Shown: piece after piece, positions 1-64,000 of the stretch | Position numbering within the stretch: position 1 is the first letter of the stretch | Layout: each line of letters opens with the position of its first letter | Source: Candidatus Levyibacteriota bacterium | GTDB lineage: Bacteria > Patescibacteriota > Microgenomatia > Levybacterales > UBA12049 | Direction: 5' to 3' | NCBI GenBank assembly: GCA_963790825.1 | Contig: CAWBPM010000003.1 | Span: 56,353-120,352 of the forward strand | Length of the DNA stretch: 64,000 nucleotides | Program-made: the position numbers and the translations under genes | The notes under the pieces: generated by a model | The model's database searches: none | What the model was told of the DNA's origin: nothing | What the model saw: the letters and a program-made list of their open reading frames with translations, nothing else

Positions 1-838
1 AAGCAGTTTCAGAAATAATAATCGGTTTTCCGGGTGCGAGGGAGAGAACATCGTTATATGTTTGTTGAAAAACAGAAGAGAATGATTGCCAAATATGTCC
101 TGATGTACCTCCCCAGTTATATCCGTCAATCCCAACCCAATCAACATAACTGCTACCGGGATAGAGTTCACTAATCGACGTCAGTCCACTTCCTTCAGTA
201 TTGATATCCCAAACCCAAGTAACATTCGTTGCTCCAACTGAAGTAAAAATATCATGGACATGTCGCCAGGTTGCCACGTATTTTCCCGCACTGTTCCCAT
301 TTGTCTGCTCACTCCAGGGATACCAGTTTCCATTCATCTCCCAGTCAAACCGAAGGAAAAACGGATGCCCCCAGTTCTTGGCGTCTGTTGCCCATTGCCG
401 AATATATGAATCAAAGTTGCCGTTTATGATATTTTGCAATTTATAGGCAGATTGATCGCCACTATAATTGGAAGATAAATCCGATTCCCAAGAAAAATGA
501 GGAATTTCTCCTCTGTTCCGGACAGTATCAAAGATTGAAGCAGGGAAGTTATTAGGACCACTGCTGGCATACCAGGGTTGACCATATTGGAGAATAGAAA
601 TTTTCTTTCCCGCATCCGCCTCAAATACGTCAATAACTGATGTACTCCACGGCGCGAAGCCATTGATGCCATCAATATCAGCAATTGTTGCTCCCCAATA
701 AATTTGACTGGTTCCGGCGGCTTGATTCCTATCGACCTGTCGTTGATGAATATACATGACGATAATCAATGTAACAATGAGGATAATGCATAAACTGATA
801 ATATTAATATAATTACGAAAAGATCTGAGTTTACTCAT
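1..838 (-). CDS. Glycoside hydrolase family 26-like (beta-mannanase type) with N-terminal signal anchor; the 3' part of the gene lies beyond the window start
   Basis: Hand translation of the minus strand from ATG at 838 gives MSKLRSFRNYINIISLCIILIVTLIIVMYIH, then ...PFFLRFDWEMNGNWYPW...YPGSSYVDWVGIDGYNW...IIISETA. The RF.WEMNG.W and YPG..YVD..G.DGYN blocks are characteristic of GH26. The ORF is missing from the supplied track because it runs off the window edge. Confidence 0.6.
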   Translation of the reverse strand, partial: MSKLRSFRNYINIISLCIILIVTLIIVMYIHQRQVDRNQAAGTSQIYWGATIADIDGINGFAPWSTSVIDVFEADAGKKISILQYGQPWYASSGPNNFPASIFDTVRNRGEIPHFSWESDLSSNYSGDQSAYKLQNIINGNFDSYIRQWATDAKNWGHPFFLRFDWEMNGNWYPWSEQTNGNSAGKYVATWRHVHDIFTSVGATNVTWVWDINTEGSGLTSISELYPGSSYVDWVGIDGYNWGGTSGHIWQSFSSVFQQTYNDVLSLAPGKPIIISETA

Positions 839-904
839 CTATCTTAGAATATAGTATTTTTTTTACTCTTGTCAATTAAAAGACAGGCAAGAACGTTAAA
901 AATT

Positions 905-1960
905 TTACTTTCCTCCCACTATTTTCCCGTAGACTCTGAGGGTTTCTTCTGCTGTTTTTTTCCAACTGAATTTCTCCGCTTGTTTTAGTCCCTTCTCTGA
1001 TAATTTTTTTTGTAATTCCGGAGTAAAATAAATTTCACCAATACCATTAGCTATACTCTCGCTATCATACGCATCCACATAATAGGCAGCTTCCTCTGCT
1101 ACCTCGGGAATTGATCCTTCCTGACTGGTAACAACCGGTACACCACATTGCATTGCCTCAAGAATAGGTAATCCAAATCCTTCATACAGAGATGGCATTG
1201 CAAAAACGGAAGCCATATTATAAAGTGTTACTAAATCAGACATTGGAACAAAACCCAAACGGATAATACGCTGATCGTTTTTTGCAATTTTTTGAACAGT
1301 TATTAAATCTTTATTCCACTCGTTGGTTTTATCAAAATTCTCATCTCCCAGTGTTTTTCCAACCATAACGAGTGTTAAGTTAATTTGCTGTATCGCTTCA
1401 ATAAGCCTGGGTAAATTTTTATTCCATGTCCCATCCCCCACATAAAGAACAAATTTCTCAGGAACACCATATTTGTTTCTCATTTTATCTGCTGTTTTTT
1501 CTGAAACTGTTATTTTTTTATATGCGACACCGGGCGCCAAATAAACAACGCTGATTTTATTGGGACCTACTCCAACGATTCGTTCAATATCATCTTTTGA
1601 AGAGAGAGAATCGGCAATAATATGATCCACACCGCGAAGTGCCATCATCTGTATCTGCCATTTCAGATTCCCTTTAAGCCCTCTTGGGAAATACTCGGGG
1701 AAAACCAGAGGTGTTAAGTCATGAACAGTTACGACGGTTTTATGTTGTTTTTTAAACGGTAGTGTCAGAAAAAACGGATCAAAATACGGATAATGAATTA
1801 TTTGCGTATCGGATGGTATTGTCTCGCCTTTTGTAAAAAAATAATAGGTATTATCGGGAAAATATGTACAAAATGCCTGGCGAAGTTCCGCAGTGTAAAA
1901 GCCGGTACCCCGGACTTTATGACCTGTCTGTGTTGGAGATATATCAAATGCGATTTTCAT
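905..1960 (-). CDS. Glycosyltransferase family 4 (GT-B, group 1)
   Basis: The C-terminal GFGLPILEAMQCGVPVV...EGSIPEV block is the canonical GT1/GT4 signature. The ORF is 351 aa with a TAA stop. Confidence 0.8.
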   Translation of the reverse strand: MKIAFDISPTQTGHKVRGTGFYTAELRQAFCTYFPDNTYYFFTKGETIPSDTQIIHYPYFDPFFLTLPFKKQHKTVVTVHDLTPLVFPEYFPRGLKGNLKWQIQMMALRGVDHIIADSLSSKDDIERIVGVGPNKISVVYLAPGVAYKKITVSEKTADKMRNKYGVPEKFVLYVGDGTWNKNLPRLIEAIQQINLTLVMVGKTLGDENFDKTNEWNKDLITVQKIAKNDQRIIRLGFVPMSDLVTLYNMASVFAMPSLYEGFGLPILEAMQCGVPVVTSQEGSIPEVAEEAAYYVDAYDSESIANGIGEIYFTPELQKKLSEKGLKQAEKFSWKKTAEETLRVYGKIVGGK

Positions 1961-1968
1961 TCTTTATA

Positions 1969-3558
1969 TATATTAGCATAAATAGTTTCCTACTTTTACC
2001 TCTTACGCGCTATTTATATCACCAATTGAAATATTTGCGTGTTTAAGTAAGGTTATAATTTCCGGATTATCAGTCTGAGTATATTTAGAGAAAACTTCCC
2101 CACTCACCGGATCTTTCAGAACAACCTCTTTGACAGAATCAAGCAAATCAATAACTTTCTGAAGCGATTTGCCTGTCGTATGCTCTACGTATCTTGTAAT
2201 CGCAAGGCCAGCAAATACGACTGCGATATGTGCCTCAATTTTCTCACGAACAGCATGAAAGATCGGTCTGGCTTTTAGATCCGATTTACTGATTCGAAAG
2301 CTTCTCTCAACCCGCCGTAAGGATGCGTATTTACTAATAATTTCCTTATCACTAAGCTTTTTCGCATTGGTTACGTAGCCTTTTAATCCTTCAAGTTGGG
2401 TAGCTTTCTTTATGTTTGCTTGATTTAGTTCCCATCTATCCTTTCCCGCTCTTTTTAAAAATTTATAATGTTTACTAATTGTTGCAGGATTTGCTAATAC
2501 AAGCTTTGCTCTTATTACTTGTTTATTCAGGACTGTCCGGTCTTTATTAGCCCGTTTGGTTGAATAACCAACGACTAAAATCCGTCCCTGCCCAAGGTTA
2601 AATCGGCGGGAACTACCATCTGTTCGCTCTGTGTCTCCTACCACTTGGTAGAATATGTTTTGAGAAAAATCACCAAGTTTTGTTCCGACAATAAATTTTA
2701 TTCCGGCGGTATCTAAATCATCCAGGTTTTTACTAGTTACCATTGCGCTATCTGCAACAAAGACAAAATCTTTCAGTTGATGATTATTAATAATATCCCG
2801 TATACAGGGAATCATTGTCTGTCCTTCAAATTTGTTTCCGGGAAATACTTTAACCTGGAGAGGAAATCCTTGCGTGGTAACTGCTAACGTAATTACAAGT
2901 TGCGGCCGGTTATTTTTCTTGTATTTAGAATATCTATACTTTCCAAGATCATCTTTATCAAATGCTTGGTAGTGAAGAGTTGTGACAGCAAAAAACAAAA
3001 CAGAAGTATTTTGTAAAAGCACTGTAGTTGCCGCCTTCCATACGCTTTGTTCTAATGCTTTTTGATACTGTAACCTATAAGCTTTCTCCATTTCTAGATA
3101 TAACATTGTTAAGGAATATTTGTGGTATAGCTTGGTTTCTAACCACTCACGGGTCTTAATTTTACTGACCGGGTGGACAATACGGGCGATTACCAAATCC
3201 CTAAAACAGGCATCGGTAAAACTATGAAAACCAAGAGATTCATAAAAATAGTTGAAGAAGCGAAAGGTAACCGAATCAAAAGCACCAACAGCCAGAAGAT
3301 GGGATAAAAAACGACTCATTTCCGATTGGGTGTATTTGCTATCAAAAAAAGAAATTTTGCCGGATTTAATTCTTACCTCATCAATATATTGCCTTGCAAG
3401 CTCTGTTAATTGCTGTACTTCCAAACTGTTTCTCGCTGTTCCCAGATGCTTTACCAACCGATTGTTGCTATTAACCTTTTTAACTACTTGAATTTGAATA
3501 TTACCATTCCTGCTTTTCAGCCTTCTGATAAACACGAAACTATTATATCAAATAAGAA
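1969..3558 (-). mobile_element. IS1634-like (IS4 superfamily) insertion sequence; ends approximate
   Basis: Contains an intact 510-aa DDE transposase. Candidate imperfect terminal inverted repeats are ataaatagtttcc (1979-1991) and gaaactattatat (3537-3549). The outer end lies only ~9 bp from the GT4 start codon. Confidence 0.45.
2003..3535 (-). CDS. IS4/IS1634-family DDE transposase (GTG start)
   Basis: The C-terminal LRRVERSFRISKSDLKARPIFHAVREKIEAHIAVVFAGLAI block matches the conserved IS4/IS1634 region (E..FR..K..L..RP..H....I.AH). The size fits IS1634-type transposases. Confidence 0.7.
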   Translation of the reverse strand: MFIRRLKSRNGNIQIQVVKKVNSNNRLVKHLGTARNSLEVQQLTELARQYIDEVRIKSGKISFFDSKYTQSEMSRFLSHLLAVGAFDSVTFRFFNYFYESLGFHSFTDACFRDLVIARIVHPVSKIKTREWLETKLYHKYSLTMLYLEMEKAYRLQYQKALEQSVWKAATTVLLQNTSVLFFAVTTLHYQAFDKDDLGKYRYSKYKKNNRPQLVITLAVTTQGFPLQVKVFPGNKFEGQTMIPCIRDIINNHQLKDFVFVADSAMVTSKNLDDLDTAGIKFIVGTKLGDFSQNIFYQVVGDTERTDGSSRRFNLGQGRILVVGYSTKRANKDRTVLNKQVIRAKLVLANPATISKHYKFLKRAGKDRWELNQANIKKATQLEGLKGYVTNAKKLSDKEIISKYASLRRVERSFRISKSDLKARPIFHAVREKIEAHIAVVFAGLAITRYVEHTTGKSLQKVIDLLDSVKEVVLKDPVSGEVFSKYTQTDNPEIITLLKHANISIGDINSA

Positions 3559-3593
3559 GTCGTCTAGAACGTTTCCGAGTTCTAGAAACGATC

Positions 3594-4760
3594 GCACCCC
3601 CCTGTAAGGTTTAATTAGGTACAATTCACTTCCTGAGGTAAGAGAGGGGGTGAATTATGAAACACAAAAAGATAACGCAAACGGAACGGGAATTGTTAGG
3701 CCAGTGGAAGAAGGAAGGAGTAGCGAATAAAGAAATCGCCAGAAGACTGTCTCGTCCCGTCTTGACTATTCGTCGTGAGTTGAAAAGGAATAAAACCAAA
3801 GTTGCTGTTGGCAAAGAGTGGGAATGGATCTACGAACCAATCCATGCCCAGCATGTCGCGATGGAACGGAAACAAAATGCATGGTTGGCTAAAGAGCCGT
3901 TGAAAAACAAAAAAGTATACAAATACGTCATTGACCATCTTCGCGAGAGTTGGAGCCCTGAACAAATATCAGGAAGGCTCAAACATGAAGATCATCCGGA
4001 TGATAAGTCGTGGCATATCTGTATGGAAACCATATACGCTTTTATCTACAAAGAAAAAACTGATATAACAAAACAAGGAATTAAACAACAAAGCATATTT
4101 AATAAACATCTGGCTGGAAAAGACAGAACGGTGGTAACAGTAACGGACTTTGACCGACCATTATACGAGTATTTGAGGCGGAAACAGACAAGACGACGGA
4201 AAAGAAACGGCAGGAAAGTTCATAGGTCACATATACCTGATCGCGTCAGTATTCATAAAAGGCCATTGATTGTCGCCAGACGAAAACAATTTGGTCACTG
4301 GGAAGGAGACAGTATTGTTGGAGATAAACACGCCTCAGGGTTACATACAGAATATGAACGGGTTTCAAGCCTTACCCGATTTGAGCGGATGGTTCGGATA
4401 ACAGCGGCAGATACAGTTATTGCCGGTAAGAAAATATTTAGTCCCTTCCCTGAAAAAGCAAGGCGATCAACAACGCTTGATAACGGACCGGAAAACCATG
4501 GACATACAGAGCTTAAGAAAGACCTATCCATGCAGACATATTTTGCAGATCCATATTCCTCCTGGCAACGAGGAGGAAATGAGAATGCAAATCTTTGGAT
4601 CAGATACTACTTTCCAAAAGGGACTGATTTTAGTACAATCTCAGATGAAGAATTAAAAGACGTTCAGGATGAAATAAACAACCGTCCCAGAAAACGTCTT
4701 AAATTCAGAACGCCTCAGGAAGTATTTTCTGAGTACCTCAATAAACCCTAAAGGGGTGCA
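3594..4760 (+). mobile_element. IS30-family insertion sequence
   Basis: Imperfect ~24-bp terminal inverted repeats: gcacccccctgtaaggttta (3594-) and its counterpart ataaaccctaaaggggtgc (-4760). The transposase stop codon lies inside the right IR, as is typical for IS30. The length of ~1.17 kb fits the family. Confidence 0.55.
3657..4751 (+). CDS. IS30-family transposase (N-terminal HTH plus DDE domain)
   Basis: Carries the GHWEGDSIVG motif, the TLDNGPENHGH motif and the RGGNENANLWIRYYFPKGTDF block that ends with the catalytic Glu region. The ORF is 364 aa. Confidence 0.85.
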   Translation: MKHKKITQTERELLGQWKKEGVANKEIARRLSRPVLTIRRELKRNKTKVAVGKEWEWIYEPIHAQHVAMERKQNAWLAKEPLKNKKVYKYVIDHLRESWSPEQISGRLKHEDHPDDKSWHICMETIYAFIYKEKTDITKQGIKQQSIFNKHLAGKDRTVVTVTDFDRPLYEYLRRKQTRRRKRNGRKVHRSHIPDRVSIHKRPLIVARRKQFGHWEGDSIVGDKHASGLHTEYERVSSLTRFERMVRITAADTVIAGKKIFSPFPEKARRSTTLDNGPENHGHTELKKDLSMQTYFADPYSSWQRGGNENANLWIRYYFPKGTDFSTISDEELKDVQDEINNRPRKRLKFRTPQEVFSEYLNKP

Positions 4761-4827
4761 TTAGTTCCTAGAATACGGGGTTAAAACTAAACAATATTAC
4801 GACACAGAGGACGGTGCAAGCTGGAAA

Positions 4828-6465
4828 TTATTTGTTTTCATAAATATTCCAAATTGTACGCAGCGCTTCTCCTCTGTCAAGTACTTTTACAGAAGGAGGA
4901 TTGGAATAATGACATTTACTGTCAAGTGAGATATAGAGAGTGTGTTTTGCTAAGAAATATCTGGTATCGCCTTTTCCATTATGTAAGCAATCCTGCATCA
5001 TAGCTATGTTATCAATTTTCATGGGATTTTGCTTCCAAATTTTTTGAACTATAGCCGGATCGGTTTGACTAAACATCCCATACTGCAGTAAAAAATCTCT
5101 GTTTGAAGAATCAACGATATAAATATTGGCATAAAGTTTTTTATTGTCGTTTATCACTTTTACTATATCACGATTACTTGCTCCCCAGGTTTCCGCACCA
5201 TAAACACTCCATCTACAGTAATATTGATAAAGGTATTCGCAAATTAAAAAGGAATAAAAAATAATAAAGATTGATAATAAAATAATTTTATAGCCTTTGC
5301 TCATTCCCCATATTTTTTTGATCAGCCAGTAAATACCTATAGAAATAATAATTATAAGCACAGGAAGCAGCATAAAATCTCTAATTACAAAATTCGCATC
5401 TGTGGTGAATGCTGATGGCATTGGACTTATTAACAATAAGGCTAGCAAGAAATTCCGGTTAAATTTATTCCTCGAAAGCAAAAGTTGATAAATACCAATT
5501 AGCAGTAAGGGTAGCTCGATTATGTATAATTCTCCCCTATTATATATGTTCTGTATCTGAGATGCGTTCCCAACCTCCCCGTATAAAAACAAAAAGTTTG
5601 TTGAGAAAACCTCAAGGTAATGTTCCCTTATTACTCTGAGATAGTATAATGGTTTATTACTAAGCACACTTCTGATTATCCAAGGCGCAGTATTCTTATC
5701 TCTTTCCCAATTTACAGTACTGGTAGACTGTAAGTGGCCAAAAAGACTGACATCTGTTTGTCTGGTTACATTTTCAAATTTTACTACTAGCAAAAATGAG
5801 ATGACTGTCAGAAATGCTACAGAAATAAAAATAAATAGCTGCTTCTTTCTTACCAACAAATCTTTTCGAAACAGAAAGAGCAATATTGGTATCAGGAATA
5901 TAAAATATACCTTTGTTGCATGGTAACTATAAAACCCTAATAGAAAAGGGATAAGAGACCAGAGATACTTATTGTTTTTACTATTTACTATAAAGATATA
6001 AATTGCCAAGAGGTAGAAAAATGATGCGAAATTGACGTCCCATAACCCCCTTTGCAGTTGTAATGCCCAAGGAGAAACAGCAAATAGCAGAGCACTTATT
6101 ATACTTACCCATTTATTTTTAAACAGATAATCAGTTAATAAAAATAGCACTATTACAGAGCCAAAACCAAGTAAGGCCGAAGGTAGTCTGCCAGTGAAAA
6201 GATTTATACCCATCATTCCAACAAACGGAGAGGTTAAATATACCGGTACCGGAGATTCGGATGAATGAGCATTAAAAGAAAGTGGGAGAGTGTTTCCTTC
6301 AATACTTTTTCCCGTATGCCAAATACTATATGCATTGTAAATATAAAACGTTTCATCATCGGGAGAACCGAACGGAATATTTCCCAACTGGTATAACCTC
6401 AGAAAAAAAGCTATGAGGAAAACCAGGATTAAGATAGATTCCCAATGTAATAATTTTTTCAGAAT
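4828..6465 (-). CDS. PMT/ArnT-like GT-C glycosyltransferase (GT39/PMT_2 type); probably initiates at a non-canonical ATT codon
   Basis: The track ORF starts at TTG 6387 (MGNIPFGSPDDE). The in-frame upstream stretch ILKKLLHWESILILVFLIAFFLRLYQL encodes TM1 and the conserved FLRLYxLGNIP motif seen in all paralogs. The next upstream in-frame triplet is TAA. A strong Shine-Dalgarno AAAGGAGGAA lies 9 nt before ATT (6463-6465). Confidence 0.6.
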   Translation of the reverse strand: MLKKLLHWESILILVFLIAFFLRLYQLGNIPFGSPDDETFYIYNAYSIWHTGKSIEGNTLPLSFNAHSSESPVPVYLTSPFVGMMGINLFTGRLPSALLGFGSVIVLFLLTDYLFKNKWVSIISALLFAVSPWALQLQRGLWDVNFASFFYLLAIYIFIVNSKNNKYLWSLIPFLLGFYSYHATKVYFIFLIPILLFLFRKDLLVRKKQLFIFISVAFLTVISFLLVVKFENVTRQTDVSLFGHLQSTSTVNWERDKNTAPWIIRSVLSNKPLYYLRVIREHYLEVFSTNFLFLYGEVGNASQIQNIYNRGELYIIELPLLLIGIYQLLLSRNKFNRNFLLALLLISPMPSAFTTDANFVIRDFMLLPVLIIIISIGIYWLIKKIWGMSKGYKIILLSIFIIFYSFLICEYLYQYYCRWSVYGAETWGASNRDIVKVINDNKKLYANIYIVDSSNRDFLLQYGMFSQTDPAIVQKIWKQNPMKIDNIAMMQDCLHNGKGDTRYFLAKHTLYISLDSKCHYSNPPSVKVLDRGEALRTIWNIYENK

Positions 6466-6555
6466 TTATTAATTCCTCCTTTCATGGGAATCAAAAACCT
6501 GTATCTCTTAGGTATACATTTACATTCTACGACAATCAACAGTAACTCTACAATA

Positions 6556-7419
6556 TTACTTTTTCTTCTGTAATTTTATATATGCCCTCGGAAAACGAAG
6601 TGCTGAGAAAAAAGAGAAGATAATTCCCCGGTATCCATCCAATATGCCTTTATGCCGAATTTGAGTTGAAAGAAACCAACCTACCGGCTTTATTAGCAAA
6701 TAATCTAACGCATTGAGTGGATTTCTACCTATTTTTTCCTGTTGCAAATCTTTTGCGAGTAAATCAATATAGCGGTTATTTCTGGTTAAATACCTTTTAA
6801 ATGTCGGTGAGTCTTTGTGCAGTAGTGGATTTTGCAGCCAGCCCACTCTTCCATTCACTACCATTTGCTCATGGACATTTTTTGCCGGTAAATATGCTTT
6901 TCCTTTTCTTATCAAGCGAATAACACCATCCGGATAAACACCTCCAAAACGTAAATATCTTCCCAGGAAAAAATTCAGCCGGGGAATAAAAAAAGCGACA
7001 AATGGTCCATTTTTTGTACCGATCTCTCCGTCTCGTCTCTCAAGTAATTTTTGATGTCTAAGAAATAATTTTTTGTCGGGTAAATTCTTTTGATATTCTT
7101 CAATTTCCAATTCGCTGAGAGAAAGAATTTTTTCGATTTCGTGTGTAAGTTCTTTTGTCACCCGCTCATCGGCATCGAGCTGCAAAATCCAATCCTTTGT
7201 AGCCATATCTATCGCTTTTTGTTTATTGATATGGAAAATTGAAGGATTGTCGGTAACAAGTATCTTTGCATGAAATTTTTTCGCAATTTCGACAGTCTTA
7301 TCTGTTGAAGAACCATCGACAACGACAATCTCAGATACGATATCCTTTACGGAGTTTAAACAATCTGCTATATTTTCTTCCTCATTAAATGTCGCAAGTG
7401 CCACTGTTAAAGCTGCCAT
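6556..7419 (-). CDS. Glycosyltransferase family 2
   Basis: The N-terminus reads ATFNEEENI...VVVDGSSTDKT...QLDADE, giving GT-A DxD-type motifs. Confidence 0.8.
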   Translation of the reverse strand: MAALTVALATFNEEENIADCLNSVKDIVSEIVVVDGSSTDKTVEIAKKFHAKILVTDNPSIFHINKQKAIDMATKDWILQLDADERVTKELTHEIEKILSLSELEIEEYQKNLPDKKLFLRHQKLLERRDGEIGTKNGPFVAFFIPRLNFFLGRYLRFGGVYPDGVIRLIRKGKAYLPAKNVHEQMVVNGRVGWLQNPLLHKDSPTFKRYLTRNNRYIDLLAKDLQQEKIGRNPLNALDYLLIKPVGWFLSTQIRHKGILDGYRGIIFSFFSALRFPRAYIKLQKKK

Positions 7420-7461
7420 AACTCTTCTTCAGTATAGCCAATCCGAACTGGACAAACAAGC

Positions 7462-8940
7462 TTAGCGTTCCCTTTCTTGAATAGTAATACCACTTTTCAG
7501 TTTCCACTCTTGCCTGATTACTCCATCATGTTCACGGAGTTTGATCCAGTCTAGAAGAAGTGTTGGGTGTTCTGTATCAGGTTCAATAATGACAAAGAGT
7601 AGTTTTTCTTTTTTTATCGAAGGAGCGTAATGGTAAACCCTTGGTCCATACCAGGAAAAAAGATATTGATAAGGATAATCATAAATTGGTGGGGTGTAAA
7701 CAATCTCGTTAAACGGCTGGCCGTGAGCTTTTTGATAGACTAAATCTAAAACCGCTAATTGATTGCGGTATACGGATGCGTCGCCGATATAAAGAGGTTG
7801 CTGATAACTTTTTATAAGTTGTATCGGCTGAAGATTTATCAATGAGAGGATAAAAAGAGAGATAACAAATAATATATTGCCAAAACGGAGATGTTTTCTC
7901 GTTTGATTAAGAATAATCCCCAGTGCCAGAATATAAAACATTGGCAGACCGATTAGATAATGTGACCAAATATCGTGTTTAAAAAAGGAAATACCGATTA
8001 TAAAAATAGCAATCGTAATCAAGGATAAAAAGAGTAGCTGTTGTTCTTTTCCCCTTACTTTTCTGGCAAAAATAATCAGTAGCGCAAATAAAATAATAAG
8101 TAAAACAATACCTGCTAAATGGGATGGTCCTGCCAGTGCATCGGAAAACTGGTTGAAGAAAATAGCATCTTTAACAAAAAGCGGCGAAGATGAGCTGCCG
8201 GAGGTATTCCCTATTTGTGCCAGCATATTAATAATTGCTTTTGTCATGAGAAATTGATGACGAAATTCAAATAGTATTCGCGGTGAGAATATAAGAAGTA
8301 ACCCGGCAACAAAGAACACTACTTGTCTCGTAAAAACCTTTCTTCTGGCAACAATAGGCAGTCCAATACAATACGATACGAACAGTAATAGTCCAAAAAC
8401 GATTTCCGTATCAATGAGAAGTCCGGAAAGAACACCCAAGAAAAAAAACATTAATTTCCCGGGTTTTTCCAGAATCCGCAAAATAACAAGTAAAGACAAC
8501 GCAATATAAAAAGGAGCAACGTCTGGATTCCAGATTTGACTGCTTAAACCAATAAGTACCGGAGAAAAACTGACCAGCAAGGCAAGTGTAATTCCAAGAT
8601 AGGTGCCATCGGTTTTTTTACCGACATAATACATGAGAAGAATTGTTACTATACCCAGTAAAGCGATAAATGATGCCACAAATCTGGGATCTCCACCCGA
8701 CAGCACAAATGAAGGAACAAGTAAAAAATACCACCAAGGACCATAAAAAATACCCGGCATACCTGTCGTAAAGCCGATAAGTGGAATTTTATAATGGTAA
8801 ACGATTTGTTGAAGCGCCAGCATATCCCGTCCCACATCATACGTAAACGCGAAAGAGTTTGTTACTGTACCATTAATTCTAAGTAAGATGCCTATTAGCA
8901 AAATAATAAAAAGAATAATGGGTGGAAGTTTTCTTTTCAT
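7462..8940 (-). CDS. Polytopic membrane protein, GT-C-like (putative polyprenyl-phosphate-sugar dependent glycosyltransferase)
   Basis: Has more than 10 predicted TM helices, a conserved TYDVGRDM loop after TM1 and a soluble C-terminal domain. It is embedded in the glycosylation operon. Confidence 0.45.
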   Translation of the reverse strand: MKRKLPPIILFIILLIGILLRINGTVTNSFAFTYDVGRDMLALQQIVYHYKIPLIGFTTGMPGIFYGPWWYFLLVPSFVLSGGDPRFVASFIALLGIVTILLMYYVGKKTDGTYLGITLALLVSFSPVLIGLSSQIWNPDVAPFYIALSLLVILRILEKPGKLMFFFLGVLSGLLIDTEIVFGLLLFVSYCIGLPIVARRKVFTRQVVFFVAGLLLIFSPRILFEFRHQFLMTKAIINMLAQIGNTSGSSSSPLFVKDAIFFNQFSDALAGPSHLAGIVLLIILFALLIIFARKVRGKEQQLLFLSLITIAIFIIGISFFKHDIWSHYLIGLPMFYILALGIILNQTRKHLRFGNILFVISLFILSLINLQPIQLIKSYQQPLYIGDASVYRNQLAVLDLVYQKAHGQPFNEIVYTPPIYDYPYQYLFSWYGPRVYHYAPSIKKEKLLFVIIEPDTEHPTLLLDWIKLREHDGVIRQEWKLKSGITIQERER

Positions 8941-8944
8941 ATAC

Positions 8945-10567
8945 TCATTTTATCTCATAAACTGTAGCAGCGCTTCGTCCATTCAGATAGTTAATAGCAT
9001 CAAGAGCAGTTGCCGGCTGTGACGGTTTTGTCTGAAGAGCAATATAGATATCTCCTGACCGGAGTATTTTCTCGCATTGTCCAAAATAATTATTATTAAT
9101 AGAAAAACAACTATTAGTGACTCTGTTTGACCCACCTTGCGACAAATAAGCAGCAGGATCGTATTTTGTATAAAAAAGGTAAAATATATATGGCTGCTCA
9201 AACTCGGAAGAAAATATAATCCGTTTTTTCGCAAATTGTGATTGAGAGGTAAAAAGAATAGACTGTTTATAGCCGTACTGCCAATACGCCTGTGTATCAT
9301 AATTGGTATGGGAAAAGTATTGATTAAGATAATACCCGATATTAAAAACGTAGGCTACTATAATAAGTACAATTGCTGCTTTTCCTAAGATAGATTTTCT
9401 AAACAGGAGATAATGGCAAAAAAGAACCAGACCAATTGCTTCAAATATTACTATTATAGGCAGCATAATGAGACTTCTTTCCGCATTCGGTGCATCAATC
9501 GCCAATGCTGACGCTATTGGTGCTAAGAGAAACCACGCGGCAAGAACGTATCGATTTTCCATCTTTCGTCGAAAAAGAAAATATATTCCGAGAAGAATGA
9601 AGGGCAATGAGACGAGGTACAAAAGTCCCATACCGGGAGCATGGTGACGCGCTAGGTCCCCGGAAATAAAAAGCCAGTTCGGATCCCAGTGTTTTAAATA
9701 ATTTAAGGCAAATGTATCAGCATACACGAATCTTCTATTGTTTAAAAATATTCCTAATTTGCCGTTATGCGCGCTGTAATAAATAATCGCATTTGCCGAG
9801 TCTTTTAACAGTTGCGTTTGTTGGCCGGTAAATAAAACACTCTCCCCCCGGGCAGTTGTGGTTCCGTTAAACAGCCACAATGCATTTGATAAGAAAAGGA
9901 GTATTAATAAGCCTATCGTCAATATTTTTTTATTAATAAAATATTTCCAATTTAAGAGAAGTAAAGTAAAAACAAAGAGCGGCATGAAAAGCTTTTCGCT
10001 GTGGTAAGAATACGCACTCAGTGCAAACGCAATAAATGCAAAAAAGAAGCTGACTAATAAATTCCTGCGAACTCCCAGGAGAAAAAGATATGAACCGAGA
10101 AGTACAAATGCTACACCAAGTGTCGCTTCAAATGCAATCCGGCTGAACTGTATTGACCAAGGAGAAAGAGCAAATATGCTCATGGTAACAAATGCAAAAC
10201 GCATTCTGTATTTGCTATAAAAAAACAGTTCGTAAACAAATAAAAAAATTAGAATAATACTTATGCTTCCATAAAAGGCAGCAGGGAAACGGACCGTAAA
10301 AGGGGTTAAGCCGAAAACGGTAATTGCGGGAATTTCAGAATAAATATAAATTGGTTGTTTATAGTCCCCAAATGATTTGAAAGAGATGGGAAATGAAATA
10401 GCGAATTCATCTTTACCGGTGTGCATAAGGGTATATGCGTTGTATCCCCATGCCGCTTCATCCCAATCAAGTGAGTCGGGAATATTGCCTAACTGTGAAA
10501 AACGCAAAAATGTTCCTATTAGAAAAATTACGATAAAAAGACTGTAATAAAGATATTTCTTATTCAT
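8945..10567 (-). CDS. PMT/ArnT-like GT-C glycosyltransferase (GT39/PMT_2)
   Basis: The N-terminus reads FLRFSQLGNIPDSLDWDEAAWGYNAYTLMHTGKDEFAISFP, a DE-loop motif shared with the paralogs. The ORF overlaps its neighbour by 4 bp (ATGA). Confidence 0.75.
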   Translation of the reverse strand: MNKKYLYYSLFIVIFLIGTFLRFSQLGNIPDSLDWDEAAWGYNAYTLMHTGKDEFAISFPISFKSFGDYKQPIYIYSEIPAITVFGLTPFTVRFPAAFYGSISIILIFLFVYELFFYSKYRMRFAFVTMSIFALSPWSIQFSRIAFEATLGVAFVLLGSYLFLLGVRRNLLVSFFFAFIAFALSAYSYHSEKLFMPLFVFTLLLLNWKYFINKKILTIGLLILLFLSNALWLFNGTTTARGESVLFTGQQTQLLKDSANAIIYYSAHNGKLGIFLNNRRFVYADTFALNYLKHWDPNWLFISGDLARHHAPGMGLLYLVSLPFILLGIYFLFRRKMENRYVLAAWFLLAPIASALAIDAPNAERSLIMLPIIVIFEAIGLVLFCHYLLFRKSILGKAAIVLIIVAYVFNIGYYLNQYFSHTNYDTQAYWQYGYKQSILFTSQSQFAKKRIIFSSEFEQPYIFYLFYTKYDPAAYLSQGGSNRVTNSCFSINNNYFGQCEKILRSGDIYIALQTKPSQPATALDAINYLNGRSAATVYEIK

Positions 10568-12195
10568 TTTTTCACTGCAAAAATAAATGCCGGATCACCA
10601 TTAAGAAAATTTACTTGATCAACTACGCGTAAATCAGGTTCCATCTGCTGCGGAGACGCGACATATAACATTTTTTTACCCTTGTCATTTGCTTGCTCAA
10701 TATTCCCGCCTCTGAATTGCCAATCTCCAACTTTGGTTACGCTATAGAGTCCAAACGCATCTGCAGTAGGATTTCCTTCTCGCCAATATGTTTGAACAGG
10801 AATATTGGCATAGTATAAATAATAAACATATGCCCTACCATACGTATCGGTAAAGGCAACGGTATCAAAGTTTCCCTGCATTTTTTCTGCTTTTGTAATC
10901 GCTTCCTGATAGCCATATTGCCAGTCATTACTGTATTTAACAGGATAAAGCGTCGTATATGCATTAAAAAGATAAACTGCTTGAAAAATTGCGTAGATAC
11001 CAATAAGTATCCCGAACATTAAAAAGATTTTATTTTTTCTAAATTGAATAAATGCCGTAAAGATCCCAAGACCAGTGAGTATTTCATAAACAGGGATATA
11101 TGTTTCACTTCTTAGTGCGTGCGGGGTTTCTCTAGCAGTTGCCGCGGCTACGGGTGCTAAAATAAACCAAAGAAGAATAAATATTGTTATTTTATTTTTA
11201 AATTTAGCCAAGTTATACAGTCCGAAAAGAATAAATGGCAGCTCCCATAGCCAGAGTTCTCCTGATGATTGACTTGAAAACCTTGGATTTACGTCACCGG
11301 TAAAGAAAAGATATTGCGGGTTAAAAAAATCAAAATAATGTTTGGCATATAATAATGTATACCCGATTCTTCTGTTGTCAAATATTTTTCCCACGAGAGA
11401 ATTTTTATCCTGAACAAGCCAACTGTTTGACTGTGTTACGACTCCCGGATCGCTGAAAATATTTACTTCGGCAAAACGGATTTTACTGTCTGTTGTCGTC
11501 AGATATTGTATCATTGGAATTAATAATATGAGTGCGAATAAACCTGCAATAATTACCTGCTTTTTTTTCGTAAGTAAATCTTTATAAAAAAGTATTATTA
11601 GCAATATTATAAGGAGGGGAATAAAAATTCTCTGGGCATTAAATGCATAAATTCCAATAACAAAACTGACTGCGGATAAGGTATAAAACCATGCGTTTGT
11701 TCTTTTTGCGTAAAAGAATAGATAGACACCTAAAACAGTAAAAAATGTTGCTATATTCCCTTCGTAACCTCCGCGGCTAAGAAAAATATGCCAAGGAGAG
11801 ATGGCTAGAAGAAAAGCAACAAGTAGGGCTAAGTATTCACGCTTTTTTAAGCTATAAAATAATTCTCTGGTTAGTAAATAAGTAAACACTATGGTAAGTG
11901 AACCGAAAAATACAGAAGCAAATCGAATGGTAAATGTCGTTTTTCCAATAAACATCATTGCCAGTGCAGTTAAGTAGATATAGACCGGCGCTTTATTGTC
12001 TCCAAATGCTCTAAACCTGGCGATCGGAAGAAATTCATGATGCTCATCATATCCCGTTGTTAAAATTGCATATGCATTATATGCTTGTGAGACTTCATCC
12101 CAATAAAGACTGGGCGGATTAGACGTGACATTCCACGTTCTAAAAAAGAATGCAAGAAGAAAAATAACAATGAGAATAATATTATTTTTTAACAT
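10564..12195 (-). CDS. PMT/ArnT-like GT-C glycosyltransferase (GT39/PMT_2)
   Basis: The N-terminus reads FFRTWNVTSNPPSLYWDEVSQAYNAYAILTTGYDEHHEFLP, the same paralog family as 8945-10567. Confidence 0.75.
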   Translation of the reverse strand: MLKNNIILIVIFLLAFFFRTWNVTSNPPSLYWDEVSQAYNAYAILTTGYDEHHEFLPIARFRAFGDNKAPVYIYLTALAMMFIGKTTFTIRFASVFFGSLTIVFTYLLTRELFYSLKKREYLALLVAFLLAISPWHIFLSRGGYEGNIATFFTVLGVYLFFYAKRTNAWFYTLSAVSFVIGIYAFNAQRIFIPLLIILLIILFYKDLLTKKKQVIIAGLFALILLIPMIQYLTTTDSKIRFAEVNIFSDPGVVTQSNSWLVQDKNSLVGKIFDNRRIGYTLLYAKHYFDFFNPQYLFFTGDVNPRFSSQSSGELWLWELPFILFGLYNLAKFKNKITIFILLWFILAPVAAATARETPHALRSETYIPVYEILTGLGIFTAFIQFRKNKIFLMFGILIGIYAIFQAVYLFNAYTTLYPVKYSNDWQYGYQEAITKAEKMQGNFDTVAFTDTYGRAYVYYLYYANIPVQTYWREGNPTADAFGLYSVTKVGDWQFRGGNIEQANDKGKKMLYVASPQQMEPDLRVVDQVNFLNGDPAFIFAVKK

Positions 12196-13798
12196 TTCCG
12201 GAAATGGTATAGCCTAAAATCGGTTCGCCTGATGGGAGATTTATTGTGTGCTCAAGATTTTGTGGATTTTGATCGTCTATATAAATTGTGTCCGGCTGTA
12301 ATTTTGTATAATCAATCGAATCCACAAAACTAAATCTTGCGAAACTTTTTACATAGAGAAATCCGTCACTTGTCATTGGGTAATACTCCACTTCTTTTAT
12401 AAATTTTGCCGGATCATATTTTTCATAAAAAAGAAAATAAATATAATGAAAGTCTTCCGGTCCTCGCATAACTACATTATATGTCGGGTACTTATCCGCA
12501 AGTGCTACTGCTTGTTTATTTCCATATCGCCAAAACCGTACCCGTTCAAAATTGAAATGGACAAAATAACCATCAAGAAAGTAGATAATATTAATGATAT
12601 AGAGAAGTGCTATTATGCCGAGAGATAAATAATAAAATCTTTTACCGCGCAGGATATCTATCATCTTGCCGGCTCCATAAGCCATTACAATGGTTGCCAG
12701 GGGAAGTAAAAGAAAAAGACGAGTAGAGTTTGGCGTATCAGTGGTAAGAGAAGATGGAATAGGACCCACTAAAAACCATGGCAGAAGAAAAAGAATTGTT
12801 TTTTCACGATACCAAAATAAAGAAAGTACTCCAATAACCAGCAATAGCGCGTCAAGCAGGTAAAAATTAGCAAAATATCCTAAATTATGCTGGAGTTTTT
12901 CTCCGCCTTTATCAAAAAGGAAAGATGGGGAGAATACGCCGATATAATTCTGTCCAAACTGAGTAAGTACCGCTGCATATTTATTATAGAGTAATTTTTT
13001 AAGAATTGGACTTTCAACTGCTTTATCTGTTTTCAGCTTATCTGCCCTATTATAGATAATATTTGGGTCATTTAAGATTGATAACGTAGAAACCTTGTTC
13101 GATCCGCTTATACTGAGAGTTATAAAAGATATAGAAATGAAAAATAGCATAATCAAAACTGAAATTATTGTCCATTTATCTAAGATAATTTTTCTATAAA
13201 AAATTGCAAGCATTCCGAGTATAAATAAGGGGGTAAATAAGATAAAAGAGTGGTAGGTAAAAAGAGTCAATCCAAAAAGTACAGCTGCGGGAACAAGAGT
13301 TTTTAGCGATTTTTGTTTTTCTGCTAAATACCGGATGAGAAGATAAAATCCAGCGAGAAAAAGAGTTGTCCCGAGATTCACTTCATAGGCTGCCCGTGAA
13401 AAATAGATACTCCAAGGCGAAAAGGCATAAAAAAATGCAGCAAATAATGCTATTTTTCTGTCTTTAAAAAGGAGTTCTGTAATTTTAAAAATAAGAAAAA
13501 CTCCGATAATACCGGAGATTGCGCTCGGCAGACGAACTGCCTCTTCTGTTAATCCAAAAAAAACAATAAACGGTATCGTAATAATTTCATAGAAAGGTAA
13601 TTTCCAGTCACCAAATGACTGTAGTGCCAGCGGAAGAAATTTTCCATGTTCATCTGCGCCCGTTTTAAACAGTGCGTATGCATTATAACCAATTGCAGCC
13701 TCGTCCTGGTTAAGACTTCCGGGAATATTACTTAGCTGATACAGCCTTAAAAAAGCAGCTACGATAAGAATGAGGAGTAAAATATATTTTGATTTCAT
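12182..13798 (-). CDS. PMT/ArnT-like GT-C glycosyltransferase (GT39/PMT_2)
   Basis: The N-terminus reads FLRLYQLSNIPGSLNQDEAAIGYNAYALFKTGADEHGKFLP. It overlaps the downstream gene by 14 bp. Confidence 0.75.
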   Translation of the reverse strand: MKSKYILLLILIVAAFLRLYQLSNIPGSLNQDEAAIGYNAYALFKTGADEHGKFLPLALQSFGDWKLPFYEIITIPFIVFFGLTEEAVRLPSAISGIIGVFLIFKITELLFKDRKIALFAAFFYAFSPWSIYFSRAAYEVNLGTTLFLAGFYLLIRYLAEKQKSLKTLVPAAVLFGLTLFTYHSFILFTPLFILGMLAIFYRKIILDKWTIISVLIMLFFISISFITLSISGSNKVSTLSILNDPNIIYNRADKLKTDKAVESPILKKLLYNKYAAVLTQFGQNYIGVFSPSFLFDKGGEKLQHNLGYFANFYLLDALLLVIGVLSLFWYREKTILFLLPWFLVGPIPSSLTTDTPNSTRLFLLLPLATIVMAYGAGKMIDILRGKRFYYLSLGIIALLYIINIIYFLDGYFVHFNFERVRFWRYGNKQAVALADKYPTYNVVMRGPEDFHYIYFLFYEKYDPAKFIKEVEYYPMTSDGFLYVKSFARFSFVDSIDYTKLQPDTIYIDDQNPQNLEHTINLPSGEPILGYTISGNVKK

Positions 13799-13867
13799 AG
13801 TATAGAATACCTAATTTTCTCACTATTTAAATATCATAGCGGAATTTTCTTTTCCACTCTAGACAAT

Positions 13868-14578
13868 TTAATCCATAACACGGTATTTAACCAAATTCCA
13901 GACAGCTTTAAATCCGTCTCTAAATGTATTAAGCTTTTTTCCCTCATCGTATCCACGCGGATTAGTAGAAATAGGAACCTCGTAAATTTTATAACCACGT
14001 TTTAGTAGTTTAGCGGTAATTTCCGGCTCAAATTCAAAACCCCTTGCCCGAATTATCATTCCGTCAATCGCTTTTTTGGGAAATAGCTTATAACAAGACT
14101 CCATGTCGGTAACCCAGCTGAAATAAAGAATGCTTGTCAATAAACTTAAAAATTTATTACCTAAATAGTGAAGAAAAAATTGACTTGTTCTTTCATCTCG
14201 CGAAAAATTCGGTAAACGCCTTAATCTGGTCCCGTATACAACCTTTGCCTTTCCATCTGTAATTGGTTTAATAAGTTTCGCTATTTCCTTCGGGTTGTAT
14301 TCCAAATCCGCATCCTGAATAATAATGTATTCCCCTTCTGCATGCTTTATTCCCGTTCGTAAAGCAGCGCCTTTGCCTAAATTCTTTGGATGCGAGAAGA
14401 ATTTGATATTTTTAATTCCACTTTTCTCTATATACTTTTTTGTATTATCCCTTGATCCGTCATCCACAACAATAATATCTTTTATAACTGCCGGAAGTTG
14501 CAGCTTGTCAAGCGCCTCAAGCACTGGTACTATTGTTTTTTCCTCATTAAAAACCGGAACAATAATTGATAATTTCAT
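13868..14578 (-). CDS. GT2 polyprenyl-phosphate sugar synthase (DPM1/ArnC-like)
   Basis: The N-terminus reads LSIIVPVFNEE...IIVVDDGSRDNT...GKGAALRTG...IIQDADLEYNP, the classical Dpm1-type motifs. The ORF is 236 aa. Confidence 0.8.
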   Translation of the reverse strand: MKLSIIVPVFNEEKTIVPVLEALDKLQLPAVIKDIIVVDDGSRDNTKKYIEKSGIKNIKFFSHPKNLGKGAALRTGIKHAEGEYIIIQDADLEYNPKEIAKLIKPITDGKAKVVYGTRLRRLPNFSRDERTSQFFLHYLGNKFLSLLTSILYFSWVTDMESCYKLFPKKAIDGMIIRARGFEFEPEITAKLLKRGYKIYEVPISTNPRGYDEGKKLNTFRDGFKAVWNLVKYRVMD

Positions 14579-14649
14579 TAAGCTAGAATACCTCTTCTGT
14601 GAAAAATAATTTTTTTATTGTGATTTAGACTATAAAACTGATGTTTATC

Positions 14650-16959
14650 TCAGATAATTTTATCATAAAATTCTACTTTATTTCTGCCTTTTGGTATAAA
14701 TATGCCACGGAAATTATAATCCGTTCGGTAGATTTTAACCGTAATTGGCTGAGTAAACGAGTTATCGAGTGAAGAGACTTGTGCATGCCAGGTGGGATAA
14801 AATGTGTCTGTCAGCAGAAGAAATCCATCTCCTGAATTTTCCGTATCGAGAGTAATCCTGTTCTCCGAATATTGTATTCGTACTATTTTTCCTTGAGAAA
14901 GTGGATTTGGAACAATACTTTCCAAGCCTTCAACTATTGCAGTATTACGTATGTCAACTTCCGGATTAAAGAGAAGATTGATGCTGTCTTCTTTATTTTT
15001 TGCTTTAATTAAACTTCTAACAAAGAACGCTCTTGGCAGAACATTTGTATTCTCATAAACTTTCGTTTGGCCCTCCTCAAAAACTTTTATTAGTTTGGGC
15101 GAGGCAAGATCCGAAAGACTTAATACATATTTTACGCCCAGTAAATCAATAATTCGCGAATTGTACTCAAACGGCTGAATAATCCGGTTAAATCCGAAAG
15201 GTGCTGTTATATCCGGTTTTCCACGCTCCGAGGCTTTTATGAGTTCACCGTAGCGCATGAGATAAAGCGGATCGTATCCATCTATACTTTGCAGATGATA
15301 GTGGTTTGAAAAATTAGGCGGAAAAATCCGTGAATCGGTTTCCATAATCCGATAGATCCCACTATGGTTTTCCAGAAAAGAAAGGCTTTCGCTATTTGGA
15401 AATAAATACTCTTTATTGGTAAATGTTTCATATTTTTCATAAAACCTATAGAGATCAATAATTGTAATGCCGACTAAAAGAATAACAAGGAGCTGCTGAA
15501 GATTCTTTTTTTTAAATATCGTCATGCATAAAATAATAATTCCTCCTGCAATAAAAATTGCCGTCGGAAATAATAAGTTTCGCCGGGCAATACTTAATCT
15601 TTCAGGAGTAAAACCGCCCAATGTTTGTTTGCTTAGAACAAATACCCATAATCCAAGCAGTATGCAGGCAATAAACAGCAATGGGTAGAGTATGTCTCTT
15701 TTCCGAGAAACTCCAATGTAATAATCCATGCCTAGTACGGTTAAGACAGACAGACAAAAATCGGTCAGGAAAAGCAGTCTTGTCGGTTGAGTCGATAAGA
15801 GAAACGGGATATGAGCTGTATAGGGAATTATTGCGAGAAAAGTCGGTAATGCGAAAATTAACGAGAGAAAAAATACAGATCCGAAAAAGAGTGTTTTTTT
15901 ATCCCGGCGAAAAAACATTGCAAAAAGTGCAAAAACTAAAGGAATAATTCCGACATATCCTACCAGCTCTCCATAGTTCCACGTACTCCAATAATTTAGT
16001 GTCGCAGGATTACCGAAAAAATCGGGAGCGACAAACTGAATCAGGTGCTGCCAAGGCAAAAACCATCCGTCATTTTGCCAATTATTCAGTTGATCGACGT
16101 CACGGGCACTTAAGTTAATAAACTGCAGAGACGGCAGCCACTGCAAAGCCGTAATAATAATAAAAATGCAACCAAGCAGCAGAAATGGCAGATATTTTTT
16201 AAAGTACGATTGTAAAAATAATTTAGCCGGTTGGTTTTTTTGCCATGTTATTTGGAATATACGAGCAAAAAGATATAGATTTGTTATAAGAAATGAGTAA
16301 AACCAGATTTGCAGATGTCCCGAAAAAAACTGTGCGCACTGGGCAAAAAGAAGAATTACAAACCACTGAGTAGATAATTTTGCCAATAATTTCTCTTTTG
16401 CAAGAAGGATTAGAGGTAACCAGACCGCTGTTTGGACAATTGTCCCCCATTCTATCCATGACACTGAAAATCCGCAGAAGGCATAGACAAAACTTCCTAA
16501 GATACAAGCCCATCTGTTAAGTTTAAAATTGACAAGATAGAAATAGAGGAAAATACCTGCAAGAAGCGGCTGCAATAACACTAAAACACTCCAAGCGTAG
16601 GAAAATGGGAGTAGGAAAAAGAGTAAATTAAGCGGGTTAAAAGTAGCGGACTGAAAGTTTGCTAAGAGTGGATAACCGCCCATGCTATATGGATTCCATA
16701 ACGGCAGTTCAAACGTCTTTTCCGCATTAACAACTAACTGCCGCCAAGGTATCTGCTGGCGAACCGGGTCGGTAATTAAGAAATTTTTAAACGGGATTCC
16801 GCGCGGATAATTTGCGGCATATTTATCTAAGAACGGATGGTAGAGACCAACTATCGTATCTGCAGGAATCGGCAGTTTGTCCTGAATTAGAAACTGTCCG
16901 AAGAAAAAGCCAAAAATAACCATTAAAAAAAAGAGAGTGAGAAAACGGTATTTGCTCAT
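14650..16959 (-). CDS. Large polytopic membrane protein, YfhO-like (GT-C related)
   Basis: A 769-aa protein with many TM helices. The N-terminal LPIPADTIVGLYHPF...PLWNPYSMGGYPLLANFQSATFNP block resembles the YfhO family. Confidence 0.45.
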   Translation of the reverse strand: MSKYRFLTLFFLMVIFGFFFGQFLIQDKLPIPADTIVGLYHPFLDKYAANYPRGIPFKNFLITDPVRQQIPWRQLVVNAEKTFELPLWNPYSMGGYPLLANFQSATFNPLNLLFFLLPFSYAWSVLVLLQPLLAGIFLYFYLVNFKLNRWACILGSFVYAFCGFSVSWIEWGTIVQTAVWLPLILLAKEKLLAKLSTQWFVILLFAQCAQFFSGHLQIWFYSFLITNLYLFARIFQITWQKNQPAKLFLQSYFKKYLPFLLLGCIFIIITALQWLPSLQFINLSARDVDQLNNWQNDGWFLPWQHLIQFVAPDFFGNPATLNYWSTWNYGELVGYVGIIPLVFALFAMFFRRDKKTLFFGSVFFLSLIFALPTFLAIIPYTAHIPFLLSTQPTRLLFLTDFCLSVLTVLGMDYYIGVSRKRDILYPLLFIACILLGLWVFVLSKQTLGGFTPERLSIARRNLLFPTAIFIAGGIIILCMTIFKKKNLQQLLVILLVGITIIDLYRFYEKYETFTNKEYLFPNSESLSFLENHSGIYRIMETDSRIFPPNFSNHYHLQSIDGYDPLYLMRYGELIKASERGKPDITAPFGFNRIIQPFEYNSRIIDLLGVKYVLSLSDLASPKLIKVFEEGQTKVYENTNVLPRAFFVRSLIKAKNKEDSINLLFNPEVDIRNTAIVEGLESIVPNPLSQGKIVRIQYSENRITLDTENSGDGFLLLTDTFYPTWHAQVSSLDNSFTQPITVKIYRTDYNFRGIFIPKGRNKVEFYDKII

Positions 16960-16971
16960 ATTAATCTTCGA

Positions 16972-18048
16972 TTAATCTTCCACTAATTTTATAATTGCAT
17001 CACAAAATTTATTTTTACTGAAGTCTTTTGCCCGTAACCTTGCAGCTTCGGACATCTTCATCCAAAGTCCATTTTCTTTTATCAAAAGGTTTGTTTTTGC
17101 TTGCAATTCCTCCAGAGTATTCCAGAAAAAACCGTTTTCGCCATCACTGATAATCTCTTTTTGCCCTCCGTTATTAATAACGACCGGTACAACACCTGCT
17201 CCCATTGCTTCGACTGTCGCTATACCGAAATGCTCCGCGTATTCGGGATGGTTTTTCAAATCTTCTCCGAATCCTGACGCGTGCCAATAAATTTTTGCAA
17301 GGTTATACATATTCCACAATTCATCATTATTTTTATTAAGCAAAAAATTTATCGGATATCCCTTTGCGGAATTTTGTAAAGCTGAAAATTTTTCTCCGTC
17401 TGCTCTTCTGACACTCGCAGCAACAATAAATTGCCAACCCATAAGACCGTGATCAACCATCTTTTTAAAAGCTTCTATCATGACACTTTGCTTTTTATAA
17501 TCCGAAGTACCGTCTTTATTTATGCGAAATCTACCCACATGAAGAATAATATTTTCCTTTGCTATATCTGTTGCAAAAAGCGAAACCGGAGGGTAAATAA
17601 CAACATTTTTATTGCCGGGAAATAGTTTTTGGTTATGAAACTTTGTAAATTCTGAGTTATAAAACACTTTGCTAATCCGTGAAAGTTTTAGCTTATATCT
17701 CCAAGAATATGCCTGTTTTTCTTTCTTTAATGGCTGTTGAATATGTATAAAAAGCTTTTTAGAAAGAACAAGAGGGATGCTGCCGTCACTGAGAATTATA
17801 ATTACGTCATATTTCTTCGTTTCCAGTATCCTATCAATAAGATTTACCTGACGGGAAAAAATATTCTTTTTTATTACAACTCCATCCAGATTAATAGAAA
17901 ATCTTTTCTTAAGTGTTTCCAAATCTTCAATGCTATCCCAAAATAGCGATACTTCGTGCTTCTTCGTAAGACATTCTGCAATAGTCATCATATATTTTTC
18001 TCCACCGCCCAAATCATCGAGATAGGGATCGTATATACCAATTTTCAT
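16972..18048 (-). CDS. Glycosyltransferase family 4 (GT-B)
   Basis: Contains EHFGIATVEAMGAGVVPVV...GGQKEIISDGENGF, the GT1/GT4 EX7E region. Confidence 0.8.
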   Translation of the reverse strand: MKIGIYDPYLDDLGGGEKYMMTIAECLTKKHEVSLFWDSIEDLETLKKRFSINLDGVVIKKNIFSRQVNLIDRILETKKYDVIIILSDGSIPLVLSKKLFIHIQQPLKKEKQAYSWRYKLKLSRISKVFYNSEFTKFHNQKLFPGNKNVVIYPPVSLFATDIAKENIILHVGRFRINKDGTSDYKKQSVMIEAFKKMVDHGLMGWQFIVAASVRRADGEKFSALQNSAKGYPINFLLNKNNDELWNMYNLAKIYWHASGFGEDLKNHPEYAEHFGIATVEAMGAGVVPVVINNGGQKEIISDGENGFFWNTLEELQAKTNLLIKENGLWMKMSEAARLRAKDFSKNKFCDAIIKLVED

Positions 18049-18067
18049 ATTCTTATTTTATCAGCTA

Positions 18068-18352
18068 TTGCTAAGCTTTAAAAGTTTTGCTAGTATTACA
18101 GGTGTGAATAATAATCTTAACCCTGAAATTATCATAGCAGGCATACTGGCTACTATTTGGGAACTTCTCTGGAAAGGATTGGCACTTTGGCGCTCGGCAA
18201 GGCTTGGGCAACGGAATTGGTTTATCGTTTTTATTATTCTTGTACTTATTAACACACTTGGGATTGTTGAAATTATTTATTTATTCCGCTTTGCTAAAAA
18301 ACGTATGACAGTAAAAGAACTCCGGTTTTGGGAATATATTTCCTTTAAATAA
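18068..18352 (+). CDS. Small two-TM membrane protein (hypothetical; TTG start)
   Basis: It is the only plus-strand ORF inside the minus-strand operon. It has two clear hydrophobic helices (IIIAGILATIWELLW and WFIVFIILVLINTLGIVEIIYLF) and no ATG start, so it remains uncertain. Confidence 0.3.
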   Translation: MLSFKSFASITGVNNNLNPEIIIAGILATIWELLWKGLALWRSARLGQRNWFIVFIILVLINTLGIVEIIYLFRFAKKRMTVKELRFWEYISFK

Positions 18353-18366
18353 GACTGCACAACGCA

Positions 18367-19137
18367 TTATCTATCAGTTTCGGCTTCTTCCGGCTTTGCC
18401 ATTTGTAATTCCCATAGTCTCGCGTAAGTAATAAATATACTAAATGTCTGGTAGATACTCTCAATAAGCCCTGCTGTTCCGGCCTTATAGCCTTTTTCCG
18501 ATACATAATAATGATAAAACGTGGTTATCATGACTCGTGGAAAACGCCACCAGGTCATAGGCGGATGTTTAGCATCAAATCTAAGTTTTGCTTCAACTGC
18601 AGACCAGCGAATTGTTTTTTCAACCATCGATGTCAGATCACGGTGCGTATAATGCAGGAGATAGCCCTCAAGCTCTCCGATTTCTCCTTTTACTCTGGGG
18701 GATTCATGAAGTTCACCGTACCATTCTTCGAGTGCCTTTTTTTTAAAAAGTCGTTCAAGCTTTTCGCTTGTTGGCCATTTATGGTTGCCAAAGTAAAAAT
18801 TTTGTCTTTTAATCCAATAAGCGTTATATTTACTTTCCCTTTTCTCCGTTACCTTCCTGATAGAAACTGCTAAATCTCCCGAAACCCGCTCATCCACATC
18901 AACATATAAAATCCAATTTCCTTTGGCTTTTCGCAGTCCGTAATTTCTTAGAGCTGAAAAATCGGATGTTGTATAGGTAAAAACCTGTGCTTTCAGAAGT
19001 TGTGCAAGCTCCACTGTTCTGTCCGTTGATCCGTTATCGATAATGATTATTTCGTCAACAAATTTCAGCGAATCTATACAATCTACAAGCAGTTTCTCTC
19101 CATTTTTAACGATAATTACGGCTGAAATTTTACTCAT
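18367..19137 (-). CDS. Glycosyltransferase family 2
   Basis: The N-terminus reads SAVIIVKNGEKLL...IIIIDNGSTDRT...YVDVDE. Confidence 0.8.
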   Translation of the reverse strand: MSKISAVIIVKNGEKLLVDCIDSLKFVDEIIIIDNGSTDRTVELAQLLKAQVFTYTTSDFSALRNYGLRKAKGNWILYVDVDERVSGDLAVSIRKVTEKRESKYNAYWIKRQNFYFGNHKWPTSEKLERLFKKKALEEWYGELHESPRVKGEIGELEGYLLHYTHRDLTSMVEKTIRWSAVEAKLRFDAKHPPMTWWRFPRVMITTFYHYYVSEKGYKAGTAGLIESIYQTFSIFITYARLWELQMAKPEEAETDR

Positions 19138-19153
19138 ATGCGATAACTATCCT

Positions 19154-20059
19154 TTAACGAATTAATTTTCTCGACAATTTATAAAAACTTTTCTTTAAAG
19201 GATTTTTAGTTTCCTTTATCTGTGCATTCACAAACCAATACTTGCTCTCTTTGTAACTTTTTTCTACCTCGTGTTTTACATTTATGAAAGTGTTTCGCGA
19301 ATCGTCTTCACTAAACTTCTCTTTCTCCCAAATATAACAAAAAATAACAAAGTGGTAGAAAGCCATCAGAAGCGACAGAATAAGTCCATGCATGCCGTCT
19401 TTATAACCTTCCCGGGCAAAAAACCGGGATAGAAATTCCTGTTTTGGAAATCTAATCGCATCCATCATACTGAAAACATAATCTTTTTTTATTTTTTCTT
19501 CGGCTTCGTTCGGAGCATACCTCATCATTTTTTGCAAGAATTGCGAAACTGTTTCATAATTATGATGCAGGATATGTTCCCGCAGATATCCTTTTTCTCC
19601 TGAAATTTGCAATATTTCATGTACATGTTCCGATGCGAATCTTCCCTTACCTTTTTGAAACAAACGTAATTGATAATCCGGATACCAGCCGGTATGTTTT
19701 ATCCATTTTGCAAAAATAATGTTCTTTCTGGGAATATAATAGGCTGCAAATTTTGGCGAATTCAATGTATTTTTTATTTCTTCTGCTAACTCCGGCGTAA
19801 CTTCCTCGTCCGCATCTAGACTAAGAATCCACTCATTTTTTGCGTTTTCAAAGCCTATATTTTTTTGCAGATCAATTTTTGTGGGGTCATTTTTTTGCGT
19901 AATGATATTTCTAGTATACTTTCCTGCAATTGTTGATGTATTATCGGTTGAAGAATTATTAACAAATACTATCTCATCCGCCAGATCTTTGACCGATTCC
20001 AGACAGTCTTTAATTTTTTCTTCTTCATTGAAGGCGCTAATAACGACTGATAATTTCAT
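19154..20059 (-). CDS. Glycosyltransferase family 2
   Basis: The N-terminus reads LSVVISAFNEEEKI...IVFVNNSSTDNT...SLDADE. Confidence 0.8.
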   Translation of the reverse strand: MKLSVVISAFNEEEKIKDCLESVKDLADEIVFVNNSSTDNTSTIAGKYTRNIITQKNDPTKIDLQKNIGFENAKNEWILSLDADEEVTPELAEEIKNTLNSPKFAAYYIPRKNIIFAKWIKHTGWYPDYQLRLFQKGKGRFASEHVHEILQISGEKGYLREHILHHNYETVSQFLQKMMRYAPNEAEEKIKKDYVFSMMDAIRFPKQEFLSRFFAREGYKDGMHGLILSLLMAFYHFVIFCYIWEKEKFSEDDSRNTFINVKHEVEKSYKESKYWFVNAQIKETKNPLKKSFYKLSRKLIR

Positions 20060-20061
20060 GT

Positions 20062-21507
20062 TTATCCATTTCTCTGCAAGATTGCAGCCACATCCGTATG
20101 CAGTTGCTTCCTAGCTATAGCATACAATATACCCAGATACAAGACGATGCCCAAAATAATAATATATACAATATCCATGAGGCTATGAATAAATACTCTG
20201 CCTGAAAACAAAAAGAATATACTGATAATTACAGTCCCTATCGTTGGTTTTAAGATACTTTTTATAAAGTTGAACTTTACCACTTTTCGAACCAGATAAA
20301 TAGTAATTAAAATAGTCAAAGTAATAGTGAAAGAGGCAATCGCAACACCATTGTAGCCGTAAAAATAAATAAGAACCGGTGTTAAAATCCAGGTCATTAC
20401 AGTCCAAAGAAGCATCAGTTGCAAGGTAGTCCGTACCTGACCATTTGCATCAAGAACGTTAATTAAAATGCTTGAGAGAGAAGATATTAATGCGTTTAGC
20501 GAGAAAAATACAATACTGATATAAGAAAGATCCCATTTATCATGCCAAAAATAATGAATCAGACTCGGGGAGAGAATAATGAGTGTCATCATCGTCGGGA
20601 ACATAATAAAACTGGTAAAAAAAAGTGATTTTTCAATTGCCACTGCGAGAACCCGTTTATCCTCCTGCATCCTGGCGTAAGCAGCAAACATGACTTTTGT
20701 CACGCTATCCACTACGTAACGGTAAGGAATAAATGCCAATCTCTGTCCAAATCCTAAGTAACCGATTTGTTGCATCGGCAGAAAACGCGGGAGAACCACT
20801 TGTACCAAGTTATCTTTTAATGCAGCGAGAATATTTTTTGCCTGGAATTGACTGCCAAATTTTAAATGATACAGCGCAGATTTATCTATCTTCATACGTA
20901 TTTTCCAGGGTGAAACAAGATAATACACAGGAATTCCAATCAGGCTTGACAGGAGAAAACCCCAGGTATAACTGACAATGCCATAATTATTAAGAACCAG
21001 AATAATTAAAACGAGGTTAAAGGTAAATGTTTCGGCTATATGAGGAATCACTAATTTTTGAAATTGTATACTCCGCTCAAGAAGAATTGAGGGAATTAAT
21101 TTAAACGAGGAGAGAAAAATCGATAAAATCAAAACGAGGAATAGATATGCACCTGCCGAGTTAAGTCTAAAAAGCTGCGCAAGCTGCGAGAGAAAAACAA
21201 AAGCGAGAATAAAAATGACCAGCGTTATTATAAATTGCAGAGTGAAAACTGTCGTGATATCTTTTTCTTCAAGACTGTCTTTTTTTTGAATTAATGCAGC
21301 CCCAAGTCCAAAATCAGTAAAAAAGCTGATGAGATTCTGGGCATTAATAGCGACCGTATAGATTCCCAAATCAGTAGCCGTTAATTTTTTGGATATGATA
21401 ATAAATGCTGCAATTGAAATAAAATTCAGCAGGAAATTTCGCGAGATTAATGCCAATACTCCACCGACAATCCGTTTCGTAATAGCGTCCAAATCAAGTT
21501 CGTCCAT
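20062..21507 (-). CDS. Wzx-like oligosaccharide flippase (MOP superfamily, polysaccharide biosynthesis protein)
   Basis: A 12-14 TM protein with the GLGAALIQKKD...Polysacc_synt-like pattern. The track start at 21588 overlaps the upstream GT2 by 95 bp. The ATG at 21507 (MDELDLDAITKR) gives a 14-bp overlap and is more plausible. Confidence 0.65.
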   Translation of the reverse strand: MDELDLDAITKRIVGGVLALISRNFLLNFISIAAFIIISKKLTATDLGIYTVAINAQNLISFFTDFGLGAALIQKKDSLEEKDITTVFTLQFIITLVIFILAFVFLSQLAQLFRLNSAGAYLFLVLILSIFLSSFKLIPSILLERSIQFQKLVIPHIAETFTFNLVLIILVLNNYGIVSYTWGFLLSSLIGIPVYYLVSPWKIRMKIDKSALYHLKFGSQFQAKNILAALKDNLVQVVLPRFLPMQQIGYLGFGQRLAFIPYRYVVDSVTKVMFAAYARMQEDKRVLAVAIEKSLFFTSFIMFPTMMTLIILSPSLIHYFWHDKWDLSYISIVFFSLNALISSLSSILINVLDANGQVRTTLQLMLLWTVMTWILTPVLIYFYGYNGVAIASFTITLTILITIYLVRKVVKFNFIKSILKPTIGTVIISIFFLFSGRVFIHSLMDIVYIIILGIVLYLGILYAIARKQLHTDVAAILQRNG

Positions 21508-22210
21508 AATGTAAATCAAACCATAACTGTAAGCTTTCCAAAACTGCCCGGACAATAACGGGGAAATTCGCTCCGCTTTGGGATCCATACTCTCTGGGGT
21601 AATGATTTACCCCAACTTCTTTTATCCTCAGTTTTTTCTTTTTGGCTTTCGCGAGAATTTCAGTCGAGATCATTGCTCCTTCAGAACGCAGGGGCATAAT
21701 TTTATCAACTGCTTCCTTTCTGAACATCTTAAATGCACAGTCAATATCTTGAAAATAAAAATGAAACAAAATAAAATCTCCCAGTTTCAGTAAATACATC
21801 AGAAGTAATCTTTTGAATAAATTATGATCCTGTCTCCTTTTTCTGAAGCCGATTACTAAATCCGCACTATCAATTTTTTCAATAAATTTCGTTATCTCTG
21901 AAAAATCGAATTGTCCATCCCCATCAGTAAATACAATATATTTATACTTAGCGTTGGTAAATCCTTCTTTTAATGCAGCTCCATATCCGCGATTCGGTTT
22001 ATGAGAAATTATCCGAAGATGGGGGTGTTTTTTTACCAGGGTCTCCGCTCTCTTCAGTGTATTATCCGAAGAACCGTCGTCGATTATGATAATTTCCCAT
22101 TTTTGCGAAACATTTGCGGCAATGGGAATTGCTTTCTCGATTACCGAATCGATATTTTTTTCTTCATTCCAAAAAGGAAAAAAGATTGATAATTCAGGAA
22201 GTTTTTCCAT
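21494..22210 (-). CDS. GT2 polyprenyl-phosphate sugar synthase (DPM1-like)
   Basis: The N-terminus reads LSIFFPFWNEEKNI...IIIIDDGSSDNT...GYGAALKEG...VFTDGDGQFD. Confidence 0.8.
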   Translation of the reverse strand: MEKLPELSIFFPFWNEEKNIDSVIEKAIPIAANVSQKWEIIIIDDGSSDNTLKRAETLVKKHPHLRIISHKPNRGYGAALKEGFTNAKYKYIVFTDGDGQFDFSEITKFIEKIDSADLVIGFRKRRQDHNLFKRLLLMYLLKLGDFILFHFYFQDIDCAFKMFRKEAVDKIMPLRSEGAMISTEILAKAKKKKLRIKEVGVNHYPREYGSQSGANFPVIVRAVLESLQLWFDLHYGRT

Positions 22211-23891
22211 ACGTGTTTCTCTTTTTCCGTTCTATTATTATACCAGTTAGAATCCCGACTATACCAGTAATGCTAAGTAAATTCCCCATTTTTTCAACCG
22301 GAGTCTGTATAAATTCGGCTTCAATCGTATGGATTCCTCGCGGTAGTGAAACATCATATCCAAAATTAGTTTCATCCGGAACTATTTTTTGCCGGTCAAG
22401 AAAAAACTGCCAGCTCGGATAGACAGCCAGATTAAAATGGACTACTACTTCGTTTTTATCTTCAGTTTGAACTGATATTCTCTGGGTTTTTTCTGAAATA
22501 GATAGAATTTTACCATTCTTCATAACTACTCTTTGCACCGGGATATCGTGAATAGTCTTTGGTTTTGTAAAACCAATTGGCAAGTACTCGTCGGTAAGCC
22601 GGGACGCATCCCAGCGGACTGCCTGAAGTGACGTATAGTCATTTACCGATTTAAGAAGTATTTTTTGCGGAACGAAGAGCTTTGCTTGCATATAGATCAC
22701 TCCAAAGATAAGAACAACAGCTACTGCCAAAGATGTAGATCGGAATTGTTTAAATATAAATCCCATAAACCAGGTGGTAAAACCGGTAAGAAATGAGGAA
22801 GCAAAAGAGATAAGTATAAGAAACCGCCAGGGATATTGCAGAAAGGCCATCGGCTTTACCAGCTCCCAAAAAGATCTTGAGACATCAAGTGTTAAGAAAA
22901 TTGAGACAATTAATAAAATAATTGCGAAAAGACTGACTGAAAATTTTACCTTGTCTTTTTGAAAAATAAACGGGATAAAAAACAGTGACAAAACAGAAAG
23001 AAGGATTGCCAATTTCCCGATTCTAAAAGATAACCCGTCTATACAACCCGGGCCGGAGCCTCCATATCCCCACGGACTATTCCAAAGCTGTGTTAAGCAT
23101 ACAAAATGTTCATGAAAATCCGCGCTTCCCCCGATTTGCGAAAGGACGTTTGTATACTTAATCTCAGAAAGTGCCGGAAGAAAGTAAAATCCGGAGAGAA
23201 GAACTCCCAATAATAAAGTAGCTCCTAATAAATAGAGTATTTTTTTCTGATTTGCTTTACATGCTTTAAAGCAAAGAACAAGTAATGCGAGAAACAGGAA
23301 GGGCGTAACCATCATTCCGGTCAGATTATGTGACAAAATAATGCCCGAAAACCCAATTGAACCGATAATGACATACCGCCATTTTGGATTTTGATAAACT
23401 TTCCAGATTCCATAAAACGCCAGCGGAATAAAACTGTAGGCGAAAAACTCAGCCACATCTCCCCGAACGTAAATATCAACTGCATGATACGGGGCATACA
23501 AATAAAATAATCCCGCAACAACACCGCCTGTTTTTCCCCAAAATTCCCGGGCCAAAAGATACATTGTAATACCTGAGAAAATAATGCCGAACCCGAACAT
23601 CAGTTTTGTAGCCGTTAATGCATCAAAACCGGTTAACTGAAATATTCCGCCAATATAATATGCCATAGGCCCGTAAAAATTAAAAATAGGATATCCATAT
23701 CCATATCCTAAGTCCGCTACCCAGCGGACCGGGAACATTCCGTCCCCTATTGCTTTGCTCATTTCAAATACCCTGGCAACTTGTGTATTATCATGCATCG
23801 GGAAAAAACCCGCCATAAAAAGCGGCTTGACCGCCCAGTATGACAGACAAAGTAAAATTAATATTGGTATAATTTCCCTAAATTTATACAT
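22194..23891 (-). CDS. Uncharacterised polytopic membrane protein, GT-C-like; paralog family member 1
   Basis: The N-terminal region reads GFFPMHDNTQ...GMFPVRWVADLGYGYGYPIFNFYGP...YAPYHAVDIYVRGDVAEFFAY. It ends in a ~150-aa soluble C-terminal domain and has paralogs at 23909-25567 and 33048-34748. Confidence 0.5.
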   Translation of the reverse strand: MYKFREIIPILILLCLSYWAVKPLFMAGFFPMHDNTQVARVFEMSKAIGDGMFPVRWVADLGYGYGYPIFNFYGPMAYYIGGIFQLTGFDALTATKLMFGFGIIFSGITMYLLAREFWGKTGGVVAGLFYLYAPYHAVDIYVRGDVAEFFAYSFIPLAFYGIWKVYQNPKWRYVIIGSIGFSGIILSHNLTGMMVTPFLFLALLVLCFKACKANQKKILYLLGATLLLGVLLSGFYFLPALSEIKYTNVLSQIGGSADFHEHFVCLTQLWNSPWGYGGSGPGCIDGLSFRIGKLAILLSVLSLFFIPFIFQKDKVKFSVSLFAIILLIVSIFLTLDVSRSFWELVKPMAFLQYPWRFLILISFASSFLTGFTTWFMGFIFKQFRSTSLAVAVVLIFGVIYMQAKLFVPQKILLKSVNDYTSLQAVRWDASRLTDEYLPIGFTKPKTIHDIPVQRVVMKNGKILSISEKTQRISVQTEDKNEVVVHFNLAVYPSWQFFLDRQKIVPDETNFGYDVSLPRGIHTIEAEFIQTPVEKMGNLLSITGIVGILTGIIIERKKRNTYGKTS

Positions 23892-23908
23892 AAGTTAAGA
23901 TGAAAAAG

Positions 23909-25567
23909 TTAAAACTCAAACTTTTGTCTTGGCAACAGACTTAAAAAAATAAGTACGACCAAACCGACTAATGAGATCATATCGCTTACAAGTCTCATTG
24001 GAGTTTCTGAAAATTTACCTATAACAGTGTGCTGCCCCTGTGGAACTGCTATTTCCATTACTCCTAAATCATTAGTATATGTAATTTTGCTGTTTTTATC
24101 ATCCACACTAATATTCCAGCCTGGATAATAAATTGTATTAATTCGTATGAGACTAGCTGACTTAAGATCGAGATTAAAACTTATAAAGTGTGAATTAGAG
24201 GAAATATTCTGAATTTTTCCCTTTCCATTTATAAGTTCTACTTTTTTATCAGGCCTTTGAGACGGTTCTGTTCTCACCCATAACGGCATTAACTCCTGAG
24301 ATGAAGTAGTTGTGGCATCGTTTGTTAAATAATATTGATCTCCTTTGTCAATATAATTAGACGGCTTTGCGTGAGGAAAAATAAGAACCACTGCCAATGC
24401 GCAAAGACAAACAAGGGTGTATTTCATTATCTTATTTTGGATCCACAGGAAACCGGAAAGTAAACTTATCAGAAATCCGATAGGGCTAAGCAGAGTCCAG
24501 GGATAATTAATTTCTTTTAACAAAGGTGTTATCTGCCAAATGACTCCGGTAAAAGAAAACATAAGCAGAATGAAAAGAACTGTTGCTGCTGCTAAAATAG
24601 CTGTAAGTTTAAAATAAAACGTTTTTATTATTTCTCTCTTAATCAACCACAAGTAAAGTAAAAAGCCAATAATTAAGAACAATACAACAATTTGCGCTAA
24701 GCCGATTTGATATGAAAAACCGTCAGGCTGATTGGGAAGACCATATCCCCATTTGGGAATAATGATCTGGTAAAGATGAACAAAATAGATATTCCTGTCC
24801 GCGATAGGAATCTTGGAAAGAAGTATATTGTGTTTTTCAAGAAGTGCAGGTAACCAGAAAAACGCTGACAGTGCGTAGCTTAATATGATAAACAGTAGGG
24901 ACTTTACGAAGCCTTTTCCTTTTGCCAGATATAATTTGAATCCGATAAAAAGAAGAAGAAGCGGCGTAAAAAGCAGTGCCATAATATTATGCGACATAAC
25001 AAGGAGTGCATAACTTATCGGTCCCAAAATGATATAACGGTTAGATTGTTTTTCATCTAATATTTTTGCTGCACAGAAAAGAATAAGCGGGAAAAGAGCA
25101 AACGATAATGACTCTCCCACAGATCCCCTGGCGTAGAGATCGACGATGCGATACGGAAGATATATATACAGAATTGCACTGATAACTCCCGAAAACTTAT
25201 TCTTCCAGACTTCATTTGAAAGCAGATACATGCCGACTCCCGAAATGACAACACTTAGTGCAAATAAAAGCTTTAAACTATTGACAAACCCGAGTTTAAA
25301 AAAATGGAAAAGCGTGCCAATATAATACGGTGCCGGGTAGGTAAAATTAAACAGAGGGTAACCATAACCAAAATTAAGATTTCCGCTGTAGCGTACCGGA
25401 AATTGATGATCCCTGAGACTTCGAAACATATCCCCGAGCCTTACAACAGCCCACTCACCATCGTGCGTCGGAAAGTATCCCGCGTGAAAATAAGGCAGAA
25501 TAACTGGTACTCCGATAATGATTAAAAAAATAATAATGAAAAATGGACTGACAAACCGTTTTATCAT
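23909..25567 (-). CDS. Uncharacterised polytopic membrane protein, GT-C-like; paralog family member 2
   Basis: The N-terminal region reads GYFPTHDGEW...HQFPVRYSGNLNFGYGYPLFNFTYP...YLPYRIVDLYARGSVGESLSF. It sits in tandem with paralog 1. Confidence 0.5.
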   Translation of the reverse strand: MIKRFVSPFFIIIFLIIIGVPVILPYFHAGYFPTHDGEWAVVRLGDMFRSLRDHQFPVRYSGNLNFGYGYPLFNFTYPAPYYIGTLFHFFKLGFVNSLKLLFALSVVISGVGMYLLSNEVWKNKFSGVISAILYIYLPYRIVDLYARGSVGESLSFALFPLILFCAAKILDEKQSNRYIILGPISYALLVMSHNIMALLFTPLLLLFIGFKLYLAKGKGFVKSLLFIILSYALSAFFWLPALLEKHNILLSKIPIADRNIYFVHLYQIIIPKWGYGLPNQPDGFSYQIGLAQIVVLFLIIGFLLYLWLIKREIIKTFYFKLTAILAAATVLFILLMFSFTGVIWQITPLLKEINYPWTLLSPIGFLISLLSGFLWIQNKIMKYTLVCLCALAVVLIFPHAKPSNYIDKGDQYYLTNDATTTSSQELMPLWVRTEPSQRPDKKVELINGKGKIQNISSNSHFISFNLDLKSASLIRINTIYYPGWNISVDDKNSKITYTNDLGVMEIAVPQGQHTVIGKFSETPMRLVSDMISLVGLVVLIFLSLLPRQKFEF

Positions 25568-27216
25568 AATGCGACAATTTTATATGCAACTCTCCCGTCG
25601 GGAAAGCGAATTTCTTCTTTCATTTGTCCAATACCTGCCGGAATTTCAAGCGGCGTACCAATGAGCAGCGTCTTTTTCATGGTTAATTGTTTTGCTGTAA
25701 TATTTGCAAATTCATACTTGCCAATTTTGCGGTAAAATCTGGCAACTATTCCATCTCCGCTATAATTCCAATTCTTCTGATACCACGTCGGATCAATTTT
25801 AGCGTAAAACAAATAATAAATATATGGCTGATCATACGCATAAGTCATAATGATATGCGTATACTCGCTCTCGTGCTGTTTTGCATACATTACCGCCTGC
25901 TTATTACCATATTGCCAAAAATAGCCATATTTAATCGGCGTCTCTACATAGTAACTATATAAATAGTATATTATGTTTAAACAAAACAAGAGGATAATGC
26001 CAACAGTTAATACTCTGCCTGCCAGTTTCTTTTTCTTAAGATATAGCAAACAGCAAATAAAACCGGCTGAAGTAAAAATTTGAAATGCGGGGATCATCGC
26101 AATTGCCCTAACAGGCTGCGGCGTACCGGTTGTGATCGCTGCCGGAAGAGGGGCTAAAAGAAAGAGCAGAAACAAGAGAACAATTCGTCTATTCCTTTTT
26201 TTATATAAAAAAATAATACCCAAAATAATAAAGGGGAAATCCCAAAGATACAGCATTCCCATGTTATATGCATGATGCTGGACACCACCGTCTCCACGGA
26301 GAAAAAGGAAATTAAAATTAAAATGATCAAAGTATCCATTTATAACTTCGGGAATAAAAATAACCCGTCTGTTATATAAAATTTCCTTGATGACGTCGTG
26401 ACTTTTTTTCGCTACCAATTCCTGTTGGGCCGAGAGCTGCTGAAGAGCGGGATCTGAAAAGACTGTCACCATAGAAAGCCTTGCTCCGGTTCCTTGCGAC
26501 TGACTAAAGCTGGTGTAAACAGGTAAACAAGCCAAAATAATAAGCAGTAAAGATACGCTTACAACGAGTTTTTGTTTTAATAAATCTTTATAGAAAAAGA
26601 GGCAGAGAATGACAAGAAGAATTGGATTAATAAGCCGGAAACTATGGTATGAGTAAAGACTTAGAATAAAAAAAACCGCAAAGAGAAGATAATACCGGCT
26701 TTTTTTTATTCCTTTGAAAAAGAAAAGGAGTGCCAAGATAAGAAAACACATACCGATATTACCTTCAAAGGCTGCACGGGAAAATTGCAAATGCCATGGC
26801 GAAACCGCGAGAAAAAAAGACGTCCCGAGTGCGATCCATTGTCTTTTCTGCTTATCCCAGTTCTCCAAAATCTCAAGAACAAAAAAATAGACTGCTATAA
26901 CGGCAAGAACACCGATAATAGCTGCCGGAAAGCGGACGACAAATTCTGTGAGACCGAATAGGGCAATTGCCGGAACTGTTAAATAAATATAAACCGGTGG
27001 TTTATAGTCATCAAATGAGCGAAAACTCAAAGGAAATTTGTTGCCGTACTCGTCAGCACCGGTTTTAAGTATCGAATATGCATTATATCCAATACTTGCC
27101 TCGTCCCAATCAAGACTGGGAGGATTCAGACCAAGCTCATAAAATCGAAGCACGATTGCAAGTACCGTTATGCTTATGAAAAGTAGTAAGATGTAGTACT
27201 TGTGTAGTATATTCAT
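25564..27216 (-). CDS. PMT/ArnT-like GT-C glycosyltransferase (GT39/PMT_2)
   Basis: The N-terminus reads VLRFYELGLNPPSLDWDEASIGYNAYSILKTGADEYGNKFP. It overlaps both flanking genes by 4 bp. Confidence 0.75.
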   Translation of the reverse strand: MNILHKYYILLLFISITVLAIVLRFYELGLNPPSLDWDEASIGYNAYSILKTGADEYGNKFPLSFRSFDDYKPPVYIYLTVPAIALFGLTEFVVRFPAAIIGVLAVIAVYFFVLEILENWDKQKRQWIALGTSFFLAVSPWHLQFSRAAFEGNIGMCFLILALLFFFKGIKKSRYYLLFAVFFILSLYSYHSFRLINPILLVILCLFFYKDLLKQKLVVSVSLLLIILACLPVYTSFSQSQGTGARLSMVTVFSDPALQQLSAQQELVAKKSHDVIKEILYNRRVIFIPEVINGYFDHFNFNFLFLRGDGGVQHHAYNMGMLYLWDFPFIILGIIFLYKKRNRRIVLLFLLFLLAPLPAAITTGTPQPVRAIAMIPAFQIFTSAGFICCLLYLKKKKLAGRVLTVGIILLFCLNIIYYLYSYYVETPIKYGYFWQYGNKQAVMYAKQHESEYTHIIMTYAYDQPYIYYLFYAKIDPTWYQKNWNYSGDGIVARFYRKIGKYEFANITAKQLTMKKTLLIGTPLEIPAGIGQMKEEIRFPDGRVAYKIVAL

Positions 27217-28904
27217 TGTCGTTCGATCAAAATATATGCTGGTTCATTATAGGGATAAGTGATAATATTTTGGCCGTCGAGTGAAACAACATTCCTCATC
27301 GGATAATAAAATGTTTTAATTATTCCGGCATCCAGCGGTAGTTGTTTTCTGTTTGTAATATATAAAGTATTTTTCTCTAAATTAGTAGTCTCATCAATTG
27401 TTTGATACTCAAATTTCCCTGCTTTTGCAAGCGTTACTAACGCGCCGTCTTTTCGATATATTGCTTGTTTTTGATAAGTAGCCGGATCATAACCGCTATA
27501 GAAAAGAAGCGAGGTATAAGAGAAGTCTGTTGATGTGTCAAAAATAATTTTGTTGTATGTTTTTTGATGCTGCATTATATATGTAACAACCTCCGGGTCG
27601 GGAGATCGCCAAGATTGGGCACCAGTTATAGGAAATTGATAGAGGTAAGAAGCGAGAAAATATATGACAGCGTAAAAAACGATAAGGCAGCTTATTATAG
27701 TAGTGATATTTTTTATAAAAGTCATTTTTATTGTACGAATTTTCAGCCAAAGATGTACAATACCGACTGCAGAAAAAATTGTAAACGGCAAAAGAACAAG
27801 GTAGTTTCTCGTCGGTTGCGGTACATCAATGATAAGACAACCAACAATAAGTACCACTGCAAACCATATATATATTGGCTGCCAATATTTTTCTTTTGAT
27901 TTCAGCATGATAAAAAAACCGTATGGTATTGTTATCGCCTCAAAGATGTAAAACATTCCCACATTTCCTATTCCATCAATTAGGTTATCTGCACCATGAA
28001 CAAAGAAAAAATCAACAGAAAAGAATCTGACATAATTGGTAAAATATTGCCAAATAATAAGCGTCCAATTATTAAAAAACAATTTTATGATAGGCAGCGG
28101 AAGCGGAGACAGATTGCTGCGAAAATTAAGGTTTGTCACACGAAAAACATGGCCGATGAGAAGCAGGTCCTGCTGATTATTTATTCCGGACTGAGAAAAT
28201 AGAGTCAGTATGAGGGGAAGTATAGTAACAATTGCAAAAGACAGTGCAGCGACCAGCGCCTTTTTATTAAACCGCATGATGTCCTTCCGGTAAAATAACA
28301 ATAGCAGGACAAAGAGTAACGGCGAGGTAACCCGTGTAACATTATAGGTGTACATCGCAATACCAAACGTGATTATAGACAAAAAAAGGTAGATAATTTT
28401 TTGGGACTGCATACTTTTTATCAACATCCAGACGCCAAGCAATGTAAACATAAACGCCACATTTACTTCAAATGCAGCTCGCGAAAAAAAGATATGCCAT
28501 GGGTTAATTGCCAGTAGCGCAGAAGCAGTTATCGCTATCGCAGTTCGTTTGCTAAGATCTTTGAGGAAAAAATACAAAAAGAGTACAGTAAAAAATCCGG
28601 AAATTGCAGAAAAGAAACGAATGGCAAACGGAGTCATTCCAAACAGTTTTATCGATGCCACAGTCGTATAAATATAAACCGGCAATTTATAGTCATTGAA
28701 CGACTTAAAATACAAAGGCATTTTCACTCCGTATTCATCCCGCCCGGTTTTAAGAATTGAGTATGCGTTGTACCCTATTGCAGTCTCGTCTTTATTTAAT
28801 CCGTTTGGTATTTGGTCAAGATGGTAAAAGCGGAGAAAAAACGCGGAAAAAAATATCAGCAGTAACAACAAGGTGGAATAGCTAATGCGAATGCGGTTAT
28901 TCAT
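27213..28904 (-). CDS. PMT/ArnT-like GT-C glycosyltransferase (GT39/PMT_2)
   Basis: The N-terminus reads FLRFYHLDQIPNGLNKDETAIGYNAYSILKTGRDEYGVKMP. Confidence 0.75.
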   Translation of the reverse strand: MNNRIRISYSTLLLLLIFFSAFFLRFYHLDQIPNGLNKDETAIGYNAYSILKTGRDEYGVKMPLYFKSFNDYKLPVYIYTTVASIKLFGMTPFAIRFFSAISGFFTVLFLYFFLKDLSKRTAIAITASALLAINPWHIFFSRAAFEVNVAFMFTLLGVWMLIKSMQSQKIIYLFLSIITFGIAMYTYNVTRVTSPLLFVLLLLFYRKDIMRFNKKALVAALSFAIVTILPLILTLFSQSGINNQQDLLLIGHVFRVTNLNFRSNLSPLPLPIIKLFFNNWTLIIWQYFTNYVRFFSVDFFFVHGADNLIDGIGNVGMFYIFEAITIPYGFFIMLKSKEKYWQPIYIWFAVVLIVGCLIIDVPQPTRNYLVLLPFTIFSAVGIVHLWLKIRTIKMTFIKNITTIISCLIVFYAVIYFLASYLYQFPITGAQSWRSPDPEVVTYIMQHQKTYNKIIFDTSTDFSYTSLLFYSGYDPATYQKQAIYRKDGALVTLAKAGKFEYQTIDETTNLEKNTLYITNRKQLPLDAGIIKTFYYPMRNVVSLDGQNIITYPYNEPAYILIERQ

Positions 28905-30426
28905 GTAATTTATAGACAGTCAAATAGTTATTTGTGCCTCTTTGGATTTGCAGTACCGGAGTAAGCGGCCAACTAAGAGGTGCTATACCCGCAACAGGAC
29001 ACATAGGACACGGCTGATAAAATACGACGTAGACACTCTCCTGACGACCGGCAGCAATTAGATTTTTTAGTGCAAGGTCATTAACCGGCCAAAAGCCTTT
29101 AATTGTTATGTTGGGATTTTTAATCAGATAAAGCTCGTAGGATGCCGGCATCAAGCCAAATGTTCCCTCGGTAGTGATATAAATCTTTTCTTTTTGTGCT
29201 TGCGCAGTGAAAAATGCAATTGATTCTTTTATTCCACCACCCGAGGGCCAATCAGTACTGTATTGGGTTATATCTGAGTTTGGAATCGGTGAGGAGGAAA
29301 AATTAGTCAGTATTAAAACGTCAGTAGCTATTGTATAGAAAAAAAGGGCGATGAGAAGCGCAACTTGTAAAATTTTAGAGCGAAAGTAAGATAAGTAATT
29401 TGTGTAGATACGAGCCAGGCTATAAGCAATAAGCGGCAGAAGAGACAGTGTCATGAAGAGAATAAAACGGGGATAGATAACTTTTCCAAATAATGCCAGT
29501 CCAATAAACGGAATAATAAACCATAAAAAAAGCAGTACCTTTTCTCTTAAAAATTTCCAGTCAATCAGAAATGCTCCTACTGCAAGAAGTATATAAACGA
29601 TCCCCATATAAGTAACAAACCAGCTTACCTGTCCGGTTAGGTTACCAAAGAAAAAAGTAAGTGGATGCCTCAGCCAATCCGATAAGGGATAAACAAATGT
29701 CGCATTCTTCTGCGCAATTATATGAAAAAACGGCGAGAGTCGAAGTACGTTGTAAAATGCATATGTCAATATAGTCGTAATGATTGCCAGTCCTGTCCAT
29801 TTGAGAAACCTGGTAAACTTTTCTTTCTTTTTGAGATCAAAGAGTATGAGGGAAAAAGGCAGAAGATAAATGTTAAAAAAGCCATTCGATTTATTGAGAA
29901 CACTGGCACCGGTTATAAAAGATAAAATAAGTGCCAGATCAAGCCGTATATAGCGGATTAATAGAATCTCCAGGTATAGTCCCCATACGGTAAATGTACC
30001 AATTAAATCATCATAGAGTGCCATCCTGTCATAAACCAAACCGAATGGATAGATAACATAGAGAAATGCGGCAATGATGCCTACCCACTTGTTTTTAAAT
30101 GTCTCGCGACCCAAGAAGAACAGTCCGAGTGCGGTAAAAAATCCTGCCACTGTGGAAACAAATCTTCCGGCAAAAAGCGGATCATGAAATATTATCAGGA
30201 AAGAGCTTACTAACCAGATAAAAAGCGGTTGTTTTCCGTCGGTCAGTGAAATAAAACGCCAATTAGGATCTTGCCGGGCAATTTGCGCCCAGCGTAGGTA
30301 AATTGCTTCATCGGTAAAAATCGGAAGATTCGTGAGGTGAAAAAGCCGCGTAGCAAAATAGACAAGTACGAGAATTGCACCAATCAGAAGTTCCAGTTTA
30401 TACCTTCGGAAAAAGGCCATAATCAT
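28897..30426 (-). CDS. ArnT/PMT-like GT-C glycosyltransferase (GT39/GT83-like)
   Basis: The N-terminus reads ATRLFHLTNLPIFTDEAIYLRWAQ, a DE motif after TM1. It has a polytopic topology and overlaps the downstream gene by 8 bp. Confidence 0.65.
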   Translation of the reverse strand: MIMAFFRRYKLELLIGAILVLVYFATRLFHLTNLPIFTDEAIYLRWAQIARQDPNWRFISLTDGKQPLFIWLVSSFLIIFHDPLFAGRFVSTVAGFFTALGLFFLGRETFKNKWVGIIAAFLYVIYPFGLVYDRMALYDDLIGTFTVWGLYLEILLIRYIRLDLALILSFITGASVLNKSNGFFNIYLLPFSLILFDLKKKEKFTRFLKWTGLAIITTILTYAFYNVLRLSPFFHIIAQKNATFVYPLSDWLRHPLTFFFGNLTGQVSWFVTYMGIVYILLAVGAFLIDWKFLREKVLLFLWFIIPFIGLALFGKVIYPRFILFMTLSLLPLIAYSLARIYTNYLSYFRSKILQVALLIALFFYTIATDVLILTNFSSSPIPNSDITQYSTDWPSGGGIKESIAFFTAQAQKEKIYITTEGTFGLMPASYELYLIKNPNITIKGFWPVNDLALKNLIAAGRQESVYVVFYQPCPMCPVAGIAPLSWPLTPVLQIQRGTNNYLTVYKLHE

Positions 30427-30479
30427 ATCTTTAAATTATACATAAAAGCAGAGACGAGGAGCAAATGTAAGGTTCTCTC

Positions 30480-31667
30480 TCACGCAGTTGCCTGTCTTCT
30501 TTTTACTACTTTCATGACTCCTACAACAAGTGCGGACACGACGATTCCTGTGAGTTCAATATCTATGAGAATTTGAGGAACCGGATTGTTCCAGTTACCC
30601 AAAAACAAAAAGGGTACATAGATTAAAAGTGCAAAGAAAGGTAAGATAATGCCGGGTATAAGAACATATTGTTTTTTACTGATCAATGCAGCAAAAGGTA
30701 GCACGTAAAGCAAATACCAGGGCTGAAAATTAGTTCGGACACTAGCTATAATCGTAGCTAAAGTCATAAAAAGAACTATCACTAAAAATAATTTATCCCA
30801 GGAAAGCTGTTTATTCTGTTTTTCCGAGTAGTGAATATATAAGAAAACCGGCAAAAGCAGACCGGTTGCGAACTTTATGGCAAAGGAGACCAGAAGCAGT
30901 AACCAGAAAGTAATATATTTTTTTGTAAGCAGCAAATACACAGCAAAAACGGCAAAAAACAGCATGACGATATCATTATGCGCCGATACCAAACTTTCGA
31001 TAAGAACTAAGGGGTTTAATGCAAAGAAAACGAGGCTAAAAAGTTCTTGATTTGCTGCAAGTTTTTTCTGTATTTTTCCGATGAAATAAACCGTTCCCAG
31101 AAAACTCCCAGCCATAAGAAGTTTAAAAAGAAAAAAAGTCAATAAAAAAATATGGAAGCCTAAAAAAGACAATGGTACAGTAAGCACAAGCCACATAGGG
31201 CCATAAGGATAGGTTCTCTGTGTCCAGTGCATAAACCCAAGCATGGGATCCGACGTATAATCAAGAGCCTTATGCTGATATGGATTTTGCTGATAGAAAG
31301 TTACAATTTTGGCATCAAAAATATAGTTGAATAAGTCGTAAGAAAAAGCGTTATAGGAAAAAGCTAGAATAACAGTCGTAATAATAACTGTCAGCCAGAT
31401 AAGCTTTCGGCTCAGCAGTCTTTTATAAGCAAGAATCAGAAACAAACCGTAAAAAATAAAAAGCAGGAGGATGATGCCGATATACAAAGCGGTTGATAAC
31501 GGCCTCTCAAAGTAGCCGACATATTGAAATGCATTCTCAATTGCGTGTAACGATTTAATTTTAATAATTGTCAGTCCCAGGTCGGTTTGCGTAAATGAGT
31601 ATAAAAATAATGCCAGAATTAGGAAAAGATAAGAAAAAACGAGCAGCAGTACCTTATTTTTAAACAT
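30480..31667 (-). CDS. Polytopic membrane protein, GT-C-like (DUF2029/GT87-like candidate)
   Basis: Has ~10 TM helices and the block HWTQRTYPYGPMW. The track start at 31736 overlaps the upstream GT2. The ATG at 31667 (MFKNKVLLL) is more likely. Confidence 0.4.
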   Translation of the reverse strand: MFKNKVLLLVFSYLFLILALFLYSFTQTDLGLTIIKIKSLHAIENAFQYVGYFERPLSTALYIGIILLLFIFYGLFLILAYKRLLSRKLIWLTVIITTVILAFSYNAFSYDLFNYIFDAKIVTFYQQNPYQHKALDYTSDPMLGFMHWTQRTYPYGPMWLVLTVPLSFLGFHIFLLTFFLFKLLMAGSFLGTVYFIGKIQKKLAANQELFSLVFFALNPLVLIESLVSAHNDIVMLFFAVFAVYLLLTKKYITFWLLLLVSFAIKFATGLLLPVFLYIHYSEKQNKQLSWDKLFLVIVLFMTLATIIASVRTNFQPWYLLYVLPFAALISKKQYVLIPGIILPFFALLIYVPFLFLGNWNNPVPQILIDIELTGIVVSALVVGVMKVVKRRQATA

Positions 31668-31671
31668 GTAG

Positions 31672-32433
31672 TTATAAATTTTTATATTTTCCGCTAATGA
31701 CGTTCTTTTTAATTTTGAGAAGGTCGAGTATGCCAAAAATCGAATCCTGAATCGGATTTACCCGTCTGCTTTCGACATATAGCCACGTTACAGGTACTTC
31801 TTTAATTTTATATCCCATAATTTCTGCGAGATATAAAAGCTCTACATCAAATCCGGATGAAACGCTCGATCCGGAAATTTGCGAAAAACCATGATGAATC
31901 TTACTAACTCTTTCAAATAATTTTTTTGCGGTAACATTACGAAACATTTTAAATCCACACTGGGTATCCGATATGTCGGTAAGTCCGACGATAAGTTTTC
32001 TCAGAACAATACTGGAAAGAGAAATAAATTTTCGAGTCACCGGAGCACCTTTACGCTGTCCTTTTCGTGAGCCGATAACGATTTCGTAGTCTTGGTCAAA
32101 GAACGGAAGAAGTTTATTAACCTCCTCGATCGGTGTCGCCTGGTCCATGTCGGTAAAAAGGATAAGACTTCCCTTTGCCGCCAATACTCCGGTTGTTACT
32201 GCGCCTGCTTTTCCCGAATGTTTATTTTCTATGAGTTGAAAGGCAGGATTCTCATGCGTAAATTGCCTGATGAATTCAGTACTTCCATCTCTTGATCCAT
32301 CGTCGACAATAATTACTTCGTATGCAAAGTTATCGTTGTCAAGAAATCTTTTGACTTTATCTAAGACGCCTTTTTGCAAATTTGCCATCTCATCAAAACA
32401 AGGGATGACAACGGAAAGATATATTGAACTCAC
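31672..32433 (-). CDS. GT2 polyprenyl-phosphate sugar synthase (DPM1-like)
   Basis: The N-terminus reads LSVVIPCFDEMANL...VIIVDDGSRDGS...GKAGAVTTG...LFTDMDQATP. Confidence 0.8.
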   Translation of the reverse strand: MSSIYLSVVIPCFDEMANLQKGVLDKVKRFLDNDNFAYEVIIVDDGSRDGSTEFIRQFTHENPAFQLIENKHSGKAGAVTTGVLAAKGSLILFTDMDQATPIEEVNKLLPFFDQDYEIVIGSRKGQRKGAPVTRKFISLSSIVLRKLIVGLTDISDTQCGFKMFRNVTAKKLFERVSKIHHGFSQISGSSVSSGFDVELLYLAEIMGYKIKEVPVTWLYVESRRVNPIQDSIFGILDLLKIKKNVISGKYKNL

Positions 32434-32497
32434 AGATGAATTATACTAGAAAATTGCTTCGGAACAAATAAGCATTTGCTCCGTTTAAAATTTGTTG

Positions 32498-33049
32498 TTA
32501 ATTAAGTAAGATCGTTGTACGGTCTAACCAATACCGCCCTTTAAGCAAAGCAGCATCTGCGCCGTTATAATCAAAAAAGCCATTACCTGTCACTTCTATT
32601 AAATCTGAGGAGGGAAGAAGAAAGATAAGATTTACAGTCTTTGGATCGATTTGATAGAGCAGGAAATTTTTTCCCTGAAGAATGGCTTTATCTGTCGGGA
32701 CGCTACTTATGTTCAATATACTTTTTAATGACGGTTGAGACACAAGACTGTCGCTGCTCGTTAAATGGGATGATGAAAATTTAGAGAAGGTTAAGCCCTT
32801 ATAACCCGCTTTGGTACTTCCAAAACTACTTCGTTCTAAAACAAATGAACCGGGACCGTAAAAATCTCGAAATTGCCAGAACACTTTAGGATCAATCTCA
32901 CCTTTTCCGCGAACATCCTGCACAAATTGTAAATATCTCGCTTGCCTTACGCTTGGGAATAAACCAGAAGAAATTTTTGGCTGCAGTAAAAGTAATAAGA
33001 CAATAATAAGAACGCCGCCGAGGATATAGTAGCCATAGATCAGTTTCAT
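32498..33049 (-). CDS. Hypothetical secreted or membrane-anchored protein
   Basis: Has an N-terminal hydrophobic helix (YILGGVLIIVLLLLL). No recognisable domain was found. The ORF is 183 aa. Confidence 0.35.
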   Translation of the reverse strand: MKLIYGYYILGGVLIIVLLLLLQPKISSGLFPSVRQARYLQFVQDVRGKGEIDPKVFWQFRDFYGPGSFVLERSSFGSTKAGYKGLTFSKFSSSHLTSSDSLVSQPSLKSILNISSVPTDKAILQGKNFLLYQIDPKTVNLIFLLPSSDLIEVTGNGFFDYNGADAALLKGRYWLDRTTILLN

Positions 33050-34748
33050 GTATAATCGTATTATATACGAAATGATAAGGGTAAATAAAATTGATCTGCT
33101 AAACGGGATTATTGTTGCTACTTTGGCAGTTTTTCTCGTATTGGATTTATTTATACATGCAGGAGAACCTACTACGTTTGACGGCAGAATTCACATTACG
33201 AATATTGCGCAGTATACGCAGGCCGTAAGAGACGGAGAATTTCCTGTTCGCTGGGCAGACGGATTAGCGAATTACGGCATGCCAATGCCTATTCTTGCAC
33301 AACAAACAACCAATTATCTTGGGGTACTTCTGATGTTTCTTATACATAACGCGCTACTTACAGATAAATTGCTTTTTCTTGTTGGTTCAATCCTTGCCAG
33401 CATTTTTCTCTACTGGTTTCTCCGCCTCCATTTTCAATTACTTCCTGCTTTTTTAGGCACGTTTTTGTTTACATTCGCACCTTACCGTATTTTTGATATC
33501 TATGTGCGCGGAGACTTGCCGGAATTTTTTGCCAGTGTTTTTATCATCCTTGTTCTTATTGGCTTGTATTACACGGTTAAAACACAAAAGATTACTGCCT
33601 GGTTATTGTTAACTATTGCCGTGGCGCTGCTTTCGTACACGCACCCACCTTCACTTCTTATTAGTATGTTCATTATTATTCCGTATGCCACTTTGCTTCT
33701 TTTGACTAGTAAGCAAAAACGGATGCATCTTTTACAAATCGTGTCGGCATTTTTCTTGGGAGTCGGACTTTCTGCATTGTATGTAGTACCTTTGCTCTCC
33801 GAGATGAAGTATTTTTATTACGGACTTACCCCAAACCATTTAGTACCCAATCAATTCTTAGGACTTACCAATTTCCTGGGTCCCGGTTGGTATTATTTCT
33901 ATAAAGATAGTCCGTTTTTACGGGGGAATTTTATTTCCGCAGGACTTCTGGAAACAATAATTATTCTCGTTGGTCTTTGTTTTTCAATTATTCTTTATGA
34001 AACAAAGCACCGGGTTGATAAACTCCTGGCATTTTCTCTTTGCAGCTCAGTGCTGGTAATTTTTATGCTGACGGCAATGTCAAGCATATTGTATGAAAAA
34101 GTTAATCTTTTAAATTCTCTTCAGTTTCCCTGGAGAATGCTTATTGATCTTAATATCTTTGTTCCGATTGTTTTCGCCGTTGTTTTGAGTTATGTCAAAA
34201 AGTATCAGTATATATTGTGCCTTCTTCTCATCGTACTGATTGCCTACTCACGTTTTCCTCAAATCTACGGCAAGAACTATGTTGAGCATTCGGAGCAGTA
34301 CTACACCTTTACTAAGGAAAATCTTTATGCAGTTATTTTTAATACTATCTGGAGCGGAAAATCCACTGATTATGCAGTGGAAAAGAATAAACCGGCTGTT
34401 ATCGAGGGGAAAGGGTTAATCAGCGAAGAACATGTACTGAATGCATCTCGTCTTTACACTGTTAACGCACAAACGCCACTTCGGATGGTTGATTATACTT
34501 TTTATTTTCCGGGCTGGCGGGTTTTTATTGATGGTAATTCTGTTCCCATTCAGTTTCAAGATCCCCGGTATCGCGGCGTAATTACTTATAATGTGCCTTC
34601 CGGCTTGCACCATATCTTTATCCAATTTGGCGATACGAAAGACAGATTGGTCGGAATATTTATTTCAGCCGGATCTTTGCTTGCTATAATAGGACTATTC
34701 CTGGTTTTCTTTATTATAAAGAAAAAGAAAAGTATAACTAATAACTAA
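33048..34748 (+). CDS. Uncharacterised polytopic membrane protein, GT-C-like; paralog family member 3
   Basis: The N-terminal region reads HAGEPTTFDGRIH...GEFPVRWADGLANYGMPMP...FAPYRIFDIYVRGDLPEFFAS. It is transcribed divergently from 32498-33049. A later in-frame ATG at 33072 is also possible. Confidence 0.5.
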   Translation: MYNRIIYEMIRVNKIDLLNGIIVATLAVFLVLDLFIHAGEPTTFDGRIHITNIAQYTQAVRDGEFPVRWADGLANYGMPMPILAQQTTNYLGVLLMFLIHNALLTDKLLFLVGSILASIFLYWFLRLHFQLLPAFLGTFLFTFAPYRIFDIYVRGDLPEFFASVFIILVLIGLYYTVKTQKITAWLLLTIAVALLSYTHPPSLLISMFIIIPYATLLLLTSKQKRMHLLQIVSAFFLGVGLSALYVVPLLSEMKYFYYGLTPNHLVPNQFLGLTNFLGPGWYYFYKDSPFLRGNFISAGLLETIIILVGLCFSIILYETKHRVDKLLAFSLCSSVLVIFMLTAMSSILYEKVNLLNSLQFPWRMLIDLNIFVPIVFAVVLSYVKKYQYILCLLLIVLIAYSRFPQIYGKNYVEHSEQYYTFTKENLYAVIFNTIWSGKSTDYAVEKNKPAVIEGKGLISEEHVLNASRLYTVNAQTPLRMVDYTFYFPGWRVFIDGNSVPIQFQDPRYRGVITYNVPSGLHHIFIQFGDTKDRLVGIFISAGSLLAIIGLFLVFFIIKKKKSITNN

Positions 34749-34841
34749 ATTGATTGTCTCAACGCTTCCTTTCAGCTATAATACTGAAGCTACATAGATA
34801 GTAAGTTATTGATATTTATTACAATCTAGTAGCGAAAAGCC

Positions 34842-34914
34842 GGCCCCATCGTCTAGTGGTCTAGGACAGTGGATTCTCATTCCACTAACCAGGATTCGAA
34901 TTCCTGTGGGGTCA
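34842..34914 (+). tRNA. tRNA-Glu (anticodon CUC)
   Basis: Manual cloverleaf fold: acceptor GGCCCCA/TGGGGTC, D-arm GTCT-AGTGGTCTA-GGAC, anticodon stem GTGGA/TCCAC with loop TTCTCAT, T-arm CAGGA-TTCGAAT-TCCTG, discriminator A. Confidence 0.8.
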
Positions 34915-34998
34915 CACTAACATCAAGCGTAACAAGTCGGGTTCCTTGTTCTTCCGAAGTCCCGCTTAGCGGGACGAAGGAGAATCATTCTGAAAATC

Positions 34999-35023
34999 GA
35001 GGGTCCAAATCCCTCTGGGGTCA
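34999..35023 (+). pseudogene. Orphan tRNA 3' fragment (T-arm plus acceptor 3' strand); no 5' half found
   Basis: GAGGG-TCCAAAT-CCCTC forms a T-arm-like hairpin followed by TGGGGTCACA, which matches the 3' end of the upstream tRNA-Glu. No complementary 5' acceptor (G[AG]YYYY[AG]) occurs in 34915-34998. Confidence 0.35.
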
Positions 35024-35085
35024 CATCAGTTGCTAACGATATGTAACCGGACTTGTACAGTCTCAAATTTTATATTTTTTCTCTC

Positions 35086-35112
35086 TTGACACTGATTGTT
35101 TTTTAGTATATT
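35086..35112 (+). promoter_or_regulatory. Putative sigma70-type promoter of the pyr operon
   Basis: TTGACA (35086-35091), then a ~15-16 nt spacer, then TATATT, lying ~45 nt upstream of the pyrF ATG. Confidence 0.35.
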
Positions 35113-35160
35113 CTCGTTTCTAGAAGTGCTGCTAATATAGCGGCATTTTTTGTAAAAATA

Positions 35161-36126
35161 ATGGTAGAAAGAAATTTTTCCGCTCTTCTAGCAGCTCAAA
35201 ATGATAAAGGAAATCATGTTTGTGTCGGGCTGGACTCTGATTTTTTTGAAATACAGAAGCGCATTAAAAATGGTAGCTTAAAACTTCAAATGCAGGCTTA
35301 TCCAAGTAAAGCAGAGACGGTACTTGCGTTTAATCGAGCAGTCATTGATGCTACTTCGGATATTGTAGCAGCATATAAACCCAACGCAGCGTTTTACCGA
35401 AGTCTCGGATATAACGGATCGGGTGCGTTAAAAAATACTGTTTTGTACGCCCAACAGAAAGCACCTGAGGCAGTTGATATTGAAGACGCTAAACTCGCCG
35501 ATATCGGCAATACAAATGAGCAATATGCAAGAGAAGTATTTGATTATCATAATGCCGATGGATTAACCGTTCATCCGTATTTAGGCGGTGAAGCAATTGA
35601 ACCATTCTTGAAAAGAACAAGTAAAGGAATTCTCGTTCTTGCCAGGACATCAAATCCGGGCGGCGGAGAATTCCAAGATCGAGTCGTATTAGGTCCTGAA
35701 ATAGAAAAGCTTTTCTTAGATAAAAAGGCTATCTCAGACATTGAGGAAATTATTATTAATCTAGGAGAGTTAAGAAGTAATTCGGGGGAATTATATAGAA
35801 AAGTGGCTGAAGATGCCGTGGAATGGAACAAGAAGTATAAAAATGTGGGACTTGTAGCCGGTGCGACATATCCAGGGGAAGCCGGGATAATTCGACGGAT
35901 TGTAGGACCAGACATGCCGCTTCTCATCCCGGGAGTCGGAGCACAAGGACAAACTGCTGCGGAAATTGTTCCGCAAGCCTTACGACGAGGCGAACGGGGA
36001 GTAATTAATTCTTCACGTGGTATTATTTTTCCTAAGATTCCGGAAGGACAACGATATTTTGACGTAGTAAGAGCAGAAACAGTGAAACTTCACCAACAAA
36101 TTCAACTAGCACAAAGGGTAGCATAA
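35161..36126 (+). CDS. pyrF: Orotidine 5'-phosphate decarboxylase (long, type 2 form)
   Basis: Carries VCVGLDSD...AAYKPNAAFY...DAKLADIGNT, the OMPDC Lys/Asp catalytic motifs. It lies in a pyr gene context. Confidence 0.7.
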   Translation: MVERNFSALLAAQNDKGNHVCVGLDSDFFEIQKRIKNGSLKLQMQAYPSKAETVLAFNRAVIDATSDIVAAYKPNAAFYRSLGYNGSGALKNTVLYAQQKAPEAVDIEDAKLADIGNTNEQYAREVFDYHNADGLTVHPYLGGEAIEPFLKRTSKGILVLARTSNPGGGEFQDRVVLGPEIEKLFLDKKAISDIEEIIINLGELRSNSGELYRKVAEDAVEWNKKYKNVGLVAGATYPGEAGIIRRIVGPDMPLLIPGVGAQGQTAAEIVPQALRRGERGVINSSRGIIFPKIPEGQRYFDVVRAETVKLHQQIQLAQRVA

Positions 36127-36128
36127 TT

Positions 36129-36872
36129 ATGGCAAGAGAAATATATAGAGGACCTGAGAGACTAACAAGACAGCAAGAAAGATTAGCTGAGTTATTGTTT
36201 GATACGAAAACAGAAGCTCCGGTTACGAGAAGGAGAGATCTCCCCGGAGGAGAAGAAGTTGAATTTTATAAGATTACACGCCCGCTTAGTCCGATCGCTT
36301 TCGCACAAGAAGGTGAATTTGTTCTAAAGTCTCATGAAAAAAATCGAAGAGCCCCTCTTTCCCCTATTTATTTTAGCCTTCGCAATTTAGATGAGGAGCT
36401 TGTCGATCAAATTGGTATTGTTCTGGCAGAAATTCCAAGTCGAACTAAGCCGGATGTTTGTGCAGGAATTCCTGCTGCCGGCATACCTCTTGCCGAAGCA
36501 TATGCAAGACATGCACATATTCCTGTCATTGATATTTTCAGCAAAGAACAAACAGAGGCAGGACGACGGATTATCCCGGGCAAATTAAATGAATTTTATG
36601 GTCGGAGATTGAGAATTGTAGATGATCTCGTAACAAAAGGCGATACGAAATTTGAAGCTTTACATGCAGCTGAAGGACTTGGTTATGAGGTGTTTGATTT
36701 GATGGTTGTCGTTGACAGACAACAAGGTGCAACTAAACAATTGAAACAAGCTGGATATAGGCTGCGAGCTGCATTTACTATGGATCAGGTTCTCCGCTTT
36801 GGCGTCCGAACTGATAGGGTTACCCCTGAGCAATACCAACAAGTCGCAAATTATCTTCGGCCACAAAAATAA
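36129..36872 (+). CDS. pyrE: Orotate phosphoribosyltransferase-like (type I PRTase)
   Basis: Has the PRPP-binding motif RLRIVDDLVTKGDT. It is positioned between pyrF and pyrD. Confidence 0.55.
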   Translation: MAREIYRGPERLTRQQERLAELLFDTKTEAPVTRRRDLPGGEEVEFYKITRPLSPIAFAQEGEFVLKSHEKNRRAPLSPIYFSLRNLDEELVDQIGIVLAEIPSRTKPDVCAGIPAAGIPLAEAYARHAHIPVIDIFSKEQTEAGRRIIPGKLNEFYGRRLRIVDDLVTKGDTKFEALHAAEGLGYEVFDLMVVVDRQQGATKQLKQAGYRLRAAFTMDQVLRFGVRTDRVTPEQYQQVANYLRPQK

Positions 36873-36886
36873 AACTGCTTTTTATT

Positions 36887-38014
36887 ATGCCGGAAATTTA
36901 TAAAGGAATCGTAAGACCTATTCTTGATAGAATTCACCATTCAGAAGAAATGCATGCTGCAGCTCGTTATGGACTTCATCTTGCTGAACGGATCCCCGGC
37001 GGATTAAAACTGGTTGAACAATTTGCCTACGAACGAAAACAATTTACCGATCCAAGACTATATACTCGGGTAGGCTCAGTTTATTTGGACAACCCAACAA
37101 TGGTAGGCGCCGGATGGGATAAAAAGGGCATAGCAGTAGAAGCATTATACCGACTAGGAGCTTCTGCTGTCGAAGTTGGCGCAGTTCTTCCCTACAAACA
37201 GTACGGTAATAAAAAGCCACGACAATTTATGCTGGCTTCGGGAGTGGCAGTCAATTGGTTAGGTTTTAATGCTCCGGGAATGTTCGATGTGGAGAAAAAC
37301 TTAGCCCGATATCAAGACAAAGGAATTCCAATTGGTATTAACGTAGGAATTAATAAAGAGATTGATAAAGATGCGCCGAGGATGTATGGTCTTGTCATAG
37401 AAACTTTATATGATAAGGCGCAGTTTTTCGTGTTAAATGTTTCTTCTCCGAATACACCTGGACTGAGGGAGAGACAACAAAAAGAAGAGCTAAACGAAAT
37501 AGTACAAGCATCCAAAGAAGCAATGAGAAGAAAAGGAGAAGAAAAAGATTTGTATGTAAAAGTATCTCCTGATGCAAATAATAATATTATTGATGGAGTT
37601 ATCCAGGTGGTATTAGATAATAAATTGACAGGAATTGTTGCAACTAATACGACAAATAATCCTGAGATTAAAGGTAAGTATGGAAAGAAATGGAAGACGG
37701 AACAAGGAGGATTAAGCGGTGACGATAAGGATTATAGACGGATGGCGACTGAAAAGGTAGCATATATTTACCGTGCGACGAAAGGAGCAATTGATATTAT
37801 CGGTGTTGGTGGTGTTAAAGACACGAGAACAGCACTTGAAAAAATTCAAGCAGGAGCATCGGCAGTACAAGTGGTAACTGCAATTCGCGGAGAAGGAACA
37901 ACCGTTTTCGTACGAATTAATCAGGGACTCGTTACACATATGGAAAAAGAAGGAATAGATAGTATTCGTCAACTACGAGGAACAACAGCAGCAAAAAATT
38001 TATGGCAGGTATAG
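36887..38014 (+). CDS. pyrD: Dihydroorotate dehydrogenase
   Basis: Carries VLNVSSPNTPGLR, ...GGLSG... and GIVATNTT motifs. Confidence 0.8.
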   Translation: MPEIYKGIVRPILDRIHHSEEMHAAARYGLHLAERIPGGLKLVEQFAYERKQFTDPRLYTRVGSVYLDNPTMVGAGWDKKGIAVEALYRLGASAVEVGAVLPYKQYGNKKPRQFMLASGVAVNWLGFNAPGMFDVEKNLARYQDKGIPIGINVGINKEIDKDAPRMYGLVIETLYDKAQFFVLNVSSPNTPGLRERQQKEELNEIVQASKEAMRRKGEEKDLYVKVSPDANNNIIDGVIQVVLDNKLTGIVATNTTNNPEIKGKYGKKWKTEQGGLSGDDKDYRRMATEKVAYIYRATKGAIDIIGVGGVKDTRTALEKIQAGASAVQVVTAIRGEGTTVFVRINQGLVTHMEKEGIDSIRQLRGTTAAKNLWQV

Positions 38015-39096
38015 CAGAACAATCAAGATATATAATACTTCCCGGACTCACTGAAGTTCATGCGCATTTAAGAGAACCCGGAGCAACGCATAAAGAGGAT
38101 TTTAGTACCGGTTCGAGAGCTGCAATCGCCGGCGGAATAACGACGGTCCTCGATATGCCGAATAATCCTGTGCCGACTGTCAGTGAGGAAGCTTTAAAAA
38201 ATAAAATTAATCTAACTCGTGGAAGAATATATGCAGACGTTGGGTTTCATTTCGGGGCAACGGAAGAAAGCAGTTATGTTTTTGGCGCAGTAGAAAATAA
38301 AATATTTGGCTATAAAGTCTATATGAATCCGACAACAGGTAACTTACTCGTCGACACAGAAGAGGCAGATGTGGTTTTTGCTATGACTCCCAGAAGTAAA
38401 GTTATTATTGCTCATGCAGAAGGTGAGACACTTAATACTGCTATTGGATTTGCTGAGAAATACAGAAAGAGGCTGCATGTCGCACATGTAAGTACAGCAG
38501 GTGAGGTTAACGCAATTCGTGAAGCAAAAGAAAGAGGAAAAACCAGAATAACAAGCGAGGCAGCTCCCCACCATTTTTATTTAACTGAAAATGATATTCC
38601 GCATTTGGAAATGCCTTCATTTGGCATTATGAAACCGCCGCTTGGTCGGGAATCTGATGTCTTAGCGCTTCGGGAAGGAATGAGAACTGGTGTTATCGAT
38701 ATAGTAGCAACAGACCATGCTCCACATACTCGAGAAGAAAAAGAGTCAGACAAACCGCCTTTTGGCGTTCCCGGACTTGAAACTTCACTTCCTTTGATGC
38801 TTAATCTCGCTGCCCAAGGAGTAATCCCCTTTGAGAAGATAAAAACATTGATGTATGATAATCCGAGGATTATTTTCGCTATTCCTGAGCAAGAAGATAC
38901 CTATATCTATGTTGATCCGGAAGCCAAATACACTATTGATGGCAGTAAATTACAAACTAAAGCAGGTTGGACGCCGTTTGACGGAATGCGGGTACAAGGG
39001 AAAATAGTCAGTGTTACACTTCGCGGGCAGAAGGTTTTTGATGGCGAACAAGTCGTCGGCAAACCAGGAGGCAGAGTTGCTTTACCCAGACGATAG
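38002..39096 (+). CDS. pyrC: Dihydroorotase (amidohydrolase superfamily)
   Basis: LTEVHAHLREPG supplies the metal-binding HxH motif, and ATDHAPH is also present. It overlaps pyrD by 13 bp. Confidence 0.7.
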   Translation: MAGIAEQSRYIILPGLTEVHAHLREPGATHKEDFSTGSRAAIAGGITTVLDMPNNPVPTVSEEALKNKINLTRGRIYADVGFHFGATEESSYVFGAVENKIFGYKVYMNPTTGNLLVDTEEADVVFAMTPRSKVIIAHAEGETLNTAIGFAEKYRKRLHVAHVSTAGEVNAIREAKERGKTRITSEAAPHHFYLTENDIPHLEMPSFGIMKPPLGRESDVLALREGMRTGVIDIVATDHAPHTREEKESDKPPFGVPGLETSLPLMLNLAAQGVIPFEKIKTLMYDNPRIIFAIPEQEDTYIYVDPEAKYTIDGSKLQTKAGWTPFDGMRVQGKIVSVTLRGQKVFDGEQVVGKPGGRVALPRR

Positions 39097-39157
39097 CACG
39101 CACCCCCACACTATACTTTAATTATTTTCATTTTTCCCTCTTGACAACTCATCTGTA

Positions 39158-40282
39158 TTGATGAGCTCTATCCTGTTAAAAATTGCTTTATTTACTCTTT
39201 CCTTGATTGTCGTTGTGCTTTTTGTATTCCCTAGAATTACTGTAAGAGGCGCGTCAGCGTCTCATGTGGTAATTTCAGAAGTTCAGCTGGCAACTGCAAC
39301 CTTGTCTACTGATGAATTCGTTGAATTGTATAATCCTACCCTTACCGATGTTAGTTTAAGTGATTGGCATCTCATTAAACGGACTGCGGCAGGAACACCA
39401 AGTATTCTCGTCGCGACAATGTCGGGAACAATCAAATCTCATGGTTATTTTTTGATAGGCTCATCTGACTATAGTGGTACGGTATCTGCCGACATAACCT
39501 ATTCTAATACTGCAAATTCTCTGGCTGATAATAATACAGTAGTTTTAGGCAATAATCAGAACATAATAATCGATGAGGTGGGATTTGGCTCGGCAATTGC
39601 GAGCGAGACGGCAACAACGACAAACCCAGCAGCTGGCAAAAGTAAAGAAAGGAAAGCGAGCAGTAGTTCTACTAAGGACACGATGAAAATTGGCGGAGTG
39701 GATGAATTTACGGGAAATGGTGAAGATACGGATAATAATGCCAGTGATTTTGTTTTACGTGATATTCCTCAACCGCAAAACAGCCACTCAGCTTTAGAAC
39801 CTGTTTTGTTACCTACTCCGACTAACACGCCCTCCCCAACCAACACACCAACACCGACGCCTACGCTTACGCCAACCCCAACGCCATCAAACACCCCGAC
39901 ATCTACTCCTACTGATACTCCGGTTCCGACAAATACACCTAGCCCAACTCCTACCGATACGCCGACCCCGACACCTACTCAGACGCCGACAGAAACTCCA
40001 ACCGAAACTCCTACCAGTACACCCACACCAACCGACACCCCTATACCAACTGAAACGCCAACGCCAACTGATACGCCGTCTCCTACGCCTACGGAATCAA
40101 TAATGCCCGCTTCTACTTTCACACCAACGCCGACCGTACCTCAGGAGACATTAACACCTACACCAACAAAAATGCCTGTTTTTACACCTTTTCACCTTTC
40201 CTGCACCGTTGAATATAAAACGTTTCGCATTTTCCTGGTCACTATACGCTTCCCACTCATTTCTTGCAAAATAATCAGATAA
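39158..40282 (+). CDS. Secreted protein with lamin-tail domain (LTD) and a long Pro/Thr-rich linker
   Basis: Has an N-terminal signal/TM segment. The LTD signature reads [32 protein letters not shown]....GYFLIG. It is followed by ~95 residues of (P/T/S/N/D/E)TPTPT repeats. Confidence 0.55.
39813..40100 (+). repeat. Imperfect tandem ACNCCNAC(N) codon repeats encoding the PT-linker
   Basis: Visible periodic ccnacnccnac pattern in the DNA. It is coding, not a CRISPR array. Confidence 0.6.
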
Positions 40283-40438
40283 ATACTAATATGTTTGCAA
40301 ATAGTTTTTGGGTGTTGACAAGCTACAAAACTGAACTGTAGACTTTAAATAGACTTACGTAATAACCATTTTCACAAGACTCTTCTATGCTTTTTTAACG
40401 GATCTTGTTGCATTACTTAACTAATAATTAGAAGAACT

Positions 40439-41656
40439 ATGTTTTATTTTTCTGAATTACAAGGAAAAAAAGTTATCACGGAAAATAATAAATTCGTCGG
40501 AAAGGTTAAAGATTTTATTTTTCTTGCAAGCGAGTCCCCTCTTATTACCAAAATAGTTGTGCAAAGTACTACAAATAAACGACTTATTATTCCGCTCACC
40601 TTTGTGCAAAAAATAAATCAGGACATAGTACTACAACTTGATTATCAAATCGTCGAGAATGGCAAAGAAAATGAGTTATATATCGTAAGAAATCTTTTGG
40701 ATAAGCAGATTATCGATGTTAAAGGCGGAAAAGTGGTAAGAGTTAATGATGTCGCACTGCAGGATAAGGAAAATAGAGAATATTATATCGCGGGAGTTGA
40801 TGTCGGTTTTCGGGCAGTACTACGCTGGATTCGACTTGAAAAACCCGCATTACCGTTCTACCGGGCGCTTGGTATATACTCTCACCCGCATTTTTTGTCC
40901 TGGGGAGATATTGAACCGCTTGAACTGGCGCTGGGAAAAGTAAAACTGAAAAAAGAGGTAGGAGAATTGGAACGGATGCGCCCTGAGGACTTGGCAGATT
41001 ATCTGGAAAAAACCAATATTCGAAATGTCAACCAAATTGTCAACACGTTAGATGAAGAATTCGCTGCTGATGTTATCGCGGATTTGAATGTTAATTATCA
41101 AACGTCACTTTTCCGTCGCTTCGCCTCTGAAAAAGGCGCAAAACTGGTAGAGCATCTTGATCCTGACGAAGCCGTAGATATTTTATTAACACTTGCCAAA
41201 GAAAAAAGGGAGGAAATCCTGAGTCTCATTTCGCCGGATCAGAAAAAGGAATTAAAAGAACTTATGCACTACGCTAAAACCCCGATCGGAGAACTTATTG
41301 ATCCGGAATTTATTACTATCTCTGCCGAAGATACTATCGGAAGTGCCCTTGAAAAAGTGAAAAGCACAATCACCGATTCTCATTTTTCAGCTTATCTTTA
41401 TGTCATAAATAATAAAAATGAATTGGTCGGAGTACTGGATTTATATAAGTTAATCTTACAAACCCCAGATACTCAAGTTCATAACGTAATGGAGCAAAAT
41501 GTCGTTGTGATCCACTTAACCACGCCAAAAGAAATTGCGACAAAAAAGATGCTTCGTTATAAATTATACGCGCTTCCTGTTATCAATGAAAATAAAAAAA
41601 TGCTTGGTATTGTTTCTTACGACGAATTGGTTGAGGACGTCTTAAAGAAATTATGA
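40439..41656 (+). CDS. Cytoplasmic regulatory protein with PRC-barrel, MgtE-N and tandem CBS domains (MgtE-type soluble part without a membrane domain)
   Basis: Carries ERMRPEDLADYLE...DEEFAADVIADL...LDPDEAVDILL (MgtE_N) followed by two CBS-like modules (ELIDPEFITIS..., LPVINENKKMLGIVSYDEL). There are no TM helices. It ends in TGA, overlapping the next ATG (ATGA). Confidence 0.65.
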   Translation: MFYFSELQGKKVITENNKFVGKVKDFIFLASESPLITKIVVQSTTNKRLIIPLTFVQKINQDIVLQLDYQIVENGKENELYIVRNLLDKQIIDVKGGKVVRVNDVALQDKENREYYIAGVDVGFRAVLRWIRLEKPALPFYRALGIYSHPHFLSWGDIEPLELALGKVKLKKEVGELERMRPEDLADYLEKTNIRNVNQIVNTLDEEFAADVIADLNVNYQTSLFRRFASEKGAKLVEHLDPDEAVDILLTLAKEKREEILSLISPDQKKELKELMHYAKTPIGELIDPEFITISAEDTIGSALEKVKSTITDSHFSAYLYVINNKNELVGVLDLYKLILQTPDTQVHNVMEQNVVVIHLTTPKEIATKKMLRYKLYALPVINENKKMLGIVSYDELVEDVLKKL

Positions 41657-42894
41657 GACTTTTTAAAAACTTAAGAATTAAATTATTCATTATGCTGGCA
41701 GTTATCGGACCCGGTCTTATTACTGCTTTTGCTGATAATGATGCCGGTGGTGTCGCAACTTATTCTGTATCTGCCTCCAGGTTTGGCTATAGCATGCTAA
41801 CCACCCTCATTCCTATTACTATAGTACTTTTTATCACCCAAGAAATTGGTGCCCGCCTGGCTGTAGTTACAGGAAAGGGACTCGGGGATTTGATCCGGGA
41901 ACGTTTCGGAATACGAATGTCACTTCTGATATTTGGTTTGTTATTTTTTGTTAATTTTGGAGTCATTATTCAAGATATGGGAGGACTCAAAGACGGACTT
42001 GGTTTATTTCATCTCAATATGTATCTTTTCCTGCCAATTCTTATCGCTTTTTTATTTTTCTTCATTACGAAAGCATCATATGCAAAAGTGGAAAAGTTCT
42101 TTCTATTTTTAATTTTTTTCTATCTTGCTTATTTTATCTCTGCAATTCTTGCGAAGCCTGATTGGGGACTTGTAGCGAAAGCGCTCGTTGTTCCGCAAGG
42201 AAAAATTTCATTTGGCTATCTTTATACGGCAATTGCGGTACTCGGAACTACGGTTACCGCATGGGGACAATTTTTTATTAACAGTTACGTTAAAGATAAA
42301 AAAATCACGGTTGATAAATTGAAATATAACCGCTGGGAGATTTATTTTGGAGCATTTTTAACTGACCTTTTTTCTCTTTTTATGATGGTAGCCGTTATCG
42401 CAACGATTTGGGCTCATGGTATTAGAATTGGCGGAGCGGCAGATGCCTCGATTGCGATCAGACCGTTCGCCGGAGATTTGGCAGGCGTGATGTTTGGTGC
42501 AGGATTACTAGTTGCCGGGTTTATCGGTGTTGCAATTGTACCACTGGCAACTTCGTATGCGTTTTCAGAGTTTTTCGGGTATGAGGGAAGTTTAGATACC
42601 AACTACAACAAAAGCAGATTATTCTATGGGTTTTTTATTCTCCAGGTGGCACTTGGCATGATCCTGATCTTATTTCCACAAATTTCACTTTTCAAAATAA
42701 CCTTATTTGCAGATTTCTTAAACGGTATTTTCCTGCCGATAATTTTCTTTTTTCTCTATAAATTTGCCAATAGCGAAGACTTAATGGGTAAATATAGAAA
42801 TAACAGGCTGCAAAATATTTTACTGGTTGGATCGGGAATCATTATAACTGCCGCGGCCTTAGTCGGCGGGTTTGGCGAAGTATTCGGACTTTAA
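41653..42894 (+). CDS. Nramp-family divalent metal transporter (MntH-like)
   Basis: The N-terminus reads IGPGLITAFADNDAGGVATYSVSASRFGYSML, a GPG...D(P/N)GN...GY Nramp signature. It has ~11 TM helices. Confidence 0.7.
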   Translation: MRLFKNLRIKLFIMLAVIGPGLITAFADNDAGGVATYSVSASRFGYSMLTTLIPITIVLFITQEIGARLAVVTGKGLGDLIRERFGIRMSLLIFGLLFFVNFGVIIQDMGGLKDGLGLFHLNMYLFLPILIAFLFFFITKASYAKVEKFFLFLIFFYLAYFISAILAKPDWGLVAKALVVPQGKISFGYLYTAIAVLGTTVTAWGQFFINSYVKDKKITVDKLKYNRWEIYFGAFLTDLFSLFMMVAVIATIWAHGIRIGGAADASIAIRPFAGDLAGVMFGAGLLVAGFIGVAIVPLATSYAFSEFFGYEGSLDTNYNKSRLFYGFFILQVALGMILILFPQISLFKITLFADFLNGIFLPIIFFFLYKFANSEDLMGKYRNNRLQNILLVGSGIIITAAALVGGFGEVFGL

Positions 42895-43337
42895 CTTTTT
42901 GAGTTTCTTACTTTATCCAGTGTCTGCTGCATTGCAACAGGATTATCGATAAAAGATAAGCGAGTTTCCGGAGCATGGGTACCTGCCGTATTGACAACAA
43001 GTGTCCCCCATCCGCCCATCTGGTCAAGAGCGTTTTGTTCTACTTCTATATCGGTAATTTGATTATAATCAATACTGGTAATACTTTTTCCTAAAAAAGA
43101 GTCCACGAGAATTACTCTGGAATTCGTAAATGCGAAATGTTTGGCAGTTTTAAGGTACCACGAGTAAAGATAGGCAAGGATAAAAATAAATAGTCCCGGA
43201 TATAGACTGTTAATGCCTACGATAAAACCGACAATGACAATAGCTACAGTGGTAATTAACCGGTAACGCGGACTTATACCAAACTCCGTTTGCACGGTTT
43301 CATTCGCTGCGAGAATAGATTGCCAATTGTAAAGCAT
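42891..43337 (-). CDS. Bacterial PH-domain (bPH_2/YdbT-like) membrane protein
   Basis: Has two N-terminal TM helices and a C-terminal RVILVDSFLGKSITSIDYNQITDIEVEQ pattern. Confidence 0.5.
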   Translation of the reverse strand: MLYNWQSILAANETVQTEFGISPRYRLITTVAIVIVGFIVGINSLYPGLFIFILAYLYSWYLKTAKHFAFTNSRVILVDSFLGKSITSIDYNQITDIEVEQNALDQMGGWGTLVVNTAGTHAPETRLSFIDNPVAMQQTLDKVRNSKS

Positions 43338-43367
43338 AGGAGCTATTTTTACTATACCACAAGTAGG

Positions 43368-43970
43368 TTATTTAAGTCGAGTGAAGCGAAGCTGTAATTT
43401 CCCAATAGTATAGGGTCTCTCGGGAATAAATACATATGTTTTTAAGTCTCTCTCTATACCCCGTCTCTCTGTCCAATTACTATCAAATGTCAGAAAGCTT
43501 TCATTAAGCTCTTCGTCTTTTAGAAATTGTGTTTCAAATACTGATCTATTCCCCAGCAGCCGCGCCTGTAATACATAATTAATCTCCCTAGATTTATCAA
43601 CCCGCTTAGGTTTAACCTGTAGATATTCCAAAGGAATACTCGCTCCGAAATTAACAAAGAGCGATTCATACTCCTCTTCTTTACGAATAAGATCATAATG
43701 CGAAGAGATATTGAAGTATTCAATTGTTTGCGGAGTCAAAATTACTCCTGTCTTAGGAATATCTGCTGATTTTTTGTCGAATACTTCTAAATTACGATGT
43801 AAGCTTATGTTAACCAAACCAATTCCCGGGATCGGAACCCTTGTAACTTTCCCCCGATATTCAGGATCATTATGCTCATAGGGAACGTTTCTTAAGTTAG
43901 GACAGGGAGTAAACCACTGACCTACATACGCTTCCGTTTCAGATGGAGTTCTATAATCTTTTTCCGGCAT
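43368..43970 (-). CDS. Hypothetical protein (no recognisable domain)
   Basis: A 200-aa soluble ORF with a plausible start. It is encoded immediately upstream of the PH-domain gene. Confidence 0.35.
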   Translation of the reverse strand: MPEKDYRTPSETEAYVGQWFTPCPNLRNVPYEHNDPEYRGKVTRVPIPGIGLVNISLHRNLEVFDKKSADIPKTGVILTPQTIEYFNISSHYDLIRKEEEYESLFVNFGASIPLEYLQVKPKRVDKSREINYVLQARLLGNRSVFETQFLKDEELNESFLTFDSNWTERRGIERDLKTYVFIPERPYTIGKLQLRFTRLK

Positions 43971-44029
43971 AGTTATTTAATATCCGGGATTATACACTAT
44001 TTTATGCTAAAAATGCCAATAAGCTCCTC

Positions 44030-44878
44030 TTATAGTTGTGCCAGAACTACACCAACTGCGGCAATTGTGGCTGCGATGAGTTTAATTTTCATATGATCAC
44101 GTTCTTTTAAAAAAGTCACTCCTACCAAAGCAAGGAGAATCGACGAAGCAGCGTATATGGAAAGTGTTTCGGGTATTCTGTTGTATGCCAAGGCTTTCAG
44201 GAGAGAAAAAACTGCTATATTGATAATTACCGCGCTTAGGGCAATTGTTTGCCAATGTTTTTTTAATTCATATTTCATTTCTCTAATTTTCGGTCTGAGA
44301 AAGATAAATTGATTAAGTAACGCGGGTAAAAAGAAACTCAACGCGATAAAGACCACGATTGAAAAGTGATTAATTATTTTTCCTTCTATTGCGATTGCGA
44401 TACCGGTAAAAATTGTATAAAGAACTGCATAGGTAACTCCTTTTAGGGCTGATTTTTTTTGTTTATGCAGATTGATCAGTACGGTCGCAAGCAGCACTAA
44501 TAATAATCCGTAGATCGTTGTTGTACGTATGGCGGATTTAAAAAAATATACGCTGAAAATAACCGCAATGAGATTCATTAAGGGAAAAATACTGGCCAGC
44601 TGGCTTTCTTCTTCGTATTTATAAGCCTTAAACATTAGTGCGTCCGAAACGGCCAAAAATATAATGGCGATCCCGACCAGAACCAGCGTATCCGAGTCCA
44701 GCTGAAAACGTAGTTTATCAAAAGGTAAAAACAGTATGGCCATAAATCCACCCATAATTTCCCACAACACCGTGTAAGCAAAAATATATTTGGTCCTAAG
44801 AAGCGATACCCGTGACAGTGTATCGAAGATTGTGATTGAAAAAAGCGCGGCAAAATTAAACAGATAAAACAAGCTCAT
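44030..44878 (-). CDS. DMT/EamA-like 10-TM transporter (putative)
   Basis: A 282-aa protein with two repeated 4-5 TM halves. Confidence 0.4.
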   Translation of the reverse strand: MSLFYLFNFAALFSITIFDTLSRVSLLRTKYIFAYTVLWEIMGGFMAILFLPFDKLRFQLDSDTLVLVGIAIIFLAVSDALMFKAYKYEEESQLASIFPLMNLIAVIFSVYFFKSAIRTTTIYGLLLVLLATVLINLHKQKKSALKGVTYAVLYTIFTGIAIAIEGKIINHFSIVVFIALSFFLPALLNQFIFLRPKIREMKYELKKHWQTIALSAVIINIAVFSLLKALAYNRIPETLSIYAASSILLALVGVTFLKERDHMKIKLIAATIAAVGVVLAQL

Positions 44879-45104
44879 TAAGAAAAGTATAACACCTACA
44901 AATAACTTCTTGCATAATTCTTATGTTCTTATTATATTTATATCAAATGCTGATTGTTTACGTTACTCTATATTCGTTATGTACAGAAAGTGTGAATAAT
45001 AATAGAGACAATGAGCTACTAAAAGAGACATCCTAAAATCAAGGCATAAGCATTTTAGAAACATTTATTGTTGCTAAGTCGCATTTAGTAACGCCTATTT
45101 CTCC

Positions 45105-45135
45105 TTGACAAAGCTGCTGTGTATATTTATATAAT
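45105..45135 (+). promoter_or_regulatory. Strong sigma70-type promoter
   Basis: TTGACA (45105-45110), then a 17-nt spacer, then TATATAAT (45128-45135), lying 19 nt upstream of the ATG at 45154. Confidence 0.5.
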
Positions 45136-45153
45136 GAAATTACACTCTCAATT

Positions 45154-45906
45154 ATGGAATCAACTGAACAGGAGTTAATGTCTATAGGTAAGACTATCGA
45201 TAATGCCAAAAATGATTCATCAGTACCAGCTGAAGTAAATTCACCTATGGTTTCTGTTGCTTTCAGTAGCATGTTTACTTTAGTAACAACATTCTTTACA
45301 GGTATTCTTATCAATAACGATAATTATTTCTCATATCTTAAACAATGTAAATGTGATCCTCTATCAATAGATATGCCAATATTGCTAATGATAATAAGTA
45401 CTTTTGGATTTCTTTATGCAACATTAATTTATGCTAATATAAATGGTCTTCTCATAAAACATGAGAAGAGAAGGGCATTAAGAGGTGCAACTTTAGGAAA
45501 TATCTTATCAGAGTATTTTGGAGTTTACCTGGTTATTCTGTCTATACCATTGATTATTAGTATTGTTTCTAATAATCCATTGTTAAATATAGTAACCATT
45601 ATTGTTAATTCATTTGGGTTAGTTATTTATCATCTTTCTGGTTTTTCGCTTATGAGCAGGCATTTTGGAGAGATAGAACATTTTATTTATGTTGTAATAA
45701 TTATTGTATTTGAGTTAGCGTTATTTTCCGAACAACATTTAGTCATGACTTCTAATACTTTAAGTAAGATAAGTATAAATTTAATTTACTTTAGTACAAC
45801 TATAGATTTATCTCTTTTTGCTCTAACTACATGCCTGTCAATAGCATTTATAAGTTATCTTGCATTTAAGGCATATATTGATAATGAGAAAAAGCCATAT
45901 AACTAA
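45154..45906 (+). CDS. Hypothetical multi-TM membrane protein (very AT-rich gene)
   Basis: A 250-aa protein with ~6 hydrophobic helices. Local GC content is well below the window average. Confidence 0.4.
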   Translation: MESTEQELMSIGKTIDNAKNDSSVPAEVNSPMVSVAFSSMFTLVTTFFTGILINNDNYFSYLKQCKCDPLSIDMPILLMIISTFGFLYATLIYANINGLLIKHEKRRALRGATLGNILSEYFGVYLVILSIPLIISIVSNNPLLNIVTIIVNSFGLVIYHLSGFSLMSRHFGEIEHFIYVVIIIVFELALFSEQHLVMTSNTLSKISINLIYFSTTIDLSLFALTTCLSIAFISYLAFKAYIDNEKKPYN

Positions 45907-45968
45907 GCTTATTCTTTTCCAACACTCACCTTGCACATTTTAACCTTTGCTGAATGATTTTAATGAGT

Positions 45969-46520
45969 CTATTTTTCAATGGTTGGTATTAACTTGACAT
46001 TTTTTTTTACAGATTGCAAGGTATATATCTTGTTATGAGCATTCAAGCTTTTTTCGAGCCATAACCTATTAACATTCGGATAGTTCTCTCCGAAATAATT
46101 GATTTTATAATCTATGACTTTATATCCCAGCTTAAAAAAAATATAGAGACTATTATAATTAAATGGATCTGTTGTTGCGTTTATTTGAGTGATAGAGTCA
46201 TGTTTATGTGCAATTTCTTCGACATAATTTAGCAATGAAGTTCCCAAACCTTTTTTGCGATGATCTAAGTGTACTACTATACTGTCAATATAAATACTAC
46301 TTTTTTTAAGCTCAAACCAAATATAGGCAATGAGTTTGTCTTCTATGAAAAAGCCTCGAAAAACATTTCCTTTATTGTAAGCAGCTTGAACTTCTGTTAA
46401 GGACAAATGTGGGGGGGGATTTAAGGGTGGTGTATCATTTTTTTGAAACATTCCAATCTCATCTAGGTCTATGAGTTGTTTTAAATCATTATAATTAAGT
46501 GTTCTTGTTTGATAAGGCAT
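45969..46520 (-). CDS. GNAT-family N-acetyltransferase
   Basis: Carries IVVHLDHRKKGLGTSLL, the R/Q-x-x-G-x-G/A acetyl-CoA motif. Confidence 0.7.
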   Translation of the reverse strand: MPYQTRTLNYNDLKQLIDLDEIGMFQKNDTPPLNPPPHLSLTEVQAAYNKGNVFRGFFIEDKLIAYIWFELKKSSIYIDSIVVHLDHRKKGLGTSLLNYVEEIAHKHDSITQINATTDPFNYNSLYIFFKLGYKVIDYKINYFGENYPNVNRLWLEKSLNAHNKIYTLQSVKKNVKLIPTIEK

Positions 46521-46537
46521 ATAATTAAAGTGACAAT

Positions 46538-47245
46538 TTAAGAAATAAAGGCTTTTTCTAGTGTTGCATCAGCTAATATTTTTATTGAATCAAAGAGTTG
46601 ACTGGATATCTCTTCTTTTTTAATTGCTACTGGCAATTCAGTACAACCAAGAATTATTCCGTCAACTCCGTCTTTCTCCATCTCCCTGACTTGTTTAAGC
46701 AGTTTTTCTTTATGTCCATCAGGATTTTTACCTCCCATAATATTAAGAATGAGATCTGTACACGTTGTAATCAAATCTTCATTAGGTGAATAGCACAGTA
46801 TATTCACTTTTTGAAAATGAGTATAATACAAATTTTTTTCATATGCTATTTTTGAAGAAAGGATTGCAACGTATTTTCGTTGATCTTTTATTACGCGTGC
46901 AACTACCTCTTGAATAAGGTTAATAATCGGAACGTTTACTTCTGATTGTAGTTTTTCAATATGCCCATGAGCGGAGTTGCACGGTATGACAATAATTTGA
47001 GCACCTGCATTTTCAAGCATTTTTATGCCACGTTTTAGCTGTTTTAAAATAACATCATCGTTAGTATCTACGCCATATTCCGTTGTACCGACAACAGGTA
47101 AGGAGTTAATAATAATATGAGGAAAATCCGCATCTTGCACGGCGGAATACTTTTTTTGGGCGACAGTAAGTAACACTTGATAAAAGTGTGCTGTAGCCAC
47201 AGGACCTATACCTCCTAAGACTCCAATGGTCTTAAATCTCTTCAT
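46538..47245 (-). CDS. Asp/Glu racemase-family protein (aspartate racemase-like)
   Basis: Carries GVLGGIGPVAT...VIPCNSAH...GIILGCTELP, giving two Cys-containing catalytic motifs. Confidence 0.7.
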   Translation of the reverse strand: MKRFKTIGVLGGIGPVATAHFYQVLLTVAQKKYSAVQDADFPHIIINSLPVVGTTEYGVDTNDDVILKQLKRGIKMLENAGAQIIVIPCNSAHGHIEKLQSEVNVPIINLIQEVVARVIKDQRKYVAILSSKIAYEKNLYYTHFQKVNILCYSPNEDLITTCTDLILNIMGGKNPDGHKEKLLKQVREMEKDGVDGIILGCTELPVAIKKEEISSQLFDSIKILADATLEKAFIS

Positions 47246-47471
47246 AAGATTGTTGACCTATAGTCTATAGTGTGTCTGATTAAAAGTCAAGCCTAGTAAA
47301 TTTTATTCTTTCTTTAGTTATACAGGTATAAAGATGGAAAAGCAAGTAATTTTTTATTCAAGTTATCTGTCTTAATGGAAAAAGTGAAGAAAAATATCCT
47401 AATCATTTTGAACCCTATATGTACCGAAACAACTATTACTGTTTAATAAATATATTTGGGGAATAAAGTGT

Positions 47472-47939
47472 TTATATTTCTTCTATTTCTATTTTTACAA
47501 TGTTATACTTAATTTTCCCTGCCGGGGCTATGGTTTCAATCTGATCGCCCACTTTTTTTCCTACTAATTCACTTCCTAATGGAGAAATATATGATATTTT
47601 TCCCTTTGCCGGATTTGCCTCGAAGTTTCCGACAATGGTATATTTATATGTTCTATCTTCATTTTGCAGCGTAATAAGACAACCAATACTTACAGTCTTA
47701 TTATTCATCGGTACAATAACAACTCCGTAAGAAAGAAGCATTTTTAATCTCCGCAGGTTACTGTCAATTCCCGACAATTTCCAACGTGCGGCTTTATAAT
47801 AACCGTTTTCGCTCAGGTCCCCCATTTCGCGGGCTTTTTTCAAATCTAAAACTGCCGCCGGACGATTTTTATGAAGCGTTTCATATTCGTCTTTAACAGC
47901 ATTGTAGCCCAAAGGTGTAAATGGGATTCTTTTTGTCAT
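47472..47939 (-). CDS. greA: Transcription elongation factor GreA
   Basis: Carries GDLSENGYYKAARWKLSGIDSNLRRL and a C-terminal FKBP-like ISYISPLGSELVGKKVGD block. The ATG at 47939 (MTKRIPF) is preferred over the track start, which overlaps lon. Confidence 0.8.
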   Translation of the reverse strand: MTKRIPFTPLGYNAVKDEYETLHKNRPAAVLDLKKAREMGDLSENGYYKAARWKLSGIDSNLRRLKMLLSYGVVIVPMNNKTVSIGCLITLQNEDRTYKYTIVGNFEANPAKGKISYISPLGSELVGKKVGDQIETIAPAGKIKYNIVKIEIEEI

Positions 47940-47943
47940 GTGA

Positions 47944-50331
47944 TTAGTCCGCTTTATATGGCTGGGGTGCGTGAACCATGGGACGTACGTGTGGCGTTCC
48001 TTCTTTTTCACTTCTCTTATGCATTCTCTTTGCTAATGGTTTGGCGAGTGCAATTTGCAAAACTTCATCCATATGCGATACCGGTTTGAAAGTTAAATCA
48101 CGTTTTACTTCAGACGGAATATCTTCCAAATCTTTCTCGTTGTCTTTGGGAATAATTATAGTTTTTAGTCCCGCCCGATGCGCAGCGATAACTTTTTCCT
48201 TGAGTCCCCCGATTTCCAAAACCCGTCCGCGAAGCGTTACCTCCCCGGTCATACCGACTTTTCGCTTCACCGGAATTTTTGTCAGAGCCGAAACAATCGC
48301 AGTCGTAATCGCTATACCTGCCGAGGGACCGTCTTTCGGTACAGCACCTTCCGGTACATGTACATGCACATCATATTTAGCATAGAATTTATCCGGCAAA
48401 CCCAGTTCTTCCCCACGGGTTCTGATGTAAGACATGGCAGCCTGCGCCGACTCTTTCATCACATCTCCCAGTTGTCCGGTAAGCATCAGATTGCCTTTTC
48501 CCGGCATCAGCGCTACTTCGATAAACAGAATTTCTCCTCCTGCTTCGGTCCAGGCAAGACCGGTTGACATGCCGATTTCATTTTTCTTCTCGATATTTGT
48601 GGCACTAAATTTGATTGTGCCCAAGTATTTAGGAATATCTACTCCTTTAATGACAATCTTTTTCTTGTGGCCTTCTGCAACACGCTTTGCTACTTTTCTA
48701 AACACGGCTGCAATTTTTCTCTCCAAGCCCCTCACGCCTGCTTCACGGGTATAATGCTGAATAATAAACTGGATCGCTTCGTCGGTTAATTGTACTCTCC
48801 TGGTGTTCAGTCCGTTCGCCTCAAGCTGTTTTTCTAAAAGAAAATTCTTGGCAATTTTAAATTTCTCATCATGTGTATAGCCTGCAAATTGGATAATTTC
48901 AAGTCTGTCCCTAAGCGCCGGCGGAATAGTATCAAGCACATTAGCAGTCGTCACAAACATCACATCAGACAGATCAAACGGCACCTCTAAGTAGTGATCC
49001 GAAAATTGCGAATTTTGTTCCGGATCCAATGCCTCGAGAAGCGCACTGGACGGATCACCTCTAAAGTCTGCGCCTACTTTATCAATCTCATCAAGCATAA
49101 AGACCGGATTTTTCGTACCCGCATCTTTAATGCCTTGAATTATCCGTCCCGGTAATGCACCGACATAGGTTCTCCTGTGTCCTCTGATTTCCGCTTCATC
49201 CCGTATGCCACCGAGTGAAACCCGAGCGAATTTACGGTTAAGCGCACGGGCTATAGACTTACCGATTGAAGTTTTCCCAACGCCCGGAGGACCGACGAAA
49301 CAAAGAATAGGTCCTCTGATTTTCCCTGCCAGTTTATGTACAGCCAAGTATTCCGTAATTCGCTCTTTGGCTTTATTTAGGCCATAATGATCCTGGTCAA
49401 GAATTTTTTCAGCTGCTTTAATATCGGAATCGCTTTTACTTTCAATACTCCAAGGAACGCTGACCAGCCAATCAATGTAATTTCTGATATAACCTGCTTC
49501 GGGATTAAATTGATTCATGCCTTCCAATTTCTTTAATTCTTTTATCGTTTTCTCTTCTACTTCCTCAGGCATTTTTGCTTCTTTGATCTTCATTCTAAGG
49601 TCGTTATATTCACTTTTTTCGTCTTCTCCCAATTCTTTCTCAATGGTTTTTAACCGCTCTCTCAACATTGCTTCTCTGGCACCTTTTTCAAAACGCTCCT
49701 GTGTTTTGGAAGCAATTCTTCTTTCAAGTTCCAATACTTTAATCTCTTTTGCCAGAAGATCTGTGAGTTTTCGCAGACGTTCTTTTACATTTACCATCTC
49801 CAGAAGTTCCTGCCTCTCCTGTGGTTTAAGATCAAGTGCACTAGCGATCAAATCTGAAAGTTCCGAAGGGGAATTTTCGGACATAATATTCATAAAGACT
49901 AAAAAGTCGGCGGACTTGCCGAAATTCATAGCTCTGCGGAATTCATTCGTCAAATGATTACAAAGCGCTTCGATCTCCGGACTATTTTCAATAACATCCG
50001 GTACTTCCGTAACCTTCGCTACCAGGAAGGAATCATGTTTTTCAAAGCCCAAAATCTTTACCCGGGAAACACCCCGAACTTGCGCGTTAATTTCGCCGTC
50101 AGTCCGAATCATCCGCTCTATACGGGAAAGTGTCCCAACAGAATAGAGATCCATAGTGGTAGGATCATTCAATCTGGCGTTTTTCTGCAGAACGAAACAA
50201 ACAATCCTTTCATGTTGAAATGATGATTCAAGGGCTGCAAGACTTTTCGGCCTGCCAAAAGTAAGAACCGAGTCTGTATTTGGGAAAATAATGCCGTCTC
50301 GAATTGGAATAACTGGTACAATTTTATCCAT
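47944..50331 (-). CDS. lon: ATP-dependent protease Lon (LonA)
   Basis: Has an N-terminal LON domain, Walker [10 protein letters not shown], and the Ser-Lys dyad region [18 protein letters not shown]. The ORF is 795 aa. Confidence 0.9.
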
Positions 50332-50454
50332 AGAAACTTAGGGTTTTGAATTCGTATTAGCAATATACTCTAACAATTGCTAAATGTCAAGAGTCATTTT
50401 TTCTTAATATTTTTTAAAGATAATATGTAAACACATACATATATAATAAGTATA

Positions 50455-52266
50455 CTACTCTCCGCTTTGTACAGATAACTCTCTCAGGAAGAGGTTGTAG
50501 TCAGAGGCATTGACTGATCCGTCATCGTTAAGGTCACTCTCTTTTCCGTTAGTTCCGGGACAACTGGTAGGAGGAGTAAAGTCTGAGTAGCAACCAAGGA
50601 GTATATTGTAGTCCAGGATATTAAGTGTATTGTCGTTATTGATGTCTCCTACGATAAGAGAAACAGGGGGAATGGTTGTAGTTTGTCCTTGAGTAAGTGT
50701 AATAATACCGGGGAGTTGTTTTACCAGGTACTTATCAGTCTTTACCTTTACTAAGTAGGAGCCGGTTGGAACAGTACTTCCCAGACTGACACTTCCTGAG
50801 AATCCCCCGCTGGAGGGAGAATAGGTAATGGTTCCTGAAAGAGTAGTAACAAGAACGTTACTTGCGTTTACTACCTGTACGGTTAGTGTACGATTGGGAG
50901 TCAGAGGACTTGTATTCCCCGAAGTTCCCGGGGCAACCGAGTCTCCGGCTGAGCCTATTCCGTGCAGAAGAATACTCGGGAAGGAGAGAGTGGTAGTACC
51001 CGGTAGCGGAGTAGGAGTCGGAGTTGCACTGGGCATTACAGATGGAGTAGGACTACTGGTTGGTTTAGGAGTTGGGGTGGGAGTGTAAGTCGGGGTTGGT
51101 ATTGCACTAGGTTTTGTTGAAGGGGTAGGCGTCGGAAGAGTGGTTGGAGTAGGCTTTACACTGGGAGTCGGGGTAATTGTACTACTGCCTAATTCAAATG
51201 CATAGTAATTTGCAAGGTCGGTAGCAGCGGGGCGAAGAGACCAGTTGCCGGTACTGCCGGTAAAAATATGGGTATAACCACCTGAATTTGCTGTGCCGGC
51301 TCCTACCCAGTAATTTAAGCCTTCAATATAACTAAGAGATTCAAAAGCGTTTAGTTCTGCTTTAAGGACTTGCTCTTGAGTAGTGTCACTAACATTAATT
51401 GCATTACTATAGCCCATTTCAGCAATGATAATCGGTATACCCGGATGTGTGTTCTCTATTGTTGAGAGTACCGAAAGCCAATCGTTGGCAGCAGTAGTTG
51501 GATCTGTGGTATTCTGATCAGGATAACTGTCAACAGTCATGACTCCAAATTGACTGATAGTTGAATTGTATAGCGCAGTAGGATTTTCGTAATACCACTC
51601 GCTCATTGATCTCACATTAGTATTTACTCCTGTGATACCCAGTTGTGCAAGTGCGCTGTTGGCTGTTGTTGTTACTCCTAAAACAAACTGATTATATGCA
51701 TCTGTTCCTGCATTTGGTGCATTCTGCCAACTCCAATTAGCCCCATAAGTATTTACCCAGTAAGGACTATTTTCCGGTTCAGGGTTCATATCCAGAATAT
51801 CTCCTGACTGAAAAAAAGTTGGATGGGCAAGAATAAAAGCACTTTCCGCACTTAAATATTGGGAAGGAGTCATAGTTGCTGTTACTCCATAGTTCCCTTC
51901 CCAGGCATTGGGGTGGATACGGAACCAGACGTGTTTGCCAGCTGCACGGACAGCGCTGATCCATTCTTGCATATACGTTGGATAATCCCAATGGACATCG
52001 ACGGTAATATGGGTTGTTTTGAGTGTTGCCGCAAGGTTTACATCATCAGCAATTTGAGTGGGAGTTAGCTGATTGGTATCCGTATCCATGCTTTCTTTCA
52101 TGGTATCAACCGAGGCGTAAAGGAAATGCGCATTTACCGCTGCGTACTGGTTTACTCGTTGTTGTTTTTGTGCATACCAGACAGTAACGACTGTCGCTGC
52201 AAGAAGGAGAAAAACAATCAGTACACTAAAAAGATGAGTCTTTTTTTTCATCCAACTTTTTCTCAT
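50455..52266 (-). CDS. Secreted GH26-like (clan GH-A) glycoside hydrolase with PT-linker, beta-sandwich domain and C-terminal type I dockerin
   Basis: Has a signal anchor, then VWFRIHPNAWEGNY...NPEPEN...IIAEMGYS (GH-A acid/base and nucleophile-like blocks). A TPTPSVKPTPTT... linker follows. The C-terminus carries two Ca-binding dockerin repeats, GDINNDNTLNILDYNILLG and DLNDDGSVNASDYNLFL. Confidence 0.6.
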   Translation of the reverse strand: MRKSWMKKKTHLFSVLIVFLLLAATVVTVWYAQKQQRVNQYAAVNAHFLYASVDTMKESMDTDTNQLTPTQIADDVNLAATLKTTHITVDVHWDYPTYMQEWISAVRAAGKHVWFRIHPNAWEGNYGVTATMTPSQYLSAESAFILAHPTFFQSGDILDMNPEPENSPYWVNTYGANWSWQNAPNAGTDAYNQFVLGVTTTANSALAQLGITGVNTNVRSMSEWYYENPTALYNSTISQFGVMTVDSYPDQNTTDPTTAANDWLSVLSTIENTHPGIPIIIAEMGYSNAINVSDTTQEQVLKAELNAFESLSYIEGLNYWVGAGTANSGGYTHIFTGSTGNWSLRPAATDLANYYAFELGSSTITPTPSVKPTPTTLPTPTPSTKPSAIPTPTYTPTPTPKPTSSPTPSVMPSATPTPTPLPGTTTLSFPSILLHGIGSAGDSVAPGTSGNTSPLTPNRTLTVQVVNASNVLVTTLSGTITYSPSSGGFSGSVSLGSTVPTGSYLVKVKTDKYLVKQLPGIITLTQGQTTTIPPVSLIVGDINNDNTLNILDYNILLGCYSDFTPPTSCPGTNGKESDLNDDGSVNASDYNLFLRELSVQSGE

Positions 52267-52426
52267 TAATAACCAGTTTACTATTCTCAGTACAGGTGGT
52301 CAAGATAAGACTGGCAATATTTTTTGAATAAGTAACTATATAACCAAATAAATTGGTAAAGTTTTAGAGTCAATTTTTCAGACAAACCACGGGGGATCTA
52401 ATAAATATGTTTTCAATTTGAGGTAT

Positions 52427-52591
52427 CTAATTTATTCTACTACTGGCTTCTATATATTTTCTACTGCTGCCTGCATAGAGAGCCTGCAGTTTAACCATCC
52501 GTATAAGCATTTCGCGAATAGTTATAATTTCTTCTTCTCGCCCTGTCAAACTATCACCAATTATCTGCATGGTAATCTTTTTATCGGTCAC
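52427..52591 (-). CDS. Small ORF (54 aa) with strong SD; hypothetical
   Basis: GGAAGGAGGTAAT precedes a GTG start. The product MTDKKITMQIIGDSLTGREEEIITIREMLIRMVKLQALYAGSSRKYIEASSRIN is helical-looking and lies next to a response regulator. It falls below the ORF-track size cutoff. Confidence 0.25.
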   Translation of the reverse strand: MTDKKITMQIIGDSLTGREEEIITIREMLIRMVKLQALYAGSSRKYIEASSRIN

Positions 52592-52817
52592 ATTACCTCC
52601 TTCCTCAAGAAAAATATCAGATTCTGCTGAAAGATACCTTAATATAGATAGTTATTTAAAAAAGCTTGTATCATCAATACATTTTTTTACAAAATACGCA
52701 AGTAATACAAACTCCAAAAGTTGCATATCGCCGTATGGTAAAGATTTAAGTTATGAAAACGACTAAAAACATGTAAGGATTTAGCAATAAAGCGAAAGTG
52801 GATGTAAAATAAAAATT

Positions 52818-53177
52818 TTATTTTAAGTGCTTTTGAACAGTAGAAAGTAAATCATCAATATTAAATGGTTTCTGAATAAAACCATTCGCCCCAACTTCTT
52901 TGGCTATTTTTTCGGTTTCATTATTGGCAGATATCATAATAACCGGAGTATGTCGGGTTTTTTCGTCATTTTTTAGTTTTTTTGCAATTTCTCCTCCGTC
53001 ATGCCCAGCCATCCAAATATCCAAAAGCACAACATGCGGTTGCTCTTTATGAACCGTTTTGATTACCTGTTCGCCATGTTCAATTGCGATAACCTCATAT
53101 CCACCGTCTTGTAAAATAATCTTTACAACTTCCAGAATAGCTTTGTCATCCTCGGCAACCAGTATCTTTTTTTTCAT
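52818..53177 (-). CDS. Single-domain response regulator (CheY-like receiver)
   Basis: Carries ILVAEDD...VVLLDIWMAGHDG...K(109), the conserved Asp pocket and Lys. Confidence 0.8.
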   Translation of the reverse strand: MKKKILVAEDDKAILEVVKIILQDGGYEVIAIEHGEQVIKTVHKEQPHVVLLDIWMAGHDGGEIAKKLKNDEKTRHTPVIMISANNETEKIAKEVGANGFIQKPFNIDDLLSTVQKHLK

Positions 53178-53492
53178 AGGTATTTGTATAGATAATTAAT
53201 AATATCTATAGCATAGCATGGTTTGTATATTTTATAAAAATTTTTCAGATAATAAATACTTTGAAAGAAGATTGGACCGGGGAAAAGATAAAGAGGCTGT
53301 AAGTATTGAAAAAATAATACCGACTGTATTCCTTACCTAAAGTACCGCTAGCTCTGGAGTAAAGAGAGGCAGGTAATAGTTTTAACTTTTTTTCTTATCA
53401 AATTACGAACGAACGTATGCATAGGCAGGTTTTTTCCTTCCCAATGCAATCAGTATTCGTCTAATAAGCTCTTTCAGTGTGTTTCACCTCCT

Positions 53493-54554
53493 TTAGTCCC
53501 AATATTTCCATGTATTATATTTTGCCAGTAGTTGATTTTCTGTGACATTTACAGGATTAAGACCCATTGTCTGTTGATATCCTAGGTCCAAAAGTTCGGA
53601 AGCCCACAGATCACGCTTAATAATATCAGGTGCGCCCAAAACCACAACCAGAATCTTTTTTCCTCCCCGTTCAGAGAGAACGACAGTTGTCATCCCCGCT
53701 TTATCGGTGTCACCAATTTTAAGACCAATGATATTCGGATATACATCTAAAAGTCCGTTCCAGTTATATAAATCGAACTGCTTATGTTCACTGTTTGCCG
53801 GCAAAAATTCGTAATCTTTTTTTACCGCACCTGCAATAAGCGGATAGTTTGTGATCGCATAATGAGCAAGGATTGCTAAATCCTCAGCGCTGCTATAGTG
53901 ATTCGGGTCATCAAATCCTTGAGGGTTTTCAAAATGTGAATTTTTAAGGCCTAAAAAAATCGCTTTCGCATTCATTGCATGGATAAATATACCGGGTCCA
54001 TACTTTTGATCTATTCCTTCCCGGACTACTTCAGCTGCATCATTTGCCGATGCCAGAAGCATTGCCGGAAGTAGTTCCCCAAGTGTCATTTTATTTCCTT
54101 GTTTTACGCCGATTACTGTCGGGATTTCAGAAGCCGCAGTCTTAGAGACGATAAACGTATCGCTTGGGAGAGCCAGGTCCAAAGCAACAATAGCTGTCAT
54201 TATTTTTGTTAGTGAGGCAATCGGAAGCGGCTTAGTTAAGTTTTTTGAGGCTAAAATCTGTCCGCTATCAAAATCCATCAGCGCAAAACTGGCTGCCTGC
54301 TCGAAGTTTGACGCTGCGTAGGTGGTTTGGACTATTCCCGATTCTTGTTTTATCATAAAATTATTTTCTCTTTCTTCCAGTTTCGGCAAAACATTATCGA
54401 AAATATTTGGTTTTTGAGGAATCGGCCAGATAATCTTTGGCGCGCGTACTCCAAGATATTGCAAACTAACGATAGCAAATACTGCAATAAGCGATCCAAG
54501 AAATACGCGCAGTTGCATCGGTGTAATTCGAAATTGATTTAATAATTCTCCCAT
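53493..54554 (-). CDS. D-alanyl-D-alanine carboxypeptidase (peptidase S11, PBP5-like)
   Basis: Carries the IASLTKIMT SxxK motif, a SAN-like motif and a KTG-like region. It has an N-terminal TM anchor. Confidence 0.75.
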   Translation of the reverse strand: MGELLNQFRITPMQLRVFLGSLIAVFAIVSLQYLGVRAPKIIWPIPQKPNIFDNVLPKLEERENNFMIKQESGIVQTTYAASNFEQAASFALMDFDSGQILASKNLTKPLPIASLTKIMTAIVALDLALPSDTFIVSKTAASEIPTVIGVKQGNKMTLGELLPAMLLASANDAAEVVREGIDQKYGPGIFIHAMNAKAIFLGLKNSHFENPQGFDDPNHYSSAEDLAILAHYAITNYPLIAGAVKKDYEFLPANSEHKQFDLYNWNGLLDVYPNIIGLKIGDTDKAGMTTVVLSERGGKKILVVVLGAPDIIKRDLWASELLDLGYQQTMGLNPVNVTENQLLAKYNTWKYWD

Positions 54555-55068
54555 ATTAATTTATCTTACATAGGATAGTAAAATGCGATCGGGTTTTTGG
54601 GGAAAATTTAGAAAATAGTTTTGGGTCAAGAAAGGAAAAAGAAGATTATTTATAACTAAATTTAGATTTGATATTGGTAGAATTTTTTTTAAATTCCGGC
54701 AGTTTAAAGCCATGCTGGAATTATAACATGACTTATAAGTATGTCAAGTACCCTGTAAGAATTCAAGCAATAGGTTGTAAGAGAAACGCAAGAAACGCTT
54801 GAGACGTTGATGCAAACTACTGCTGAGATTATATCTTATAATGATAGGATAAACAAGATAATTCAACAATGAAAAGTTAGGTTATTGATAAACAAATTTA
54901 TCTATTGTAAGAATATTTATATAGGATGTAAACGACTTCTCAATTATTCAGGCTCTACAAGAAGAATTTATAAGTTACGAAACATATTAGACAATTCGTA
55001 ACTATGGATCATTACGCAAAAGCATATCCAATCTTTAGTAGAATCAAAGGCATTGAGGAGGTGAAAAC

Positions 55069-56092
55069 AATGCTGAGGAGTCTAAAAAGATTCTCTAAAG
55101 ATGAAGTAGCTAAAGAGAGACTAAAGATAATAGAGTTTTATGATGAGTATGGAGAGAAAACTACTAAGAAAGCATTTGGTGTTGGAAGAAACACTATCTT
55201 TGTATGGAAGAAACGATTACGGATGAGTAGGAATTCCATTTCTTCACTTATTCCCACTCCAACAACTCCGAAAACAAAAAGAGTCATGGAAACCCATCCT
55301 AAAGTAGTTGCATATATCAAGCTCTTAAGAGAAGAGCATGTGAGACTGGGGAAAGAGAAAATTAAACCATTGCTCGATGAGTACTGTCTAAAGGAAGACC
55401 TGCCTATTATTCAGGAATCAACCATTGGGAAAGTCATCAAGCGTAACAATTACTTTTTTCAAAAGAGTGGCAAGATCTATCATAATCCCTCCCATAAGTT
55501 TGCCCAGGCCAAACGAAAGAAGCGAGACAGGATTAAAAGACCACCCAGACCGGAAAGCTTTGGCTATATGGAAATGGATACAGTGATTAAATTTGTTGAT
55601 GGAGTAAGAGTATTCTTTTTAACAGCAATTGATGTGAAGTTAAGGTTTGCATTTAGCCTGCCTTATACAAAACTGACGAGCGGTGTAACTGTAGACTTCT
55701 TCAAGAAACTGCAGTTTGTTTATCCCATTCAAATTACCACCATACAAACAGACAATGGACTGGAGTTTCTGGGGGATTTTGAAGCATACTTGAAACAACA
55801 ACATATCCATCAGGTATTTATCTATCCAAGATGCTGCAAGATCAATGGAACTATTGAGCGATTCAACAGAACAATTCAGGAAGAATTCATTGATGAAAAT
55901 CTTCATTTATTCCATGACCCGAAACTCTTCTCTTCAAAACTCATTGAATATCTGCTATTCTACAATACAAAGCGGGTACATAAATCCTTGGGACTTAAAA
56001 CTCCACTGGGATATCTGCAACAACAAGGAGGTATGTCTAATAACTCCGTAACCTCTACACTACATTGTAATTGTACTATTATATTGTTATAA
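55069..56092 (+). CDS. IS481-like transposase (integrase core rve domain with N-terminal HTH)
   Basis: The DDE triad context is MDTVIKF...IQTDNGLEF...INGTIERFNRT. The strong SD GAGGAGGTGA at 55052-55061 favours the ATG at 55069 over the track start at 55004. Confidence 0.65.
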
Positions 56093-56099
56093 TCCCTCT

Positions 56100-56771
56100 A
56101 TGGTATATACCGTTTTAGTTGTTGAAGATGACAAAGGACTGCAAAAATACCTCAAAGAATTACTACTAGATAACGGCTATGCAGTTCATACGGCCGGGGA
56201 TGGAATTCAAGCTTTGGAATATCTTAAAAAAACTGAGCCGGACGTCGTTATTTTGGACCTCGGTTTGCCGAATATGTCAGGTGAAGCAGTTGTTTCAGAA
56301 CTTCGGAAAAAATATTCTGCTCTTCCGGTAATTATTCTGACAGCTAAAGATTCTATTCAAGATATCGTTCAGGGCCTTAATCTAGGCGCGGATGATTATA
56401 TGACTAAACCATTTGTCGCCGATGAATTTCTCGCCCGGGTAAAAGCAAGGCTTCGTAAACAAGGAAGCAGTGATGCCAAACTCGTTGTTTCGGATTTGGA
56501 ACTGGATAATAAAACAATGGAAGTAAAACGACAGGGAACACTGATTCAGCTGACTCCCCAGGAGTTTAAATTATTACAGTATCTAATGAGTAATAAAGGC
56601 AGAATTTTAACCCGTGAGATGATTCTTAACCGGATCTGGCTATACTCTTCAGAAGTAGAAACCAGAGTAGTTGATGTATATATGGGATATCTCCGTAAAA
56701 AAATTGATAGTAATTATCCCAAGAAGCTTCTTCATTCCGTCCGCGGTTTCGGCTACGTTATTAAAGAATAG
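56100..56771 (+). CDS. OmpR/PhoB-family response regulator
   Basis: Has receiver domain motifs VLVVEDD and VVILDLGLP plus a C-terminal winged-helix region, LTPQEFKLLQYLMSNKGRILTREMI. Confidence 0.85.
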   Translation: MVYTVLVVEDDKGLQKYLKELLLDNGYAVHTAGDGIQALEYLKKTEPDVVILDLGLPNMSGEAVVSELRKKYSALPVIILTAKDSIQDIVQGLNLGADDYMTKPFVADEFLARVKARLRKQGSSDAKLVVSDLELDNKTMEVKRQGTLIQLTPQEFKLLQYLMSNKGRILTREMILNRIWLYSSEVETRVVDVYMGYLRKKIDSNYPKKLLHSVRGFGYVIKE

Positions 56772-56785
56772 GAATTTATAACTCT

Positions 56786-57526
56786 TTATTTTATTTTTAT
56801 TTTCGGAAGCTTTATTTCTATTACCATTTCTTTTCCAGGGTCCGTTATAACCTTCAGGCCTCCCTTATGCTCCCTCGCGACATAGTCTGCTAAAAATATA
56901 CCTAAAGGAATGCCATCAGTATAATTTTCCTCTCCTTTTAATAACTTGCTTAACTTTTCTTTTGTTTTTTTCCATGTTAGCTCTTCTACATTAGACGACA
57001 GAGCAATTCGATAATATGATACTTCTAATTCTAGGCTTAAACGTAAGGGTGCGTTCACTAAGGAAATTTTTTCCAGAAATTCAAGACAATCGTATAAAAG
57101 ATTAATTAATTTTTCACTATCTCCGATTACCGGTAAATTTGTTTCTTTCGTTTTTTTTATAATTATTTTTCGTTCCGGGTAGGTAGCCTGAAAAAGGTCG
57201 GCTGCTTTCTCGGTTATTCCTATTAGATTACATTCCTGTAAGTCGTATATTATTCTTCCTGATTTTATTCTATTTAGCAAAAGCATCTGGTTGACGAGAC
57301 GCATAAGTTTGCTATTTGCTTTGGCTATCTCCATCGTCCAATCTGCTTCCGGTATCTTTTTATTACCTAATTTTCTTTTTGTTAATTGAATATATCCCTG
57401 CATGATCGTTAGAGGATTACGAAGTTCATGGCCGACAAATGAAATAAACTCCTGCTGCGTCGTAATTATTTTCTCAAGATCATCTGTTCGCAATTTCTTT
57501 TTTAGACTTGGCATTTGCCCCATCAT
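56786..57526 (-). CDS. Cytoplasmic sensor histidine kinase (HisKA plus HATPase_c; no TM segment)
   Basis: The H-box reads FVGHELRNPLT. A G-box-like DGIPLG is also present. It is convergent with the OmpR-type RR. Confidence 0.7.
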   Translation of the reverse strand: MMGQMPSLKKKLRTDDLEKIITTQQEFISFVGHELRNPLTIMQGYIQLTKRKLGNKKIPEADWTMEIAKANSKLMRLVNQMLLLNRIKSGRIIYDLQECNLIGITEKAADLFQATYPERKIIIKKTKETNLPVIGDSEKLINLLYDCLEFLEKISLVNAPLRLSLELEVSYYRIALSSNVEELTWKKTKEKLSKLLKGEENYTDGIPLGIFLADYVAREHKGGLKVITDPGKEMVIEIKLPKIKIK

Positions 57527-57764
57527 ACCAGGTTATTTTGCTATTGCAAGTAATCGCATCCTATAAAACATTGCAGCGCTTGCCGTCTCAGATAAACTAT
57601 ATCTCTGGCTACGAAGAAACCGGAAGGACAGGCTACCGCCTTAACTTAATTTTTCCCGCTTATCAATGAGACATCCCGGTTATAATTTTTTGATGTTTTT
57701 TACTTCCTGTTTCATATCTTTAAGCTCGATTCGACCCGATCATTTATTTCTTATTGACAGGGTA

Positions 57765-58016
57765 TTATGCCTTCCGAAGCGCGCTGCCCACAAAGAGCAA
57801 GAAAAGGGAGCCTGCTACTGCAATTACAAAAGCTGTTAAGTTAAACCCGGTAACGGTAACACCAAAAAGAAGATTTGCTAAAAATCCTCCGATCATCGCC
57901 CCAATGATTCCCAAAAGTATTACTCCAAGAAGTCCTCCCTTATTCTGATCAGGATCAATTGCGTTCGCTGCAATTCCTACAATAAGTCCGAATAGGATCC
58001 ATGAGAGAATATTCAT
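57765..58016 (-). CDS. GlsB/YeaQ/YmgE-family transglycosylase-associated stress membrane protein
   Basis: MNILSWILFGLIVGIAANAIDPDQNKGGLLGVILLGIIGAMIGGFL matches the family. The ATG at 58016 is preceded by SD AAGGGGGTGA. The track GTG start at 58025 lies inside the SD. Confidence 0.65.
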   Translation of the reverse strand: MNILSWILFGLIVGIAANAIDPDQNKGGLLGVILLGIIGAMIGGFLANLLFGVTVTGFNLTAFVIAVAGSLFLLFVGSALRKA

Positions 58017-58125
58017 TATGCTCACCCCCTTTCACCATTAAAAATATAATGACGCTTCAGCTTATGAAATTAACAAAAATAATGTAAGGAATAAGAAAGA
58101 AAAATGGTTTTGCCCTCATTTTTAG

Positions 58126-58154
58126 TTGAAAAGTGAATAAATCGTTAGTATACT
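58126..58154 (+). promoter_or_regulatory. Near-consensus sigma70 promoter for the CheY-like gene
   Basis: TTGAAA (58126-58131), then a 17-nt spacer, then TATACT (58149-58154), lying 18 nt upstream of the ATG at 58173. Confidence 0.5.
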
Positions 58155-58172
58155 AAGCAATATCTCTAAATT

Positions 58173-58556
58173 ATGACAAAGAAACAAGTCTTAGTCGTTG
58201 ATGATGATAAGGACATTGTTGCGGCAATTGATACGATTCTTAAAATGGAAGAATATTCTGTAATTCATGCCTACTCCGGCACGGAGTCAATTCATTTGGC
58301 TATGGAATGTAAACCCGATGTTATTCTCCTTGACTATATGCTGCCCGATATGAGCGGAAGGCAAATTGTAAAGATTTTAAGAAAAAAATTACACTTTACG
58401 AAACTTCCTATTATCTTAATTTCAGCAGTAAATGATATTCAAGAAATTGCAAAAACCATAGAGGTAAATGCTTGTATTTCGAAGCCATTTGAACTTGAAG
58501 AATTAGTAACTTGTGTTGCAAAACAACTTTCCTGTAATTCTCATCTTCATAATTAA
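58173..58556 (+). CDS. Single-domain response regulator (CheY-like receiver)
   Basis: Carries VLVVDDDKD...VILLDYMLPDMSG...ISKPF. Confidence 0.8.
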   Translation: MTKKQVLVVDDDKDIVAAIDTILKMEEYSVIHAYSGTESIHLAMECKPDVILLDYMLPDMSGRQIVKILRKKLHFTKLPIILISAVNDIQEIAKTIEVNACISKPFELEELVTCVAKQLSCNSHLHN

Positions 58557-58581
58557 AAAACTACTTTAAATAAATTCTATA

Positions 58582-58614
58582 GAAAAATACCCTTAAAGAG
58601 AAAGGGTATTTTTC
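58582..58614. terminator. Bidirectional intrinsic terminator (perfect 13-bp stem hairpin)
   Basis: GAAAAATACCCTT-aaagaga-AAGGGTATTTTTC. The A-run/T-run arms serve both the plus-strand CheY-like gene and the convergent minus-strand KGG gene. Confidence 0.6.
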
Positions 58615-58658
58615 TACTATTTGTCATATGGAACAATCTAAGTTTCGTAAAACAAAGA

Positions 58659-58835
58659 TTACTCATCGCGATTTCGTTGCCTTGAACGACCGCCTTTTTG
58701 TCCTGCCAAGCGGGCTTCTTGCGATGTCCATTCATGCGCAGTACGGTTTATGTGCGCTTGCTTACCACCCTTACTGGCTATGTTACGCTGTTTATTTGGA
58801 TCCATACTAGCAAAGCCTCGACTACTTTTCGCCAT
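58659..58835 (-). CDS. KGG-repeat general stress protein (YciG/con-10-like)
   Basis: Carries ...SRGFASMDPNKQRNIASKGGKQAH...AGQKGGRS, KGG motifs. The ATG at 58835 is preceded by SD AAGGGGGTGA. The track GTG start lies at 58847. Confidence 0.6.
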   Translation of the reverse strand: MAKSSRGFASMDPNKQRNIASKGGKQAHINRTAHEWTSQEARLAGQKGGRSRQRNRDE

Positions 58836-59202
58836 ATTCTTCTTCACCCCCTTTCATTTTTTTATAATACATAAGTTTTCTTTAAAACAGCTGAAAATAT
58901 TGACATTTCATCCAGATACATAAATATCAACAATTGTATATACAAGAGTCATAATAAACAGTAAGCTTAAGAGAATTACTAAAAAAAGGTAAGGAATAAG
59001 AAAGAAAAGCGGGATAAGAAGAATTTATCCAAATATGAAGAAGAATAAACTATACTATAGATAGATTAGATAGATTACTATTTCTTTACTATAGTCAATA
59101 GCTTATAATATAGTGAGATCTAGAAAGTTTCTGATGTGGTTGAAAAATACAACATCAAGCTCATGGTAATTTGGGTTATATTTTAGTAAAATTATCAGAC
59201 AT

Positions 59203-59273
59203 TGCCGAATCGTCTAATGGTAGGACAACGGACTCTGAATCCGTTTATCTTGGTTCGAATCCAGGTTCGGCAG
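59203..59273 (+). tRNA. tRNA-Gln (anticodon CUG)
   Basis: Manual fold: acceptor TGCCGAA/TTCGGCA (U1-A72), discriminator G73, D-arm GTCT-AATGGTA-GGAC, anticodon stem ACGGA/TCCGT with loop CTCTGAA, T-arm CTTGG-TTCGAAT-CCAGG. Confidence 0.8.
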
Positions 59274-59338
59274 CTGCGACCGTACAAAAATACATACCCC
59301 TGCTGTACTTTGTAAGAACTCCTTGATATACTTTCTGC

Positions 59339-59749
59339 ATGGAATTAAAAGTACTAGTTGTTGGTGTTATTAAAAAGGATAACCAAATACTCCTTCGCAA
59401 AAAACCTGATGGATCACCTCCTTATAAAGAAACATGGTATCTTTTTAGCGGTGAACTAAAAAATGATGAGATACCAGAAATTGTAATAAAGGAAGCTGTA
59501 AAAAAACACACTGGCATTAATATCAGAATGGTTAAACCTATTAATTGGGATACTGAGATCAAAGAAGATCTTGATGGTGTCATAAAAAATTTTGTTTATT
59601 TAGATGTAGAATGTGATTATATAGATGGAGAGTTGCAAAAAGGAGAAGGTATCGAAAAATTAGAGTGGGTAGACATTGATAAATTAGCTCAATATGATAT
59701 CGTACCTCCTTCAAGAGTATTATTTGGAAAATTAGGATTTCTTAAATAA
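59339..59749 (+). CDS. NUDIX-like hydrolase with a degenerate Nudix box
   Basis: GELKNDEIPEIVIKEAVKKHTGI approximates Gx5Ex7REUxEExGU, and the length fits a Nudix fold. The ORF is 136 aa. Confidence 0.4.
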   Translation: MELKVLVVGVIKKDNQILLRKKPDGSPPYKETWYLFSGELKNDEIPEIVIKEAVKKHTGINIRMVKPINWDTEIKEDLDGVIKNFVYLDVECDYIDGELQKGEGIEKLEWVDIDKLAQYDIVPPSRVLFGKLGFLK

Positions 59750-59750
59750 A

Positions 59751-59783
59751 AAGTTCCAACGTTGTTCAGGCTTGCCAGCTAAT
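59751..59783 (+). repeat. Intergenic repeat, module A (partial copy)
   Basis: aaaagttccaacgttgttcaggcttgccagct matches 60261-60292 at 30 of 32 positions. Confidence 0.6.
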
Positions 59784-59831
59784 ATTAATCCTATAGTTGA
59801 AAGTAGTATTAATTTGTTGTAAAATGTCTGG

Positions 59832-60257
59832 GTGTCTGAAAGAGAAATAAATACAGGAAACAATGAATCATTCCCTCAAAAGATGGCTCGTGGCTGTATT
59901 TTTTTAACACAAAAAGAAGCTAAGTTATTATATCTTCGTAATGGGAGACAGCGTAAGAATATATCAGCAACCATTCAAAATCTAATACAGCCTAGAATTG
60001 ACAGACTAAAAAATACTACCCCAGAAGAACGAGAAAGCATGCTTAAAGGATATCTCGGGCAAGTTATAAGTAGATCAGAGATAGGGCTTGAATCTTTTGA
60101 AACAGGAAATTCCCCTCCATTTATAGAAGTTAACTGGGTTCTCCCTAAAACATTCATTGACATGATAGGTAATGTCGCTGATCTGGGCAGGCTAAGTAGT
60201 GAAAGTTTAATGAGCTGTATGCTCTCAGATGTTTTAAATATGAGGGAGAGTAGTTAA
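59832..60257 (+). CDS. Hypothetical protein flanked by module-A repeats
   Basis: A 141-aa ORF with no recognisable domain. Confidence 0.3.
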   Translation: MSEREINTGNNESFPQKMARGCIFLTQKEAKLLYLRNGRQRKNISATIQNLIQPRIDRLKNTTPEERESMLKGYLGQVISRSEIGLESFETGNSPPFIEVNWVLPKTFIDMIGNVADLGRLSSESLMSCMLSDVLNMRESS

Positions 60258-60260
60258 CAA

Positions 60261-60330
60261 AAAAGTTCCAAGGTTGTCCAGGCTTGCCAGCAAGATTGGA
60301 CACTAAGCGACCGTAAGCCCTAAAAAAGCC
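60261..60330 (+). repeat. Intergenic repeat, full unit (module A plus module B)
   Basis: The A part (aaaagttccaaggttgtccaggcttgccagc) is fused to the B part (aagattggacactaagcgaccgtaagccctaaaaaagc). It contains an imperfect hairpin, ccaggcttgccagcaagattgg. Confidence 0.6.
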
Positions 60331-60579
60331 CAGGTGTACCTTCAAATTCGAAGAGCATTTCAAAATTAAAACATTCGGACGGTACGCTCGCCGCCCAGAA
60401 AAAGACCATAAAATGGTTCTTTTTTGCTAGTTATAAGGATAAATTATAGCCAAAATTCTCACTGGATGCTGAAGTCGGGGTGAGAATCCTGTTTTTATCC
60501 ACAAATTGGGATTCGAACTAAACCACCCGATAATAAGTTATTCATTAAAACGAGATTTGAGCTATAATTTGTAATTAGA

Positions 60580-61611
60580 ATGATAAAACCAGCAAAACTT
60601 AAGAAAGGTGACGTTATCGGGATAATTTCCCCATCTTGGGGTGGTCCAAGTGTTTTCCCACATATTTACGAAAATGGTTTAAAAAATCTAAAAGCGCTTG
60701 GGTTTGAAATAAAAGAATTCCCAACTGCTAGAGGTGACGCAAAATACCAATATCAGAACCCAAAAATTAGAGCTGAAGACGTAAATGTAGCCTTTGCAGA
60801 TAAAGAGGTCAAGGGAATAATTACTACTATTGGTGGGGATGATTCAGTAAGAATCCTGCCGTTTTTAGATAAGGAAGCCATATCTAATAACCCCAAATTT
60901 TTTATGGGTTATTCTGATACAACCATTCTGACAACATTTATTCGTAGCTTAGGAATCGTTAGTTTTAATGGACCAAGTATTATGGCAGGATTTTCTCAGA
61001 TGGAATCGGAAGGAGATAGTTTCAAAAAACACCTAGAGGATTTTTTGTTCGGAGATTATAACGAATATGAATATAAACCCTACGAATACTATTTTAACAA
61101 CTATCCAGACTGGAAAGATGTAGCAAACATTGGAAAAGTATCCGAACCTGCAAAAACTACTGGGTGGCAATGGCTGCAAGGAAATGTGACGGTTGATGGA
61201 GAACTTTTTGGAGGTAATATTGAAGTTTTAGAATTTATAAAGGGGACAGATTATTGGTTTGATAAAAACTTTTGGAATGAAAAAATACTGTTTTTTGAAA
61301 CTTCAGAAGACAAACCAACAGTAAGCCAGGTAAAGTTTATGTTACGAAATTACGGAACTCAAGGGATATATGACAAAGTGAAAGCAGTATTGTTCGGACG
61401 GGCTAGAGATTACTCCGAAGAAGAAAAGAAAGAATTAGATACAACTCTCACTAACGTAATTGGATTTGAATTTGGAAAACCAGAACTACCAATTATTTCT
61501 AATATGGATTTTGGTCATACCGACCCACAAATTATTCTCCCGCTTGGTGTAAAAGCTGAATTAAATGCCACAAATAAATCATTTAAACTTTTGGGGAGTC
61601 TGTTTAGTTAA
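60580..61611 (+). CDS. LD-carboxypeptidase (peptidase S66; LdcA/MccF-like)
   Basis: Carries DVIGIISPSWGG...IITTIGGDDSVRILPFLD...FMGYSDTTIL, giving the Ser nucleophile context. A C-terminal His/Glu region is present. The ORF is 343 aa. Confidence 0.7.
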   Translation: MIKPAKLKKGDVIGIISPSWGGPSVFPHIYENGLKNLKALGFEIKEFPTARGDAKYQYQNPKIRAEDVNVAFADKEVKGIITTIGGDDSVRILPFLDKEAISNNPKFFMGYSDTTILTTFIRSLGIVSFNGPSIMAGFSQMESEGDSFKKHLEDFLFGDYNEYEYKPYEYYFNNYPDWKDVANIGKVSEPAKTTGWQWLQGNVTVDGELFGGNIEVLEFIKGTDYWFDKNFWNEKILFFETSEDKPTVSQVKFMLRNYGTQGIYDKVKAVLFGRARDYSEEEKKELDTTLTNVIGFEFGKPELPIISNMDFGHTDPQIILPLGVKAELNATNKSFKLLGSLFS

Positions 61612-61656
61612 CATTATGGCTGTCTGAATACTAAGGCTGTAGTGAGAATCATTTTC

Positions 61657-61765
61657 TGGCAGCAAGATTGGACACTAAGCGACCGTAAACTCTAAAAAGC
61701 TTGAATTTGCTTGCTAAGTGTCATTTAATTGTTGGAAGTTTCGGACCACACGCTTAGTGTTCAGA
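61657..61765 (+). repeat. Intergenic repeat, module B copy plus two inverted copies of the ACACTAAGCG core
   Basis: ctggcagcaagattggacactaagcgaccgtaaactctaaaaagc (module B). Then comes gcttgctaagtgtc (inverted, 1 mismatch) and cacgcttagtgttc (inverted). Confidence 0.55.
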
Positions 61766-61788
61766 GGCAAATTTGCTAAAATAATTTT

Positions 61789-62175
61789 ATGAAAAAGATA
61801 TTAAGACCAAAGGATGTAGATACTTACATCGCTGGGATGCCGAAGGAAATCCGCGGCACACTATCTGAGCTTCGCCGTGTAATTAAAGAAGCTGCGCCGG
61901 AAGCGAAGGAGAGTATTAGTTATGGAATGCCTTTTTATGAATATGGTGGCTCGGGATTTAAGGGACGGCTTATTTATTTTGCCGTGTCAAAAAAAGATAT
62001 TACTGTATATATCCCTCCCACGCGTGCAGGAGAATCACTGGACGAGCTTAAGAAATATCAAGCGACGAAATCATCTTTTCATTTTCCTTTGGACAAACCG
62101 TTTCCTTTTGAGCTTATTGGTAAAACAGTACGGGAAATTGTAGAAAAAGTAAATAAAAGCGGAAATCGAAGCTAG
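61789..62175 (+). CDS. DUF1801 (YdhG/YdeI-like) family protein
   Basis: The product reads ...YIAGMPKEIRGTLSELRRVIKEAAPEAKESISYGMPFYEYGG... It ends in TAG. Confidence 0.5.
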   Translation: MKKILRPKDVDTYIAGMPKEIRGTLSELRRVIKEAAPEAKESISYGMPFYEYGGSGFKGRLIYFAVSKKDITVYIPPTRAGESLDELKKYQATKSSFHFPLDKPFPFELIGKTVREIVEKVNKSGNRS

Positions 62176-62300
62176 GGAGAGAATCCAAGCTCCGCAGCAA
62201 AATACTTAATCGATAAAAAGGGAATTATACGACGTACATATTTCGGAGAAGGAGAATACGATAAAACAGAATTAGCAATTCAAACATTACTTAAAGAATA
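62176..62300 (+). pseudogene. Remnant C-terminal fragment of a TlpA/ResA-like thioredoxin gene
   Basis: Translates to YLIDKKGIIRRTYFGEGEYDKTELAIQTLLKE*. This is near-identical in pattern to residues EYLIDANGTIRRTEFGEGKYDQMEMTIRSLLQE of the downstream DipZ-like gene. It has no own start and sits in frame behind the DUF1801 TAG. Confidence 0.45.
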
Positions 62301-62303
62301 AAT

Positions 62304-64000
62304 ATGATTTTATTACTTGCATTTTCATTTTTAGCAGGGTTTGTGACCATACTTGCTCCTTGTATTTGGCCTGTACTTCCTATTGTTTTGTCATCGTCTA
62401 TTGCTGGAGACAAAGGTCATCAAAGGCCACTTGGCATTACCCTTGGTGTGATACTCTCTTTTACTATTTTTACGCTTTCTGTCTCCTATCTTGTTCACAT
62501 TTTTCATCTTGATCCAAATGTACTACGTATTTTTGCAGTTATTATTATTGTTTTTCTTGGGCTCACGATGATTATTCCAGCTTTAGCAACAAAATTTGAG
62601 CTCTTTGTTTCAAGATTATCGAATATCTTTGGTCAAAATTCCAGCAGCAAACGAGGCTCTGGATTTTTACCGGGATTTATCACGGGACTTTCTCTTGGTA
62701 TTGTGTGGTCTCCTTGTGCAGGCCCAATTTTGGCTACTATTGCTGCACTTGCTGCGACAGGACAAGTATCCATACAAGTAATTTTAGTTACTCTTGCCTA
62801 TGTTACTGGTGTAGGAGTGCCATTATTTGCTTTCGCCTACGGAGGTCAGCAGTTTATTAGTCGTGCAAGAGGTATAAATAAATATACAGGAAGAATCCAA
62901 CAAGCTTTTGGCATAGTCATGATTCTTGCTGCAATTGCAATTTTTACCAACTATGACCAGACACTACAGCTACAGCTTTTAAATAAATTTCCTGCATTAG
63001 GAACAGCAGTAAACGGATTTGAAAATAGTAGTCTTGTAAAAAATCAGCTAGACCAGTTGAAAGGGGAAAAATCAACGCAAAGCACTGATACTGGACTGTT
63101 TAATGTTAATCAATCTGCTCCCGATTTTGTTGGTATCGATAAGTGGTTAAATACAAATAAACCGATTACTATTGCGAGTCTCAAAGGAAAGGTAGTCTTG
63201 GTAGATTTTTGGACATACACCTGCATTAACTGTATCCGTACACTTCCCCACGTAACTTCCTGGTATGACAAATATAACAAAGATGGATTTGTGGTTATTG
63301 GTGTCCATACGCCTGAATTTCAATTCGAACATGATACTAATAATGTTCTGAATGCTATAAAAATGTATAACATCCATTATCCAGTTGCTCAGGATAATGA
63401 ATATGCAACTTGGAATAATTACAACAATGAGTATTGGCCGGCAGAATATTTGATTGATGCGAACGGTACGATACGACGTACTGAATTTGGTGAAGGAAAA
63501 TATGATCAAATGGAGATGACGATACGTTCGCTACTTCAAGAAGCCGGAAAAAAAGTAACAGGCTCACTTGACACCATAGTAGACCAAACGCCTCAGTCTC
63601 AGATGTCTCCTGAGACCTATCTTGGTTCCAAAAGAATGCAATATTATTTCCCTTCAGGAAGCTTAGGTAACGGTACTAAGGTCTTCTCATTATCTGATAA
63701 GGTTAATCAAAACAGCTTTAGTTACGGTGGGCAATGGACAATAAATGATGAATATGCTGTTTCAGGAAACAATGCAACGCTTAATTATAACTTCACTGCT
63801 ACCAAAGTGTTTATCATTCTTCGTCCTAATTCTGCAAAAAATCCAACTGTAAAAGTCTCTCTTGATGGAAAGATTATTGACCCCTCAGCTGCAGGAAGTG
63901 ATGTAGAAAATGGGGTCATTACTATTGATAATGATAGGTTATACAACGTAGTTGATCTAAAAGGTAAAACAGAAAATCATATTCTCAAGCTTGAATTTCA
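62304..64000 (+). CDS. DipZ-like thiol:disulfide interchange protein (CcdA/DsbD TM domain fused to TlpA-like thioredoxin and a C-terminal domain); 3' end beyond window
   Basis: Has an N-terminal 6-8 TM CcdA-like region with ...CIWPVLP...SPCAGPIL... cysteines. The thioredoxin domain carries WTYTCINC (CxxC). Spurious antisense ORFs in the track (63147-63567) are rejected. Confidence 0.7.
   Translation, partial: MILLLAFSFLAGFVTILAPCIWPVLPIVLSSSIAGDKGHQRPLGITLGVILSFTIFTLSVSYLVHIFHLDPNVLRIFAVIIIVFLGLTMIIPALATKFELFVSRLSNIFGQNSSSKRGSGFLPGFITGLSLGIVWSPCAGPILATIAALAATGQVSIQVILVTLAYVTGVGVPLFAFAYGGQQFISRARGINKYTGRIQQAFGIVMILAAIAIFTNYDQTLQLQLLNKFPALGTAVNGFENSSLVKNQLDQLKGEKSTQSTDTGLFNVNQSAPDFVGIDKWLNTNKPITIASLKGKVVLVDFWTYTCINCIRTLPHVTSWYDKYNKDGFVVIGVHTPEFQFEHDTNNVLNAIKMYNIHYPVAQDNEYATWNNYNNEYWPAEYLIDANGTIRRTEFGEGKYDQMEMTIRSLLQEAGKKVTGSLDTIVDQTPQSQMSPETYLGSKRMQYYFPSGSLGNGTKVFSLSDKVNQNSFSYGGQWTINDEYAVSGNNATLNYNFTATKVFIILRPNSAKNPTVKVSLDGKIIDPSAAGSDVENGVITIDNDRLYNVVDLKGKTENHILKLEF

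Follow-up and report, generated by a model that had tools for sequence, protein, structure and literature searches.

A conserved locus of a Levybacteria-like bacterium probably encoding a greatly expanded transmembrane glycosylation system for a cell-envelope glycan

Locus organization

The question raised by this locus is what a Levybacteria-like bacterium (Microgenomates/CPR) with a tiny genome would make with about 34 kb of clustered glycosylation genes. The locus lies in a 64-kb stretch of DNA that was analysed as a whole (the window), in which ORFs are named by their start coordinates and lie on the minus strand unless marked (+). Pfam scans of positions 905-34748 assigned 22 of the 25 ORFs to glycosylation, in agreement with the at least 22 such genes counted in an initial annotation of this DNA, whose gene families were also recovered but which had overlooked two transposases inside the span. 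Thirteen of the products are polytopic GT-C glycosyltransferases (eight PMT_2/ArnT-like, three PF10131, one YfhO and one MptA/B-like), and the others are three soluble Dpm1/ArnC/GtrB-like GT2s, three further GT2s (GT2 starts in Pfam: 6556, 13868, 18367, 19154, 21494 and 31672), two GT4s and one Wzx. Pairing of a synthase with a GT-C occurs three times in the gene order, on one strand and with tight or overlapping spacing. Close homologues carry the names Levybacteria, Saccharimonadales and Parcubacteria (CPR). The function of the locus is almost certainly to make or decorate a complex surface glycan using sugars carried on lipids, and it is best read, with some confidence, as a conserved cell-envelope glycan locus whose many components form a much enlarged transmembrane glycosylation system.

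The left flank holds a sugar-nucleotide epimerase and a GH26 glycoside hydrolase gene (2..838; Pfam Glyco_hydro_26, E 9.5e-11), through which the cluster reaches beyond the window start. This membrane-anchored hydrolase is represented in the window by its N-terminal part, truncated by the window start; the complete protein of 571 aa (Logan contig L021) has a Pro/Thr linker and a dockerin. The right-hand boundary is tRNA-Glu(CTC) (34842..34915, +; ARAGORN, Rfam), 3' of which lie pyrimidine biosynthesis genes (Pfam of 35161-39096). The minus-strand run starts with a membrane-anchored 183-aa protein of no assigned family (32498..33049), which has a single N-terminal transmembrane segment, a 37% ortholog in locus L006 and no match in Pfam or NCBIfam. 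Promoter and terminator scans of the locus gave results no better than those for shuffled sequence.

Membrane glycosyltransferases

Pfam PMT_2 matched eight ORFs, six above the gathering threshold (4828, 10564, 12182, 25564, 27213 and 28897) and two below it at about 21 bits (7462 and 8945), and Pfam PMT (PF02366) was above threshold for 10564, 12182 and 27213; the proteins initially described as GT39-like were not placed in an unrelated family. Of the PMT-like paralogs, initially counted as seven, six are full-length mutual paralogs in BLASTP, with 26-38% identity and E-values down to 1e-89: 4828..6465 (PMT_2 30.1 bits; 26-28% identity to the other paralogs), 8945..10567 (E 1.8e-89 to 25564; only 21.3 bits in Pfam), 10564..12195 (PMT 37.8 bits, PMT_2 35.2 bits; orthologs at 50-68% identity), 12182..13798 (PMT_2 E 1.4e-12), 25564..27216 (structure modelled) and 27213..28904 (PMT_2 E 2.6e-10, PMT E 1.4e-7). 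ORF 28897..30426 (PMT_2 E 4.7e-9) is divergent, its BLASTP similarity to the paralogs being confined to the N-terminal ~170 aa, and has orthologs of 46-54% identity in all Levybacteria loci. ORF 7462..8940 (PMT_2 21.7 bits, below cut-off) encodes a distant PMT_2-like GT-C that aligned with the paralog profile in hhalign at a probability of 96% over 408 columns and has orthologs of 42-44% identity in L010-L019. The 4828 gene, with a 57% ortholog in L011, has no ATG, GTG or TTG upstream of the first transmembrane helix, which is nevertheless encoded in a frame open to an ATT at 6465.

The shared N-terminal signature noted initially is real, with eight residues (D38, E39, Y44, N45, A46, T52, D55 and E56) invariant in an alignment of 31 sequences, but it is incomplete in 28897, which keeps the first DE and no other part, and in 4828, where the second DE is missing. 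The invariant acidic and basic residues are D38, E39, D55, E56, K72, R147, E151 and R370, and K72-P-P corresponds in the alignment to the KPP motif of ArnT. ArnT was also the sole, marginal, match of the paralog family profile in the PDB, and compares with the modelled paralog (541 vs 550 residues) at reciprocal TM-scores of ~0.5. The paralogs are old, judging by their mutual identity of 26-38% against 42-68% to orthologs in other Levybacteria, which points to specialised functions and not to recent amplification.

The other GT-Cs belong to three families. The YfhO member is encoded at 14650..16959 (YfhO E 7.8e-19, 68 bits), and PF10131 members at 22194..23891 (PTPS_related E 1.6e-11; 32% identity to 23909), 23909..25567 and, divergently transcribed, 33048..34748 (+; PTPS_related E 4.9e-7; 42% ortholog in L006). 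The AlphaFold2 model of 23909 (pLDDT 86.3), which has a C-terminal beta-sandwich and a terminal transmembrane helix, matched AglB, STT3, PglB, AftA and AftD in Foldseek, and its beta-sandwich also resembles accessory domains of glycoside hydrolases. The MptA/MptB-like GT-C (30480..31736) has 12 hydrophobic segments, a PF26314 match precomputed on the Logan gene and a match to NCBIfam TIGR03459 (E 3.9e-13) that at 49 bits is far below the equivalog cut-off of 439 bits. Both modelled families (PMT_2-like and PF10131) are confidently predicted to have GT-C folds, the structural matches of the models including AftA, AftB and AftD.

Donor synthases, flippase and cytoplasmic glycosyltransferases

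The three DPM1-like GT2s of the initial annotation hold up as putative polyprenyl-phosphate sugar synthases: the whole catalytic domain aligns with the solved PfDPMS, ArnC and GtrB, and the DxD motif is kept. The first (13868..14578; DAD motif) is a soluble Dpm1/Ppm1-like protein without a transmembrane helix, with PfDPMS 5mlz as its top PDB match (E 4.1e-15, residues 1-232) and a match to NCBIfam AglJ (E 5.5e-38). The second (21494..22210; DGD motif), also soluble, matched ArnC best (E 1.8e-17, residues 5-212) and PfDPMS second, and the third, likewise soluble (31672..32433; DMD motif), had its best PDB match in PfDPMS (E 2.9e-14). They share 25-35% identity among themselves, and their top NCBIfam matches are AglJ, PpgS, PgfS and ArnC. 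Directly after synthase 21494 lies the gene of a Wzx/MOP-type flippase (20062..21588; Polysacc_synt_3 E 1.1e-47, 163 bits); judging by orthologs of 481-485 aa, its translation probably begins some 75 nt downstream of 21588.

The GT4s are encoded at 905..1960 (cytoplasmic and nucleotide-sugar dependent; Glycos_transf_1 E 6e-32) and 16972..18048 (E 1.3e-20). The remaining GT2s form the gt2_19154 subfamily, consisting of 19154..20059 (Glycos_transf_2 E 3.3e-21), 18367..19137 (E 8.1e-17; 31% identity to gt2_19154) and the cytoplasmic 6556..7419 (E 6.7e-19; 33% identity to gt2_19154; NCBIfam SunS-family N-terminal domain, E 3.7e-15). The top PDB match of gt2_19154 is an entry named GmaR (E 6.7e-13), which we take to be the flagellin O-GlcNAc transferase of Listeria, a protein O-glycosyltransferase, and the second is SunS, which matches the NCBIfam 'peptide S-glycosyltransferase' family.

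Proposed pathway and product

The lipid-linked, extracytoplasmic route suggested initially is well founded in the synthases, the adjacent Wzx-type transporter and the GT-C folds. Synthases 13868, 21494 and 31672 would use nucleotide sugars to charge polyprenyl (undecaprenyl) phosphate, probably with three different sugars, on the cytoplasmic side of the membrane. The lipid-linked sugars would then be flipped, most likely by the Wzx whose gene directly follows that of synthase 21494, a role modelled on the one proposed for GacK. The 13 GT-Cs of four families, each with predicted acidic catalytic residues in the first extracytoplasmic loop, would transfer these sugars at the outer face of the membrane, and each old, orthologously conserved paralog probably has its own linkage or its own acceptor. 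The two GT4s and the three GT2s of the gt2_19154 subfamily would act in the cytoplasm and build a lipid-linked primer, which the same Wzx could export.

The main product is envisaged as a branched surface glycopolymer or lipoglycan that would be largely assembled outside the membrane, on the model of mycobacterial lipomannan/arabinogalactan or of the decoration of streptococcal/lactococcal wall polysaccharides, and strain-variable GT-C cassettes could generate surface diversity. The MptA/B-like GT-C, the abutting GH26 gene and the accessory genes of relatives speak for a polysaccharide or lipoglycan. Searches of the 64-kb window yielded no priming phosphoglycosyltransferase, Wzy polymerase, LCP ligase or GtrA-type flippase, so a complete polysaccharide pathway is not demonstrated. 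Sugar and acceptor specificity are not readable from the sequence, and all curated NCBIfam equivalog cut-offs were missed widely.

Alternative acceptors

Family membership leaves the acceptor unfixed, since the PMT_2-domain GT-Cs GtlB and GttB as well as YfhO glycosylate teichoic acids (PMC8035078) and the YfhO-family PgtC2 glycosylates proteins (PMC11092751); both families are equally compatible with protein acceptors. It is possible, though somewhat unlikely, that the PMT-like GT-Cs use polyprenyl-phosphate-linked sugars to modify Ser/Thr residues of proteins that are secreted or lie at the surface (pili, S-layer, Pro/Thr-linker enzymes), with further GT-Cs extending the O-glycans extracellularly. 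The DE motif in the first loop, the three Pfam PMT matches and the relationship of gt2_19154 to GmaR and SunS fit such a role, as do the long Pro/Thr linkers of three secreted proteins in or beside the window, namely an LTD protein (39158-40282), a dockerin protein (50455-52266) and the GH26 of the left flank; in actinobacteria and fungi such linkers are classical places for O-mannosylation. PgtC2 acts with GtrB in the O-glucosylation of Ser/Thr-rich regions in streptococci (PMC11092751). However, protein O-mannosylation by PMT/GT39 enzymes, as initially proposed, is not established, the model of 25564 resembling PMTs no more than it does OST, ALG12 or ArnT and the only PDB profile match being ArnT. 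Actinobacteria need only a single Pmt to O-mannosylate proteins, and a set of 13 GT-Cs from four families, with an MptA/B-like enzyme among them, is better suited to the stepwise building of a polymer. Moreover, the accessory genes found in relatives are polysaccharide-like, and non-protein acceptors (teichoic acids and wall polysaccharides) are well documented for PMT_2 and YfhO enzymes (PMC8035078). Envelope glycan assembly is accordingly preferred here as the main function, and the locus may also, or instead, serve to O-glycosylate secreted proteins that carry Pro/Thr linkers.

Sugar modification of membrane lipids or glycolipids by ArnT-like GT-Cs, in place of glycan building and serving for example altered surface charge or antimicrobial peptide resistance, is improbable. 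It is suggested by the profile match and TM-scores to ArnT and by the proximity of synthase 21494 to ArnC; against this, the close homologues are named as CPR groups, and CPR bacteria are to our knowledge monoderm and without lipid A. Furthermore, no Ara4N-type genes (ArnA, ArnB, ArnD) lie within the window, and 13 distinct GT-Cs with GT4, GT2 and Wzx proteins go far beyond the needs of lipid head-group modification.

Conservation and integrity of the locus

Core gene order was kept across six loci from genomes and eight from metagenomes, and the array variation considered in the initial annotation was found in the YfhO, PMT_2 and PF10131 cassettes, which differ between the loci of relatives. 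Extra genes in these loci encode an acyltransferase-3, a methyltransferase, a GDP-mannose-dehydratase-type epimerase, an ABC ATPase, a phosphodiesterase and DUF2079. The two overlooked transposases, a DDE transposase (2003..3535; DDE_Tnp_1 E 3.7e-11) outside the pathway and an IS30-like transposase (3657..4751, +; HTH_38 E 4.6e-10), are IS insertions, and gt4_905 has an ortholog in the same cluster of L013 without IS elements between. The independent assembly is broken at the IS30-like gene, where Logan contigs stop at positions 3604 and 4750. The label 'island' is a misnomer, since the GC content of the locus (0.35-0.39) is that of the remaining window and its synteny extends to relatives.

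That the array is an assembly chimera, or a genomic island of recent acquisition or amplification, as the two IS elements, the tRNA-Glu at the right edge and the two breaks between short-read contigs (IS30-like gene; 14042-15565) might suggest, is highly improbable and already largely refuted by independent Logan contigs identical at 99.995-100% to window positions 1-3604, 4750-14042 and 15565-34871, by synteny over the remaining joins (YfhO to synthase 13868 in L010 and L015, gt2_6556 to gt4_905 in L013), by the uniform GC content and by paralogs only 26-38% identical, each with closer orthologs elsewhere.

Comparison with known systems

The ArnC/ArnT system of lipid A aminoarabinose modification shares with this locus the ArnC relationship of synthase 21494 and, in ArnT, the sole PDB profile match, the KPP motif and a similar size; unlike it, the locus has no Ara4N synthesis genes in the window. 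The eukaryotic Dpm1/PMT and actinobacterial Ppm1/Pmt pathways likewise combine a polyprenyl-phosphate sugar donor with a GT-C fold and a first-loop DE motif, and three paralogs match Pfam PMT, whereas the locus lacks a MIR domain, shows massive paralogy, is structurally equidistant from OST, ALG12, ArnT and PMT, and has protein acceptors that are putative.

Mycobacterial and corynebacterial envelope glycans are made by Ppm1 with the GT-Cs PimE, MptA, MptB, MptC and Emb/Aft, and Pmt acts on proteins. Those genes are scattered over the genome, whereas here they form one locus, with no phosphatidylinositol-mannoside, decaprenyl-phospho-arabinose or galactan genes seen in the window and an MptA match far below the equivalog cut-off (49 vs 439 bits). 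Common to both are a soluble Ppm1-like polyprenyl-phosphate sugar synthase, many distinct GT-Cs acting outside the membrane with one linkage each (here by prediction), an MptA/B-like member, and AftA, AftB and AftD among the structural matches.

The Gram-positive three-component systems (CsbB-GtcA-YfhO, GtlA-GtcA-GtlB, L. lactis CsdAB/CD/EF and S. pyogenes GacI/J/K/L) follow the same logic, in which a GT-A enzyme makes a C55-P-sugar that passes via a flippase to a polytopic GT-C for transfer outside the membrane, and in which GacK and GacI are precedents for a Wzx-type flippase and a soluble synthase (PMC8035078). They also use the PMT_2 and YfhO families, with synthase and GT-C genes adjacent. 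The present locus is without a GtrA-type flippase or GacJ-like partner, and, whereas those systems add a single side-chain sugar with one synthase and one GT-C, it provides three synthases for 13 GT-Cs of four families in a reduced-genome CPR bacterium.

Gene content and organization

The region between positions 905 and 34748 contains 25 open reading frames (ORFs), 22 of which were identified as glycosylation genes from the ORF listing and Pfam scans, in agreement with the gene counts of the initial annotation. Only two of them (3657-4751 and 33048-34748) lie on the plus strand, and neighboring genes are mostly separated by less than 20 nt or overlap. Genes are designated here by their start coordinates. 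Pfam assigned two GT4 genes (905, 16972), six GT2 genes (6556, 13868, 18367, 19154, 21494, 31672), a Wzx/Polysacc_synt_3 transporter (20062), a YfhO gene (14650), eight PMT_2-type polytopic proteins (4828, 7462, 8945, 10564, 12182, 25564, 27213, 28897) and three PF10131 'PTPS_related' polytopic proteins (22194 and 23909 on the minus strand, 33048 on the plus strand). With a further minus-strand polytopic protein that is MptA/B-like (30480), the GT-C genes total 13 and occupy 21.5 kb. The other ORFs are a DDE_Tnp_1 transposase (2003-3535, minus strand) and an IS30-like transposase with an HTH_38 domain (3657-4751, plus strand), both assigned with Pfam, and a membrane-anchored 183-aa protein (32498-33049, minus strand) with no Pfam or NCBIfam match.

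The right border of the locus is a tRNA-Glu gene, followed by pyrimidine genes. Leftward of the window start the cluster continues with a GH26-dockerin gene, a sugar-nucleotide epimerase gene and a gene fusing a GDT1 cation-transporter domain to a GH8 glycoside hydrolase, located at 4925-6589 of L021, an independently assembled Logan contig matching the window genome. Within the minus-strand run the sole sizeable gap is a non-coding stretch of 318 bp (18049-18366) between GT4-16972 and GT2-18367, and a gap of approximately 410 bp occupies the equivalent position in the Levybacteria metagenome-assembled genome (MAG) MFNS01000001.1. The 318-bp gap had no Rfam match and no promoter or terminator signal above chance. 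The Rfam scan returned two tRNAs only; neither the 318-bp gap nor the 412-bp gap matched a riboswitch or an sRNA. When the entire locus was scanned for promoter and terminator consensus sequences, site numbers were not above those in shuffled sequence, and these scans are uninformative on operon structure, which, like expression of the locus, is presumed.

Donor synthases, other GT2 proteins and putative flippase

Three small GT2 proteins (13868, 21494 and 31672), first proposed to be DPM1-like, retain a DxD motif and have DPMS, ArnC and GtrB as their best solved relatives, which upholds that proposal. The Pyrococcus DPMS (PfDPMS) aligned with residues 1-232 of 13868 (E 4.1e-15, DAD motif) and residues 3-166 of 31672 (E 2.9e-14, DMD motif), and ArnC with residues 5-212 of 21494 (E 1.8e-17, DGD motif), with GtrB (sll0501) close behind the best PDB match in each case. 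All three therefore have a DxD-containing GT-A catalytic domain that aligns end to end with solved polyprenyl-phosphate glycosyltransferases. Their best NCBIfam matches were AglJ, PpgS, PgfS and ArnC, and the curated equivalog cut-offs (AglJ, PpgS, PgfS, ArnC, Dol-P-hexose transferase) were missed by far, the top score being 131 bits against 325 for AglJ and the others lower, so the proteins are family-level relatives and not equivalogs. They are 236-253 aa long, and a hydropathy scan found 0-1 segments and no C-terminal membrane helices. Such helices are carried by PfDPMS, GtrB and ArnC, and human DPM1 and M. smegmatis Ppm1 are of a soluble type similar to the three small GT2s. GacI is another synthase of this soluble type (PMC8035078). 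The polyprenyl-phosphate sugar synthase class is well supported for all three proteins by sequence comparison, and their mutual identity of only 25-35% suggests that they would make three different products.

The remaining three GT2s form a separate subfamily, in which gt2_19154 has GmaR and SunS as its closest relatives of solved structure (N-terminal catalytic domain only). Three groupings of a synthase with GT-C genes on one strand occur in the locus and are kept in relatives. Wzx 20062, whose gene comes immediately after that of synthase 21494 in all relatives compared, is a putative flippase for lipid-linked sugars; Pfam scans and gene spacing revealed neither a GtrA-family gene in the locus nor space for one. 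The listed start of the Wzx ORF (20062-21588) is probably too far upstream, the ORF being 508 aa against 481-485 aa in the orthologs and the Logan call, and at that length the gene would no longer seem to overlap synthase 21494 by 95 nt. At about position 21638, the 3' end of synthase 21494, a second contig matching the window genome (L001) has one extra A, which is its sole difference from the window and reflects either variation in the population or a mistake in assembly; the synthase is 238 aa in the window (237-239 aa in orthologs) and 231 aa in the L001 version.

PMT-like and other GT-C proteins

Seven PMT-like paralogs sharing an N-terminal signature were described in the initial annotation. 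The signature is real and corresponds to the residues that are invariant in a 31-sequence alignment (D38, E39, Y44, N45, A46, T52, D55 and E56), and six PMT_2 proteins are full-length paralogs by BLASTP (26-38% identical, E down to 1e-89). Of the other two, 28897 has only the N-terminal module in common with them, and 7462 is related to them remotely (hhalign probability 96%). The PMT-like proteins adopt a GT-C fold, and their first extracytoplasmic loop carries an acidic DE motif. Three of the eight PMT_2-type proteins exceeded the gathering cut-off of 22.7 for Pfam PMT (PF02366), namely 10564 (37.8 bits), 27213 (31.7) and 12182 (24.3), and the remaining five matched PMT_2 (PF13231) only, two of them under its cut-off. 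No Pfam scan of the locus matched a MIR domain; bacterial Pmt likewise lacks it, and its absence therefore rules out the eukaryotic PMT architecture alone.

Direct searches of paralog sequence against the PDB returned no matches, as did a PF10131 family profile, and the family profile of the PMT_2 clade touched ArnT only, marginally, at its KPP motif. The model of PF10131-23909 (pLDDT 86.3) gave structural matches to AglB, STT3, PglB, AftA and AftD, and modeling, which included PMT_2-25564, confirmed the GT-C fold for the two families modeled. The GT-C part of the earlier PMT/GT39 claim therefore stands, and the specific GT39/PMT assignment is not confirmed, as the profile touches only ArnT and PMTs are not the closest solved relatives of the PMT-like proteins. 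At the C-terminus of the 23909 model a beta-sandwich precedes the last transmembrane helix, and its partial matches to glycoside hydrolase accessory domains are a weak hint of a carbohydrate acceptor. The MptA/B-like protein 30480 matched NCBIfam TIGR03459 with an E value of 3.9e-13 but scored 49 bits where the cut-off is 439; PF26314 is recorded, precomputed, on an identical Logan gene, and the local Pfam copy gave no match. To our knowledge neither PF10131 nor the ArnT-like clade of the locus has a characterized member.

The start of 30480 (30480-31736, 418 aa from a TTG codon) is probably also listed too far upstream, the Logan call being 395 aa. In paralog 4828 the first transmembrane helix (ILKKLLHWESILILVFLIAFFLRLYQ) is encoded ahead of the TTG listed as the start and in the same frame, at 6387-6468 (minus strand), in a stretch containing no ATG, GTG or TTG; the first codon of the open frame is ATT at 6465, immediately past a TAA stop. 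Either translation begins at a rare non-canonical codon or the start codon has been lost and the gene is an incipient pseudogene, and this paralog may be inactive. Left of the window, L021 encodes a 385-aa polytopic protein (7684-8841) with no Pfam match and a 'DAPPLGKY' motif, which we take to resemble the PMT 'HPPLGK' motif. Several polytopic ORFs of 560-670 aa in the syntenic loci of relatives (L004-L019; for example L012 3452-5446, L010 3519-5462 and L018 17730-19730) have no Pfam match and no counterpart in the window, and may represent further undescribed GT-C-like families.

Mechanism and acceptor

The general mechanism is very probably lipid-linked, extracytoplasmic glycosylation, for which we infer the sugars and acceptors. 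Within this mechanism the principal acceptor has a slightly better than even chance of being a non-protein glycan, and a glycopolymer or lipoglycan is favored as the main product. Thirteen long-diverged GT-Cs of four families, one of them MptA/B-like, would fit the stepwise building of many linkages, and mycobacterial LM/LAM/AG are built stepwise by many GT-Cs. The same product is favored by polysaccharide-type accessory genes in the loci of relatives, where the extra genes are an acyltransferase-3, a methyltransferase, a GDP-mannose-dehydratase-type epimerase, an ABC ATPase, a phosphodiesterase and DUF2079, and by the membrane-anchored GH26 gene and the epimerase that flank the locus. Counting against it, no ORF of the 64-kb window encodes a priming phosphoglycosyltransferase (PGT), Wzy/O-antigen ligase or Wzz, although these could be elsewhere in the genome.

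Protein as the acceptor, the reading of the initial annotation, is possible but doubtful. It draws on three nearby secreted proteins with long Pro/Thr linkers, a type of segment that is classically O-mannosylated in actinobacteria and fungi, and the three are candidate O-glycosylation substrates. They comprise a lamin-tail-domain protein with about 100 aa of PTPT repeats (39158-40282, plus strand), a 603-aa dockerin protein (50455-52266, minus strand) and the GH26-dockerin protein (L021 2767-4482). The last two have a C-terminal module in common, and the three proteins are a hint that a CPR bacterium may carry cellulosome-like enzymes on its surface. The families present leave protein versus polymer undecided, since they act on both: lipoteichoic and wall teichoic acids are glycosylated by YfhO and by the PMT_2-domain GT-Cs GtlB and GttB, with the Wzx-type GacK as proposed flippase for C55-P-GlcNAc (PMC8035078), and in streptococci the YfhO-family PgtC2, acting with GtrB, attaches O-linked glucose to Ser/Thr-rich protein regions (PMC11092751).

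Assembly, synteny and age

The locus is old and vertically inherited, with variable cassettes, as judged from contig support, bridged joins, uniform GC, conserved order and the higher identity of orthologs than of paralogs. Independent contigs from ERR11594402 match window positions 1-3604, 4750-14042 and 15565-34871 at 99.995-100%, leaving joins at the IS30-like gene (3604-4750) and at 14042-15565. The latter is bridged by two comparison loci with the order YfhO, synthase 13868, PMT_2 genes (L010, L015), and the former by L013, with the order gt2_6556, epimerase, MptA/B-like gene, gt4_905 and no IS element. The core order of the right half (synthase 31672, MptA/B-like, PMT_2-28897, variable GT-Cs, PMT_2-25564, two PF10131 genes, synthase 21494, Wzx, GT2, GT2) recurs at six genome loci in MAGs of Levybacteria and Patescibacteria, and the left half is kept in eight metagenome loci. 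The comparison across relatives put forward in the initial annotation thus found a kept core order and variable GT-C cassettes. Named relatives of the locus proteins are from Candidatus Levybacteria (54-65% identity), and the taxonomic assignment is based on them.

The term 'island' was not sustained: GC is 0.35-0.39, matching the rest of the window, and synteny extends over both halves in genomes of Levybacteria and in metagenome contigs, so that neither deviant composition nor absence from relatives was found and a foreign genomic island is ruled out. Recent tandem amplification is likewise ruled out by orthologs that are 42-68% identical against 26-38% for paralogs, and an assembly chimera by the independent contigs and the gene order of relatives across the joins.

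The two transposases are of different types and stand back to back between PMT_2-4828 and GT4-905, where L013 has the epimerase and MptA/B-like genes; a short-read assembly break falls exactly at the IS30-like gene, and a repeat search around both gave neither terminal inverted repeats nor target duplications that were convincing. A third mobile-element gene, an rve integrase core (55004-56092, plus strand), adjoins paired genes for a histidine kinase and a response regulator (56100-57526). In MFNS01000001.1 a Lon protease gene (L006 3-2255) abuts the synthase 31672 ortholog. The window Lon gene (47944-50331) is 13 kb further right, beyond PF10131-33048, tRNA-Glu, the pyrimidine operon and others, which indicates a local rearrangement.

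Significance and comparison with known systems

The cell-envelope composition of CPR/Patescibacteria is essentially unknown. CPR genomes are typically about 1 Mb and the host contig is 418 kb; in a genome of about 1 Mb the locus, with its 22 glycosylation genes, would take roughly 3%. That this investment is kept across Levybacteria argues for a surface glycan central to the lifestyle, in host attachment, phage defense or envelope integrity. A more specific proposal, unlikely as it stands, is that Levybacteria-type CPR build a multi-sugar surface glycoconjugate almost wholly outside the membrane with the 13 GT-Cs and three synthases, strain-variable cassettes diversifying an attachment or phage-evasion glycan. 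If true, this would be a bacterial counterpart to the ER-lumenal ALG/PMT machinery or the mycobacterial LAM/AG pathway, with a glycan possibly O-linked to the secreted or surface Pro/Thr-linker proteins and mediating host-cell attachment or phage evasion. The locus is a compact natural set of diverged GT-Cs, including PF10131 and the ArnT-like clade, and its enzymes are clear targets for heterologous expression.

Glycosylation processes in Saccharibacteria have been called unexplored (PMC11623550). A description of the locus was not found in the literature on CPR, Patescibacteria, Levybacteria or Microgenomates with GT-C or protein glycosylation, a search whose coverage excluded most subscription journals. 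Each component comes from a known family, and the paralogs in CPR MAGs are publicly annotated as 'glycosyltransferase family 39 protein'. The Wzx, GT4 and GT2 genes are also found in Wzx/Wzy heteropolysaccharide loci, whose PGT, Wzy and Wzz gave no match in the 64-kb window. Mycobacterial GT-C genes are dispersed round the genome, whereas those of the locus are clustered. Multi-component transmembrane glycosylation systems follow the same donor-flip-transfer logic and also place a synthase beside a GT-C (PMC8035078), as in the three groupings here. In the three-component systems known so far a single synthase is coupled with a single GT-C, and it is in scale and arrangement that the present locus is unusual, with three synthases and thirteen GT-Cs in one conserved CPR locus.

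Follow-up and report, generated by a model that had tools for sequence, protein, structure and literature searches.

The gene at 50455..52266 (minus strand) of the window, by which we mean the whole 64,000-nucleotide stretch of DNA analysed, encodes a 603-aa enzyme of a clan GH-A family which has neither a Pfam model nor a solved relative and which is not GH26. This corrects the family assignment made previously from the sequence alone and brings to light an uncharacterised clan GH-A family whose members, in a set of 1.84 billion proteins, form 536 clusters at 50% identity. The enzyme is probably an exported retaining glycosidase which would be docked, by a C-terminal dyad of X module and dockerin (XDoc), to single-cohesin surface proteins in a non-cellulolytic network. 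The organism is a CPR bacterium, as had been proposed: the Lon protease encoded in the window (47944–50331) is 79–82% identical to proteins of Candidatus Levybacteria and the Patescibacteria group, and the only Rfam matches in the window were two tRNAs, with no rRNA for taxonomy.

Gene and domain organization

According to the ORF list, the reading frame (603 aa and a stop codon) is uninterrupted and lies exactly where the sequence-only reading had placed it; its strand, which that reading did not give, is minus, as it is for all parts of the gene given below. The protein consists of a signal or anchor segment, a GH-A catalytic domain, a PT linker, an X module and a dockerin, in this order. 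The N-terminal hydrophobic segment (aa 12–32, LFSVLIVFLLLAATVVTVWYA, 52171..52233), recognized by reading the sequence, has a K-rich stretch before it and a Q-rich one after it, and is a predicted Sec signal peptide or signal anchor. The same type of N-terminus recurs in the cohesin-XDoc and TM-cohesin proteins described below. The catalytic domain (aa ~49–359, 51190..52122) is followed by a Pro/Thr/Ser-rich linker, also read from the sequence (aa 365–423, 50998..51174), by an X-module-like β-sandwich starting with TTTLSFPSILLHGIG (aa 424–535, 50662..50997) and by the dockerin (aa 538–599, 50470..50655), which was recognized by Pfam PF00404 and by a phmmer match to the CipA XDoc. Promoter-like sites around the gene were no commoner than in shuffled sequence, and a search for a terminator-like site around it found none.

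Catalytic domain

The protein had been described as a secreted or anchored clan GH-A enzyme with GH26-type motifs. The fold and the N-terminal signal or anchor bear out the first part of this description; the second part fails, as neither Pfam nor NCBIfam gave a match, and GH26 membership was rejected after sequence, profile and structure comparisons had all proved negative. The GH26 model PF02156 did not match the isolated catalytic domain even at E ≤ 10, and no glycosidase family was assigned by Pfam or NCBIfam to aa 40–365. The domain matched no PDB sequence, and a profile of its family retrieved chance hits only from the PDB. The genuine GH26 fragment encoded at the beginning of the window (1–838) gave no BLASTP match with the 603-aa protein, and a profile comparison of the two (hhalign) yielded a probability of 5%. 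The closest structural neighbours of the domain are not GH26 enzymes either. GH26 (PF02156) and the enzyme have clan GH-A in common, without sequence, profile or preferential structural similarity.

The fold is a clan GH-A (β/α)8 barrel, nearest to GH5, GH164, GH113 and GH1, and several of the top structural neighbours act on β-mannosides. The domain shares the barrel, the conserved glutamates after β4 and at the end of β7, and likewise conserved Arg, Trp and Tyr residues on the barrel strands with GH5 enzymes (GH5_18 9Y4V and Op5Man5 7BOB), the GH164 β-mannosidase 6T5O and the GH113 β-mannanase 5YLH. However, its identity to the GH5, GH164 and GH113 structures is just 8–16%, the family (distant members included) matches no Pfam GH model, PF00150 among them, and its acid/base motif is PEPE, whereas that of GH5 is NEP.

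The PEPE motif (aa 162–165, 51772..51783) directly follows strand β4, and the motif IIIAEMGYS (aa 279–287, 51406..51432) lies at the end of β7. In the model, E163 (51778-51780) is situated three residues past β4 and E283 (51418-51420) inside β7 (domain residues 240–245, i.e. aa 279–284), so that glutamates are placed at the ends of β4 and β7, where clan GH-A enzymes have their catalytic ones. Among 270 family domains, E163 is kept in 248 of the 250 aligned at this position (99%), E283 in 232 of 239 (97%) and R116 in 99%. From the fold and this conservation we infer that E163 is the putative acid/base and E283 the putative nucleophile; E165, kept in 225 of 246 aligned family domains, is an alternative acid/base. 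The barrel would most likely cleave a β-linked glycan by double displacement.

All 248 close homologues of the catalytic domain are without annotation. Some family members carry accessory modules (CBM2, CBM35/6, CBM4_9, CBM96 or ricin), three (P0245, P0303 and P0282) have a separate GH26 domain in addition, and fusions with GT2 or PMT_2 domains occur in single members. Hits to GH26 and to GH2_C/Glyco_hydro_cc were considered as links of the family to known ones and rejected, since each hit which could be localised fell on a domain of its own at the N-terminus. Family members also gave two GH5 (Cellulase) hits.

Genomic neighbourhood and substrate

Outside CPR, the GH-A gene belongs to a conserved cluster for glycan synthesis together with genes for a multi-TM GT2, a PMT_2-like GT-C, a PQQ propeller with a lectin domain and GtrA or GtrA-GT2. 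The cluster was seen in Ktedonobacteria, Acidimicrobiaceae, Chloroflexia and Gammaproteobacteria; a clustered homologue is present, for example, in Dictyobacter alpinus Uno16 (L010). Judged by these sequences, GH26 and glycan biosynthesis are linked to the family through domain fusions and synteny in other organisms and not through membership. Because the family has such a clear genomic signature (GT2/GT-C/PQQ/GtrA clusters and GH26 fusions), its substrate comes within experimental reach. Our best guess is a β-mannan-like or related envelope or exopolysaccharide glycan, which could belong to the bacterium itself, to a neighbour or to a host.

An own glycan as the substrate is the essence of the strongest alternative, which differs from the preferred reading in this point only. 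The hydrolase would trim or release the envelope glycan made by the GT-C/GT2 island of the window, similarly to BcsZ or PslG in exopolysaccharide systems, and XDoc would keep it at the producing surface. The conserved clusters outside CPR and the members fused to GT2 or PMT_2 domains argue for this, and so does the window itself. The island of mannosyltransferase-like genes noticed in the sequence-only reading does exist: nine PMT_2/PMT-type GT-C genes lie within 905–34748, together with GT2, GT4, YfhO and flippase genes, and a GH26 gene lies at the window start. However, in all CPR loci (the window, L002, L012, L021, L030 and L031) the GH-A gene is solitary among housekeeping genes, and for neither the GT2 (C3) nor the GT-C (C1) of the clusters did BLAST detect an orthologue in the window. 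Moreover, the CBMs of other family members are typical of enzymes attacking foreign polymers. In a rough NJ tree, which has no support values, the CPR copies are scattered among sequences from Acidimicrobiia and Ktedonobacteria, which suggests that they were acquired by transfer. We therefore consider remodelling of the bacterium's own glycan possible, but on the unlikely side.

Dockerin and X module

Both putative calcium-binding repeats quoted in the sequence-only reading are present verbatim, as loop 1 (DINNDNTLNILD, aa 541–552, 50611-50646) and loop 2 (DLNDDGSVNASD, aa 578–589, 50500-50535), and both have D or N at positions 1, 3, 5, 9 and 12. Pfam Dockerin_1 (PF00404) scored 30 bits over aa 540–596 (gathering cut-off 22.9). 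The fold also agrees with a dockerin: the model has helices at module residues 127–136 and 164–175, one after each predicted Ca loop. Contrary to the earlier view, this is no type I dockerin standing by itself: it forms a dyad with the X module, and its sole strong relatives are the type II XDocs of CipA (phmmer to 2b59_B, E 1.4e-5, aa 496–595). The cassette matches the XDoc of Clostridium thermocellum CipA in sequence and fold as one unit; a bias of the AF2 model from CipA training structures is possible, and the independent phmmer match speaks against it.

The partners of the CipA XDoc are the type II cohesins of SdbA, OlpB or Orf2p (PDB 2B59, 3KCP, 5G5D), and type II dockerins serve in cell-surface attachment (PMC12484212). 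The XDoc of CipA belongs to a scaffoldin with nine cohesins; the cassette studied here is attached to an enzyme and to many further proteins as cargo. The candidate receptors described below are anchored by one N-terminal membrane helix and not by SLH modules or sortase, and the CPR host, in which docking is a prediction, has no cellulases in view. Unlike CipA, the XDocs studied here have a Cys pair in the linker between the repeats (C559, 50590-50592, and C569, 50560-50562, in the enzyme), which is invariant across the XDoc family.

The C-terminal unit of 180 aa was found in 103 proteins with 35–58% identity over ~96% of its length. Of 118 ORFs with the cassette, 112 have it at the very end of the protein, and the X module accompanies the dockerin in all 118, i.e. 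the two modules are inherited together. The cargo tagged in this way comprises VWA adhesins, CBM-like domains, GH16, a GH26-like domain and M28 peptidase; neither GH48 nor GH9 was seen among the cargo domains. One of the loci with an XDoc gene (L068) is syntenic with the window over three adjacent genes (52–63% identity).

Cohesins and a proposed surface docking

The dockerin had been taken to imply a cohesin-bearing partner. This is supported for the lineage, as cohesins are abundant beside the same cassette on related contigs; the 64-kb window itself encodes none. PF00963 detected no cohesin in any window ORF of at least 100 aa, and two lineage-specific cohesin HMMs did not match the six-frame translation of the window. 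Five unannotated ORFs of the window (30480–31736, 32498–33049, 43368–43970, 45154–45906 and 59832–60257) were considered as cohesins and rejected as membrane or unrelated proteins.

Of 77 loci, 39 contain cohesin ORFs, 53 in total, each with exactly one cohesin. In 44 of the 118 XDoc ORFs from the 76 metagenome loci with the cassette, a cohesin is fused to XDoc, which gives adaptor proteins of ~400 aa. A second type, a short TM-cohesin protein of ~200–220 aa with one N-terminal membrane helix and a divergent cohesin, is encoded in 21 of 76 loci, usually directly downstream of an XDoc gene, and also on a 1.14-Mb contig (L110), where its precomputed Pfam label is Cohesin (weak). The cohesin tests were run on a 150-aa core, as single linkage had merged VWA and CBM-like segments and signal peptides into the wider cluster (K0). 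Pfam Cohesin matched 13 of 25 core sequences (member 1 with 30.5 bits, cut-off 24.1), and eight of the nine hits of a PDB profile search with the core were cohesins, type II cohesins of ScaB being the best. The contigs bearing cohesins are metagenomic and their taxonomy is mostly indirect; at least one comes from a relative of this organism. Since the cohesin data come from these contigs, a partner in this organism is proposed by analogy with them. With a dockerin here and matching cohesins there, a surface docking system is plausible.

The term cellulosome-like, used in the sequence-only reading, applies loosely at most, for no multi-cohesin scaffoldin was found and no cellulases are attached. 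There is some likeness to the cellulosomal scaffoldins which serve as adaptors or anchors, such as ScaB of Acetivibrio cellulolyticus and ScaE of Ruminococcus flavefaciens: the adaptors of this lineage combine cohesin and XDoc as adaptor scaffoldins do, and the cohesin genes are clustered, with a gene for a terminal anchoring cohesin. In contrast to those scaffoldins, the lineage proteins have one cohesin each, the anchor is a membrane helix and the cargo consists of VWA domains, peptidases and assorted glycosidases instead of cellulases; the window contains none of these genes.

It was also an overstatement that such an arrangement is unexpected in a CPR genome, as proteins with dockerins and cohesins have been described in Microgenomates and Saccharibacteria. 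According to the accessible parts of the reports, Ca. Shapirobacterales, a Microgenomates lineage, expresses cohesin and dockerin proteins and Ca. Roizmanbacterium also has them (10.1101/2021.08.21.457207), a 'two-subunit cellulosome' was described in T. rhizospherense (PMC6031116), and the dockerin protein SEML1_0315 is essential in Southlakia (PMC10633639). As here, the domains occur in small-genome Patescibacteria, and the authors interpreted them in terms of attachment or polysaccharide degradation. In the same parts, these reports are domain annotations which do not include the XDoc dyad, the cohesin-XDoc adaptor, the TM-cohesin or the GH-A cargo family.

In the reading that we prefer, the Sec signal or anchor would carry the enzyme over the membrane and the linker of ~60 residues, rich in Pro and Thr, would hold the C-terminal cassette. 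XDoc, which many secreted proteins of this Microgenomates-type CPR lineage probably carry as their standard tag at the C-terminus, would bind, with Ca2+, the single-cohesin proteins whose genes neighbour those of XDoc proteins on related contigs, namely the cohesin-XDoc adaptors and the TM-cohesin. In this manner a small, non-cellulolytic network of cohesins and dockerins would keep the enzyme, as its cargo, at the cell surface.

In bacteria and archaea, dockerin-like modules often occur without cohesins. An orphan XDoc which binds no cohesin in this organism would be a Ca-stabilised module for glycan or wall binding or a spacer, or would have its partner on another cell, and only the N-terminal membrane anchor would retain the enzyme, or it would be released. 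The hydrophobic N-terminus is long and may stay uncleaved as an anchor, in which case docking would not be needed for surface retention. The lack of a cohesin in the window agrees with this possibility, as do about 30 of the 76 XDoc loci, which show no cohesin but lie mostly on short contigs, and a locus with nine or more adjacent dockerin-tagged genes and no Pfam cohesin nearby (L032). However, the same cassette is fused to cohesins in more than a third of the XDoc ORFs, TM-cohesin genes follow XDoc genes in the loci counted above, and the XDoc of the enzyme is ~50% identical to the XDocs of cohesin-bearing proteins and does not group apart from them. The identities between XDocs of cohesin-bearing and of enzyme-bearing proteins showed no split from which specificity classes could be derived. 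An orphan dockerin consequently seems unlikely to us.

A more far-reaching extension of the preferred reading, which we regard as speculative and rather doubtful, is a non-cellulolytic 'Lego' system of cohesins and XDocs in Microgenomates-type CPR. Its base would be a single cohesin anchored by a membrane helix; the single-cohesin/XDoc adaptors could link head to tail on this base, and varied XDoc-tagged adhesins and hydrolases, the enzyme of the window among them, would hang from the chain. The enzyme might then have been acquired laterally, as a copy of a hydrolase for glycan remodelling which free-living Actinomycetota and Chloroflexota, possible hosts, keep within their own clusters for envelope-glycan synthesis, and, when displayed on the surface of the episymbiont, it could cut the glycan coat of the host. 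Whatever the chain, our data suggest that CPR dockerins, at least in this lineage, are XDoc cassettes with matching cohesins nearby. This picture offers a concrete model of how ultra-small episymbionts could arrange the hydrolases and adhesins which they display. Should the binding be confirmed, the single-cohesin adaptors and the membrane-anchored cohesin would represent a minimal natural cohesin-dockerin toolkit outside Firmicutes.

GH26 in the window

A GH26-type β-mannanase with a type I dockerin, incorporated in the scaffoldin of a cellulosome-like complex degrading plant polymers, would agree with the clan GH-A fold, the β-mannoside-active structural neighbours, the name 'Dockerin type I' of the matching Pfam model and the real GH26 in the same window, but it is very improbable in view of the comparisons described above. 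The gene at 1..838 (minus strand) does encode GH26, as was originally proposed: PF02156 scored 42 bits (cut-off 20.2) and the glutamate motifs WEMNG and ISETA are present in the N-terminal 279 aa, the 3′ end of the gene lying beyond the window start. This fragment is close to the GH26 domain of the fusion protein P0245 (phmmer E 5e-50) and shows 32% identity to a GH26-like XDoc protein encoded on a related contig (L053, 4515–6935).

The catalytic domain

The ORF at 50455–52266 (minus strand, 603 aa) described in the sequence-only reading is present in the window and encodes a signal or anchor, a GH-A domain, a PT linker and a C-terminal dyad of X-module and dockerin (XDoc). The GH26-like label which that reading had given to the enzyme should be dropped. 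No Pfam or NCBIfam model matched aa 40–365, matches with E up to 10 included, BLASTP detected no similarity between the protein and the GH26 fragment at the window start, the family profile matched the window GH26 with a probability of 5%, and Foldseek with the catalytic-domain model returned no GH26 among the top 50 structures. A GH26 identity of the domain was rejected on these results. Run against all PDB sequences, the profile of the catalytic family gave chance matches only. The family is well conserved. Its homologues (248 matches at 50–68% identity) are all unannotated, and from 1.84 billion representatives the family profile search gathered 536 clusters, defined at 50% identity.

The AlphaFold2 model of the catalytic domain, made from 33 sequences, is a (β/α)8 barrel (pLDDT 89), in agreement with Foldseek. 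Residue conservation was counted over 270 aligned family domains, with strand positions taken from the model. E163 (PEPE motif, three residues past β4) is kept in 99% of these domains, E165 in 91% and E283 (IIIAEMGYS, within β7) in 97%; R116, W102, D156, D246, Y248 and W320 are conserved as well. The placement of E163 and E283 is the '4/7' arrangement of clan GH-A, from which, together with fold and conservation, the enzyme is inferred to be a retaining glycosidase; E163 would act as acid/base and E283 as nucleophile.

A true GH26-type gene was correctly recognized at 1–838 (minus strand; C-terminus lost at the window edge): it scores 42 bits with Glyco_hydro_26 of Pfam (cut-off 20.2), and both glutamate motifs, WEMNG and ISETA, are present. 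This truncated gene may also end in an XDoc, because a GH26-like XDoc protein, 32% identical to the fragment, is known from another locus (L053, 4515–6935). Near to the fragment is also the GH26 of the homologous protein P0245 (phmmer E 5e-50), in which GH26 occupies aa 85–317 and the domain of the enzyme family aa 1315–1633; P0303 and P0282 likewise carry GH26 and then the family domain. GH26 and this family are thus fusion partners elsewhere, which is a functional link and not family membership. Among 63 distant or long members, the localised Pfam matches to GH26 and GH2_C/Glyco_hydro_cc fall outside the family domain; two further matches are to GH5 (Cellulase). Several family members bear carbohydrate-binding modules (CBM35/CBM6, ricin, CBM2, CBM4_9, CBM96, Laminin_G_3).

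The docking module

Both dockerin repeats quoted earlier were found in the enzyme, DINNDNTLNILD at aa 541–552 and DLNDDGSVNASD at aa 578–589, each with Asp/Asn at loop positions 1, 3, 5, 9 and 12. Pfam Dockerin_1 (PF00404) matches aa 540–596 at 30 bits (curated cut-off 22.9). The best PDB match of the whole protein (phmmer) is the X-module and type II dockerin of CipA (2b59_B, E 1.4e-5), in an alignment that spans aa 496–595 and begins inside the β domain preceding the dockerin. The last 180 aa are shared as one unit by 103 proteins (35–58% identity, about 96% of the query), one of which carries the name Minisyncoccia; the remainder of these proteins is GH16, M28 peptidase, CARDB or CHRD, or just a signal and PT linker. 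Given the CipA match and the recurrence as a unit, the dockerin stands but 'type I' is the name of the Pfam model only: by sequence and predicted fold the module is a dyad of X-module and dockerin like that of CipA. Dyads of this kind anchor scaffoldins to cell-surface cohesins (PMC12484212). The invariant pair C559 and C569 in the inter-repeat linker and the motif LHGIGxxGDNxNP at the start of the X-module are specific to the present XDoc family. Plain dockerins are found in both of the enzyme's closest homologues, at opposite ends (P0001 N-terminal, P0002 C-terminal), so the docking module has been shuffled onto the GH-A enzyme more than once.

Scanning metagenomes with the XDoc alignment yielded 76 loci with 118 XDoc ORFs, in 112 of which the cassette is the extreme C-terminus, behind an upstream part of 0–1010 aa. 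In one of these loci (L068) three adjacent genes show synteny with the window (52–63% identical). On a 236-kb contig (JGI 3300000571; L032, 1–16989) at least nine adjacent genes encode secreted proteins with a C-terminal dockerin, which in two cases belongs to a full XDoc; the tagged proteins include VWA, GDSL lipase, GSDH, Pel9A-like, SBBP and CAP, and no Pfam cohesin was listed across 20 kb.

Cohesins with the same cassette

A single architecture accounts for 44 of the 118 XDoc ORFs: a signal or membrane helix, a 150-aa domain, a PT linker and the XDoc. Pfam Cohesin matches 13 of 25 cores of the 150-aa domain (member 1 at 30.5 bits, cut-off 24.1), and eight of the nine PDB matches of its profile are cohesins, with ScaB type II cohesins on top. 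Judged by these profile matches, the domain is a cohesin. The XDoc of the enzyme shares about 50% identity with the cassettes on proteins that carry a cohesin, and does not fall into a class of its own.

A second, shorter cohesin family, with the motif QLEIAYDP...TGRISYAL, is present in 21 of the 76 XDoc loci and in L110 (7533–8183 in L058, 10589–11242 in L062, 10619–11278 in L067, 15035–15637 in L110 and genes in 18 other loci). These proteins of about 200–220 aa consist of one N-terminal membrane helix and a divergent cohesin, and their gene lies directly downstream of an XDoc gene in most mapped loci. They are candidates for the membrane-anchored receptor. The L110 member was independently, if weakly, annotated as Cohesin in precomputed data. 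At L110 (9144–15637; 1.14-Mb contig ERZ25039485 contig_6640, from a genome of at least about 1.1 Mb) three tandem genes for cohesin-XDoc (Coh-XDoc) proteins are followed by the short cohesin gene, a layout resembling a scaffoldin (sca-type) gene cluster. The first of the tandem genes is apparently split by a frameshift and one encodes a VWA domain. All the cohesin proteins contain one cohesin each. The enzyme (52171–52266), the Coh-XDoc proteins (as at L074, 3068–4267) and the short cohesins (as at L058, 7533–8183) have the same type of N-terminus, in which a K-rich beginning and some 20 hydrophobic residues precede a Q-rich stretch (QxxQ..R). It may be a cleaved signal or else a motif for sorting or anchoring.

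The dockerin had been taken to imply a cohesin partner and a cellulosome-like assembly. In the window, Pfam analysis of all ORFs from 100 aa upward detected no PF00963, and two lineage-specific cohesin HMMs did not match the six-frame translation. With cohesins bearing the same cassette on related contigs, a partner is plausible for the lineage and hypothetical for the host genome of the window.

Domain architecture, family relationships, folds and the co-occurrence of cassette and cohesins on related contigs are the observed basis of a proposed mechanism. The enzyme would be exported, and its GH-A domain would cleave a β-glycan by double displacement, while the PT linker, possibly O-glycosylated, would hold the XDoc outward. 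With Ca2+ the XDoc would bind a single-cohesin adaptor or a membrane-anchored cohesin, and the enzyme would thereby join VWA adhesins and other hydrolases in a small network at the cell surface. The glycan may belong to the organism itself, to a neighbour or to a host.

Cohesin and dockerin annotations in CPR are already known. Earlier papers report expressed cohesin and dockerin proteins in Ca. Shapirobacterales and cite a cellulosome in Ca. Roizmanbacterium (10.1101/2021.08.21.457207), describe a 'two-subunit cellulosome' in a soil Saccharibacterium (PMC6031116), and identify an essential envelope protein with a dockerin domain in Southlakia (PMC10633639). In the literature searched, within the text accessible, no description was found of the XDoc nature of the CPR cassette, of single-cohesin Coh-XDoc adaptors, of a cohesin anchored by a membrane helix, or of the GH-A cargo family and its biosynthetic-cluster context.

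Gene neighbourhoods and substrate

In GTDB representative genomes the enzyme family occurs in Ktedonobacteraceae, Chloroflexia, Acidimicrobiaceae, Patescibacteria including Saccharibacteria, and a few Gammaproteobacteria. In four non-CPR lineages a conserved cluster comprises the GH-A gene, a multi-TM GT2 (Glyco_tranf_2_3/Glyco_trans_2_3), a PMT_2-like GT-C, a PQQ β-propeller with a ConA-like domain, and GtrA or GtrA-GT2. The sole PDB sequence relative of the clustered GT2 is 6YV7 (E 3.4e-6), described as 'GT family 2', which we take to be an archaeal membrane mannosyltransferase. In every CPR locus (the window, L002, L012, L021, L030 and L031) the GH-A gene is solitary amid housekeeping genes, and a BLAST search of the window detected no orthologue of either the GT2 or the GT-C of the cluster. 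The CPR copies are scattered among acidimicrobiial and ktedonobacterial sequences in an NJ tree that is rough and carries no support values; this distribution suggests that the gene moved repeatedly between phyla. Our best guess at the substrate, a tentative one, is a β-mannan-like envelope glycan or exopolysaccharide, in view of the fusions to GH26, of structural neighbours that act on mannosides and of the PMT/GtrA context.

Tandem duplications of the GH-A gene were observed in Acidimicrobiaceae (L001, 11194–13716; L003, 11279–13531; L004, 11264–13528), where the second copy has 750–840 aa, an unannotated N-terminal half and a barrel split by an insertion, and in a Chloroflexia MAG (L023, 4402–7592), where it has 577 aa and an uninterrupted domain.

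Other genes of the window

The host is a CPR bacterium, the window Lon being 79–82% identical to proteins named Candidatus Levybacteria or Patescibacteria group; a protein on a 418,546-bp contig matches it at 100% identity. Two Lon proteins about 80% identical to it (P0375, P0406) are labelled Nitrospiria or Methylomirabilota at NCBI and most likely come from CPR contigs put into wrong bins. The enzyme gene is flanked by Lon/GreA on one side and a response regulator on the other. As mechanically listed, the ORFs of Lon (47944–50331) at its 3' end and of GreA (47472–48011, GTG start) at its beginning share 68 bases (47944–48011); translation of GreA probably starts downstream of the listed position.

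The reported mannosyltransferase-rich island was found at 905–34748, with nine PMT_2/PMT-type GT-C genes, three PTPS_related membrane proteins, YfhO, seven small GT2, two GT4 and a Wzx-like flippase. It is speculation that the PMT-like enzymes of the island O-glycosylate the Pro/Thr linkers of the GH-A enzyme (aa 365–423) and of a secreted Lamin Tail Domain (LTD) protein (39158–40282). Mobile-element genes encode a DDE_Tnp_1 transposase (2003–3535), an HTH_38 protein (3657–4751) and an rve integrase (55004–56092), the first two separating the GH26/GT4 genes from the remaining island. A run of pyrimidine-synthesis type at 35161–39096 comprises OMP decarboxylase, phosphoribosyltransferase, dihydroorotate dehydrogenase and amidohydrolase; nucleotide biosynthesis is usually scant in CPR genomes. 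The LTD protein, which is without a dockerin, is PT-rich over about 150 aa, ends in a short C-terminus that is hydrophobic and contains Cys, and is a probable further surface protein.

Follow-up and report, generated by a model that had tools for sequence, protein, structure and literature searches.

A tRNA-Gln-anchored array of putative mini-cassettes in a Candidatus Levyibacteriota genome

The IMEX/pdif modules of Acinetobacter plasmids are small, recombinase-free units that are delimited by short sites and mobilized in trans by a tyrosine recombinase of the host. Elements of the IS200/IS605 family insert 3' of a short specific sequence, finish at their right end in a similar one and generate no target duplication. 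A further type of organization is found in the tycheposons of Prochlorococcus, tRNA-seeded islands resulting from successive integrations (Hackl et al., bioRxiv 10.1101/2020.12.28.424599). Gene exchange is little understood in CPR/Patescibacteria, which have tiny genomes, and our literature search yielded no description of cassette arrays or of tRNA-linked islands from CPR bacteria. Here, we analyzed a 64-kb stretch of DNA from a Candidatus Levyibacteriota genome (the window), in which four genes with arm-like repeats are stacked behind tRNA-Gln(CTG), and compared the locus to its relatives and to these systems.

Architecture of the array

The 3' end of the tRNA-Gln gene (...GAATCCAGGTTCGGCAGC) is directly followed by the first joint (59274|59275), which is the primary insertion point, and the intact tRNA gene borders one side of the array. 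Behind it, four + strand units (NUDIX, ORFan, S66 peptidase and DUF1801) occupy positions 59275-62198, each terminated by an arm and, like all modules, oriented as the tRNA-Gln gene (Table 1). Every joint follows ...CAGC, reading either ...CAGC|AA... or ...CAGC|T..., and this CAGC corresponds to A72-G73-C74 of the tRNA; because the joints lie after it, the tRNA gene stays intact in every case. The array is confirmed by an independent assembly, Logan contig L001, which does not differ from the window between 59236 and the window end.

Table 1. Coordinates of the features of the array in the window.
Feature	Position	Strand	Basis
tRNA-Gln(CTG)	59203-59274	+	ARAGORN and Rfam (63 bits)
Unit a: NUDIX gene 59339-59749, arm A' 59742-59779 (...CAGGCTTGCCAGC)	59275-59779	+	Pfam NUDIX; A repeat
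Unit b: 141-aa ORFan 59832-60257 (alternative ATG 59865), arm A 60254-60291	59780-60291	+	A repeat
Element E, copy 1 (S66-linked type), starting with B	60292-60398	+	nhmmer E=6e-33; alignment
A/T-flanked hairpin AAAAAGACCAT-AAA-ATGGTTCTTTTTT	60399-60425		Sequence inspection
Degenerate arm ...GTGAGAATCCTGTTTTTATCCAC, then AAATTGGG; internal joint 60502|60503	60466-60502	+	Resembles arm 61636-61663
S66 LD-carboxypeptidase gene 60580-61611 plus a 74-nt upstream region of its own	60506-61611	+	Pfam; blastn boundaries against L031/L032
Arm of S66 unit ...GGCTGTAGTGAGAATCATTTTCTGGCAGC; joint 61663|61664	61630-61663	+	GAATC-N9-CAGC match
Element E, copy 2, starting with the second B; holds GCTTGCTAAGTGTC at 61709-61722	61664-61764	+	nhmmer E=4e-35; alignment
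DUF1801 gene, cargo of the last unit	61789-62175	+	Pfam
Arm of DUF1801 unit GGGAGAGAATCCAAGCTCCGCAGC; joint 62198|62199	62176-62198	+	GAATC-N9-CAGC match
Thioredoxin-like 3' fragment (34 codons), cut at the joint; distal border of the array	62199-62301	+	Protein similarity

Unit a opens with GCGACCGTAC (59277-59286), possibly a relic of the element E described below, and unit b holds a promoter-like site at 59797-59825; for its ORFan, neither a homologue in 5.8 billion clusters nor a matching family was found. The hairpin behind the first E copy looks like a bidirectional terminator, as judged from its sequence. The degenerate arm is kept in two related loci (L039 and L041), and the homology to a third (L031) begins at 60506. 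A putative tRNA fragment at 60508-60518 (GGGATTCGAAC) was discarded, having no ARAGORN call and a poor profile score. The fragment at the distal border shares 62% amino acid identity with the DsbD-Trx protein encoded downstream, over residues 380-413 of the latter (E=6e-13), and as this similarity starts at 62197, the redoxin gene is cut at the last joint.

The first-pass annotation, made without database searches, had described two intergenic repeat modules, A and B, in which a middle copy carries both fused. Both modules were found near the positions it gave, with 34/38 identical nucleotides between the A copies (59742-59779 and 60254-60291) and 39/42 between the B copies (60285-60326 and 61657-61698), and the fused copy spans 60254-60326, the two modules overlapping in TG(C/G)CAGC. 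As claimed, the A copies bracket the hypothetical gene (the ORFan) and the B copies the MccF-like (S66) gene. Each module occurs twice in the 64-kb window (shuffle expectation 0), and no further copy was found in 7.6 kb outside it (72 kb covered altogether). The copy spacings of 512 nt (A) and 1372 nt (B) and the presence of two distinct modules agree with the earlier exclusion of a CRISPR array. The short motif GCTG(A/T)AGT..GTGAGAATC indeed recurs, at 60468 and 61636, and is kept in L039 and L041. The 10-mer ACACTAAGCG is found exactly at 60300(+), 61672(+) and 61751(-); of the two inverted copies reported behind the last B, the one at 61751 is thus exact, but the other (61713-61722) matches in only 8/10 positions. 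In an alignment of E copies, the inverted 10-mer (61751-61760) is restricted to this single copy and absent from the homologous ones, which speaks against an operator-like palindrome. The tRNA-Gln anchor had been overlooked, as had the fact that B is part of a longer element abutting the tRNA, and the joints at 60502|60503 (degenerate) and 62198|62199 had been left out.

The arms were compared to the tRNA-Gln 3' end, with which two of them (61646 and 62181) share the motif GAATC-N9-CAGC. This motif is found three times in 64 kb (0.47 expected), in all three cases in the array and on the + strand, and every match in 40 fetched loci is a tRNA-Gln end or an arm. In the arms, the distance from GAATC to CAGC is constant but the 9 intervening nt are variable, a pattern that resembles selection for recognition more than neutral decay. 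Compared to tRNA-Gln 3' halves, the DUF1801 arm reached z=7.1 and L031b z=11.5. The A-type arms showed no significant tRNA likeness in the global alignment test, and A was consequently not classed as a clearly decayed tRNA end; only 8/11 nucleotides before CAGC match one tRNA-Gln, and a derivation of A from a tRNA end is no more than suggestive. The arms fail to match the resident tRNA.

Module B constitutes the first ~35-40 nt of element E (AAGATTGGACACTAAGCGACCGTAA...), which is ~100 nt long. Copy 1 is 90% identical to a copy abutting tRNA-Gln in L041, and copy 2 is 81-83% identical to the E of L016, L017 and L031. E directly follows tRNA-Gln(CTG) in L031 and L041-43, and in L014/L016 the two are separated by a 34-nt scar carrying an exact 20-nt duplicate of the tRNA 3' end. 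Over its first 43 nt, E shows 98% identity between genomes in which tRNA-Gln is only 72-80% identical; about half of the modules have no E-like head. Rfam detected tRNAs only, and no family for E, in the window and related loci. RNAalifold gave weak consensus structures on the two strands (-6 and -12 kcal/mol, at most two compensatory pairs), and single-sequence folds of E were no better than shuffles. BLAST of E against phage and plasmid sequences gave no match, and scans of viral contigs returned none for A, B and the Y module and 13 for the P-block, among which L028 alone was relevant. No feature was found in support of E being a tmRNA, an IscB/omega RNA, a Tn7-like end or a group I/II intron. 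Promoters or terminators serving the cargo may also reside in E and the arms.

Breakpoints in related loci

The loci available for comparison were all metagenomic contigs, most of them short. The S66 unit with its E head (60292-61663) is 86.4% identical to L041 222-1588 (90.3% in the non-coding head), whereas the tRNA-Gln genes beside it are only 65% identical between the window and L041, and the unit has thus moved independently of the tRNA. In both, it joins the tRNA-side sequence at the same nucleotide. The intact 1.4-kb unit is found in at least three genome types, with 65-81% identity between the adjoining tRNAs and with neighbours that differ on either side. L039 and L041-43 lack the NUDIX and ORFan units between tRNA-Gln and E.

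The arm of the S66 unit is also present in L039, L041, L042 and L043, and is followed, from one and the same nucleotide onward, by a different sequence in each of four contig types: L041 and L042 are alike up to CAGC (one difference, at position 1304) and unrelated beyond, and the window and L039 have two further unrelated neighbours at the same CAGC point. Chimeras across the ~30-nt arm in L041-43 would be unlikely if the k141-style contig names denote k=141. For the DUF1801 unit, homology to L004-7 (informative only through profile searches) spans the arm and stops at the CAGCA joint, where an E-like head comes next in L004-7. DUF1801 homologues with 81-88% identity occur in unrelated contexts, and the loci around them (L003-L012, L038) contain no A or B copies. 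Breakpoints coincided with CAGC in all comparisons made and, judged from these alignments, the joints are real breakpoints.

Of the earlier suggestion of recombination-site-bounded gene cassettes, the cassette part is thus retained, as relatives differ in which of the bracketed genes they carry and the breaks fall exactly at the repeat joints, but the attC label is not: neither intI nor a GTTRRRY core nor an attC-like hairpin was found. DNA folds at four joints on both strands gave z values from -1.8 to +0.9, the A|E joint alone forming a modest hairpin (-7.6 kcal/mol), and the folding check revealed no supported attC-like or riboregulator structure. The proposed MITE or REP family was likewise abandoned, with no dispersed copies, TIR or TSD.

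A candidate mechanism and its alternatives

The search for a nearby integron or tyrosine recombinase recommended by the first-pass annotation found none in the scanned ORFs. In 30 ORFs of the window, among them every ORF surrounding the array, Pfam detected no tyrosine or serine recombinase; nor was any recombinase found in 20 kb around a Gottesmanbacteria-type locus or, using NCBIfam and PHROGs, among unannotated ORFs. Phage_integrase was absent from the related loci L013, L015 and L016, integrase fragments from about 10 loci, HUH enzymes from the cargo ORFs and intI from the vicinity of the array. Neither circular junctions nor excision products were seen. Small GIY-YIG genes adjoin tRNA-Gln in L013 and L039 and, in the source genome, one lies 9 kb downstream (L001 8534-8803); in L013 an HNH gene forms a unit of its own, the product of which resembles IscB in the HNH motif only (27 bits, compared to a cut-off of 175).

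Our preferred reading, to which we assign a probability of roughly 60%, is an array of mobile mini-cassettes that is anchored at the tRNA and depends for its movement on a presumed unlinked site-specific recombinase. Small modules would have entered successively at the 3' end of tRNA-Gln(CTG), and since each module ends in an arm, and two arms match GAATC-N9-CAGC exactly, the arm would re-create the target for the next insertion. The A copies would then be the arms, and the B copies the E heads, of two neighbouring modules, with the fused copy representing a single arm|E joint. The modules would be excised as circles and integrate into a bipartite site (tRNA-like arm, CAGC, AAgaTTGGaca) through conservative site-specific recombination, by a recombinase probably encoded elsewhere in the genome and acting in trans, as for integron cassettes and Xer-dependent elements.

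The foremost alternative, which we regard as unlikely, is that the units are relics of integrase-bearing islands or prophages that entered tRNA-Gln in succession and displaced their forerunners outward, deletions having left a cargo gene and a partial-tRNA att repeat each. Partial tRNA repeats beside tRNA genes are classically explained in this way (bioRxiv 10.1101/2020.12.28.424599), and such a history would be in keeping with the degenerate arm at 60466-60502, the redoxin gene truncated at the last joint, the scar-like L014/L016 duplicate of the tRNA 3' end, only 14 nt apart from it, and the lack of a recombinase in the scanned ORFs. However, the same intact S66 unit lies beside divergent tRNAs and among different neighbours, about 10 loci yielded no integrase fragment, and the constancy of the GAATC/CAGC spacing is unlike neutral decay. 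Furthermore, displaced host halves should match the resident tRNA, and the arms do not.

Homologous recombination with natural transformation, for which the arms and E would be mere RecA homology anchors and single crossovers of circles would give A-gene-A and B-gene-B, appears improbable. The duplications of 38 and 42 nt are about as long as the minimum for RecA-dependent exchange, and the a|a+b|b arrangement is that of a Campbell-type insertion within A and within B. A precedent exists in the shuffling of integron cassettes by transformation, which has been documented (PMC12614218). On the other hand, L041 and L042, and likewise the window and L039, part at one nucleotide with no shared homology to the right, the redoxin gene is cut at a joint where there is no homology, and every comparison placed the breakpoints at CAGC.

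Even less credence is given to homing endonucleases of the GIY-YIG or HNH type, which would cut tRNA-Gln|E and leave break repair to copy in neighbouring DNA with arms and E as co-converted flanks: nuclease genes of both types do occur at the positions given above, but the array in the window contains none, most cargo (NUDIX, S66, DUF1801, aldo-keto reductase) bears no relation to nucleases, and the tRNA-like 3' arm of each unit would be left unexplained. Finally, we consider it most improbable that the repeats are cis-acting RNA or regulatory elements needed once per gene (tRNA-Gln 3' trailer, processing signals, terminators, operators), since the strong conservation of E and its co-orientation with tRNA and cargo, the arms directly after stop codons, the Y-type modules of L016 ending 0-8 nt before start codons and the one perfect inverted 10-mer overlapping a promoter-like site are outweighed by the missing Rfam family, the shuffle-like folds with essentially no compensatory changes, the convergent gene that follows E in L031, so that E is no leader there, the non-conserved 10-mer and the unexplained strain-level breakpoints.

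The array of mobile mini-cassettes may, as a tentative and doubtful generalization, exemplify integron-like gene capture in CPR bacteria, with the tRNA-Gln(CTG) 3' end as primary site, a GAATC-N9-CAGC mimic in each cassette, E as partner arm and a putative unlinked recombinase at work between lineages. At this locus, genes for a NUDIX protein, a cell-wall peptidase, a DUF1801 protein, an ORFan, an aldo-keto reductase and nucleases are exchanged at a single nucleotide position behind tRNA-Gln across several lineages, and the sites would regenerate their target. A dedicated recombinase, if there is one, would make this a new compact gene-capture system and possibly a tool for site-specific insertion; the signature of GAATC-N9-CAGC and E offers an easy means of finding hypervariable loci in CPR genomes even if the units are relics.

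Comparison with known systems

Similar to IS200/IS605 elements, insertion here occurs just 3' of a short sequence, with a similar right end and no target duplication; in contrast to them, no TnpA/TnpB was found, both ends lack conserved subterminal hairpins, and many units have no conserved left end. The units resemble IMEX/pdif modules in being small and having no recombinase of their own, and the A|E joint TGTCCAGGCTT-GCCAGC-AAGATTGGACA shares the 11-6-11 layout. The two 11-nt sides match in 9/11 positions at this joint (60275-60302), in 5-7/11 at tRNA|E joints and in 4/11 at the 61647-61674 arm; the palindrome, which might suggest a dif-like site, is not general across joints. In contrast to pdif modules, no likeness to the dif consensus was seen, palindromes are absent from the other joints, the sites lie in direct rather than alternating orientation, and the target is a tRNA end and not the dif site of the terminus.

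Like integron cassettes, the units are co-oriented, mostly single-gene, provided with a 3' site each and stacked at one primary site; much of the cargo is ORFan or miscellaneous, and the content varies among relatives with breaks at the sites. In contrast to integrons, no intI lies beside the array, the joint is CAGC|AA instead of G|TTRRRY, the primary site is the end of a tRNA gene, and some units seem to hold their own promoter or terminator. With tRNA-seeded islands such as tycheposons, the array shares a tRNA border, partial tRNA 3' copies between inserts, newer insertions pushing older ones outward and variable cargo, as well as direct repeats of the tRNA 3' end at the inner and distal borders (GAATC-N9-CAGC at 61646 and 62181), the A-type arms being only weakly tRNA-like. 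It differs from them in that the units are 0.5-1.4 kb, carry a single gene and have no integrase or replication module, that the crossover apparently lies at the end of the tRNA (after C74) and not inside it, that the arms are mimics differing from the resident tRNA, and that the additional element E (~100 nt) exceeds the tRNA in conservation. The array is best read as a variant of both tRNA-seeded islands and integrons.

Gene order and repeats downstream of tRNA-Gln

The tRNA-Gln(CTG) gene is followed on its 3' side by four plus-strand genes, encoding a NUDIX protein, a 141-aa ORFan, an S66 LD-carboxypeptidase and a DUF1801 protein, in the order tRNA / NUDIX-A' / ORFan-A / E-hairpin-degenerate arm / S66-arm / E-DUF1801-arm / truncated redoxin gene. 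Here, E is a ~100-nt element and an arm is the sequence closing a one-gene unit to the left of a joint, which falls after ...CAGC. A search of 5.8 billion protein clusters gave no homologue of the ORFan, nor did it match any family. For the other proteins, the source records of their homologues give Patescibacteria or Pacebacteria as the label, which suggests a CPR-like organism.

The modular repeats that the first-pass annotation described as bracketing the ORFan and S66 genes were confirmed, with 34/38 identical positions for module A (59742-59779 and 60254-60291) and 39/42 for module B (60285-60326 and 61657-61698). Each occurs twice in the window, where shuffles expect none, and no further copy was found in the 7.6 kb past the window end, read from an independent, sequence-identical Logan contig of the source genome (L001). 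The reported short motif is likewise present, at positions 60468 and 61636. Exact matches to the 10-mer ACACTAAGCG occur at 60300 and 61672 (plus strand) and 61751 (minus strand), while the other proposed inverted copy, at 61713-61722, matches at only 8/10 positions. An operator role for the 10-mer is unsupported, because its perfect inverted copy at 61751 gives way to unrelated bases in the other E copies.

An exact 21-mer of B was also found in two GTDB genomes and three JGI metagenome contigs, and alignment of these copies showed B to be the first ~40 nt of E, which has the layout AAGATTGGACACTAAGCGACCGTAAGCCCTAAAAAAGCC ... TTCGGACCGTAC ... TTCAG. In L031 and L041-43, E starts at the first nucleotide after the tRNA-Gln(CTG) gene, and in the Gottesmanbacteria-type locus L014/L016 the tRNA is separated from E by 14 nt and a perfect 20-nt repeat of its own 3' end. 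Over its first 43 nt, E is 98% identical across genomes that share only 72-80% identity in their tRNA-Gln genes, a difference that is hard to explain other than by horizontal spread or very strong constraint. E and the arms matched no Rfam family and gave no covariation on either strand, and E had no match in phage and plasmid collections.

Features of the array and of related loci (window positions unless a locus is named)
Feature	Position	Strand	nhmmer E-value
tRNA-Gln(CTG)	59203-59274		
NUDIX gene	59339-59749	+	
141-aa ORFan	59832-60257	+	
S66 LD-carboxypeptidase gene	60580-61611	+	
DUF1801 gene	61789-62175	+	
Joints	59274, 59779, 60291, 60502, 61663, 62198		
E copy 1	60292-60398		6e-33
E copy 2	61664-61764		4e-35
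Degenerate arm	60466-60502		
GAATC-N9-CAGC sites	tRNA-Gln itself, 61646-61663, 62181-62198	+	
Second non-coding unit, source genome	L001 5990-6102 (~1.2 kb past window end)		
Second non-coding unit, relatives	L016 4549-4662; L017 1620-1724; L028 5256-5366		

Arms and breakpoints at the joints

The motif GAATC-N9-CAGC corresponds to the tRNA-Gln T-loop, the 3' strands of the T-stem and acceptor stem, G73 and C74. It was seen three times in the window against 0.47 expected, always on the plus strand, and each match in 40 fetched loci was a tRNA-Gln end or an independently identified arm. The DUF1801 arm resembles tRNA-Gln 3' halves (z=7.1), as does a 38-nt copy in L031 (z=11.5). For the A-type arms a tRNA origin is only suggestive, because the match is limited to the 11 nt before CAGC (8/11 to one tRNA-Gln) and the global test was not significant. 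L031 has an A-like sequence following the stop codon of its S66 gene (16/21; p=0.004 against shuffles). Arms keep GAATC and CAGC at fixed spacing around nine variable nucleotides, which supports selection acting on them.

The relatives compared are all metagenomic contigs, many below 3 kb. In L041-43, tRNA-Gln is followed directly by E, the hairpin, a degenerate arm, S66 and the S66 arm, and the NUDIX and ORFan units are missing; identity between this E-S66-arm unit and window 60292-61663 is 86.4% (90.3% in the non-coding head), compared to 65% between the tRNA-Gln genes. The same unit lies 90 nt past the tRNA-Gln in L039, whose homology to the window ends at the left joint and ~10 nt beyond the right CAGC. 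The S66 protein is identical in L041 and L042, and the two contigs differ at a single position (1304) as far as CAGC; beyond CAGC they are unrelated. Four different sequences (L041, L042, window, L039) follow the S66 arm from the same nucleotide. The DUF1801 unit is 85% identical to L004-7, with homology spanning the arm and stopping at CAGCA, and in L004-7 an E-like head comes next after the arm. The sequence past the last joint is a thioredoxin-like gene reduced to its last 34 codons, with similarity starting at 62197, the joint, and S66 homology with L031 begins at 60506, beside the degenerate internal joint. By these alignments, the joints of the array are true breakpoints.

The thioredoxin-like fragment (62199-62301, ending ..KYLIDKKGIIRRTYFGEGEYDKTELAIQTLLKE-stop) is severed precisely at the array's last joint and shares 62% identity with residues 380-413 of the adjoining downstream DsbD-Trx fusion protein (62305 onward). 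L001 starts at window 59236, an assembly break 33 nt inside the tRNA-Gln gene, and several related contigs likewise end near joints, which fits strain heterogeneity at this locus. A family of 58-nt A-rich repeats (67-78% identical, ending in GTAAGGAATAAGAAAGAAAA) occurs at 52735-52792, 58046-58103 and 58951-59008, two copies being just upstream of the tRNA-Gln region. Elsewhere in the window, minus-strand tandem runs of ORFs of similar length (510-565 aa) with internal 40-nt similarity (family D2) lie among glycosyltransferase genes at 8945-13798 and 22194-30426.

Other modular elements at related loci

A second conserved non-coding unit, absent from Rfam, comprises a block TTCCTTTTATAGTGTCTCATTTAG, a variable hairpin and a Y module (..ATAAGGAT..GGTCCTAGACC..TGCTCAGC) ending 0-8 nt ahead of start codons. 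L016 carries 5-6 Y modules between consecutive small genes, and in L017 Y adjoins E. The Y module and the L016 tRNA-Gln have the spacing GGTCC..CC-N8-CAGC in common. Immediately upstream of that tRNA, a tRNA-Gln-like pseudogene (1128-1228; no ARAGORN call) carries ~30 inserted nt after its D arm, a T arm that is degenerate, and a sequence resembling an anticodon loop, CTCTCAGC. In L031, a ~105-nt direct repeat (ATGCACCCCTAGTGACCCGAGTGCC...; 2411-2515 and 4405-4505) flanks the S66 gene and a neighbouring gene, its first copy being directly 3' of a 38-nt tRNA-Gln 3' half (2368-2405). L028 (IMG/VR UViG_3300020195_001307) is made up of head-to-tail copies, 100% identical, of a 9,117-nt unit that encodes a terminase, two DNA methylases, a ribonucleotide reductase and a NUDIX protein with a P+Y unit ahead of its gene. 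The contig may represent either a circular element or an artefact of assembly. The tRNA-Gln / arm / E / Y layout recurs in L013, where GIY-YIG and HNH genes form the units; the label of this contig (uncultured Gammaproteobacteria MAG) may not fit, because all other loci with these elements look CPR-like.

Possible mechanism and relation to known systems

Sequence comparison shows a tRNA-Gln-anchored, co-oriented array whose units vary among relatives with breakpoints at CAGC, and shows that one unit has moved between lineages. We propose that circular units would integrate by conservative site-specific recombination at a bipartite site (tRNA-like arm, CAGC, AAgaTTGGaca), with a putative recombinase acting in trans and the incoming unit supplying a fresh copy of the target. 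No excised form of a unit was observed. The strongest rival is that the units are remnants of classical integrase-bearing islands. Homologous recombination between conserved flanks ranks second, followed by homing-endonuclease repair, for which the recurrence of GIY-YIG and HNH genes at these loci speaks; a purely regulatory role ranks last. Neither an integrase nor a resolvase nor a HUH enzyme was found in 30 window ORFs, in the cargo ORFs or in ~20 kb surrounding the L016 locus. At 3 and 55 kb from the array are two ORFs resembling DDE-type transposases (55004-56092, ending 8 nt ahead of a response-regulator gene, and 3657-4751), one with rve integrase-core domains and the other with an IS30-type HTH_38 domain, and no link to the array was seen among the features examined.

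The attC reading of the first-pass annotation fails, as the joints have neither an integron core nor attC-like folding. Literature searches returned no account of such arrays in CPR bacteria. Since the locus fails the defining tests of both integrons and integrase-bearing islands, we assign it to neither. The closest described systems are tRNA-seeded islands with partial tRNA repeats, as in the tycheposon islands of Prochlorococcus (Hackl et al., bioRxiv 10.1101/2020.12.28.424599), and integron cassette arrays, and the logic of carrying no recombinase of its own is common to the array and Xer-dependent modules.
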